From Basidiobolus meristosporus CBS 931.73 (taxonomy: Eukaryota > Fungi > Basidiobolomycota), in contig MCFE01000645.1 of assembly GCA_002104905.1 (NCBI GenBank), positions 1-50,107 of the forward strand: a stretch of 50,107 nucleotides of DNA. The letters run 5' to 3'. The translations under genes and the position numbers were made by a program. The notes beneath the pieces are model-generated. The model ran no database searches and was not told the origin of the DNA. It saw only the letters and a program-made list of their open reading frames with translations. This document shows positions 1 to 50,107 of the stretch, piece after piece (the first letter of the stretch is position 1; each line of letters opens with the position of its first letter).

Positions 1-19
1 CTACATTGACAAAGAGGAG

Positions 20-1415
20 ATAACATAACTTGCAGTTTTCCTATTTGAATACACACTTGTTATTGAATAATCAATAAAATTACCAACTCATTTTACAAGG
101 ATGAATTTTGCAACACAATGATGGGTTACATGGCAATTGATGGTGTTTGATTATGACGCTATAGTGGGGTGACAGTGACACCCACTGACAGATGTGCTTG
201 TTCCCTTATTTTCTACTTCCCTATATCTCTACTACACTTATTTTAGTTTTATAACATTTGTCTTACCCAATCAGTACTATCCCATAAGCTGGTTGACTAT
301 CACACCTGCTTACCTTATTGCATAAGTTACCCCTCACTTTATGTAAGATTACTAGCTATAAGTACTACTATATTAGGCAAGTACCCACACCAGTACCCGT
401 GACACATGATCAACATGTGTCACCATCTGTACCATTTCCATACCATATATGGTATCTCCATATTACACAGGTTTCAGAATACTGATTCCTGATTGGTTGA
501 ATGTGCTGTGCCTCTTAGAACCTTCCGGCACCTACTTAGAACATTCTTAGGTTATTCTGATGTCATTAAGATTTCTATTGATATCCAGAACCTTCTGGAA
601 CACCATGATTAGTAATCACTTAGCCAGTAAGAAAAGTATATTAGGGAGGCTATCCCTCAACAATAAATCATCATCCTTTTTATCAATATACCAACTTGTT
701 GATTAGTGTGATCACTGCTACCTGCTGCTACCTGAACTTCCAACCCTAGGCCACAGGACACTCCCAGGAAGCTGCGCTGACAGCCAACTGACCTTGGAGG
801 CACTACTTGTGAGGAATACTCAGAGTAGTTATCTTTCATTATATTTGATTCTTTCCCAAATTTGTTCTTGTACAGGCAAAGATACTTTTCTGTCTTTGTA
901 ACTATTGACCACAGCTGCATTCTTATCAAGTCCCTGCTGGTGGAGTTTACAGTTGTTTTGACTTTGGAAGCTTTAGTACATTGTCATCTAAAGGATGCTG
1001 AACCCAGCACATACTTTTGTTAAGATGCCAACTAAGTTTGGGATTGCAGCTCAATAGTTTTCCCTTGACAAGCTTGTGGCTTTATTCCCCTTCACATTAG
1101 ATTAGAGACAGAACTCAAGTATTCCTAGCAAGCTTTTGCCAGAGATTATTGCACCCAGTGAACACTCCACACACAAAACACTTGAGAAGTGCTGGACATA
1201 TCTCTCCCTTGAACCTATACACCACCACAATGCAAAGAAAATCAGATGAATTAAGCCAAATGTGGCAATTTGTTGCAAATCACCTCTACACAATTGCAGA
1301 TATCCTATTTGATGATAGAATTGTGAGTAGTTCAACTATAAACTCATCAAGTCTTTGTTTGAGAACAATTTTTGCAACAAAATGATGCAATTCAGGGCAA
1401 TTGATGGATATTCTG
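20..1415 (+). repeat. Two copies of a ~140-bp unit (about 20-159 plus 1230-1260, and 1270-1415) upstream of the DDE transposase; third copy at ~49520-49690
   Basis: Shared core TTTTGCAACAnAATGATG...GGCAATTGATGG and TCCTATTTGA at ~105-145, ~1370-1408 and ~49621-49659. The first unit is split by A1. Confidence 0.6.
160..1229 (+). mobile_element. Family A solo LTR-like unit (1070 bp), copy A1
   Basis: Starts TATAGTGGGGTG (TGTAGTGGGG in other copies) and ends TACACCACCACA. Flanked by 4-bp duplication ACGC (156-159)/ATGC (1230-1233). The uninterrupted homologous site is at ~49620-49695. Near-identical copies at 6230, 18388, 30796, 31856, 37911. Confidence 0.85.
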
Positions 1416-1761
1416 TTGTGTTGTATTATGATTAGTTTGGGGCTTTTTATACAATGTAGAGGCTAATCAACAATATACAACAACTTCCAGTTTGCTAACA
1501 CTGAAATGTTTACTGGGAGTTTGATATACCAACAGAAGATATAACTTTCACTAATATTCTCAATCTTAGGCTCAAAATATACTATAGGCAGTGTTTCTCA
1601 CTTCTAAAGCAGTGTTCTGCCTTTCTGTTGACTAATGGGATTATTTACTTTCATAGTAGCTTTTCCTTATTTGGAGGTCACTTTTCTTTCTGAGAAAATA
1701 CCTCCTAATATAGAAATTCCAAACTCCCCTTTAACCTAAAGGCATGTGTTGCAGAAGTCTC

Positions 1762-1819
1762 TAAAGGGGCCTTTAGACCTAAAGGGGTGTCTTTAGAGTA
1801 AAGGGGTTTCTTAGAGGGG
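1762..1819. repeat. Degenerate ~19-bp tandem repeat, 3 copies
   Basis: TAAAGGGGCCTTTAGACC / TAAAGGGGTGTCTTTAGAG / TAAAAGGGGTTTCTTAGAG. Confidence 0.5.
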
Positions 1820-1957
1820 ACTTTTCCAACAGAAAAGTGGTAGTTTCTTGTAGAACTTAGATTGGATTCTTGTGAGCTTTGCAATCTCTTTACTGATGAA
1901 GTACCAATCAATGTCAAAATACTCAACAGTGCAAGTGATGCATTTCCTGGTATTACT

Positions 1958-2750
1958 TACTCATATGCGTAGTACTTTCACATCAATCCCATCACTACCA
2001 CCAGATTTTCTGCTCAGGTATTAGAGGGGATCAATGAAAAATAATGGGGACCATCTACCACAGTTTACTCATGGAGATCCCTAGTTAAGCTTATTACAAG
2101 AACTATTGCCCTATAAGGTCTCATCCCCCCATTTATGGTAATAAAAGTCCTGGGAGTTTTATTTGTAGCTGACAGAAATTGACAACCACCTTGCTGAAAG
2201 GATGAATGACTCAGACAAAGCTTGGAATACTAGGTTCAGAAGCACAAGTGGACTTTTACATCCCAGAGTGCTCAGCAGCAAGTTGAATATCAGGAGTATT
2301 TTGAATAACTTCCTGATAAGGATTAAAAGAACTTCTTGCAGGCAGGGGTGCATTTACTCCAACAGATACAAGGCACACTGTATGAAGCTTCAAGCACGGT
2401 CTGACAATGAGAGTAATATTATCCAGCTTAGTGTGCTGACTATTAAACCTGGTCCAGTTGCTAAAATCTGTGATTCACTTGCTCATTTGGCAAAATTGGA
2501 TATTTGATGTTAAACCAAGTAAAGTGATTATCAATCAACTAGTCAAATAGTAGCTCACAGCTCAGGATACATTTAGACCAATTAACCTCCGATGTACTGT
2601 CCAATTGGAATAATAGTAACTAGATGGTAAATATTAGTATAGTTTACAGTGTCATATGCATTTGAAGGAGGATATCCAAACACCAAATCTTATCAACCAT
2701 GTTAGTGTTATTCAATTGTGCTTGTCATGCATGCAATATTAGTTAGTGAA
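1958..2750 (+). pseudogene. Degenerate DDE_Tnp_4-type (PIF/Harbinger/ISL2EU, IS5-like) transposase
   Basis: ORF 2202-2507 reads ...ILNNFLIRIKRTSCRQGCIYSNRYKAHCMKLQARSDNESNII, resembling the DDE_Tnp_4 IDGT.I.I.RP...Q...YSG.KK.H..K.Q...D..G.I motif. The 5' part is homologous to the open ORF at 49754 but carries stops and indels. Confidence 0.6.
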
Positions 2751-3239
2751 ATCATCTGTGCCAACCTCATTGAACTATATTTTCCCATAGTTTGCAAGAT
2801 TTTCCCACATAAAGCAAAACTGTCCCAGAGCCATCCTGCCTATTGGTAGTTACAATATTGTGCCTGATTATTCTTTACAACTATGGATTGCACCACATAC
2901 ACTGGCACAGTACAATCAAATAAGTCTTTTATCTCAATACAAATATAGCACTCATTTCATTATTTTACCGTTTACTTTTGCATCACACATAAGAAAGATC
3001 AAGAAATCCAACCTTGAAGGACAATAGCTCAAGACACTGATAATTAATCTGTCCAAGAATTCCATGTCATACAAAACAATCAGTAGTCAGCACATGATTC
3101 CAATACAGCCCACTTGAAATAAAACTCAAGGGGCTATTATGAAAAGAGTCCAATAATCTTAGAAGTTAGCACTCTATTGCTATGAATAGACACATTACAT
3201 GACAGTTGAGCTAGGCAAGGTAGAACTAGGAGATATGGA

Positions 3240-3531
3240 CACTATAAGAGATGAAAATGCTTGAGGAATTCATGCACTATGGTCATGTGATATGGCTACC
3301 AGTGTGAGCTCTTGCCTAATATAGGGGCAGCTACATCTAGCAATCTTATGCACAGGGGGGAATAACTTGTGCCATGAAATAAGCAGTTGTCATAGTTAGC
3401 TGGCTTATGTGTTAGTGCTGATCAAATATATCAAATGGGATAAGCCAAAATAAGGGTAGTAGAGATGTATCAATGTTGAAAATATGGGAATGAGCACATC
3501 TGTCAGTGGGTATCACAGTGACCCCACTACA
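3240..3531 (-). mobile_element. Old, diverged 5' fragment of a family A/D LTR-like unit
   Basis: Ends ...GAGCACATCTGTCAGTGGGTATCACAGTGACCCCACTACA, the reverse complement of the A terminus. Upstream CTTGCCTAATATAG and CTGGCTTATG blocks match A. Confidence 0.7.
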
Positions 3532-3559
3532 GCAGATGGATACAACAGCTTACATTGAG

Positions 3560-4255
3560 TGGTGAGAGACCAGTTGCACTATGACATGAGTTGTGATAGG
3601 CAAACTGTGGAAGCAGGCATTCTCCTTGGTATCTATGTTCTGGGATAAGAGAATGAAGTAAGCTAGCTTTGTGAGTCAATCTGTTACTACTAGGACTAAG
3701 TTGACTTGCTTGAATTTTAGCAGGTTGGTTATAATGATAATTTATCTTTTATTGCTTTTCAAAGATTGGCAAGGGTTGGCAATGCCCATATTGCATGTGT
3801 CTGTCAGTCTGCCCACAGCTTCATATATGAAAGGAGTGGAGGTATCCCTTGTCAGGCAATATCATGATGGGCCATCAGAGGTGTCTCTTGACTGCATTCA
3901 TAGTTTTGGAAATATCAAGTTGTTCTGCAGCCATAAAATCATGGCAAGAATGGAAGATATCCAACTTGATAGTAAGGTCTGGGACAAATAGTTGATGCTT
4001 GTGATATATGATATCATTGGCTAAATGTAGGTGCTGGAGGTTCTGGAACCTGAGTGGTGGTTCAGTGGCAGACTTAATATGATTCTTGATTGTTGAGGCT
4101 GTGGATTTGGTGGCTTTGCTGGTCTCTACTTTTTCAAAGACCTAGGGAGCAGTAATACCACAGGACTGGGTTACCAGGAGCTCAGTGTCTTTTGTTGAGT
4201 ATAGGGCTCTTCACTTGCCAACAGGCATCATCCCCTTCTTCAAAACAATACTCAT
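3560..4255 (-). pseudogene. pol: Family C (chromovirus) RNaseH-integrase fragment
   Basis: Reverse strand aligns with 25600-26100 (NDIIYHKHQLFVPDL...DIFHSCHD, zinc-binding region); many stops. Confidence 0.75.
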
Positions 4256-4649
4256 TCTTTCTGGTGTTACAAGTCTTGGTAAAAGAGTTGTAGAGGAATA
4301 GGGAGATTAGCTAGTATTGTATTCACTAAAACTTGAACTGATCTTTATTGAGGTTCCAGCAGCTTCTTATATACATTTTGCCAGATCAATTGCTGACTAA
4401 TTTTATTTCCTAATGTAGGCTGTGGCTGATGACTCATTTAATTGCATCATCATCACCCAATGAGATCCTACTTCATATATCTATTCCTGTCTGATAAGGA
4501 TCTGCTGATTCATTAGCTGACTAAAACTACAGATTTGATAGATAATACTGATATACTGATAAGCTTAGCAAATAACTAATTGATTTGACTAAAAGCTAAT
4601 CTAACTTAACCATTCAAGTGGCAGATCATAGCATTCTCCCCTACTAAAG

Positions 4650-6229
4650 TGGATAGGGCTCTCCTGATTCCCTTTTCTTGTATACAAATATCTTGATGGT
4701 TCAGTATTATCAGTAAGTCTTGCAAGCTTGAGTCTGTCCCTATGCACTAAGTCTTCCCAGATATTGCCTTGTTTGTCCAATAGTTGGTCAGTTGCAAATG
4801 GACATTCTCTAATGATCTTGAATGGTCCTGTCCATTGTGGCACAAATTCTTCCAAGTGTTGTTTCTTAGCAATATAAAGTTCCCAACTGTCAATGCTTCT
4901 GGTGTTATAGTCTTATCAAATCTCTGCTTCATCTTTTCTGCACTTTGAGATACTTTGATCTGTGCTTCTTGCTGTCTTTGTTCCAGTTGCTGGTGTCTAC
5001 TTGGCTGACTGAGCTCCTCTTCTAAGGTGTTTGTAAGCTTTAGTTGTGTGAGATTTTGTGTAATTCTTGGCTCACATCCATACACTAGTAAAATGGCAAT
5101 TGTTGAGTGGTGTTGTGTACTCTGACTCTGCATGCAAAGAGTGCTTGGTCTATATATTCATCCCATCAACTGACAACTCCATTTGCATACTTGGTCAGCA
5201 TTTTTCCAAAAAATTCATTAAACCGCTCAATTACTCCATTAGTTCTGGGGTAATATGCCAAGATTTTCAAGTGTTTGATCTGCTGCATTTCCAGGTAAGC
5301 TTCCAATGTTGTTGCCATAAAGTTTGCACCTCAATCTGATAGAATCTTTACAGAGCATCCAAAATTCATAAGAATCTCATGGTAGATGAAGCTTGCAACT
5401 TCTTGTTCACTGGCTATAGGTATAGCTTTAGCCACTGGCCATTTAGTGGCATGGTCAATTGTTACTAGGATTCAATGGTTGCATTTCCTGGTAGTCAGTA
5501 GTCTTCCAAGAAAGTCAATTACCCATCTTTTGAATGGTCTTAAAGGCTCCAAGGGAAAGAGTTTGGCAATTGTCTGCAGTTGGCCTAGGTTGATTTGGCA
5601 ATTTGAGCATGCTTTCACTAGCTACTGAATGTCATGTTTCATTCTGGGCCACCATGCTCTGGCTTTCACAAGGCTATTGGTTCCTTCAATTCCAAGATGT
5701 CCATATCCATTTTGTAGCTTATGTATTTAATCCAGGCAAGCCACATAAGGGTAATTGGTAATAGGGCTTCCATCAACAACTTGGTCAAGTGTTTCCTCCT
5801 GTACTACAAATTTGCTGGCTTCATCCTGAATTATCTTCTGGATCTCTTCATCCACCTCATTAGGAATGGCTTGGTCCTCCAAGTACCTTGGTAATAGGCT
5901 AGGCCAATATGATTCATGCACCAAGTTGAGTGGTGCAACTTATTCTAGTCTTGATAAGGCATCAGCAACTGTGTTGTTTTTTCCAAGGCAGTAGACAATC
6001 TCCAAGTCAAATTACTGCATGTATTCACTCCATCTTGTCATTCTTCTAGAGAGTACCCTCTGAGAAAATATATACTTGAGGGAGGCACAATCAGTCTTCA
6101 CAGTGAACTTGGCTCCTTCAATATTGCATCTCCATGTCTTCAAAGTGTGTATTATAGCAAGCATCCCCTTTGCATGCACTGGATAGTTTTGTTCTGCTGA
6201 GTTCAGTTTCTTGGATTCAAAGGCAACGG
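4650..6229 (-). pseudogene. pol: B1 RNaseH-integrase remnant
   Basis: ORF pieces 6012-6251, 5727-5924, 4747-5133 and 4601-4855 translate to Ty3 RNaseH, linker, integrase and GPF motif. Confidence 0.85.
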
Positions 6230-7135
6230 TGTAGTGGGGTAACAGTGACACCCACTGACAGATGAGCTCATTCCCATATTTGCTACTTCCCTATATCTCT
6301 ACTACACTTATTTTAGTTTTATAACATTTGTCTTACCTGATCAGTACTATCCCATAAGCCAGTTGACTTTCACACCTGCTTACCTTAATGCATATGTTGT
6401 CTCTCACTTTATGTAAGATTACTAGCTGTGAGTGCTTATATATTAGTCAAGTACCTGTGCCAGTACCCATGACACATGATCAACCTGTGTCACCATTCCT
6501 ACCATATTCATACCATATATGGTATTCCTATGTTATACAGGTTTCAGAACACTGATTCCTGATTGGTTAGATGTGCTGTGCTTAGAACCTTCCAGCACCT
6601 ACTTAGAACATTCTTAGGTCATTCTGATGTTATTACAATTTTTATTGACATCTGGAACCTTATGGAACACCATGATTAGTAATTACTTAGCCAGTAAGAT
6701 AAGTATATAAGGGAGGCTATCCCTCAACAATAAATCATCATCCTTTTTATCAATATACCAACTTGTTGATTAGTGTGATCACTGCTACCTGCTGCTACCT
6801 GAACTTCCAACCCTAGGCCACAGGACACTCCCAGGAAACTGCGCTGACAGCCAACTGACCTTGGAGGCACCACTTGTGAGGAATACTCAGAGTAGCTATC
6901 TTTTATTATATTTTGATTCTTTCCCAAATTTGTTCTTGTACAGGCAAAGATACTTTTCTGTCTTTGTAACTATTGACCACAGCTGCATTCTTATCAAGTC
7001 CCTGCTGGTGGAGTTTACAGTTGTTTTGACTTTGGAAGCTTTAGTACATTGTCATCTCAAAGGATGCTGAACCCAGCACATACTCTTGTTAAGATGCCAA
7101 CTAAGTTGGGGATTGTAGCTCAATAGTTTTCCCTT
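6230..7135 (+). mobile_element. Family A unit A2, 3'-truncated
   Basis: Begins TGTAGTGGGGTAACAG after flank ACGG. Colinear with A1 up to CAATAGTTTTCCCTT, then joins B1 gag via AGC microhomology. Confidence 0.85.
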
Positions 7136-7972
7136 AGCTCCAGGGCCTCAATATGGTTAAAGGTTCTTGATGGCTGGTATCCATTTCTTCTCTGAGGGCA
7201 GTACTTTGCAATATGTCCCTGCTGGTGGCAAATGAAGCAAAGACCTATCTTCTTACATTCTTTTGAGGTATGTTTCTTCTGGATAGCATCTATTTCCATT
7301 GGCCCTGCTTCTGATTGTCTTCTTTCATAGTGATTGTAGCCTTTCTGATTAGTCATTGTGGGCTTCCCAACTCAAAAGAGAGCTGAGTCATAGTCAATAG
7401 CAGTCTTGATGGCTTCCTCAATATTCTGAGGTCTTTATAATTCACTTCTTGCCAGTTCTTTGTTTCAACCCATCAATAAAGTATTCAGCTTGATCCAGAG
7501 GGTCCTTTCTTTCAATCTGCCCAAGTAGACATCTATATTCTTAGATGTACTCTTGAACCATTCCTTTCTGTCTGAGTGTCTTCAACTTTCTTCTTAGTAG
7601 TGTCTGTTGGTGTGGGGGCTCAAAGGCATCCTGAATTTCCAACACATACTTGTCCCAACACAAACTCATCCCAGGTAGAGATTGTAGAGCATCCCATCAT
7701 GGTGGCAGACCTGATCTTGTAATGGTATCACTGTAAACCTGCATCTGCCAGGTAAGAGGCAGCATTATGTAACTTGCTTTCTGGGGAATTCCCTTAGCCT
7801 TGAAAGCTTCTTCAATCTGAAAGAGCCTGGTTCCCAGGTTTTCATTGACTCTACCATGGTACTGGTTGACCTTCACACTAAAGTTATTCTTGACAGGGTT
7901 TAGCTGGCTTTGGGCCATGGTAGTCATTCCTTGTTGCTGCCGGGCCAGTATTTGTTGCATAGAGTTCTTCAT
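7120..7972 (-). pseudogene. gag: B1 gag remnant with CCHC zinc knuckle
   Basis: PMEIDAIQ...CFICHQQGHIAKYC; N-terminal VKVNQYHGRVNENLGT.LFQIE. Confidence 0.8.
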
Positions 7973-8316
7973 TCCCGATTTTCAGACATCTTGAGGGAGG
8001 CTTCTTCTTTCTTCAGGAGGGATGTTTCTGGTTATTGCTGCCATCAATGGTACAAGTCTTGGTATAAGAGTTGTCAAGGAATAGGGAGTTTAGCTAGTAT
8101 TGTATTCACTAAAACTTGAACTGATCTTTATGGAGGTTCCAGCAGCTCCTAATATACATCTTCTCAGATCAATGGCTGACTAATTGTATTTCCTAATGTA
8201 GGCTGTGGTTGATGACTCATCTGATTGCATCATCATCACCCAATAAGATCCTACTTAATATACCTATTTCTGTCTGATAAGGATCTGCTGATCCATTTGC
8301 TGACTAAAGCTACTGG

Positions 8317-9454
8317 CAATGACTAGTGCTGTATCAGTGGCCAGTGAGTAACAAGTCTGAAGTATCCTATACCTTGAGATCCTGATGAAATTTGGCTGCC
8401 CTGTGGAAATCTTAAGAGATAGATGAACAAACTGTATGGAAAATGCATTGTAAGCCTACTTGGGAATGTAGCAGATCAGACTTTTGAAGCTTTGTCATTT
8501 TGTCATATAATAAAAGGAGTTGCTAAGTAGCTTAAAGGATAATAAGGTAAAATGCTAACAAGAATGCAAATGGAGTTGTAATTAGATGGGACAAATACAT
8601 TGATCAAATACTCTTTGCCTGCAGAGTCAGGGTGTAAACACTACCCAAAAATCGCCATTTACTTGGTATATGGATGTGAATCAAGGATTCCAGGAAAGCC
8701 CACACAGCCAAAACTCACTGACAACCTGGAGGATTAACTAAGCAAGACTAGTAGAAACCAATAATGGGACCACAAGCATCAGGAGGTATAGGCTGCATTC
8801 CAAAATAGTGCACAAACATTAAGTAGAGATCTGATAGGTCTACACTGCAATAAGTTATGAGAGTTGAGAACTTTATGATTTTAAGAAGAAACTCCTGGAA
8901 GAATTATGATACACCATGGACAGGACTATTCAAGATCAGCAGAGAATCTCCTCTTGCAACTTACCAACTAATAGACAAACAAGGGAGTATACAGGAAGAT
9001 CTAGTTTATAAAGACAGACTCAAGCTTGCAAGAATCACTGATAATGCCAATACTTCAAAAAAAAGATTTAGGAGGCCTTCTCAGTCATGGTAGGGAAGAA
9101 TGTTATGATCGGATGCTTGAATGTCCTAGTTAGATCAGTTTTAAGTGAGATCAATTATTTATGTGTTTAGCCTAGAAAAATATTGGAATTGTCTATCAAA
9201 TCACTGGTGTCAGTCAGCAGACCATTATCAGCAAGAAGCAGAAATAATGAGTGAGATCTAACTGGGCAATGATGCTGTAAGCAAACAAGTTATCAGCCTC
9301 AACCTACACTAGGAAATATGATTAGTCAGCACTTGATCTGGCAACAGGTATGTGGTGTTGCTGGAGCCTCTACAAAGTTCTGTTCAGGTTTGTGTGAATA
9401 CAATACAAGCTAAGCCCCTATTGCTGTTCTACTTGTACATCAAGACTCATCACA
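8317..9454 (+). mobile_element. Family B integrase 3' half plus diverged 3' LTR (9101-9454)
   Basis: WTGLFKIS and YKDRLKLAR motifs; PPT GGTAGGGAAGAA followed by TGTTATGATC; LTR ends CATCACA. Confidence 0.8.
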
Positions 9455-10740
9455 GGATGTTGTGACCTACAAAGTGTTTTGAAGTAAAAATAGTGATATC
9501 AGTTGACTGCTGTTTTTTCATGAAGCAGCTTAGTATTTATACCAATGTTAATGTAACACAACTGCAACACTTACGTAAGAATGTTTTCAAATAGTCAGGG
9601 GCATTCTGCAAGAGCTTCAGTGATAATACCAAATGTTTTCTAAAAGTGCCAATTGGATTTTAATTATAGGCAAATAATTAAGGGATCATAGATCCCAAAG
9701 AAAGCAGCAAAGTTAAGGTAGTAGGTGAGTCACACAGAGACTTAGAATAGTCCTGACTTGTTAACTGATTTTTAGCTGCTGAATGATACTACAAAGTCTA
9801 ATGTACAAAAACTCCCTATCAACTAAATAACTTTGTTATCACTATATGTCTCTGCAAATCTCAAACTGTGACCTAGCTAGTGGTTTTGTTAATGTGACCA
9901 CTGCTAAAATATTGAACTATTTTGTATTATTCAGCAGCTAAGAATTTATTTAACAATTCTGGACTAGTCTTGGTCACTGTAGAACTAATGTACAGCCCTA
10001 ACTTTGCCACTTTCTTTGTATCTGTGATACTATGATTATTCCCCAATAGTCATGATCAAATTAGCACTTTTACCAAACTTTTGGTGTAAACCCTGAAGCT
10101 GTTACAGGATGCTCCTAAATTTTGAAAAACCCCCCATACATAGTGTTACAGCTGTATTACCTCTACAAAGGTATAAATACTGAGCTTCCTTGTGAATAAA
10201 ACACAGTGTAATTATTATCACTATTTCTTGATAAGTTTCTTATAACCAAATCACTTCTTATATTGCAAAAACTACCACCCTCTTGTCAGTTGGGCAGTAA
10301 ATTTACTCCACTAAGTCAATCTTACAGCCTTCCTCACAAAGCAGTGTTGTATTTGTTGCATTTTATGAAGTGATTTGGTTACAAGAAACTTATCAAGAAA
10401 TATTGGTAATAGTTGAACTGTTGTTTATTCATAAAGAGGATCAGTATTTATACCTTTGTAGAAGTAATACAGCTGTAGCACTAAGTAAGTAGGATTTCTT
10501 AGCATTGAGGAGCATTCTGTAGAAGTTTCAGGGTTAGTGCATAATGATTGGTAAAATGTGATTATTTGATATTCACTATGGGGAAATAATCAGAGGATCA
10601 TAGATCTGAAGAAACTGGCAAAGGTGGGGCTGCAAGTAAGTCCTATATTGACCAAGACTAGTTTGGAACTTTTAAGTAAGTTTATAGCTGCTGAATGATA
10701 CCAAATGGTCCAATATTTCAACAGTATTACTATGTCCTTA
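9455..10740. mobile_element. Old foldback (MITE-like) element: inverted arms ~9905-10280 and ~10360-10740, plus a third arm copy at ~9455-9810
   Basis: ACAGCTGTATTACCTCTACAAAGGTATAAATACTGA vs TCAGTATTTATACCTTTGTAGAAGTAATACAGCTGT; TTCTTGATAAGTTTCTT vs AAGAAACTTATCAAGAA; TAGCTGCTGAATGATAC occurs at ~9775 and ~10686. Confidence 0.75.
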
Positions 10741-10769
10741 GTTTGGGAATGATTATTTGCATCTGTAGC

Positions 10770-11213
10770 TTACAAACTTTAACTTGGATTTTCCTTGTCA
10801 TATCAAGTTGCCTCATCCAAAATGAAATTCAAGTCTTTCAGTAGCATTTATAACATAGGGCCTTCTTAGTTGCTTGACAAGCAGTCATGTACTCTGCCTC
10901 AGTTGTAGAAAGCTCTACAATTAATTGTTTCTTATAATTCCCACTAAATGCTACACAAGCATATAGAAATACATATCAAGTGGTGGAGCATCCCTCAATC
11001 TGACCTTTACTCTGATCTTAATTACTACAGCATTTAAATCTGTGCCTATTAGTTGCTCTATAGTAGTCCAGAACCATATTGTTGGTATCTTACAGACTTT
11101 TGAAGACTTGCTTCATTACTGGAATCTGCTCAGATCCATAATTCTGCATGGCTTGATCAACTATTCCTACTGTCACAGTATTATCTGAACCTACTCATAC
11201 AATTCAGTACATT
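10770..11213 (-). pseudogene. pol: Ty1/copia RT C-terminus and RNaseH fragment
   Basis: Reverse strand gives KQLIVELSTTEAEYMTACQATKKAL, matching the copia SxxEAEY motif. Confidence 0.8.
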
Positions 11214-14200
11214 TGTTGTGATATACTGCTTATATGCTTAAGTTAAATCAGTTTTAGTCAAAACAACTAATTTATGCTCAGCCTATTAATATATCAGTGC
11301 TTTCTGTCAGATCAGTAGCATTAGTCAGCAGATGAATCAGTAGATCCCTATCAGACAGAAACAGTTACATCTAGTAGAATCAAATTGTGAAATGATAATG
11401 AAGTTAAATGAGCCATCAGCCCCTCCTTACCTTAGCAAATACAATAGGTCATCAATTGATCTGGCAATTGGTATTTAAGGAGCTGCTAGAATCTCTATAA
11501 AAATCAGCTCAAATTTTGGTGAATACAACACTGGCCAAAGTCCCTATTCCTCCACAACTGTTTTATTAAGAATTATAACATAGTCCATTGGCATTGAAAG
11601 AGATGATGAGACAAAGAGATCAATTATTGGAGTAAGGATATATCAGACCCGGTCAGTCTCCTTAGGGAGAACCAGTACTTTTTATGTCAAAGAAGTATGG
11701 AATGCTTAGGATGTGCATTGGCTTTTGAGCCCTCAACTATGTTACCATAAAGAATAAGTTCCCCACACCTTGAATTGATGAGCTTTTGGACTAACTCAAT
11801 GGAGCCACCATATTAAGCAAGATTGACATCATGTCAGGAAACTACCAGATTAGAGTGAAATCAGAAGACTTCCCTAAGACTTCATTCAGAACCAAATATG
11901 AACATTACAAGCACTTAGTTATGAGTATTGGCCTCACCAATGCCCCTGCAACACTCATGATCTTGATGCAAACAGTCTTTCAGGAGTACTTTGACAGGTT
12001 TGCAGTAATATAGCTAGATAACAAACTAATATAAAGTAAGACAAAAGAGGAACACTTGGTGCCCATTGAAAAGATCCTGAAGAAGCTAAGAGAGAACAAG
12101 ATGCATGGCAAGCTAGTAAAGTGTGAATTCTTGAAGGAACATGATGAATACCTGGGACATATAGTGACCAGCACAGAAGTGCCTTTAGACCCCAAGTAGG
12201 TCAAAGTCATCAAAAATCTGAAGTAGCCCCATAGCATATCAGAACCCAGATTGTTCCTTGGAATTGTTTCCAATTAATGGAGACTTGTCAAGTACTTGGC
12301 AAGTATTGCAGCCCCTTTGACTGATAATTTTAAGAAAGACAACACCTTAAAGTTGGTTATAGCCTGTGATACTACATTTCAGACGCTCAAGAATGAACTT
12401 GCTAAGTTGCCAAGCTTAAGAATTCCAGACTTAAGAAAAGAGCTTACTCTGTGTGTAGATGCTCCAGGTTACTCAATTGCTGGAGTACTGAGCTAAGCAC
12501 AAGATGAAAAGGATACCCAGTCACTTTTGAGGCAAAGAAACTGAATTCAGCAGAACAATACTATCCAGCACATGAGAAGGAGATACTGCCATAATACAAT
12601 GCTTGAGGTCCTAGAGAAGCTAAATTGATGGAGTAAAGAGCACTGTGAAGACATATCATTCCTCACTCAAGTATATATTTATTCAGGAGGGACTGTCCAG
12701 ATGAGTGGCCAGCTGGAGTGAATACACACAGCAATTTGACATGGAGATTGTTTACTGCATTGGGAAAACCACATGGTTGCTGATGCCTTATCAAGACTAG
12801 AACAAGTTGCACAACTCAACTTAGTGCATGAATCAGATTGGCCTAGCTTATTACCAAGGTACTTGAGCAACCAAGCCATTCCTAATGAGGTGAAATAAAA
12901 GATCAGGAAGATAATCTTGGACATAGCCAGCAAGTTTGTAGTAAATGATGAGCCACATCACCAAGTTTTTGATGGAAGCCCTGTTGCCTATTATCCTTAT
13001 GTTGCACTACTGGATTTATCATAGAAGCTACACAATGGATATGGACTTCTTGGGATTGAAGAAGCCTGCAGCCTTGTGAAAGCTAGAGCATGGTAGCTCA
13101 GAATGAACCAGGATATTGAGAAGCTAGTAAAATTCTGCCCAAGTTACCAAGTCAACCAAGGCCAATCCCAGAGAATTGCTTTACTCTTTCCCCTGGAATC
13201 TGCACAACAACCTCAGAGATGGGGAATTGACTTTATTGAACAACTGCCAAACACCAGAAAATGCAATGGTTGCCTCCTGGTAGAGATTAACCATACCATT
13301 AAATGGCCAGTGGCCAAAGCTGTACCTGTAGCAAGTGAACAAAAAGTTGCAGGTTTCACTTACCTAGGTATCCTTATGAAGGTTGGATACCTGGTAAAGA
13401 TTCTATCCTATAGCGCAGCAAACCTTATAATAAAGACATTGGAAGCTTACCAGGCATTGCTGCAGGTCAAACACTTGAGAACCTTTGGTTATCACCATAG
13501 AAATGATGGGCTCATTGAGCAGTTTAATGATTTATTGGGAAAAATTATGTCAAAGTATGCAAACAGAGCTGTCAGTAGATGGGATGAGTATATAGAGCAA
13601 TCACCTTTTGCCTGAAGAGTTACAATGCAAAGCACCTCTCAACAATTGCCATTTTACTCAATATATGGATGCGTAACAAGGATTTGGGGAGATCTTACAC
13701 AACCTAAGCTACAGGTGTCTTTGAATATGAACTCAGTCAGCCTAGCAGACACCAGCCACGGGAGCAAAGATCTTAAGATGCCCAGGCCAAAGCTTCTCAT
13801 AGTGCAGGACAGATGAAGCAGTGATCTGATAAGACTATATCACCAGAAGCATTGAGAGTTGGGAACCTAGTATTGTTGAGACACAGTACATGGTATAAAT
13901 CTGAGCCACAAAGGACAGCACCATTGAAGATCATCAGAAAATGTCCATTTGCAGCTAATAGCTGAAATATTTGAGAAATATATTGAAAGAGAAATGTAGT
14001 ATTAGAAAATTTAAGTGTTATTCACTGGATGACCTATTGAGGTGCAGCACAGTATTAACACTTATTGCAGAGCTACATACATGTAACTATATTTTCATTG
14101 TTAGGACATTCTCAGGAGTATATCTACCAAGTTTCAGCTCATTTGGACAAGTTTCAAATTTTCCTAAAATTCTGTACTTCACAAAAGTCCTAATAATTTG

Positions 14201-14660
14201 CAAATAACTTTCACACCAATTTCTAAGTCAATATTGAGATATATTTCATTAAGTTAGTGCTAGCTCATAATATATCAATAATTAGGCAGGCTCCTAATTA
14301 TTTCAGCACTTACCAACTAGTAGAGAAATGACTGACTATATGGGAATATATAGTTTGTAAAGACAACCTCAAGCTTGCAAGACTTGCTGACAATAGAGAA
14401 CCATCAAGATAGTAGTATCACAAGAGAATAGACTCAAGAGAACTCTCTTAGCCTTAGTAGGAAAGAATGTAACTATCTACCACAAGAATGTTTAAGTTAG
14501 GTAAGTTTCTAATGGAGTCAATAAGTTTTATTTTGAGCCTATCAATTTATCATTATTTTCTATCAAATTAATAGTATTAGTCTGCAGATGAATCAGCAGA
14601 TCCTTATCAGACAGAAATAGATATATTAAGTAGGATCTAACTGTGTGATGATGATGTATT
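11214..14660 (+). mobile_element. Family B element B2: 5' LTR 11214-11580 joined directly to RT (gag-PR deleted), then RH, IN, PPT and truncated 3' LTR from 14468; nested in a copia
   Basis: SGNYQIRVKSEDFPKTSFRT...GLTNAPAT (RT); RWGIDFIEQLP (IN); PPT TAGTAGGAAAGAA; copia sequence lies on both sides. Confidence 0.85.
13959..14309. mobile_element. ~350-bp insertion with short TIRs in the B2 integrase tail (Tourist/PIF-like MITE candidate)
   Basis: Interrupts GCA(A/G)C-TTA-CCAAC. Ends are TAGCTGAAATA and TATTTCAGCAC. Flanks are TAA (13956-58) and TTA (14310-12). Confidence 0.55.
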
Positions 14661-14679
14661 ATTAGGCTGCTAGCCAATG

Positions 14680-15060
14680 ATTTGTGATCCTTAATGATAT
14701 TAATTCTCTACAAATGCAACATCCTTACTCTTAATGAGCATTTCAATTTTGCCATTATGCACTCTGTGCCATTCTGTATATTAATAATAGCTAAGAGGGT
14801 TTTCATTTCTATACCTTGGCTCCAACCATAAGTGTATTCTGTCAGAGACATGACAGGGACATTAGTGCCAAAGATCCCAAGGTGCTAGTTGTCTGGTGTT
14901 TTAGCTGCATAAGCTTCAAAGGGCATAGTATTGTGCAGTGTAATTATTGGACATCTATGATTGATGTATTCTTCAGTAGTAGTGATATCAGCTCAAGATT
15001 TGCCATCCAATCCTTTATCATGTAGCATACACCTTTGAACTACTGCTTAATCACTTTAGT
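14680..15060 (-). pseudogene. pol: Ty1/copia integrase C-terminal fragment
   Basis: Reverse strand gives MLHDKGL...LHNTMPFEAYAAKTPD..HLGIFG and KDVAFVE (copia TPFEAW.GKKP.L.HLRIFG and RDVxFxE). Confidence 0.7.
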
Positions 15061-15119
15061 TAGATGAGTTTTGAGTCAATTCAATTAGTTGTATTTGGGC
15101 TAGGCACTAAATCACTGTT

Positions 15120-15643
15120 ATCTATTAAATCAGTAATAATAGTCAGCAGATGAATCAGCAGATCCTTATCATACAGAAATAGATATATTGCGTAGGTTTT
15201 AATTGGATGATGATGCAATCAAATGTGTCAGTGGCCACACCTACATTAGACAATTTAATTAGTCAATATTTGAGCTTGTGTTATGGTCTGATGCTTGAAT
15301 GTATATGTTAGATATACATTTAGTCAAATCAATTAGTTCTATGTCAAGCCTGTCAGAGTATCAGCACCAACTACAAGATCAATAATATTGGTCAGCAATT
15401 GAATCAGCAGATATTTATCAGAAAGAAATAGTCATATTAGGTAAGATCCATTTGGGTAACAATAAAATTAATTGAGTCATAAGCTATAACCTACACTAGG
15501 GAATGCAATTAGTCAGCAATTGATCTAGCTAAATATATATAAGGAGCTGCTAGAACATGAATATAAACCAGTTTGGGTTTTGTAAATGCAATACTAGCTA
15601 AACTCCCTATTGCTTCACAACTATTATATCAAGATTGGTAACA
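15120..15643 (+). mobile_element. Family B LTR fragment (~15120-15270) plus complete LTR 15279-15643
   Basis: Both contain AGTCAGCA.ATGAATCAGCAGAT. The second runs TGTTATGG...GGTAACA. Confidence 0.75.
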
Positions 15644-15830
15644 CTATTGCTTTTATGTCCTGTTTGCTGAACTGGCTACTCCTTTTGCTATGGAGTATGT
15701 GGGCCAGTGGCCTGTTAATGAATACCAGTGGCTGAGCAATCTGTGAAAACTCCTTGAAAAAGTATTCTCCTATACTGTCACATCTGGTTGCCCACAATAT
15801 ACACCAAGCTAATGATTTTGTCAGTTGCAC
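15644..15830 (-). pseudogene. pol: Ty1/copia integrase catalytic core fragment
   Basis: With frameshifts: RCDSIGEYFFKEF / CSATGIH.QATGPHTP.Q.GVA..ANRT (copia RTDNGGEY...TAP.TPQQNGVAER.NRT). Confidence 0.65.
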
Positions 15831-15839
15831 AGCAAACTC

Positions 15840-16085
15840 ACTCTACTGAGTTAATTTCTACAGCTTACCACACACAGTGGTGTTGTATATCTATATGCTT
15901 AGTTCTAGGATGAATAGTAGGATTTCTAGCTACTGAAATATAGCTTTCAATATCCTTGTAAAAACCTGTTGGTTAATCTGAGTTGAAACTGAAGTCAGTG
16001 AATAAATCTTGTAGCTTTATAGCCTCCTTAGTTACTTGAGGAGCAGCCATGTATTTAGCTCAGTTATAGCTATGGCCACAGTTAG
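15840..16085 (-). pseudogene. pol: Ty1/copia RNaseH fragment from a second copy
   Basis: YMAAPQVTKEAI...ISVARNPTIHPRTKHIDIQHH. Confidence 0.8.
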
Positions 16086-16099
16086 TTGTTTCTGTTTCA

Positions 16100-16447
16100 G
16101 TTGATTGATGGATTACAATAAAATAGCCAGGCTTTTCCAAGTACAAGGTGAAACTTGCAGTTCCCAACTATATTGGCATAATGGTCTACTTCATGGTCAT
16201 TAAGTTTCATCCTTACTGGCTGAGTAATACAGTTAAACCTTCACACTAAAGTTGCTCTTGACAGAATTTTGCTGGCTCTGGGCCATGGTAGTCATTCCTT
16301 GTTGCTGCTGGCTAAAGATCTGGAGTAACTGTTGCTGTTGGGCTTGAGCTTACTGCATGCCATTTGTTCATTCTGGATTTCCTGCATCTTGAGGGCAGCT
16401 TCTTCTTTATTCAGGGGGGGGAAGTTTCTAGGTATTGCTGCTACCAA
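16100..16447 (-). mobile_element. Family B PBS, leader and gag start joined to a protease fragment, directly downstream of the B3 3' LTR (tandem copy remnant)
   Basis: PBS TGGTAGCAGC at 16437-16446; 16105-16235 aligns with 19780-19920. Confidence 0.7.
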
Positions 16448-18387
16448 TCATACATGTCTTGATATAAGAGGTGTAGAGGAATAGGGAGTTTAGCTACTAT
16501 TGCATTCACTAATACTTGGACTGCTTTGTATTGAGGTTCCAGCAGAATCTTGGATACCTTTTGCCACATGGATTGCTAACTAATTGTATTTCCTAATGTA
16601 GGTTGTGGCTGATGACTCATTTGATTGCATCATCATCACCCAATAAGATCCTACTTAATATATCTATTCCTGTCTGATAAGGATCTGATGATTCATCCGC
16701 TGACTAATGCTACTAATTTGATAGAAAACACTGAAATACTCATAGGCTAAACATATGACTGATAGATTTGACTAAAACTGGCCTAACTGAAATACTCAAG
16801 CAGTAGATTATATGAATCTCCCCTGCCAAAGCTGAGAGGGTTCTCCTGAGTATTGTTTCTTATGATACCAATATCTTGATGGTTCAGTATTGTTGGCAAG
16901 TCTTGCAAGTATGAGTATGCCTCTATGAACCAATTCTTCCCCAATATTCCCTTTTTTGTCCACTACTTGGTAAGTTGCTAATGGACATTTTCAGATGATT
17001 TTAATTGGTCCCATTTATTGTGGCTCAAACTTCTTCTGAGTACTGTTTCTCAGTGATATAAAGTTCCCAACTGCCAATGATTCTGGTAATATAGTCTTAT
17101 CAAATCTCTGCTTCAGCTTTTCTGCACTTTGAGATACTTTGGCCTGTGCCTCTTGATGCCTTTGTTCCAGCTGCTGGTGTCTACTTGGCTGACTAAGTTC
17201 ATCTTCCAAGGCATCTGTAAGCATTGGTAGTGTGAGATCTCCTGGAATCCTGGGCTCACATCCATACACTAAGTAAAATGGCAATTGTTGGGTGGTGTTG
17301 TGTACTCTAACTCTGCATGCAAAGAATACTTGGTCTGTATGCTCATCCCATCTAACAACAGTTCAATTTGCATACTTGGTCAGCATATTTCCAAATAATC
17401 CATTGAGCTGCTCAGTAACTACGTTTGTTCTAGGGTGATATGTCAAGGTTTTCAAGTGTCTGATCTGCGGCATTTCCAGGTAAGCTTCCAATGTCTTTGC
17501 CATAATGTTTGCTCCTCTATTGAATAGAATCTCTACAGGGCATTCAAACTGCAAAAGGATCTTATGATAGATAAACTTGCAGCTTCTTGTTCACTGGCAA
17601 TGTGTACTGCTTTAGCCACTGGCCATTAAATGGTATGGTCAATTGCTACTAGGATCCAACGGTTGCATTACCTGGTAGTTGGCAGTCTCTCAATAAAGTC
17701 AATTCCCCATCTTTTGAATGGTCTTACAGGCTCCAAGGGAAAGATGGTCTTACTGGCTCCAAGGGAAAGAGTTTGGCAATTTCTGTGGTTGGCCTTGGTT
17801 GATTTGGCACCACCATGCTCTGGCTTTCACAAGGCTATAGGTTCCTTCAATTCCATGATGACCATATCCATTGTGTTGCTTATGTATTAAGTCCAGGCAA
17901 GCAACATAAGGGCAATAGGCAATAGGGCTCCCATCCACAATTTGATGGAGTGTTTCATCCTGTACCACAAATTTGCTGGCTTCATCCCGGATAATTTTGA
18001 TCTTTTCATTCATCTCATCAGGAATGGCTTGGTCCTCCAGGTACTTTGGCAATAGGCTAGGCCAGTCCAATATATGCAACAAGTTGAGTTGTGCAGCTTG
18101 TTCTAATCTTGATAAGGCATCAGCAACTGTGTTGTTTTTCCTAATGCAGTAGATAATCTCCAATTCAAATTGCTGAATGTATTCACTCCATCTTGTCATT
18201 CTTCTAGAGAGTACCTTCCAAGTAAATATATACTTGAGGGATGCATAATGAGTCTTTACAGTGCATTAGACTCCTTCAATATAGCACCTGCATGTCTTCA
18301 GACAGTGTATTATAGCAATCATCTCCTTCTCATGCACTGGATAGTTTTGTTCTGCTGAGTTCAGTTTCTTGGATACAAAGGCAACGG

Positions 18388-18610
18388 TGTAGTGGGGTAA
18401 CAGTGACACCCACTGACAGATGTGCTCATTCCCATATTTGCTACTTCCCTATATCTCTACTACACTTATTTTAGTTTTATAACATTTGTCTTACCTGATC
18501 AGTACTATCCCATAAGCCAGTTGACTATCACACCTGCTTACCTTAATGCATAAGTTGTCTCTCACTTTATGTAAGATTACTAGCTGTGAGTACTTCTATA
18601 TTTGGTAAGT
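18388..18610 (+). mobile_element. Family A 5' fragment A3 in B3 RNaseH
   Basis: TGTAGTGGGGTAACAG after flank ACGG; same junction as at 6230. Confidence 0.85.
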
Positions 18611-19113
18611 CTTCGATTCAAAGATGACTGGGCAGCTCTTGACCTTGTGTTCTTGGCCCAACACTCCACTAATTGCAAGATCTGAGGCATCTGTGCACAG
18701 AGTAAACTCTTTTCTGAAGTCAGGTATTCTTAAGCTTGGCAGCTTAGCAAGTTCATTCTTTAGCATCTGAAAGGCAGTATCACAGGCTATGTCCCACTTG
18801 TAGGTATTGTCTTTCTTGAGAATATCAGTCAAAAGGGCTGCAATACTTGCAAAGGACTTGACAAATCTCCAATAATCCAAGGTATGGGGTACTTATTCTT
18901 CACAGTAACTGAGTTGAGGGCTCTATAGTCAATGCACATCTTAAGTGTTCCATCCTTCTACTTCACAAAAAGTACTGGTGCTTCTCAAGGTGACTTGCTG
19001 GGCCTGATATATCCTTGCTCCAATAGTTGATGTATTTGTTGCATGATATCTTCCAATTCCAGTGGACTAATTATGTAGGGTGTCATACTCATTGGAGGGC
19101 TATCTCCTGGGTC

Positions 19114-19481
19114 TGTTACAAGTCTTTGTATAAGAGTTGTAGAGGAATAGGGAGTTTAGCTAGTATTGTATTCACTAAAACTTGAACTGATTTTTATTGA
19201 GGTTCCAGCAGCCCCCTTATATACATTTTGCCAGATCAATTGCTGACTAATTTTATTTCCTAATGTAGGTTGTTGCTGATGACTCATTTGATTGCATCAT
19301 CATCACCCAATAAGATCCTACTTATATATCTATTTCTGTCTGATAAGGATCTACTGATTCATTTGCTGACTAATGCTACTGATTTCATAGATAATACTGA
19401 TATGCTGATAACCTAAACATAAACAAATTGATTTGACTAAAAACTGATCAAACTTAAACATTCAAGTGGCAGATCATAACA
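19114..19481 (-). mobile_element. Complete family B LTR nested in B3 between protease and RT
   Basis: TGTTATGATC...TGTAACA; flanks rejoin as HAIE-DPGDSPP; no target duplication visible. Confidence 0.8.
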
Positions 19482-20595
19482 TTTCAATGGCGTGATCCAC
19501 ATCTATTACTGATGGACTGCTTACAAGTTCATCTGGGAAAACATCTGAATACTCCTTCAAAGGAGTCTGGACCTTCTGGGGTACTGAAGTCAAGGAATTT
19601 CCTGTAATTCTACCATGAGGAACACCTGGGTGTCTATTCTAAGTGCTCACAGAACTGTGTCTTGCTAAGTTCACTTGTTTCACACACACTGTGATTTACC
19701 ACGTTGAAATCCAGTCTAGCAGGTAATAGCTCATTGGTCTTGTTATCCTCTGGGACCTGAGTAGCATGGGTTCTCCAGTTGATAAATAGATTACAATAAA
19801 ATGCCAAGTTTTTACAAGTACAAGATCAAACTTATAGGTCCCAAATATTTAGGCCAGTAGGTTGTCTTCATTGTCAGTGATCTTCATTGTTACTGGCTGA
19901 GTAATACGGTTTATTATATGAGAGTACCCATCAGCTGTTGAGACTGAAGTTGATTTGGTGGGTTCCAAGCTGATTCCTGCTTTCAAAGCAAATTGCTCTG
20001 ACATGTACTCATGCAATGCTCCTGAGTTGATCATGATCTTGGCAGGTACTGCATCAATTACTCCATTCAAGTATAATAACTTTCCTGAGTTTGAGGTCAT
20101 CCGGGATAGGTATTCTTCTGTCATTTTGAAGGTGAGTATGAAGTCTTCTTCAAGCTCATCCTCCATGTTACTATGCTCAGGGCTTCAGTATGGTTGAAGG
20201 GTCTTGATGGCTGGTGTCCATTTCTTCTCTGAGGGCAGTATTTTTCAATATGTCCCTGGTGGAGGCAAAGTTGTTTCTTCTGACATTCTACTAAGTAGTC
20301 TTGATGGCTTCCTCAATAGTCTGGGTCAAAATAATTCACTTTCTTGCAAGTTCTTTCTTTCAACCCATCAATAAAGTATTCCACTTGGTCCTGTTGGCCT
20401 TGACACTAAAGTTGCTCTTGATAGGGCTTTGCTGGCTTTAAGCCATGGTAGTCATTCCTTGTTAGCACTGGCTAAGGATCTGGAGTAACTGTTGCTGTTG
20501 GGCCAGGATCTGCTCTATAACATTCTTCCATTCTTGATTTTTGGACATCTTGAGGGAGGCTTCTTCTTTCTTTTGGAGGGAGGTTTCTGGTTATT

Positions 20596-20605
20596 GCTGC
20601 TACCA
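20596..20605 (-). promoter_or_regulatory. Primer-binding site TGGTAGCAGC, compatible with initiator tRNA-Met
   Basis: Lies 1 nt after the LTR end ...TGTAACA. TGGTAGC is complementary to the GCU-A-CCA 3' end of eukaryotic initiator tRNAs (A1:U72). Repeated at 16437-16446. Confidence 0.65.
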
Positions 20606-20976
20606 ATGTTACAAGTCTTGATATAAGAGTTGTAGAGCAATAGGGAATTTAGCTAGTATTGTATTCACTAAAACTTGAACTGATTTTAGATTGAAGTTCC
20701 AGCAGCTCTTTATATACATTTTTGCCAGATCAATTGCTGACTAATTATATTTCCTAATGTAGGTTGTGGCTGATGACTCATTGATTGCATCATCATTACC
20801 CAATAAATTCCTACTTCATATATCTACGCTTGTCTGATAAGGATCTGCTAACTCATATGCTGACTAATGCTATTGATTTGATAGATAACACTGATATACT
20901 GATAGGCTAAACAATTAACTAATTGATTTGACCAAGAACTGATCTAACTTAAACATTCAAGCAGTAGATCATAACA

Positions 20977-22443
20977 AATACATTCTGCAATTTGACTTGC
21001 AGTTTGTTTATTACCCTTGCATGAATAGCGTGGCTCTGATGCCTTATCAAAACTTGAAAAAGCTGAACAACTCAACCCAGTATATGAGTCAGATTGGCCT
21101 GGCTTTTTACCACAGTAATAGCAAGAAATTGCTACTCCTAATTAGGTGGATGAGGATATCAGGGATGGAGCAAGCTCATTTGTGGTACAGGATGAAACAC
21201 TCTATCAAATTGTTGATGGAAGCCCTTTTACCTATTGCCAATATGTTGTTTGCCTGGATTTAATACCCAAGTTACACCATTGAAATGGTGAGCTTGGTAT
21301 TGAAGGAACCCATAGCCTTGTGAAAGCTAGAGCATGGTGGCCCAGAATGTAATCAGATGCTGAGAAGCTAGTGAAACAAGCCCTGTTTGCCAAATCAACC
21401 TAGGTTAACCATAGAGAAATGCTAAGCTTGCTTTCTTGGAGCCTGAACACCATTTGAAAAATGGGGAATTGACTATTTTAGAAGACTACCCATTATTAAA
21501 AATTGCAATTCATAGGTTCTAATAGCAGTCTTACTATGCTGCCAAATGGCCAGTGGCTAGAATTGTACCCAAAGCCAATGAACAAGAAGTTGCAAGGCTC
21601 ATCTACAATGAGATCCTGATGAAATCTGGATGCCTGGAGAAAATCTTATTTAGTAGAGGAGAAAACCATATTGCCAAAAACATTCAAAGCCTGCCTGGAA
21701 ATACTGTAGATGAAACATTTGAAGACCATGCTATATACCCTAGAGCTGACACAGCCAGTGATGTTTCAATGAGCTATTTGGCAAAGTGCTTACCAAATAT
21801 ACAAGTTTAACTATACAAAGACGGGACAAATATTTCAACTAAGCACTGTTTGCCTGCAGGGTTAGGGTGTACAATAATGCACAGCATTTGCCATTTTACT
21901 AGTATATGGATGTCAACCAAGGATTTCAGGAGATCTTACTAAGCCAAGACTTTCTGCCAGCTTGGAGGATGACCTTGGTCAGCCTAGTAGACACCAACAA
22001 CTTGAACAAAATGTCAAGGGGAACAGGCTAGTGCTGCTAAATGTGCAGCAACAATGAAGCAGAGCTTTTATATAACTATGTCACCAGGGGCTTTGACAGT
22101 TAGGGACTTTGTATTGCTAAGAACCTACACTTAGAAGAAGTTTGAGCCATAACAAACAGGACCATTCAAGATCATCAAAAAATGCCTATTTGCAACTTAC
22201 AGACCAGTAGATTAACAAGAAAATACTCAAAATGATTGGGGTCATAGTGACAGACTCAATCTTGCAAGACTTACCACAATGCCAAACCATTAAAATAACC
22301 ATACCGCAAAAAAAGAGATTCAAAAGAATCCTTTCAGCTTTAGTAGGTCAGAATGTTATGTTTTGCTTCTTGAGTGTTTAAATTAGATCAGTTTTTAGAA
22401 AAATCAATTAATTTGGTGTTTAGCTTATCAGTATGACAGTATT
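20977..22443 (+). mobile_element. Family B remnant B4: RH end, IN, PPT and first 90 bp of 3' LTR (from 22354), cut by C1
   Basis: DALSKLEKAEQLN; GPFKIIKK; TTTAGTAGGTCAGAA followed by TGTTATG. Confidence 0.75.
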
Positions 22444-25400
22444 TGTCATAATCAGATGACATCCCTGGTCACCAATGCTCAAGCTAAATCAAGTTTGTGA
22501 AGAAATCCCAGTTCCTTCTAGAAAGTTATACCACATTCTACCAGCTTCTGGAAAGCTCCATATCAACATTACACAATGGAGCATTATATGGAAGCCCCTC
22601 TTTGCAATTAATGTAGATCAATACCATATGTGGTAAGCACATGTCATATGACCTAATCACATGATCATCTGACCCCAGACATATCCCCATGTGATATTCT
22701 AGTCTGTTCTTTAGTATATTTCTATCTTGGCACACTGACTGTGCCTCACCCCAGAACCCCATCAGTATTAGCCAATATATCTTGGCATCTATATTGCCAA
22801 TATGTATATATAGTCCTATCCCCCCTTGTGTATTCCTCCATCTGATAAACACAGGTTTTGAATAAACAGCCTTGCCTTGGAAATCTGCCTTGCCTTGTTG
22901 ATCCATACCTATGTCCTTTCTGGACCTGCCTTGTCTAGCTCTACTCTCCTGCCTTGTGTCTATTCATAACAGTTTTATCAAACTGCTCTTAACATACCTG
23001 TGGATCTTGGCCTTCTATCTTAAGTTCTTGAGAAGAACTTGTAAAGGAATACCTACCATAAGTATTACCCTGAAGCTTTCCCTATTCTTGTCCTCTAAAG
23101 TCAAAGATGCTTTATCATTGTAAAATTCCTGGCCAAAGCTGCATTCACTTTTTTACCCTGCTGGTGTAGTTTACAGTTGTTGCAGTATTGGAAGCTTTAT
23201 TACAATACTCTATCAAAGAACATTAAAGCTAGTGCCTTCTGAAGTGCCACTAACTTATTCAAAGCTGCGGATTATGGCTGAATAGTTGTATTCTTGACAA
23301 ACTACTGGTTTTATAACCTACATATTAGCCAGTAGTATCCAGTATTCCTGAACAAGCTCAAGAAACTTCACCACCTCCTGCTACCCAATCATTTCCAGTC
23401 CAGAGTACAACCTTACAATTATCCTGGCTGCCTTTGCCTAGCTGCAACAAGACAATGCAGATCTCCAAAACACTGTTGCTCAGCCTCAGAGCCAAAATAC
23501 TCATTAGCCTATCCATACTCCCTCAAACCATGATCCCAAGAGCACTTCCACTACTAAGTCCAGTGGCTCCCAAGATGAGTTCCAAGGCTTCATCAACATA
23601 GTTAAACACCACTTGTTGTTACAACCCAATTAGTTCCTAACATAACAAGCAGAAGTTGGATATATCTCAGACCTGCTCACTGGAACTGCCCAGAAATGGT
23701 TCTCCCCTTTGGTGTAAGCCAACTGCCCTCTACTCAGTGACTACCATGCCTTCCTCACAAAAATGGAGCTAACTTTTGGCAACATTGACCAAGCCAAAAC
23801 TGCTTCCAACAAGATCAAGAACTTGAAGTAAGGAAACAGACCTGCATCTGTGTATGCTTCTGAGTTCTGGCTACTAGTCAGTGATTTGGGCCTTTGGGGT
23901 GATGCTGTCCTAATTAGCCAGTTTCAAGATGGACCCAATGATGAAGTCAGTGACCCACTACTCACACTCCCTGAGCCAACTACCTTGAGCAAAGCTATAC
24001 ATCAAGCAATCCAACGTGACAATTGCCTTTTTCAGAAGAAACAGAAGCTCTGAAATACTTATCAGCCAACCTCCTTCCCAGTAATCCAGTCTCCTAGTAC
24101 TAAGCCTGATGATCCTATGCAACTTGACAGTGCCAAATACAAGAAACTTACAAATGAAGAAAGATCTAGTCATCAAGAGGCAAACCTCTGCCTTTGCTGC
24201 AGCCAACTAGGCCCAAAAAAAGTCCAGCTTCCAACTTCTGCAATCAATCATTGAACAGTCTTCTCCAGTGTTGTTGGGAAATGGCAGTGTCCAGTTACAA
24301 TGACAGGCTTGCAACTGGACCCTCCAATGAAAATTCAAAACATTCAAGAAACATCATACACTAACAAATCCATACAATACTTGGAATGCCTGTCAACATT
24401 CATATCCCTGAGTCCAGTCCTGTCCATGTCCTTGCCATCATAGATTCTGGAGCTTTGTCCTGTTTCATTGACCAGTCCTTTGTCCAGAAGCACAAAATCC
24501 CCACTATTCTGAAATCCTGTTCTGTCCAAGCAGAAGTTATTGATGAAAGATCCCTTTCCTCTGGTGCCATTACCCGTGAGACATGTCCACTCCAGCTGTC
24601 CAGTACTGGTCATCATGAAACAATAGCCTTTAACATCATCAACTCTCCCCACTACCCCATAGTCCTTAGAAGCTCATGGCTTAGTCGCAATAACCCAGCT
24701 ATCAACTGGAAGACCAAAATCCTGACATTCCTCAGAGTCTGTTAGGTCAACTCCATGAAAGCACCTGACTTTTCAGGTGAGAGAGTACCATTTGGCTCTA
24801 CCTACAACCTCTGGCAACTTGAGGTGAAAGAACTCTATGGTTATATTTAAGAAAATATCCAGAATGGCTTTATTCAGCACTCTAAGTCCATAGCTGATGC
24901 CCCAATCCTCTTTGTCAAGACAAAAGATGGTACCCTAGGAATGTGTGTAGACTATTGTGCACCAAATAAAATTACAATCAAGAACCAGTACCCTTTGCCC
25001 CATATCAACACCCTGTTGGATCAACTCTCCGTTTCCAAAGTATTTACTAAAATTGACCTCAGAGGAGCTTATAACCTTGTCAGGATAAAGACTGGTAATG
25101 AATGGAAAACTGCCCTCAGAACAAGATATGGTCACTTGGAGTATAAGGTTATGCCATTAGACCTCACCAATGCACCAGCTGTCTTTCAACACCTGATGAA
25201 TAGCATATTCTGTGAGTACCTTGACTAATTTGTGGTTATTTACTGTGATGATATCCTGGTCTACTCCCAGACTCAAGAAGATCATAAATTCCATGTGAAG
25301 AAAGTCTTGACCAAGCTTGAGACTACTGGCTTCTAGGCCAAGCTGAAAAATGGGAGTTTTACCAGAAATAGAAAACCTGATGCCCTGTCCAGAAAGGTGG

Positions 25401-27251
25401 AGTATTCTTCCAGTGTATGGGATGATTCCTGGTGGCAAATGAAAAGCCCTGTAGTCAACAAAAGACATTTTGAGCTCCTTGCAACCCAGTCATCCAGTAT
25501 TATAGCTCCTGTACTCCTTGAGAAAGTCAAGACCAGCCAAGCCACCAACTTCACAGCAGCAACAATCAAGAAATACCTCAAGTCTTCCACTGACCTACCA
25601 CCCAAGTTCCCAAACCACCAGCACCTACATCTAGTCAATGACATCATCTATCACCAGCACCAACTGTTTGTCCCAGACCTTGATACTAAGTTAGATATCA
25701 TCCATTCTTGCCATGATTCAATGGCTGCACAGCATTTTTGTACTGCCAAAACCATGAATGCAATCAAGAGAGACTTTTGGTGGCCCAAGATGATATCTCT
25801 TGTCAAGGAGTACCACCAATCCTGTGATGCATGTAATTGTGCAAAATCTGCCAGACACCAGCCATATGAACTTCTTCAACCCTTACCAATTCCTGACTGG
25901 TAATGAAGGTGAATTTCAATGGACTTCATAACCAGCCTCCCAGAGTCCAACCAATTCAATTCGGTCCTGATACTGGCAGATAGACTCACAAAGATGGCTC
26001 ATGTTATTCCCTGCTCCAAGGGTATAGACACCAAGGAGACTGCCCACTAAGTAATCAAGAACATTTCTGGCTCCATGGTACCCCAAGTGATGTTGCATCT
26101 GATAGAGAACCTGAGTTCAAATCAAAATTCTGGAAACACTTCATGATAAATCTTGGTGTGCAAGTCAAGCTCTCAGCTGCTTTTCATTTTTAGTCAGATG
26201 GTCAGATGAAGAGAATTAATAAGTTCCTTTATCAATACCTCTGGTGCTTTATCAGCTATTGGCAAGATAACTTAATCCAGCTGTTACCACTTGCAGAATT
26301 TGCCTACAACAACTCATGTCATAGTGAAACTGGTCTCACCCCATTCTATGCAAATTATAGTCTTCATCTGTAAAATGATATTCAGATCCCAAAAACCTTA
26401 TAAGTCCCCCAGCAGCTGAACATCCCTCAGCAATTCTAGAAATCCAAAAAATACTCAAGAAACAACTATCCTTAGCCCATGAGGGGTACAAGAAGTTTGC
26501 AGACAATCAATGACAGCCTAGCCCCAGGCTTTATGAAGGAGATTCAGTATGGCTCTTAAGAAGAAACATTGTTACCAGCCTCCCGTATGACAAATTAGAC
26601 TATAAGAAACTATGACCATTCAAGATCTAGATAAAACTTAGTCCTATTGTATACCTACTACAGTTGCAACTAAGTATGAAAATCCATGACACATTCCATG
26701 TATCCTCCCTAGAGCCATTTCATGAAAGACCCTACCCAAACAGCACCCAGCAAATCCCCCAGCCATCAAAGTAGACAAACACCAAGAGTTTGAAGTTAAG
26801 CCAGTACTGGATTCAAAGTACATCAGATCCCCACTTCACTACCTAGTAGACAGTTTGGTTATGACCTAAAAAACTTGCAAGCCAGTAATAAACCCAACAA
26901 ACTGCCAAGATCAAGTTACACTATGACACCAAACGTACCCCAACAGGCCAAAGCCAAAAGCTTGAGGGGAGCCCCTCCAAAGAGGAGAATAGTGTCATGA
27001 TCACATGACATCCCTGGTCTCCAATGCTCAAGGTGAATCAAGTTGGTGAAGACATTCTAGTCCCTTCTACATAGTTCTACCACATTCTAGCAACTTGTGG
27101 AAAGCTCCTAGTTAACATCACAAAATGGAAAATTCTGTGGATGCTACCCTCTGGAATTTATATAGCCCATTACCATGAATGGTAATTGCTTGTCACATGA
27201 CCTAGTCACATGATTGCCTGACCCCTGACATATCCTTATGTGATGTTCCCC
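22444..27251 (+). mobile_element. Chromovirus family C element C1: 5' LTR 22444-23299, gag-PR-RT(part)-IN-chromodomain, PPT, truncated 3' LTR from 26993
   Basis: LAIIDSGALSCFID (PR); MCVDY...YPLP.I..LLDQL...[16 protein letters not shown] (RT); H..H...C..C region; EFEVKPVLDSKYIRSPLHYLV (chromodomain) at ~26785-26850; PPT AGAGGAGAATAG; RNaseH deleted at ~25360. Confidence 0.9.
24276..24320 (+). promoter_or_regulatory. -1 ribosomal frameshift signal at the C1 gag-pol junction
   Basis: G GGA AAT, 6-nt spacer, then stem GTCCAGTTACA/TGCAACTGGAC (1 mismatch). Confidence 0.65.
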
Positions 27252-27300
27252 TATGAAGAATTATTAAGATGATCCCATCAAAAGGCCATCACAAAAACTT
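27252..27300. repeat. Fragment of the ~160-bp family E unit at the C1/C2 junction
   Basis: GATGATCCCATCAAAAGGCCATCACAAA matches ~32708-32740 and ~45770-45800. Confidence 0.55.
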
Positions 27301-30300
27301 CCAAGAGTAGAATGCAACGGGGTGCAACGCATTGTCCTCATCATACTGGGAGGGTATGGCACCAAGGGCAAAATCAGAAGCATCAGTATCCACTATGAAT
27401 TGCTTCTCAAGGTCAGGGTGGGCAAGCAGGGGGGCCTTCAGGAAAGATTTCTTGAGTTGGTTGAATGAGGTGGATTACTCCTCATTCCAGGCAAAAGGTG
27501 TGTTCTTCTGCGTAAGCTTTGTCAGAGGGGTGACTATCTTGGAGTAGCTAGCTATGAACCTGCAATAGAAGTTGGCAAATCCCAGGAAGGATTGTACTTC
27601 CTTGACAGAGCTTAGAGTTTTCCAGGATTGGACTGATTCAACTCTCTTGCGGTCCATTCTTGTTCCCTCAGGGCTGATGAGGTAACCAAGAGATTCCACT
27701 TCTCTCTGGTCATATTCACATTTCTCTAGCTTGGTGTAGAGACCGGCAGAGTCTAGTTTTTGCAATACTTTCTTGACATGTTCATCATGTTCATCTTGGT
27801 TCTTGGAGTATATGGGAATATCATCAAGGTAGATTACCACAAACTAGTCAAGGTATTCACAGAATATGTCATTCACAAGGTGTTGAATCACAGCAGGAGC
27901 ATTGGGGAGGCCTAATGGCATTATTTTTTACTCAAAGTGACCATATCTTGTGCAAAAGGCAGTTTTCCATTCATCACCAGGCTTAATTCTGACAAGATTG
28001 TAAGCTCCTCTCAAGTAAATCTTAGTGAAGACTTGGGCAGCAGATAGCTGATCCAACAGTGTGTTGATCAGGGGCAGGGGGTAGCGGTTCTTGACTGTGA
28101 TCTTATTCAAAGCACAGTATTCCACACACATTCTGAGGGTGCCATCCTTCTTCTTGACAAAGAGGATTGGGGCTCCAGCAGGTGATTTGGAGTGCTGAAT
28201 AAAACCCTTCTGAAGGTTTTCTGGAATATAACCATGGAGTTCTTTCAACTCCAGCTGGGAGAGGTTATATATTGGGCCAAATGAAGGGGCTTTTCCATCT
28301 TCAAGGTCAATAGGGCAGTCATAAGGCTGATGGTAAGGGAGGAGTAGTGCTTTCTTCTTGTCAAAGACATGGGCAAACTCTTGGTACTTGGCTGGTATAT
28401 TTGCTGAGGGGGCTCCTTCAGCTTGCTAAGTATCTTGGGCTGTTAAACTGTTGGCAACAGTCTTTTCATGGTTATCAGTGTCTGGAGATTTCATGGAGTT
28501 GACTTGGTGGGATCTGGTGAATGACAGGATCTTGGATTTCTAATCAATACTTGGATTGTGGTATCTCAGCCATGAGCTTCCAAGCACAATAGGATAGTGT
28601 GGTGAGTTGATGATGTTGAAGGCAATTCTTTCTTGGTGAGCAGTACTGAACAGCTGGAGTAAGCATGTTTCATGGGCAACGGTACCAGAGGAGAGTGATC
28701 TTCCATCAACTTCTACTTGTACTGGACAGGATTTCAAGGTAACCGGAATAGAGTGCTTCTGGACAAAGGCTTGGTCAATGAAACAGGATGAAGCACCGGA
28801 ATCAATCAGGGCTAGGACTGGTACAGGACTGGAGTCAGGGATCTGGATTTTGACAGGCATTCTCAAGGACTGGATAGATTTTGTGGCAAAGGAAGATTCT
28901 TGGATATGCTGGATATTCATGGGTGGGTCCAGTTGCAAGCCTGTCAATGCAACTGGACATTGGAGTTTCCCAACAAATCTGAATCAGGTTGATTACTGGA
29001 GGTCTGCATCAGCTTGAAGCAGGACTTCTTGTAGGGGCAGAACTTGGCAAAGTGACCTGGTTGGTCACAGTATAGACAGAGGTTGGCTTGTTGATGTCTG
29101 GACTTTTCACTCTTTAATAGTTTCTTGTATTTGGTACTATCAATCTGCATAGGATCTTCTGGAGTGACTTGGGGAGCAGGAGGGGTTGGGACTGCAACAA
29201 GAATGTGACTTTGACAGTTCTTTTGCTTCTTCTGGAATAGTCTGTTATCACACCGCATTGCTTGGTGCATAGCTTCAACCAGTGTATCTGGATCTGGGAG
29301 TGCAAGTAGCAGATCAGAAACTTCATTATGGATGCCATCCTGGAATTGGCTAATCAAGGCTGCTTGATGCCAGGAGCTGGGGTCACTGGAGAGTTGTTGG
29401 AATTCTGAGGCATAGACTAATGCTGGCTTGTTCCCTTGTTTAAGTGTCTTGATCTTGTTGGCAGCAGTACTGGCTTAGTCAAAGTTACCAAATGTTAGCT
29501 CCATTTCAGTGAGAAAGGCTTGGTGGTCTCTGAGTAGGGGAGAGTTGGTCTCCACTAATGCAAAACCCACTTGAGAGCTGTACCAGTAAGCAGGTTGGAG
29601 ATGAAGCCAACTTTGTCCTGGTCAGTGGGGTACTGGTTGGACTGGAGTGCAAGATTGTTCTTCACCATGTTGATGAAGCCATGGAATTCATTATGAGAGC
29701 CATTGAACTTGGTAGCAGGAGTATACTTGGGTTCTTGGTAGACTGGGACATGGCTAGTTTGCTGGACACTTTGGCTCTGGAACTGAGTAAGAGTGTTTCT
29801 GAGGTCTGCATGGTCTTGCTGCAGTTGGGTAAAGGCAGCCATGAGCTTGGCAAAGTTCAGCTCTAGGTTGGACATGGTAGAAGAGGAAGGCAGATGAACT
29901 TGCAAGGAATACTGGAATATACTAAACTAGATTGTGGGTTTGTAAAGCCACCAGTATGTCAAGAATACCACTAGTGTGCCACAGTCCCCAACTTAAATAA
30001 GTCAGTGTCACTTCAGAAGGTACTGGTTTTGACATCCTTTGATAGAGTATTGTACTAAAGCTTCCAATACTGTAACAACTGTAAACTCCACCAGCAGGGT
30101 AATAAAGTGAATGCAGCTTTGACCAATAGTTTTACAAAGATAAAGTATCTTTGCCTTTATAGGACAAGACTAGGGAAAGATGATGGGTGATACTGACTGT
30201 GAGTATTCCTTTTGGAAGTTTTCTTAAAACTTTGGGCAGAAGGCAGGGGAAATGGATTGGGTCACCTGATCATGTGACCAAGTCATGTGACCTGCTATTT

Positions 30301-30490
30301 CAATATATGGTACTGGACTATGCATAATACAAGGGGAAGCTTCCATGGAATATTCCATTGTGTACAATGGTTTGGACTGGTCAGGAACTTTCTGGAAGGT
30401 GGTAGAAGGTTCCAGAAGGAATCTCTTAGAAATTGAGCTAGGAAGCTGAAACTTGGCATGGGTATTCATGGTTATCATGTGATCATGCCA
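27301..30490 (-). mobile_element. Chromovirus family C element C2: internally deleted 5' LTR 29957-30490, gag, PR, RT and RH start; 3' part lost
   Basis: ORFs 29555-29905 and 28944-29357 (gag, CLYCDQPGHFAKFC), 28540-28947 (ALIDSGASSCFID), 27928-28248 and 27475-27840 (RT, YLDDI). Confidence 0.9.
28927..28971 (-). promoter_or_regulatory. -1 ribosomal frameshift signal at the C2 gag-pol junction
   Basis: Slippery G GGA AAC in the gag frame (LGNS), spacer TCCAAT, perfect 11-bp stem GTCCAGTTGCA/TGCAACTGGAC. The protease ORF is in the -1 frame. Confidence 0.8.
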
Positions 30491-30690
30491 GTTTGTACCC
30501 TCATAAATATAGTAATTTGGGCTATTTCTTGTCCAATTGTATCTCCAGGCATCTGATACTGGAATGATCACTTCTGGGATATTCCTGGGCACTGATTCAG
30601 GCTGATCCATAGCTGTAGAATCCTCTGGAGTGAATAAATTTGCATTGTTTTACTCAGATTCAATCCTGACAATTGGTGGACTTCAGATCA
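30491..30690 (-). pseudogene. Possible copia integrase-RT linker fragment
   Basis: SDAWRYNWTRNSPNYY resembles a CpG-decayed RRS.R.R.P..Y linker; short and weak. Confidence 0.3.
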
Positions 30691-30692
30691 AA

Positions 30693-30795
30693 CTGGCTAA
30701 GTGATTACTAATCATGGTGTTACAGAAGGTTCTGGAGATCAATAGAAATCTCAATGACCTCAGAATGAGCTAAGAGTACTCCAATTGGGTGCTGG
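30693..30795 (-). mobile_element. Internal fragment of a family A unit, the target of A4
   Basis: ACTGGCTAAGTGATTACTAATCATGGTGTT...GGTGCTGG aligns to A internal sequence ending at A's own GTGCCGG site. Confidence 0.75.
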
Positions 30796-31846
30796 TGTGG
30801 CAGTGTGTAAGTCCAAGGGAGGGATATGCCCAACACTTCTCAAGTGTTTTGTGTGTGGGGTGTTCACTGGGTGTGATAACCTGTGGCAAAAGCTTGCAAG
30901 GAATACTTGGGTTCTGTCTCTGGGCTAATGTGATGGGGAATAATGCCACAGGCTTGTCAAGGGAAAACTATTGAGCTACAATCCCCAACTTAGTTGGCAT
31001 CTTAACAAAAGTATGTGCTGGGTTCAGCATCCTTTGAGATGACAATGTACTAAAGCTTCCAAAGTCAAACAACTATAAACTCCACCATCAGGGACTGGAT
31101 AAGAATGCAGCTGTGGACAATAGTTACAAAGACAGAAAAGTATCTTTGCCTGTACAAGAACAAACTTTGGAAAGAATCAAGTATAGTAAAAGATACCTAC
31201 TCTGAGTATTCCTCACAAGTAGTGCCTCCAAGGTCAGTTGGCTGTCAGCGCAGTTTCCTGGGAGTGTCCGGTGTTCTGGGGTTAGAAGTTCTGGTAGCAG
31301 CAGGTAGCAGTGAACACACTAATCAACAAGTAGGTATTTTGATAAAAGGGATGATTATTTATTGTTGAGGGATAGCCTCCCTTATATACTTTTCTTACTA
31401 GCTGAGTGATTACTAATTATGTTGTTCCAGAAGGTTCTGGAGATCAATAGAAATCTTAATGACATCAGAATGAGCTAAGAGTATTCTAAGTAGGTGCCGG
31501 GGGGTTCTAAGAGGTACAGCTCATCCAATCAATCAGGAAACAGTACTATGAAGCCTGTGTAACATAGGGATGCCATGTATGGTGTGGAAATGGTAAGGAT
31601 GGTGTCACAGCTACTGGTTCAGATACTTACCAAATATAGAAGTACTTACAGCTAGCAATCTTACATAAAGTGAGGGATAACTTATGCAAAAAGGTAAGCA
31701 GATGTGATAGTCAACCAGCTTATAGGATGGTACTGATCAGGTAAGACATATGGGATAAAACTAAAATAAGTGTAGTAGAGAAATAGGGAAGTAAGAATAT
31801 GGGAATGAGCACATCTGTCAGTGGGTGTCACTTTGATCCCACTACA
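30796..31846 (-). mobile_element. Complete family A unit A4
   Basis: Both termini present; flanks CTGG (30792-95) and CCAG (31847-50), i.e. decayed CCGG. Confidence 0.85.
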
Positions 31847-31855
31847 CCAGTCCAG

Positions 31856-32440
31856 TGTGGTGGTGTATAGGTACAAGGGAGAGATACGTCCAACACTTCT
31901 CAAGTGTTTTATGTGTGGGGTGCTCACTGGGTGCAATAAACTCTGGCAAAAGCTTGCTAGGAATACTTGGGTTCTGTCTCTAATCTAATGTGAAAGGGAA
32001 TAAAGCCACAAGCTTGTCAAGGGAAAACTATTGAGCTACAATCCCCAACTTAGTTGGTGTCTTAACAAAAGTATGTGCTGGGTTCAGCATCCTGTGAAAT
32101 GACAATGTACTAAAGCTTCCAAAGTCAAAACAACTGTAAACTCCACCAGCAGGGACTTGATAAGAATGCAGCTGTGGTCAATAGTTACAAAGACAGAAAA
32201 GTATCTTTGCCTGTACAAGAGCAGACCTGGGAAAGAATCAATTATAATAAAAGATACCTACTCTGAGTATTCCTCACTAGTAGCACCTCCAAGGTCAGTT
32301 GGCTGTCAGCACGGTTTCCTGGGAGTGTCCTGTGGTCTGGGGTTGGAATTTCAGGTAGCAGCAGGTAACAGTGATCACACTAATCAACAAGTTGGTATAT
32401 TGATAAAAGGGATGATGATTTATTGTAGAGGGATAGCCTC
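31856..32440 (-). mobile_element. Family A unit A5, 3' half only
   Basis: Starts TGTGGTGGTGTATAGG after flank CCAG; truncated at GGATAGCCTC. Confidence 0.85.
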
Positions 32441-32689
32441 AACCCAGACAAAACCCAATGCCTAGCTCACAAGGGCCATCCGGACTGGAAAAGACAATGT
32501 CAGATCTGTTTGAGTTCTTGCCAAATGATTTTTGTATGGCCCAAGTGTCTATGATGAGCCTTCATACAGCTATTTGGGCACCACTCATTAATCTAGCAGA
32601 ACTAAATACCTCAGAGAGTCAAAAGAGATGGAAGAACCTGAGTAGAAAGCTGTGGCATGAGTTCTACATCAAGATGCCAGTATATGTAT
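32441..32689 (+). pseudogene. Family F gene-2 5' fragment
   Basis: MPSSQGPSGLEKTMSDLFEFLPNDF...LWHEFYIKMP, homologous to 49396-49130 on the minus strand. Confidence 0.8.
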
Positions 32690-32851
32690 TACCATAAAAG
32701 TTATTGTTATAATCCCATCAAAAGACCATCACAAAGTCAAAGTCCCATGACCAAGAGGTACTGATCCCGCCAGGACATTGTCCAGAGACTGAGGAAAATA
32801 ATTGCACCCCAGATTTCACAAAAAAAATAGTCAAAATATTTCCTCACAACA
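32690..32851. repeat. ~160-bp family E unit, possibly a short solo LTR
   Basis: Aligns end to end with 45750-45911 (GAGGTACTGATCC, GCACCCCAGAT.TCACAAA). Ends are compatible with TG...CA. Confidence 0.5.
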
Positions 32852-33204
32852 ATTTATTAGTGGCTTTTGATTGGATCCCTGCCAACTTGCTCACTTTCTA
32901 TTACCATACACTCTATCACCTCCTACATTTGGGTGCATTGATTGAATATTGACTCTTTTTCATACTCCTTACTTCCTGACTCAATCATTTTGCTTACTTT
33001 TCAAATGTACAAGTTAATTTATCTCCGTTGAAACTTCAGTTGTACCTCAATTGCTAATTTTATTGACTTATACAAGTCTTTGTACCTTAGACTGACATTA
33101 AGCCCAACCCCACACTCAAAAAGTAACTCCATTAAATTCCAACAATTGATAAGTATTTCTGCTGTAACACTCTGGGTCCACAGCTTTAGTGGGACCCAAC
33201 AGCT

Positions 33205-33707
33205 GTTATGAATAGACACAAGGCATGAGGAAAAGCTAGGCACAGCAGGAAAGGACTTAGGTGTGGACCATCAAGGCAAGGCTGTTTATTCAAGATCTGT
33301 GTTTATCAGACTAAGGAATACTTAAGGGGGGATAGGACTATATATACTTTTGGGCTATACTGATGCCGAGAGATATTAGCTAATACTAATGGGGTTGTGG
33401 GGTGAGGCACAGCAATGGTGCTGGGGATAATGACATAGATGACACGGCACTGAGACAGGATGGGGAAATGGAATGGGTCACCTGATCATGTGACTAAGTC
33501 ATGTGACCTGGTATTTCCATATATGGTACTGGACTATGAAAAATACGATGGAAAGCTTCCATGGAATGTTCCATTGTGTAACAATGGTTTGGAATGGTCA
33601 GGAACTTTCTGGAAGGTGGTAGAAGGTTCCAGAAGGAATCTCTTAGAAATTGAGCTAGGAAGCTGAAACTTGGCATGGGTGTTCATGGTTATCATGTGAT
33701 CATGACA
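33205..33707 (-). mobile_element. Family C LTR 5' portion (C3)
   Basis: Reverse strand starts TGTCATGATCACATGA and aligns with 22444-22960 and 30240-30490. Confidence 0.8.
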
Positions 33708-34133
33708 ACAGCTTTATGTCACTGTTCATTAACTGGTTCCCACACATCCTGGTCTTCAGCTGGTACTGCAAGTTCTAGCACCTCATCTGCCAGTCTTTGC
33801 CATAAATCATTGTAATATTCCAGTGCATCTTCTTGAGCACTGCTCTTGAAGTAGTGCTGTACCTCTTGGTGTGCCTATTAATGTTCCTAAATTCCACAGA
33901 AGGCATTGTGATAGTCTTTCAAGCTCTTGACATTGTAGCCTTGTCTGTCAGTAGGATCTCCACCCTGTCAACAATGGAGGATGTGGAGGCTGTGGTAGAC
34001 CAATTGCCTTTTTTGCAAACTCATCTACTGTGCTGGACTATAGCTCAACTAGCTGTGCTTCCAACTCTTGTGGAAACAGCTACTTTCTTGTTAATAATTC
34101 TTCTTGGCTATGATAAGATTCAGTCTGTTCCGG

Positions 34134-35623
34134 TGTGGTGGTGTAGAGGTACTCCTGGGAGAAGCTACACAACTCAAGGTGTGTGAGGTGTCTGATGGGT
34201 GCAATAACCTCTAGGTCTAAACTGCTGGTGTCTTTGTCAGTATGTCTCTATGGTAAAAGCTCCTGCTTCTCTAGCTTCCTAGGTGCTCCAAGTGTCTCCA
34301 AAGGCCTCTGTGTGTCTTGTGCACTACCCTGAAAAGCTCCTTGATGGCAGGTCTGAGATGTACTGTTGAGGGCAGGTGCAGTGATCAGCTGCTAATCAAT
34401 AAGGTAGAAGTGTTACTGATAGAAGGGATGATTTATTGATGAGGGATTGCTTTCCCTTAAATAATTTTCCTGATTGTCAAGTGATTACTAATGACAAGGT
34501 TCTAGAAGATTCTAGGTATCAGTGGAATTCTTGATGACATCACTGTGAGCTAAAAATATGCCAAGAATGTCCTGGAAGGTTCTAAAAGGCACAGCACTCT
34601 CAACCAATCAGGAATCAGTAGTGTGAAACCTGTGCACGTAGGAATACCATATATGGTATTGAAATGGTAGGGATGGTAACACAGACCTAGGTCATGTGTC
34701 ATGGGTACTGACGCGGGTACTTGCCTTATATAGATAAATCTACTGATCACAAAGCTGAATAACATCTGGGATAACTAATGCTATTAGACTTGTTCCGTTG
34801 GATAGTGCCACATTGAGCCATGAGTGCCAAATAGTGCCATAGTGTGCCTGAGAGTCATAGCAAACCTAAACTTGGCCACAGAGTGTGACATATAGTTCTG
34901 CTTATTCATGCAAAGCAGCCCCTGTGTTTCACCTACTGTGCGGGAGAAAATCAATTTTTTTACCTTTTTTTTGAGATCAAAATTGTGCATGATGTAATAG
35001 ATCACAGACAGACTGAAGATATGCATCTGGTACATAATACCCATGGCACTCTAAATCTAGCCCCACAGGCTTGTAGCATGTCACAAAAATGCATGGCACT
35101 ATCTTGGTCCACTGGTACTATCTGGCACTATAAGTGCTTTGTATAGGTTCTACTTTAGGGCTAATATTTAAATATAGTGCCAGATAGTACCAGTGGACCA
35201 AGATAGTGCCATGCATTTTTGTGACATGCTACAAGCCTGTGGGGCAAGATTTAGAGTGCCATAGGTATTGTGTACCAGATGCATATCTTCAGTCTGTCTG
35301 TGCTCTTTTATGTCATGCACAATTTTGATCCCAAAAAAAAGGTAAAAAAATTGATTTTCTCCTGTACCGTAGGTGAAACACAGGGGCTGCTTTGCATGAA
35401 TATGAAGAGCTATATGCCACACCCTGTGGCCAAGTTTAGGTCTGCTATTACTCTCAGGCACACTATGGCACTATTTGGCACTCATGGCTCAATGTGGCAC
35501 TATCCAACGGAACAAGTCTAATAACTAATCAGGGTAAACATCATATGGGGATAATACTGATAATATGGGCAAAAGAAGAATGGGATAATACTGATAAGAT
35601 AATATGTGGATAAGTATATTATA
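34134..35623 (-). mobile_element. Family D LTR-like unit (A-related, ~750 bp) containing the nested foldback
   Basis: Shares the TGTGGTGGTGTA end and the CCAATCAGGAATCAGT and ACCATATATGGTAT blocks with A. Left flank is CCGG. The right boundary is less certain. Confidence 0.7.
34785..35520. mobile_element. 736-bp foldback element: ~347-bp inverted arms, ~42-bp spacer, termini TAGACTTGTTCC...GGAACAAGTCTA
   Basis: Arms are directly readable as a near-perfect inverted repeat; AT flanks both sides; repeated GTGCCA/TGGCAC motifs. Confidence 0.9.
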
Positions 35624-37199
35624 ATGACTTCTTGAGTGGTCAATACTTTTTCCTTAATAAGTGTTGTGCTAATGCATCTATGTCTGTCTGCTTGTCCCTA
35701 ATTGGCACTCTTCTAGCTACCTGACATCTGCTTGACATTTGTCAGGAGCTTTTGGCCCTGCTTGTATCAGGCCCTTGAGGAAGCCACATGTTTTTAGCCA
35801 TAGCACCCATGTTCTTCATCCTCTGATAGTTTCTGCTATTCTTAGGATACTTTCTTAGTATACCAATGCTGGCACAAAATCTGTTTACCTGTTAGAATCC
35901 AGCATAATGCTCATGGAACAAGTCATATGCATTGTGCTTGGCCTTGAGCTCCTGATGGTCCCATGGTATGCTGATCTCAAGGTGATATCAAGCTATACTT
36001 CTGACAGCCACTTGTATATTAGCCCACTCTTCATCAATACACTCAATGGCTTCCGAGCTCTTCAATGTCTTTTGATTTTTGGGCTTTGGTATAAACACCA
36101 TATTGTCTCCCTCCCATGATGTGATTGGTTCTTTTGTAAGCTTTATCTTTGGGCACTGTTGATATGCTTCAAAGACTGTACAGTGTTCCTCTGCTGTTAC
36201 ATTGGGAAGTGGCTCAATTCTTGGCTGTGATATTGAGCAACTTGAGCTCCTTCTTTGCAGCAAAGATAATGCTTTGTCTACTTGGGATTTTATTGCTCTA
36301 CATGTTTTATCTGCTCATCCTGCTTCTAGACTATATCCTGATTTCTCTGGGCCATTACATCTATCCTATCAGCCCTGGCACCTAATTGCTTCCTTAATGC
36401 TTTTGTATGAGCTGACAACATACTTGATAATATGGGTGGTGGTGATGTTATGACAGCCATTTGCTGGTCTTCAACTAAGGGTACTGCAATTGCTACATCC
36501 TTGTCTGCCTGAGCATAACAGTCAGCTTGTGAGTTGCAGAGGTTCTCTATTGCCAACGTGAATGAGAGCCCAAGGAGTCTGCATTATTACCTTCAGTGGG
36601 CACACTGTTAACATGGCCTTTTTTGGAAGTAGCCCTGCTTGTTGCACTGAGTTTCAAAGCAGGCTGTTGTCCTACTGTTCTTCTGCTGCCATCAGCAGTG
36701 GGGCTTTGTTGGGAGCCAGACAGCTTTGCCTCATTTTTTGGCATCATATATATGGTAGTGAGTCAATCCAAAGGGAGAATATGTTTGCAAATACATGTGT
36801 ATGTGGTGCCACAGCTTTATTCATGATGCTTACTATGGTGGGTCATCATTGAATCTTACACTCATATAGGTGCAATGTCTCAAATACAAGACTGTCTTAA
36901 ATTCACATGAGTATTGACCTGAAAGGGATATAATAGCAATACATTGTTGATGGTCAAACTGCTTACCCCATAGACAAGACTAGTTTGACCCAACACTATA
37001 AGAGAAAGGAATAAAGACCATGTGGCTATTGTAGCAAGCCTCACAGTCATGAAGCATGTAGACAGCATAGGAAGCAATAAAAGGATCATGGCCTGAGTTT
37101 TGCCACACAAGTCATATTTGACCATTCATCACTGTACCAACATTATCTTGCCGGCCAGTTGATACCTCCACATTGGCACCTTCCCTCTTTGTCACCTTG

Positions 37200-39960
37200 T
37201 GCTAATTGAGTAAGGTGAGCTAGTGATGCCTTTAGGCTCACCTCAGCCTTCTGAATATGGCATGCAGAGTGATAGACCTGACAAAGAAGGTTCACTGATG
37301 GATTGTGTGCCCATCTTCCCTGACAACAGTACCATGTATTAGCCGGGTCAAATCCCAAGATGCAATGTGAAAACGCCCATAGAAACAAATGCCAAAGATA
37401 CTTTATGGAGCCAAGTGAGCCCACTAATCCATCTACTGGTGAATGATGAAATGATGTGGCCAGAGAAGTGGCATGTTTCCACCAATATCAGTAATGGGGG
37501 CTTTGAGTATTTATTACTACTTCTTGCCAAAATAATTCCAGGATGCAACTTACCATGTATATGGTACAAGTGGACAACCGTCATATGGCTGACAACATAT
37601 GATCCAGGGACTGTCCTGATTCCAGCATGTGTTAACAGTTACATGGCATTCACATGCAAAAATGCTACCATTGTAATGTGTGCATATTGTCAGGAATCCA
37701 CCACCATTGCGGGAAAACATGGTTCACATTTTGGATATATTCTGGTACTACCCTGTCTGAGGAAGCTAATGCAGTCCAACAAATATTACAAGGCTATACA
37801 GTACTGCACTCAGTATCAATGAAGCGCAAACATATCTGATATATATGATGGCAAACATTACAAACAGCTAAGGAGTAAGGCTACTTTGAAGGTACATATG
37901 ACCTTACCATTGTGGTTGTGTATAAGTCCAAGGGAGAGATGCATCCAACACTTCTCAAGTGTTTTGTGTGTGGGGTGTTCACTGGGTGCAATAAACTCTG
38001 GCAAAAGCTTGCTAGGAATACTTGGGTTCTGTCTCTAATCTAATGTGAAAGGGATTAAAGCCACAAGCTTGTCAAGGGAAAACTATTGAGCTACAATCCC
38101 CAACTTAGTTGGCGTCTTAACAAAAGTATGTGCTGGGTTCAGCATCCTGTGAAATGACAATGTACTAAAGCTTCCAAAGTCAAAACAACTGTAAACTCCA
38201 CCAGCAGGGACTTGATAAGAATGCAGCTGTGGTCAATAGTTACAAATACAGAAAAGTATTGTTGCCTGTACAAGAACAAACTTGGGAAAGAATCAATTAT
38301 AATAAAAGATACCTACTCTGAGTATCCCTCACTAGTAGGGCCTCCAAGGTCAGTTGGCTGTCAGTGCAGTTTCCTGGGAGTGTCCTGTGGTCTGGGGTTG
38401 GAAATTCAGCTAGCAGCAGGTAGCAGTGATCACACTAATCAACAAGTTGGTATATTGATAAAAGGGATGATGATTTATTGTTGAGGGATAGCCTCCCTTA
38501 TATACATTTCTCACTGGCTAAGTGACTACTAATCATGGTGTTCCAGAAGGTTCTGGATATCAATAGAAATCTTAATGACATCAGAATGACCTAAGAATCT
38601 TCTAAGTAGGTGCTGGAAGGTTCTAAGAGGTACAGCACATCCAACCAATCAGGAATCAATATTCTGAAACCTGTGTAACATATGGACACCATAGATGGTA
38701 TGGAAATGGTAGGGATGGTGGCATGGGTTAATCATGTGTCACCGGTACAGGCGCAGGTACTTGCCTAATATAGAAGCAGTTATAGCTGGTATTCCTACAT
38801 AAAGTGAGGGGTAACTTATGCAATAAGGTAAGCAGGTGTGATAGTCATCCGGCTTATGGGATAGTACGGATTGGGTAAGACAAATTGGATAAAACTATAA
38901 TAAGTGTAGTAGAGATATAGGGAAGTAGAAAATATGGGAATGAGCACACCTGTCAGTGGGTGTCACTGTCACCCCACTACACTGTTGCCTTAGCACTTGA
39001 TGAATTCTCATTAAAGAAGTACTGGATCAGCAAATTCTGCTGGCCACATATTCTCTTCAATGAGAATCTGCCACCCTTCTCACAGTATCAGAGCAATAGT
39101 CCAATGGTAATCTCTGTGGTATTGGGGCCTAAATAACTGCACAATCTGGATAGCTACCTGTATCCATTGCAGGATGCATTTTGTATGCTTTGCAGCAGGA
39201 TATCAGTAAATAGCTGTCATTTAAAAGTGTACATTATTATCTGCATTGGAGATGCCCCAGCCATCAGCCAGAGGGCAGGTTCTTTCTGGCACAATGGATG
39301 GTATTGCTGTTGAATGTGTGAGATCCAGGGGATTTATTCCATAGCTCCCACACATTATTATTGCTCTAACACCCAAACTAGAAACATCATCTTCTCACAG
39401 AGAAAACATACAGAGGTAAGCAGGCAATTGCAGCAAAGTTGGCAAGCTATAAGCCATTGGCCAGAATATGGAGTCAATCAGAAGCCAGAGATACTTAAGA
39501 TAGAGGGTATCTGTCAGAGCAAAAGTTTTACTCTGGGAGCAATGCATTGGCTTTTCAACAAGATCCTTACACTGATGACCAAGTTATACATGGGGCATTT
39601 CAAGCTAAATGAGCACTTCAAGATACCAGAAATTTTTGAAAGAATTGGCAAGATACTAGAGAGTATCTGATGCACTAAGTACTTTTCATGGGCTCCAATC
39701 AATATTCATATGCATATGCAACAGTACCAGTGCAAAGACTGGATGAACTGGATATGTATTTATTCAAGTGGCACTCTGAAGCCATTCCTACCAAGAGTAC
39801 ATTGGAAGCATTGGGAGCTGTATGTGGACATTGCGGGAATATTTATCCATAAGTGGATTACCAATAGTGTTAGTTTGCGATCTGCCATAAGATTGTTAAG
39901 AGGGTCACTAATTCCAAGCTGCTGATACTATGACAGTCTCTAAGCAGGATCCTGACAGCT
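37200..39960 (+). pseudogene. tnp2/Transposase_21-like transposase, interrupted by A6, 3' third deleted
   Basis: ACVNSYMAFT...CAYC; DIYDGKHY; DLTVALALDEF; WPHILFNENLPP; GDAPAI...HNGWYCC.MCEIQG; DWMNWICIYS. Confidence 0.85.
37911..38981 (-). mobile_element. Complete family A unit A6
   Basis: Flanks CCAT (37907-10) and CTGT (38982-85), i.e. decayed CCGT. Removing the unit and one flank restores in-frame D-L-T-V-A-L-A-L-D. Confidence 0.9.
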
Positions 39961-39989
39961 GATCTGGATTGGATCCACCTGCAGGACCA

Positions 39990-41057
39990 AATTATTTTTC
40001 TTAGGGTATGTGAGAAGATATATAGCAAGACAAGTCTTAAAATCAGAAATGAGCTGAGAGTGAGGGGATTTGATGAGGAAGCTGCTTGCAAAAAATTCTG
40101 CATGCACTTTGCACAGTACAGGCTGGACATGTCCGTTTTTGCCCCAACTTTGGGAGCCAAAGAGATATTGAACAAGTTTTTGCCTTGAATGACTAATGTA
40201 CTACATGATATATTAGTAGAGCTAAGTGGCTTACAAGAGCAATACACACATGACTCATCAAGGCATCAGTTCCAAAGTGTCAGACAGAGGGCAAGTGAAT
40301 ACCTTGAGGAATCAAAAGGTGAACTTCAAGTTGAAGAATACAGACCCCAAGCAACTGCATCCAGATAATACAAGCATACCTTGTTGATTCCTTACCATCT
40401 GCTGCAATGTTGGCATGCCAGCACATGTCAGTCCAATCTATACCAATACCCTTCACAAGAGCACCCTGTAATGAGTCAACATGTGTCATGTCAATGAGTG
40501 CATGCTTGTGAGCAAAACTAACAGAACTCACCAAACTGTTCATGTAGACAAAAGATCATTGGAGCAGGCCAAGTTGTGTCAGCATGTTACATCACATCAA
40601 ACTCAGCTACGGGCTATGCTAGTGTATTAAGTTGCACCAGCTTGTGCTGGCATACCTGAACATCAGTAAGTTAATTCTGGTGAATTGACTAACAATGACC
40701 CACATGAAGTGCCTCCACCACCAGAGCCTTTGGCATGCAAAAGAACATGTTAGAGCACAGCACTTCAGGCTGGTTCCATTATATCTTCTGAATCAATTCA
40801 GAGCACTAAGCTCCAGTGTTGCACTCATCAACATGGAGGTAAAAAATTGACTACAAGAGCACAAGTAACTAAGATGATAGTCAACAAGGAGATAGTTTAG
40901 GTGTGCAAGGTGAATCATTAACACATTCTTTAGTAGTAATCTCTGTGAAGAAAGTACCTAGGAGAAGATGATGCATTGAATTGTTACCATATGTCATGAT
41001 CTAAATAACACTTTTTTTGCAGTTCAAATCAAGCCATTGCAAATGAGTGACCACTGA
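39990..41057 (+). pseudogene. Family F gene 2, F0 copy, heavily decayed
   Basis: Homologous to 49110-48060 (NELRVRGFDEEAAC; ...AVQIKPLQMSDH*). Confidence 0.8.
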
Positions 41058-41744
41058 GTTTTTGTAAAAATAATATAAAGGTGGTCTCATACTTGTGATA
41101 GAGCCCTTATAATAAAACACTGCATATGTATACATCATTGTAACACAAGTGCAGCAATTTGATATGGTTCATACCCACCTGATTGGTTGCATGCTTGCAA
41201 TGACTCCTTGTCCAATTGCTAAGATCAGGGATTTATTTGCTCAATGGGCAAAATGGGATATCTGATGGCAAATCAGGTAGCATGTGTATTGGACAATAAG
41301 CCAATTGGGGGCTAAGAGCTTCAGAATACCAATAGACCAATCAGCCTTTACTATAGTGCCCAATTAGAGCGATGGTCACCAAAATGGTAAGTATTAGTCT
41401 AGCTTACAAAGTGATACACATTTATTTCCCTTTACATTGAAGAAACATATCCAAATACCATTTTTCCCCACAACAAAAGTAGTATCTAATTGCGCAAGTG
41501 ACTTAAATATTACCAGTTAACACAATTATCTAAGCCAACCTCACAGTGACTGATTGTGCTCTAGTGTGTTGAAGTAAGCACCAGTCTGCCAGAGTGAGCC
41601 AAATTGTGCCAATATGCAACATCATGCAATTCTTAGCAAGCATTTAGATAGCCTTAGCTTGTAGTACACCAGTAGCTAAGATTATAGGTGGCAAAGGGAT
41701 AATTTAGGTGAGCAAAGTAGCTCACCACAAGATGCTTTAGTAGT

Positions 41745-44700
41745 AATCTATGGAAGTAAAAAAACTAGATAATGATGCAGTAGTATTGAGATGTTATGAT
41801 TTATCACCATCAGCATACTTGCTAATACTGGTGACGGTGATGTCATAGCGGCCACTTGCTGGTCCTCAGCCAATGGTACTTCATTTGCTACATTCTCATT
41901 TGCCTGAGCAATTTGGTCAGCTTGTGGCTCCACAGAAATTCTCCATTGCCTACTTGACTGCAAGCATTAGTGGTCTGAATTATTACCATCAGTGAGCACA
42001 TTGTCAACATGCTTTTTTTGGATGTGGCCCTGCATTGTTGCACTGAATGTCAAATCAAGCTTTTGTCTGACCTTTTTTTTGCTGCTGTCAATGGTGGGGT
42101 TTGGATGGGAACTAGTGAGCGTTGCTTTATTTTTAGTGGCAAATATATGGAAGTGAGTCCAAGCAATGGGTAGGTAGTGTTACATATACATATAGATGTG
42201 GTGCCACATCTTTATTTATAATGCTTACTCTGGTGGGTTTTCATTGAATCTTACATGCATGTAGGTGCAATGTTGCAAATACCAGACTACTTTAAACTCA
42301 AATGAGTATTGACAAAAAATCATATAAAATTGACAAGTTGCCAAGTTTTCTATAGTTTCCCCCATGGACAATACTACTTTTATTTAATACTGTAAGAGAA
42401 GGGGAAACGACCATGTGGCTATTGTAGCCAGCCTTTCTGTCATTAAGCACACTGACATCATAGAAAGTGTTATAAGGATCATGGCCAGTTTTTGCCACAC
42501 AAGTCTTATTTGACCATTTATCAGTTGCTACTGTACCAACAATATTTTGATGGCCAATTAATGCTTTTATTGCAGCACCTGGCATACTTGTAACCTTGCA
42601 GAAACTGAGCCAAGTGAGTTTGTGATGTCTTTAGGCTCACCGCAGCCTTTTAGATATGGCACACAGAGTGATAGATCTGAAGAAGAAGGCTCACTGATAG
42701 ATTGTGAGCCTATCTCCCATAACAACAATACCATGCATGAGCCCAGCAAGATCCCAAGCCTCAATGATACAACACCTGTAGAAAAAGTGCTAAGGATACT
42801 TTATGGAGCCAAGTGAGCTCAGCAATATATCTACTGGTAAATGATGTGATGTTATGGCCAAAAGAAGTGGCACCTTTCCACTAATATCAGTAATAGCAAC
42901 TTTAAGGATTACTTCTACCTCTTGTCAACATCATCCCAGAATGCAACCTACTATGTACTGGTATAGATGGACAGCCATCATGTTGCTGGCAGCATAAGAC
43001 CCAGAGACTCTCCTGATACTGGCATGTGTCAACAGTTGCATGGCATTTACATCAGAAATTGCCACCATTGCAAGGTGTCCAGCTTATCAGGAATCCACCA
43101 CCATTGGGGGAAAACATTATTCAAACTGCTGATATATTCTGTGAATACCCCATCTAAAGAAGCTTATGCAGTCTTACAAGTATTGTGAAGCTATAAAGTG
43201 CCACCCTCAGTATCAATCAAGCACAAACATTTCCAATATATTTGATGGAAAATACTACATACATCAAATAATTAAGGGCTACTCTGAAGACACGTAACAC
43301 CATGCCTTTGCCTTGGCTCTTGAGAGCTTCTCACTAAGCAAGCATCTACCAGCGAATGCTGTTGGCTGCTAATTCTCATCTTCCTGAATTAATTGCCTAA
43401 CTTATGGTATCAGAGCAAAAATCTGATGGTAGTCTTGCATGTGTCTGAGCCATAATCACAGTCCAACCTGTAGAGCTACATGTATTCATTACTAGATGAA
43501 TTTTGTATGCTGTCAAGTAGAATACCTACCCAGTGGATGTCATGCCAAGGCCATATTATTTTTAATCTTGGAGATGCCCCAGCTATCAGCAAGATAGCTG
43601 GCTGTTCTGGGCACCATGAATGGTGTTGCAGTTAATTGTGTGAGATCCAGGGGACTTACTCCATAACTCTCACACATTATTATTTCCAATACACCAATGC
43701 TAAGAACTTCATCTTCCCCCAGAGAGAATGTAGAAATGTAAGTAAGCAATTGCAGCAAAGTTGGCAAACTATGAGCCTTTTGCTGAAATATGGAATTAAC
43801 TCAAAACTGGAGATACTCAAGATAGTGGATATCTGTTGGAGCAATAGCTTTCCACTGGGAGCAATGCATTTGCTTTTCAGCAGTATGCCTATATTGATGA
43901 CCAAGTTCTACATGGAGCATTTTAAGCAAAATGAGCCTTTTGAAATACCAGAGAATTTTGAAAGAATTGGCTAGACAGTGCAGAGTATCCCCTACCCTAA
44001 GTACTTCTCATGGGCATCAATCAATACTCTTGCACATATGCAATAATACCTATGCAAGGACAGAATGATCTGAATATTCATTGATTCTGGTGGCCTTCCG
44101 AAGCTATTTCTGCCAAGTGTACTTTGGAAGCATTAGGAGGCATATGCTGACATTGTACAAATTTCTATCCAGGAGCAGATCACTAATACCAGCTAGACAC
44201 ATCTACAGCTTTTGTGCAAGGGGTGTAAGACATGATTTGAGCAGCTATACTGCAAATACAAAGCTGAATGCCTGGACCTTGGTTGTTACTGTATCCATTC
44301 TCTGCCCCATCTTGCTTGGTGTTTGGAGAATATTAGGCTTTGCTTTGCAATTTGGGAGATTCCTATGGAGTGGATGTGTTACCTGATAGGAAGATGTGGT
44401 AAATAGCAGGTACTACCATATCCCTATCTTGTAAAGAATATTACCTTCAAGTCTGTGATGGATGTGATGAGTTGCCACATGGAGGACAGCCAGGAAAAGT
44501 TGTAAAATAATTAGTACAGATGTGCACATGGAGACACCTATGCCTATGGCATTAGGAAGCTAAGCAACCCCAATGTGTGGGTAATCAGTTAAGTAATGCA
44601 AAGTTGGGTTCAATACAACAAGCAGCTAATTTTCATTAGGACAACTGTACCAAGGTATGCTGGGCTTCTCTTGGTTGCAAGCTGTTTTCTATACTATCCA

Positions 44701-44867
44701 AAATAGAATTCACACAAGGAAGAGCCAGAGTGCACCTGTAAGGGGGACTAGAATCCACCAGGGAGAAGGGATATATAAGCTAAGTACCAAAATGTTCATA
44801 GCAGAAATTCAGGAGGTATTCATGGTAAATGTATCTACAACCAAACATATGCTTACAGGATGTATAT
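41745..44867 (+). mobile_element. Family F copy F3: gene3 5' part(-), intergenic region, tnp2 transposase remnant(+) ~42600-44700; cut by C4
   Basis: GDAPAISKIAGCSGHHEWCC.LCEIQG; HSLPHLAWCLENIRLCFAIWEIPMEWMC (DUF4218-like LLH...P.....F.MER). The intergenic region aligns with 36750-37200. Confidence 0.8.
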
Positions 44868-45749
44868 TGTCATGATCACATGAGTTCCCTGGTGTCTTAC
44901 ACTCTTGCTAATTCAGCTTGGTATGAAATCCCAGTTCCTTTCAGAAAGTTTTCCTACATTCTAGCAACTTCTGGAAAGTTCCAAGTCAACATTAGACAAT
45001 GGAATATTCTATGGAAGTTTCCATTTGGAGTTTAGGTAGCTCAATACCATATTTGGTAATTGCATGTCACATGACCTTGTCATATGTTCAGCTGACCACT
45101 GACATATGCCCATGGGATATTCTAGTCTGTACTTTAGTATATTTCTATCTTGTCACACCTACTGAGCCTCACACCAGAACCCCTTCAATATTAGCCAATA
45201 TCTCTTAGCATCCATATTGCCAAAAGTATATTTAGTCCTATTCTGCCCTTACATATTCCTCAGTCTGATAAACACAGGTTGTGAATAAACAGACTTGCCT
45301 TAGAAATCCTCCTTGCCTTGTTGATTCATATCTAAGTCCTTTTCTGGTCCTGTCTTACCTAGCTCTACTCACCTGCTATGTGTCTATTCATAACAGTTTA
45401 ATCAGACTACACTTGACTTACCTGTGAATCTCTGCCTTCTACCCAAAGTTCTTGAGAAGAGTTTGCAAAGGAATACCCACTGTACGTATCACCCTGAATC
45501 TTTCCCTAGTCTTGCCCTCTGATGGCAAAGATACTCTATCTTTGTAAAATTATTGGCCAAACCTGCATTCACTTTATTACCCTGCTGGTGTAGTTTACAA
45601 TTGTTAAAGTAACAAAAGCTTCAGTACAATGCTCTATTAAAGGATTTTAAAGCAAATACCTTCTGAAGTGATGCAAGCTTATTTAAGGTTGGGGATTGCG
45701 GCTCAACAATTGTGTTCTTGACAAACAAGTGTCTTTATAAGCCGCATAT
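44868..45749 (+). mobile_element. Family C LTR (44868-45723) plus ~26 nt of leader (C4)
   Basis: TGTCATGATCACATGA...TTCTTGACA, colinear with 22444-23325. Confidence 0.85.
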
Positions 45750-45911
45750 TGCCTGTGAAATATTGTTTTGATGATCCTGTCAGAAGGCAATTACAAATTC
45801 AATGTCCTGTAACTATGAGGTACTGATCCTGTTGAGACACCAGGTTGAGAAAGTTAAAAAGTAATAGCACCCCAGATCTCACAAAGAACTTAGTCAAGAT
45901 TTCTCATCTCA
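45750..45911. repeat. ~160-bp family E unit
   Basis: TGCCTGTG...CTCATCTCA; aligns with 32690-32851. Confidence 0.5.
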
Positions 45912-45915
45912 GTAA

Positions 45916-47408
45916 TACACTTGTACCATTGTACCATGCCAGGGTGCGTGGCATGATCCACGGTTGTAAAAAACAATTGGGCGCAATATAATAGCTACCA
46001 GTAGGAAGGATTGTTCTTGGACAATTTTGCACTATGTAGGACAATCTTGCACACTATGGCACAATCTGACACAATGAGGTTGGCACAGATGATTGCACCA
46101 ACTTGTAATGTTTGCATCATGTGCATGGTTGGATACCGCTATTATGGCAGGTAAAATCTGGTATTTAGATATGTTTCTTTAATGTGAATGGAAATAAATG
46201 TGTATCACACTATAAACTACACTGATACTTACCATTTTGGTAACCATCACTCCAATTGGACAGTATCTCCGTGGTTAATTGGTCCAAAAGTATCCTGAAG
46301 CTGGCAGCCCCCAATTGGCTCATTGACTACTAAACAAGCTACCTGATATGCCATTAAATATCCCATTTTTCCCATTGAGCAAGTAAATCCCTGATCTTAG
46401 TGATTGGACAAGGTGTCATAGCTGGCATGCAAGCAATTGGGTAGGTGTAAAACAGATCCAATAGCTGCACTGGTATTACAGATGATGTATATATAAGCAG
46501 GGTTTTTATTGATAAGGGTTCTGTCTCAAATGTGAGACAACCTTGATATTACTTATATCAAAAATTTAATGATCACTGATTTGCAATGGCTTGATTTGGA
46601 TTGCAAAAAAATGGGTTGTTGGGATCATTACAAATAATAGCAATTCAATGCATTTGCATCTTTTTCTCCTGGGTTTTTTTCTCACAGGGATTACTACTGA
46701 AGCATATGGTAGTGACTCACTTTGCACACCTATACTACTTCCTGACTGACTATCATCTTGGCTACTTATGTATTTGTAGTCAGTATTTTGCCTCCTAGTT
46801 GATGAGTGCAATGCTGCAGCTTGGCTGTGCTGAATTGGTCCAACTGAACCAGCCTGGAGTGCCATGCACTGATGCGTTCTTTTACTTGCCAAGGCTCTGG
46901 TGGCTGAGGCACTTCATGTTGGTCATCATTGGTCAGTTCACCAGAAGTAACTTGCTGATGGTCAGGCAAAACAACATGCGCAGGCGCAACTTAACATGTT
47001 GAGATGGCACTTGCTGAGTTTGAGGTGATGCTGCATGTTGACACAACTTGGTCCACTCCAATGGACTTGTGTCTACATGAGCAGTTTGGTGAGTTCTGGT
47101 AGTTTTGCTCTGAAGCACATGCACTGACTCAATGCAGGGTGTTCTGGTAAACGGTGTTGGCATAGTCTGGACTGATATGTGCCAGCATGCTGTGGTTGCA
47201 GGAAATGGTAAGGTATCCAGCAAGGCATGCTGGCTCAATCTAGACAATGTTGCTTGTGGTCTGTATTCTTCCTCCTCAAGCTCACCATTGGATTCCTCAA
47301 GGTACTCACTTACCCTCTGTCTGATACTTTGGAGCTGTTGCCTAGATGAGTCCTGTGTATATTGCTCTTTGAAGCCACTTAGCTCTACAAATATATCAAG
47401 TAATACAT
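45916..47408 (-). mobile_element. Family F copy F1: terminus, terminal region and gene-2 3' part; CpG-decayed
   Basis: Starts TACACTTGTACC (decayed terminus); colinear with 47409-48925. Confidence 0.85.
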
Positions 47409-49440
47409 TAGACTTGTTCCACCATACCGTGCCAGGGCATGTGGCGCAATCCGCGGTTGCAAAGAACAATTGGGCGCGATATTATAGCTACCAGAAGGCA
47501 GGATTGTTCTTGGACAATTTCGCACTATGCGGGACAATCTCGCACACTATGGCACAATTTGACACAATGAGGTTGGCGCGGATGATTGCGCCAACTTGTA
47601 ATGCTTGAATCACGTGCGCAATTGGATACCGCTATAATGGCAGGTAAAATCCGGTATTTGGATATGTTTCTTTAATGTAAATGGAAATAAATGTGTATCA
47701 CACTATAAACTACACTGATACTTACCATTTTGGTTACCCTCACTCCAATTGGACGGTATCTCAGTGGTTAATTGGTCCAAAAGTATCCTGAAGCTGGCAG
47801 CCCCCAATTGGCTCATTGACTACTGAAAAAGCTACCTGATTTGCCATCAAATATCCCATTTAGCCCATTGAGCAAGTAAATCCCTAATCCTAGTGATTGG
47901 GCAAGGTGTCATAGCTAGCACGCAAGCGATCGTGTAGGTGCGAAACAGATCCAATAGCTGCACTGGTATTACAGATGACGTATATATATGCAGGGTGTTT
48001 TTTATAGGGGTTCCGTCTCAAATGTGAGACGTCCTTGATATTACTTATATCAAAAATTTGATGATCACTGATTTGCGATGACTTCATTTGGATTGCAAAA
48101 AAAGGGCTGTCGGGATCATTACAAATGTGAGCAATTCAAAGCAATCGCATCATCTTCTCCTGGGTTTTTTCTCACAGGGATTACTACTGAAGCATTTGGT
48201 AGTGACTCACTTTGCACACCTATACTACTTCCTGGCTGACTATCATCTTGGCTACTTGTGTATTTGTAGTCAGTATTTTGCCTCCTAGTTGATGAGTGCA
48301 ATGCTGCAGCTTGGCCGCGCTGAATTGCTCCAACTGAACCAACTGAACCGGCCTGTAGTGCTACGCGCTGACGCGTTCTTTTACTTGCCAAGGACTACGG
48401 TGGTTGAGTCACTTCATGTTGGTCATCATCAGTCAGTTCACCAGAAGTAACTCGCTGATGGTCAGGCAAAATGACACGCGCAGGTGCGCCTTGACGCGTT
48501 GAGATGGCCCTTGGCTGAGTTTGATGTGATGTTGCATGTTGACGCAACTTGGTCCACTCCAATGGACTTGTGTCTAAATGAGCAGTTTGGCAAGTTCTGG
48601 TAGTTTTGCTCTGAAGCGCGCACGTTGACCCGACGCGCGTTGACTCAATGCGGGGCGTTCTGTTAAAGGGTGTTGGCGTGGTCTGGACTGACGTGCGCCG
48701 GCGCGCTGTGGTTGCAAGAGATGGTAGGGAATCCAGCAAGGCGTGCTGGCGCAATCTGGACAATGTTGCTCGCGGTCTGTATTCTTCCTCCTGTAGCTCA
48801 CCATCTGATTCCTCAAGGTATTCACTTACCCTCTGTCTGATACTTTGGAGCTGTTGCCTGGATGAGTCCTGTGTATATTGCTCTTGGAAGCCACTTAGCT
48901 CTACTAATATATCACATAGTACATTAGTCATTTGAGGCAAAAACTCATTGAAAATCTCTTTGGTTCCCAAAGTTGAGGCACAAACAGACGCGTCCAACCC
49001 GTACTGTGCAAATTGCGTGCAAAATTGGTCCCGCATGGCTTCTTCATCAAATCCCCTCACTCTCTGCTCATTCTTGATTTCAATACTTCTCTTGTTATAT
49101 ATCTTCTTACATACATTGGCAGGCATCTTGATGTAGAACTCATGCCACAGCATTCTACTCTAATTCTTCCATCTTTGTTGACTCTCTGAGGTATCTAGTT
49201 CTGCTAGATTAATAAGTAGTGCCCAAAGATCTGTATGAAGGCTCATCACAGACACTTGGGCCATACCAAAATCATTTGGCAAGAACTCAAACAGATCTGA
49301 CATGGACTTTTCCAGTCTGGATGGCCCTTGTGAGCTGGGCATTGGGTTTTGTCTGGGTTGTACTAAAGATGAGATCAGACTTGATATGGGGACCATAGCA
49401 ACGGATTTGGATACTTATACAGCAGTATATTGGCATCAAC
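47409..49440 (-). mobile_element. Family F copy F2 (youngest, CpG-rich): terminus TAGACTTGTTCC, terminal region and gene 2; inserted in F1 gene 2; far boundary approximate
   Basis: The terminus follows F1 coding sequence ...TAATACAT; many intact CpGs. Confidence 0.85.
48119..49396 (-). pseudogene. Family F gene 2: one 426-codon frame broken only by two TAG codons; unknown function
   Basis: ORFs 49160-49396, 48395-49153 and 48119-48391 are all in the same frame. Confidence 0.75.
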
Positions 49441-49753
49441 CTGGTCTTATATGAAATATATATGAAAACTAATGTGATTGTTGAATTTTCTATATATTAT
49501 GCATAATGCAGCTTGGATCATGTTAACACGGATCAGATCACATCAATTGCAAATTCCTATTTGATTATAGACCTATGAGTAAAGCATTAATAAAAGTACC
49601 AAGGCATTGTTTGCAGATGATTTTTGCAACATAATGATGGGATACATGGCAATTGATGGAGACTTAATCATAATGCACTAAATTCAGATAAATAACTCAG
49701 ATTGCGCCCAATCAATTTAAACCACTTCCATACAATCATCCACCTATTTTAAT

Positions 49754-50107
49754 ATGGCTTACTCATCTGAATGGTCTTTTCTCATCAATCCCATCACTAC
49801 CACTGGATTTCCTTTTGACACACTAGAGGAGATCTATACCAGATACTGCGATCCATCTACCCCAATCTACTCAAGGAGATACCTTGTTAAGCTTCTCTGC
49901 TATTACAAGAACTACTGCCCTACAAGGTTTCATCCCACTATCCATGGCAACAAAAGTCCTAGAAGCTTTCATTCCCAGCTGACAGCAATGGAGAACCACC
50001 TTGCAGAGGGTATGAATGACTTAGAGCAAGCTTGGAATACTAGGTTCAGAAGCTCCAATAGACTTCCATATCCCAGAGTGTTCAGCAACAGGTTCCATAT
50101 CAGGAGT
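49754..50107 (+). CDS. 5' part (118 codons, open to the window edge) of a DDE_Tnp_4/HTH_Tnp_4-like transposase
   Basis: MAYSSEWSFLINPITTTGFPFDTLEEIYTRYCDPSTPIYSRRYLVKLLCYYKNYCPTRFHPTIHGNKSPRSFHSQLTAMENHLAEGMNDLEQAWNTRFRSSNRLPYPRVFSNRFHIRS, no stop. Not in the ORF track. Homologous to 1958-2297, which continues into the DDE motif. Confidence 0.65.
   Translation, partial: MAYSSEWSFLINPITTTGFPFDTLEEIYTRYCDPSTPIYSRRYLVKLLCYYKNYCPTRFHPTIHGNKSPRSFHSQLTAMENHLAEGMNDLEQAWNTRFRSSNRLPYPRVFSNRFHIRS

Follow-up and report, generated by a model that had tools for sequence, protein, structure and literature searches.

The window, meaning the whole stretch of 50,107 bp that was analysed, consists entirely of repeats and transposon debris. 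CpG dinucleotides are scarce throughout, as had been claimed for the surrounding DNA: 183 were counted, corresponding to an observed/expected ratio (O/E) of 0.09, and the O/E of TG and CA is 1.37. Taken as shares of all dinucleotides, TG and CA together account for 16.5%, TA for 7.4% and CG for 0.37% (0.00365). Within this debris lie several copies of an LTR-like family, termed A, whose unit of about 1.07 kb begins with TGTAG and finishes with CACA, giving TG...CA termini. These termini form an imperfect inverted repeat that matches at 9 of 12 positions, and the similarity stops after about 10-12 nt in the three complete copies (A1, A4 and A6). The family is very abundant: a single public run contributes approximately 12,800 contigs that match the unit. 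The copies, their flanks and the related sites are as follows, with TSD denoting the target-site duplication; every flanking tetramer listed in the preliminary description was found in place.

160-1229, + strand: A1, complete unit of 1070 bp, with TSD copies ACGC at 156-159 and ATGC at 1230-1233
3280-3531, - strand: A-like diverged 5' fragment, 74% identical to A1, with flank GCAG at 3532-3535 (CTGC in element orientation)
6230-7135, + strand: A2, unit positions 1-911, with 5' flank ACGG at 6226-6229
12517-12520, - strand: empty site that corresponds to the A2 target in a different copy of B, CTGG in A2 orientation
18331-18610, + strand: A3, a patch made up of 57 nt of host and ~220 nt from the beginning of the unit, with the unit starting at 18388 and ACGG at 18384-18387
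18628-18631: original host site CTGG at the A3 locus
30692-30795, - strand: A7, older A fragment, unit positions 366-473, which opens with the four bases of the family's internal CCGG site, now CCAG, serving as the 3' flank of A4
30796-31846, - strand: A4, complete unit of 1051 bp, with + strand flanks CTGG at 30792-30795 and CCAG at 31847-31850
31856-32440, - strand: A5, 3' part of the unit, positions 491-1077, with + strand 3' flank CCAG at 31852-31855, which is CTGG when read along the element
34134-34733, - strand: D, a related family with the same 3' terminus as A, with intact 3' flank CCGG at 34130-34133
37911-38981, - strand: A6, complete unit of 1071 bp, with + strand TSD copies CCAT at 37907-37910 and CTGT at 38982-38985
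43305-43308, + strand: paralogous empty site of A6, with one CCTT
49673-49676, + strand: paralogous empty site of A1, with one ATGC in place of ACGC-unit-ATGC

A2 interrupts a minus-strand gypsy element, B, between the parts that encode RT and RNase H. A5 lies only 9 nt from A4, and the TSD copies of A6 read ATGG and ACAG in element orientation. D shows 77% identity to A over unit positions 209-566; its 5' end was sought and not located, and a foldback at 34785-35520 interrupts the element. The A-like copy at 3280-3531 has neither a partner flank nor an empty site, and its flank is ambiguous between a target site and internal sequence.

The length of the duplication follows from two empty sites. 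The flanks of A1 align over the single ATGC at 49673-49676, and those of A6 over the single CCTT at 43305-43308, where the repeats flanking A6 (36416-37912 and 38985-39866) run uninterrupted at 41811-44188. The 4-bp length that had been proposed earlier therefore holds on the empty sites of A1 and A6, whereas the accompanying identification of the A6 host as tnp2 was not confirmed: none of ten ORFs near the A6 insertion matched Pfam tnp2 at E <= 1. The CCTT of the A6 paralogue neither confirms nor refutes a CCGT target. The empty paralogue of A1 carries ATGC; had this been the original target, one copy would have had to mutate from T to C, a history that is only about 37-fold less probable.

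Not all of the flanks represent separate insertions. Over 261 compared positions, A2 (6173-6433) and A3 (18331-18591) show 4 differences, whereas identity in the host repeat around them is no more than 80-86%, and a 22-nt host duplication (18366-18387 and 18610-18631) brackets A3. On these sequence comparisons, A3 was copied at the DNA level from the junction of A2 and is no separate insertion. The near-identity of the two junctions reduces them to one event, so that seven independent events remain in place of the eight supporting flanks counted before. A2 and A6 have a 10-nt flank in common, and homology of their hosts around it was considered and rejected, the hosts being not homologous.

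All seven independent centres are CG, TG or CA, against a background of 0.168 (p = 3.8e-6), and CG itself is retained at the exact centre in three of ten independent flank copies, against a background of 0.00365 (p = 5.7e-6); the sample is small, comprising seven events and three contig junctions. The flank pairs of A1, A4 and A6 are mismatched only as a decayed CpG would be (CG/TG, TG/CA and CA/TG, respectively), and the outer positions agree within each pair (A..C, C..G and A..G), as in true duplications of different sites. Likelihood ratios in favour of a CpG target were 37, 237 and 237 for the three pairs. The targets deduced are CCGG for A4, D, probably A5 and the contig joints described below, ACGG for A2 and A6, ACGC for A1, and CCGC for one contig. 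The A2 site retains CG, and two other B copies carry TG at this position. At unit positions 366-369, A1 and A4 carry CCGG; A2, A6 and A7 carry CCAG. The A4 target was ancestrally CCGG, because this is the state shown by the family's own unit positions 366-369; A4 is thus nested in the internal CCGG site of the family, inside another copy (A7). The 5' flank of A4 differs from the sequence expected from A7, which indicates that the A4 locus has been rearranged. The single flanks CTGG (A5) and CTGC (3532-3535) could have been TG originally.

Family A inserts at 4-bp CG-centred sites, mostly CCGG or ACGG, and this preference is real. The earlier claim of CpG-centred 4-bp targets is thus borne out by the seven centres and the three decay-type pairs. 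A more detailed rule, M-C-G-S, had also been put forward; its CG core stands, whereas the M and S at the outer positions were fitted post hoc and are weaker; the contig consensus after the 3' end is CCAT or GCAT. Later decay of the CpG was likewise correctly described as hiding the duplications from exact-match TSD finders, mismatches being present in three of three complete pairs. The flank CpGs now stand at 3 CG : 5 TG : 2 CA, much like the 12 CpG sites within the LTR bodies, of which 18% are CG, 46% TG and 36% CA.

Further junctions were available from public contigs of the same genome. At the joint 528->162, the start of A follows CCGG, at the internal unit site 366-369; at 693->160 it follows CCAG; and 1229->157 is an LTR-CCGC-LTR junction, so that two of the three junctions have a CG centre. 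The consensus of 74 heterogeneous flanks upstream of the LTR start ends in CCAG, and that of 40 and 38 flanks after the LTR end begins with CCAT or GCAT, both standing out against AT-rich noise. The centre of these consensus sequences is CA and not CG on both sides, which symmetric decay does not predict. A few multi-copy junctions may weight the consensus.

Could these data be explained without any CpG specificity? The integrase might merely favour a flexible pyrimidine-purine step in the middle of its target, TG and CA being the commonest such steps. Their 16.5% share of dinucleotides, the seven of ten flank copies that are now TG or CA, and the CA of the contig consensus would all fit. However, TA is equally flexible, makes up 7.4% of dinucleotides and is never found at a centre. 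With a background share of 0.37%, CG still occupies the centre in three of ten flank copies (p = 5.7e-6) and in two of three contig junctions, the centres differ within all three pairs, so that a TG or CA target would need two extra mutations, and the family consensus at the A4 target is CCGG. An integrase indifferent to CpG is consequently most improbable. The integrases of prototype foamy virus and MLV offer a comparison: they cut with a 4-bp stagger at a weakly palindromic target whose pyrimidine-purine centre is bent in the target-capture complex, and their preferences are weak, any flexible step being accepted. Unlike them, family A picks CG over TG, CA and TA, even though CG is about 20 times rarer.

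What kind of element is family A? A bona fide gypsy LTR in the same window, G, served as a control.

22445-23322, + strand: G, gypsy 5' LTR followed by gag-PR-RT

The 5' flanks of G copies are TATT, ATAT, ATAG and CTGT; the flanks of G and B are mostly AT-rich, in agreement with the preliminary description, which had found no CpG bias in other LTR families. Unit positions ~695-930 of A show 69-72% identity to the LTR of G (23076-23204, 29943-30180 and 45524-45738), a partial and modest homology, and the LTR of G adjoins gag-PR-RT. No paired A LTRs around a coding region, PBS, PPT or family A integrase were found within the window, and all pol-like stretches detected there by tblastn with a gypsy pol query come from other families. 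From the TG...CA ends with their short inverted repeat, a target duplication within the 4-6 bp of such elements and the homology to G, we infer that family A is an LTR of gypsy affiliation. Searches outside the window added little: the 20-nt 5' terminus, sought as an exact pattern in metagenome contigs, gave no match, a protein search with the integrase ORF gave one weak match, a cluster-representative protein search gave a best identity of 40%, a protein search with the RT ORF gave identities of at most 74%, and an atlas search with a 254-aa ORF gave no usable match. Three contigs from a protein-led search (L001-L003), which belong to other organisms and have a CpG O/E of 0.72-1.32, contain no family A.

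The closest parallel to the target choice of family A is found among DNA transposons. Ginger1 elements have a 4-bp TSD, which is CCGG in 75% and ACGG/CCGT in 24% of cases, and TGTNR termini (Bao, Kapitonov and Jurka, 2010; PMC2836005). They move by cut-and-paste, carry TIRs of 40-270 bp, encode an enzyme closely related to Ty3/gypsy integrase and are reported from four animal species (PMC2836005). Family A resembles them in its CCGG/ACGG targets, 4-bp TSD and TGTNR ends, and differs from them in its LTR-like character and its imperfect terminal repeat of 10-12 nt. Could family A itself be a non-LTR, non-autonomous cut-and-paste transposon of this kind, moved by an integrase-like transposase? 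The TSD spectrum (CCGG, ACGG) and the TGTNR at both ends match Ginger1 exactly, the copies in the window are all stand-alone units of ~1.07 kb or fragments and are never joined to coding sequence, and 9 of 12 terminal positions pair as an imperfect inverted repeat. However, this assignment is rather unlikely given the length of the Ginger1 TIRs (40-270 bp vs ~10-12 nt), the homology of part of A to a gypsy LTR, and the report of Ginger1 from four animal species only. Long TIRs were sought on family A and rejected, terminal similarity being confined to ~10-12 nt.

The CCGG-type target habit is therefore already known from Ginger1, which is a much closer precedent than the Drosophila element ZAM that had been cited before. 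The ZAM precedent itself is genuine: its target, the alternating CG run CGCGCg, is bound by the ZAM integrase, and a second binding site is needed 40-56 bp away (PMC2527525). ZAM, like Tirant, the other Drosophila element named in the preliminary description, is an LTR errantivirus of the Ty3/gypsy lineage. It shares with family A a short CG-containing target, and in ZAM the specificity resides in the integrase. In contrast, the targets of family A are CCGG-like with a single CpG, and no CGCG is present in any flank context. No published CCGG or CpG target was found for fungal LTR elements in the literature searched.

The reading preferred here is that A, together with D, is probably an abundant ~1.07-kb Ty3/gypsy-type solo-LTR family whose integrase has an intrinsic CpG-centred target preference and whose duplications decay. 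The integrase would cut with a 4-bp stagger at a short, nearly palindromic, CpG-centred site, with CCGG favoured first, followed by ACGG, ACGC and CCGC. The duplicated CpGs, lying in presumably methylated repeat DNA, then turn into TG or CA as fast as the CpGs inside the LTR do, leaving most duplications no longer matching. The preference is likely to be intrinsic to the integrase-DNA complex, as in Ginger1 transposases and ZAM, and reading of methylation would be unnecessary.

A role for methylation deserves consideration nonetheless. The integrase, or a methyl-CpG-binding host partner that tethers it, might recognise 5mCpG and home to silenced repeats as a safe haven. All insertions do lie in repeats with evidently methylated CpGs (O/E 0.09, with an excess of TG and CA), the CpGs of the flanks have decayed as those inside the LTR did, and A copies are found within older A copies. 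However, the whole window consists of repeats and offers no contrast class, so that landing in transposons is the null expectation, and selection purging insertions at unmethylated genic CpGs would yield the same picture. The earlier suggestions that the integrase reads 5mC, directs the element to young repeats and makes it a parasite of other transposons find no support in these data. The outer positions are constrained too (C/A at position 1 and G/C at position 4), which points to a tetranucleotide and not to a modified dinucleotide. The CCGG/ACGG target is also used by Ginger1 (PMC2836005), and the ZAM integrase binds its CG-rich target directly (PMC2527525). The host of ZAM, Drosophila, has almost no 5mC. 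Methylation-directed integration is thus an unlikely explanation, and the more specific proposition that the integrase or its tethering partner distinguishes 5mCpG from CpG, so that the element nests in silenced repeats and spares CpG-rich unmethylated genes, is quite doubtful. If true, this would establish a novel mode of targeting, in which a retrotransposon exploits a host silencing mark for its choice of target. Chromoviruses, the chromodomain-containing Ty3/gypsy elements, reach heterochromatin by tethering to histone marks and leave no sequence signature in the duplication; like them, family A accumulates in silenced repeats.

If an LTR family has the specificity of Ginger1, then such specificity would be a heritable trait of one branch of gypsy-type integrases, common to retrotransposons and cut-and-paste transposons. 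The target preference also bears on annotation. Where a genome eliminates its CpGs, almost all insertions by a CpG-requiring integrase end with a mismatched duplication, and LTR finders that rely on exact TSDs consequently under-call one of the most abundant families or place its boundaries wrongly. Finally, the target would be duplicated at each insertion, and a CCGG is also present within the LTR, so that older copies would often receive new ones next to or within them; such renewal of the target at every insertion would account for the stacked and tandemly paired solo LTRs of this window.

Copies of family A, an abundant LTR-like repeat of ~1.07 kb, were located in the window by BLAST with copy A1 as the query, and three complete units were found. 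Family D is related to it and has a common 3' terminus.

Family A and D copies in the window
160-1229, + strand: A1, complete unit
3280-3531, - strand: A-like copy, 74% identical to A1
6230-7135, + strand: A2, truncated
18388-18610, + strand: A3, truncated
30692-30795, - strand: A7, truncated
30796-31846, - strand: A4, complete unit
31856-32440, - strand: A5, truncated, 3' part
34134-34733, - strand: D, related family, 77% identical
37911-38981, - strand: A6, complete unit

The family A unit starts with TGTAG and ends with CACA, and the likeness between its two ends extends over 10-12 nt only. No coding sequence is attached to the family A copies in the window. Unit positions ~695-930 are 69-72% identical to LTR family G, which lies directly upstream of gag, protease and RT. 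We infer that family A is probably the solo-LTR family of a gypsy-type element. A young foldback (34782-35523; 351-nt arms, 95% complementary, with 40 nt between them) interrupts the D unit in its 5' part.

The preliminary description held that family A/D inserts only at CpG-centred 4-bp targets, later obscured by CpG decay, and every flank tetramer that it quoted was found in place. The 4-bp target length is proven twice by paralogous empty sites, which lack the insertion: the A1 flanks, once joined, form a gapless alignment across one ATGC (49673-49676), and the repeats that A6 separates run on into each other in a paralogue with one CCTT between them (43305-43308).

Flanks of the complete units, in element orientation
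A1: 5' ACGC, 3' ATGC
A4: 5' CTGG, 3' CCAG
A6: 5' ACAG, 3' ATGG

The outer bases are concordant within each of the three pairs and different between pairs, as expected for true duplications of different sites, and the inner-base differences are exactly those of two CG copies that decayed independently. Calibrated on 12 CpG sites within the LTR bodies (at present 18% CG, 46% TG and 36% CA) and on the non-CpG transition rate of these bodies (2.5% per site), the likelihood factors for a CpG target versus a background-drawn target are 37, 237 and 237 for the three pairs. The A1 pair does count as evidence of a CpG target, but more weakly than claimed: because its empty paralogue reads ATGC, the target may have been ATGC from the start. 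The window has a G+C content of 40%, and self-comparison showed nested repeats, several decayed Ty3/gypsy coding regions among them, to make up nearly all of it. CpG is extremely scarce (n = 183, O/E 0.09), TG + CA is in excess (O/E 1.37) and TA is not elevated. This combination is characteristic of deamination of methylated CpG, not of RIP.

A2 and A3, previously taken as separate insertions, represent one event. Over a tract that begins 57 nt before the unit and ends near unit position ~204, they differ at 4 of 261 positions (~98.5% identity), whereas the host repeat beyond this tract is only 80-86% identical. On each side of A3 stands one copy of a duplicated 22-nt host sequence (18366-87 and 18610-31). 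A3 is therefore a patch or conversion tract templated on the A2 junction and did not arise by integration. The patch of ~260 nt (18331-18631, versus 6173-6452) lies in a further copy of the gypsy element that hosts A2 and resembles a product of break repair or gene conversion involving dispersed repeats. In two further host-element copies, the target site reads TG where A2 has CG. The 10 nt upstream of A2 (6220-6229) and A6 (38982-38991) were observed to be identical (AAGGCAAC, then GG or AG). The two host repeats have no similarity beyond this stretch, and an extended motif matching it is absent from the contig consensus; the common flank could be a coincidence, with odds of roughly 1 in 4000 per pair for the 6 nt outside the TSD, or could reflect a wider target context.

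The 3' flank of A4 is the internal CCGG of another family A copy, at unit positions 366-369. A1 and A4 have CCGG at these positions, and A2, A6 and A7 have CCAG. From these family copies, the ancestral A4 target is known independently to have been CCGG. The surrounding cluster (30692-32440) comprises three copies in one orientation, in the order A5 (3' part), 9 nt (CCAGTCCAG, + strand), complete A4, and A7 starting at the internal CCGG. The 5' flank of A4 differs from the sequence that A7 would predict, which means that the locus was rearranged or hit repeatedly.

Overall, the centre is CG, TG or CA in 7 of 7 independent events, versus 16.8% of window tetramers (p = 3.8e-6), and a CG is still present centrally in 3 of the 10 independent flank copies, versus a 0.37% background (p = 5.7e-6). 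The lone flanks at A5 and 3532-35 are correctly placed, but carry no information when taken singly. As controls, copies of family G, which starts with TGTCATGATCAC and occurs at 22445-23322 and 44868-45746, have the 5' flanks TATT, ATAT, ATAG and CTGT, and the 370-bp LTR of B, the gypsy element hosting A2 and A3, has flanks such as GGTC and AATA, with CTGG once. A central CG is never kept in the window copies of either control family; therefore, the CpG-centre bias is a property of families A and D, not of the landscape. Families G and A have a ~235-bp segment in common, and G flanks are nevertheless AT-rich. Thus, related LTRs differ in target habit.

Contigs of two public runs, both from one sample, were placed on A1 and its flanks (window 100-1290), about 12,800 of them on the family A unit. 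Three joints were observed: 528 to 162, with the A start directly after CCGG at the internal site; 693 to 160, with the A start after CCAG; and 1229 to 157, with only CCGC between two units. Adding these brings the tally to 10 events, all of which fit (p about 2e-8). Both the A5-A4-A7 cluster and the LTR-CCGC-LTR joint fit re-insertion into a regenerated target beside an older copy. The loose ends before the unit start (74 contigs) give a consensus of AT-rich noise and then CCAG as the last four bases; behind the unit end (40 and 38 contigs) the consensus opens with CCAT or GCAT, and both runs have CATCACAA in common. This is a genome-wide signal exactly at the four duplicated positions, read from a consensus of low agreement (about 0.4) without per-position counts. 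Its centre is CA, not CG/TG, on both sides of the unit, unlike the prediction of symmetric decay. Either a few multi-copy junctions weight the consensus, or decay and target choice are asymmetric relative to the element.

The simplest account is an integrase complex that intrinsically prefers a short target of nearly palindromic sequence. Integration specific for short targets that contain CG is already known. For ZAM, direct binding of the integrase to the CGCGCg target has been reported (PMC2527525). The Ginger1 transposase is close to gypsy integrases, and Ginger1 has TGTNR termini; CCGG makes up 75% of its target duplications and ACGG/CCGT 24% (PMC2836005), the same target spectrum as that of family A. 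In the literature collection searched, no paper describes a fungal LTR family with CCGG or CpG as its target. It is improbable that methylation of the target CpG matters for integration. The outer flank positions are also constrained, a sign that a whole tetranucleotide is recognised and not a modified dinucleotide. All window DNA is repeat, and selection would eliminate insertions at genic CpGs, so that insertions confined to repeats are expected with or without a role of methylation.

Among the other elements, a ~1.5-kb unit is duplicated in tandem at 45916-48927 (88% identical) and contains the longest ORFs of the window (up to 254 aa), for which Pfam and Atlas gave no match. The LTR of B, a minus-strand gypsy element, was found at 4265-4635, 8048-8315, 16451-16812, 19114-19483, 20607-20976 and other positions. 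In element orientation, a purine tract (GGGGAGAA) lies before it and a primer-binding site of the initiator-tRNA type (TTGGTAGCAGCA) after it. Internal sequence adjoins the copy at 16451-16812 at either end, pointing to a tandem element with one LTR in common.
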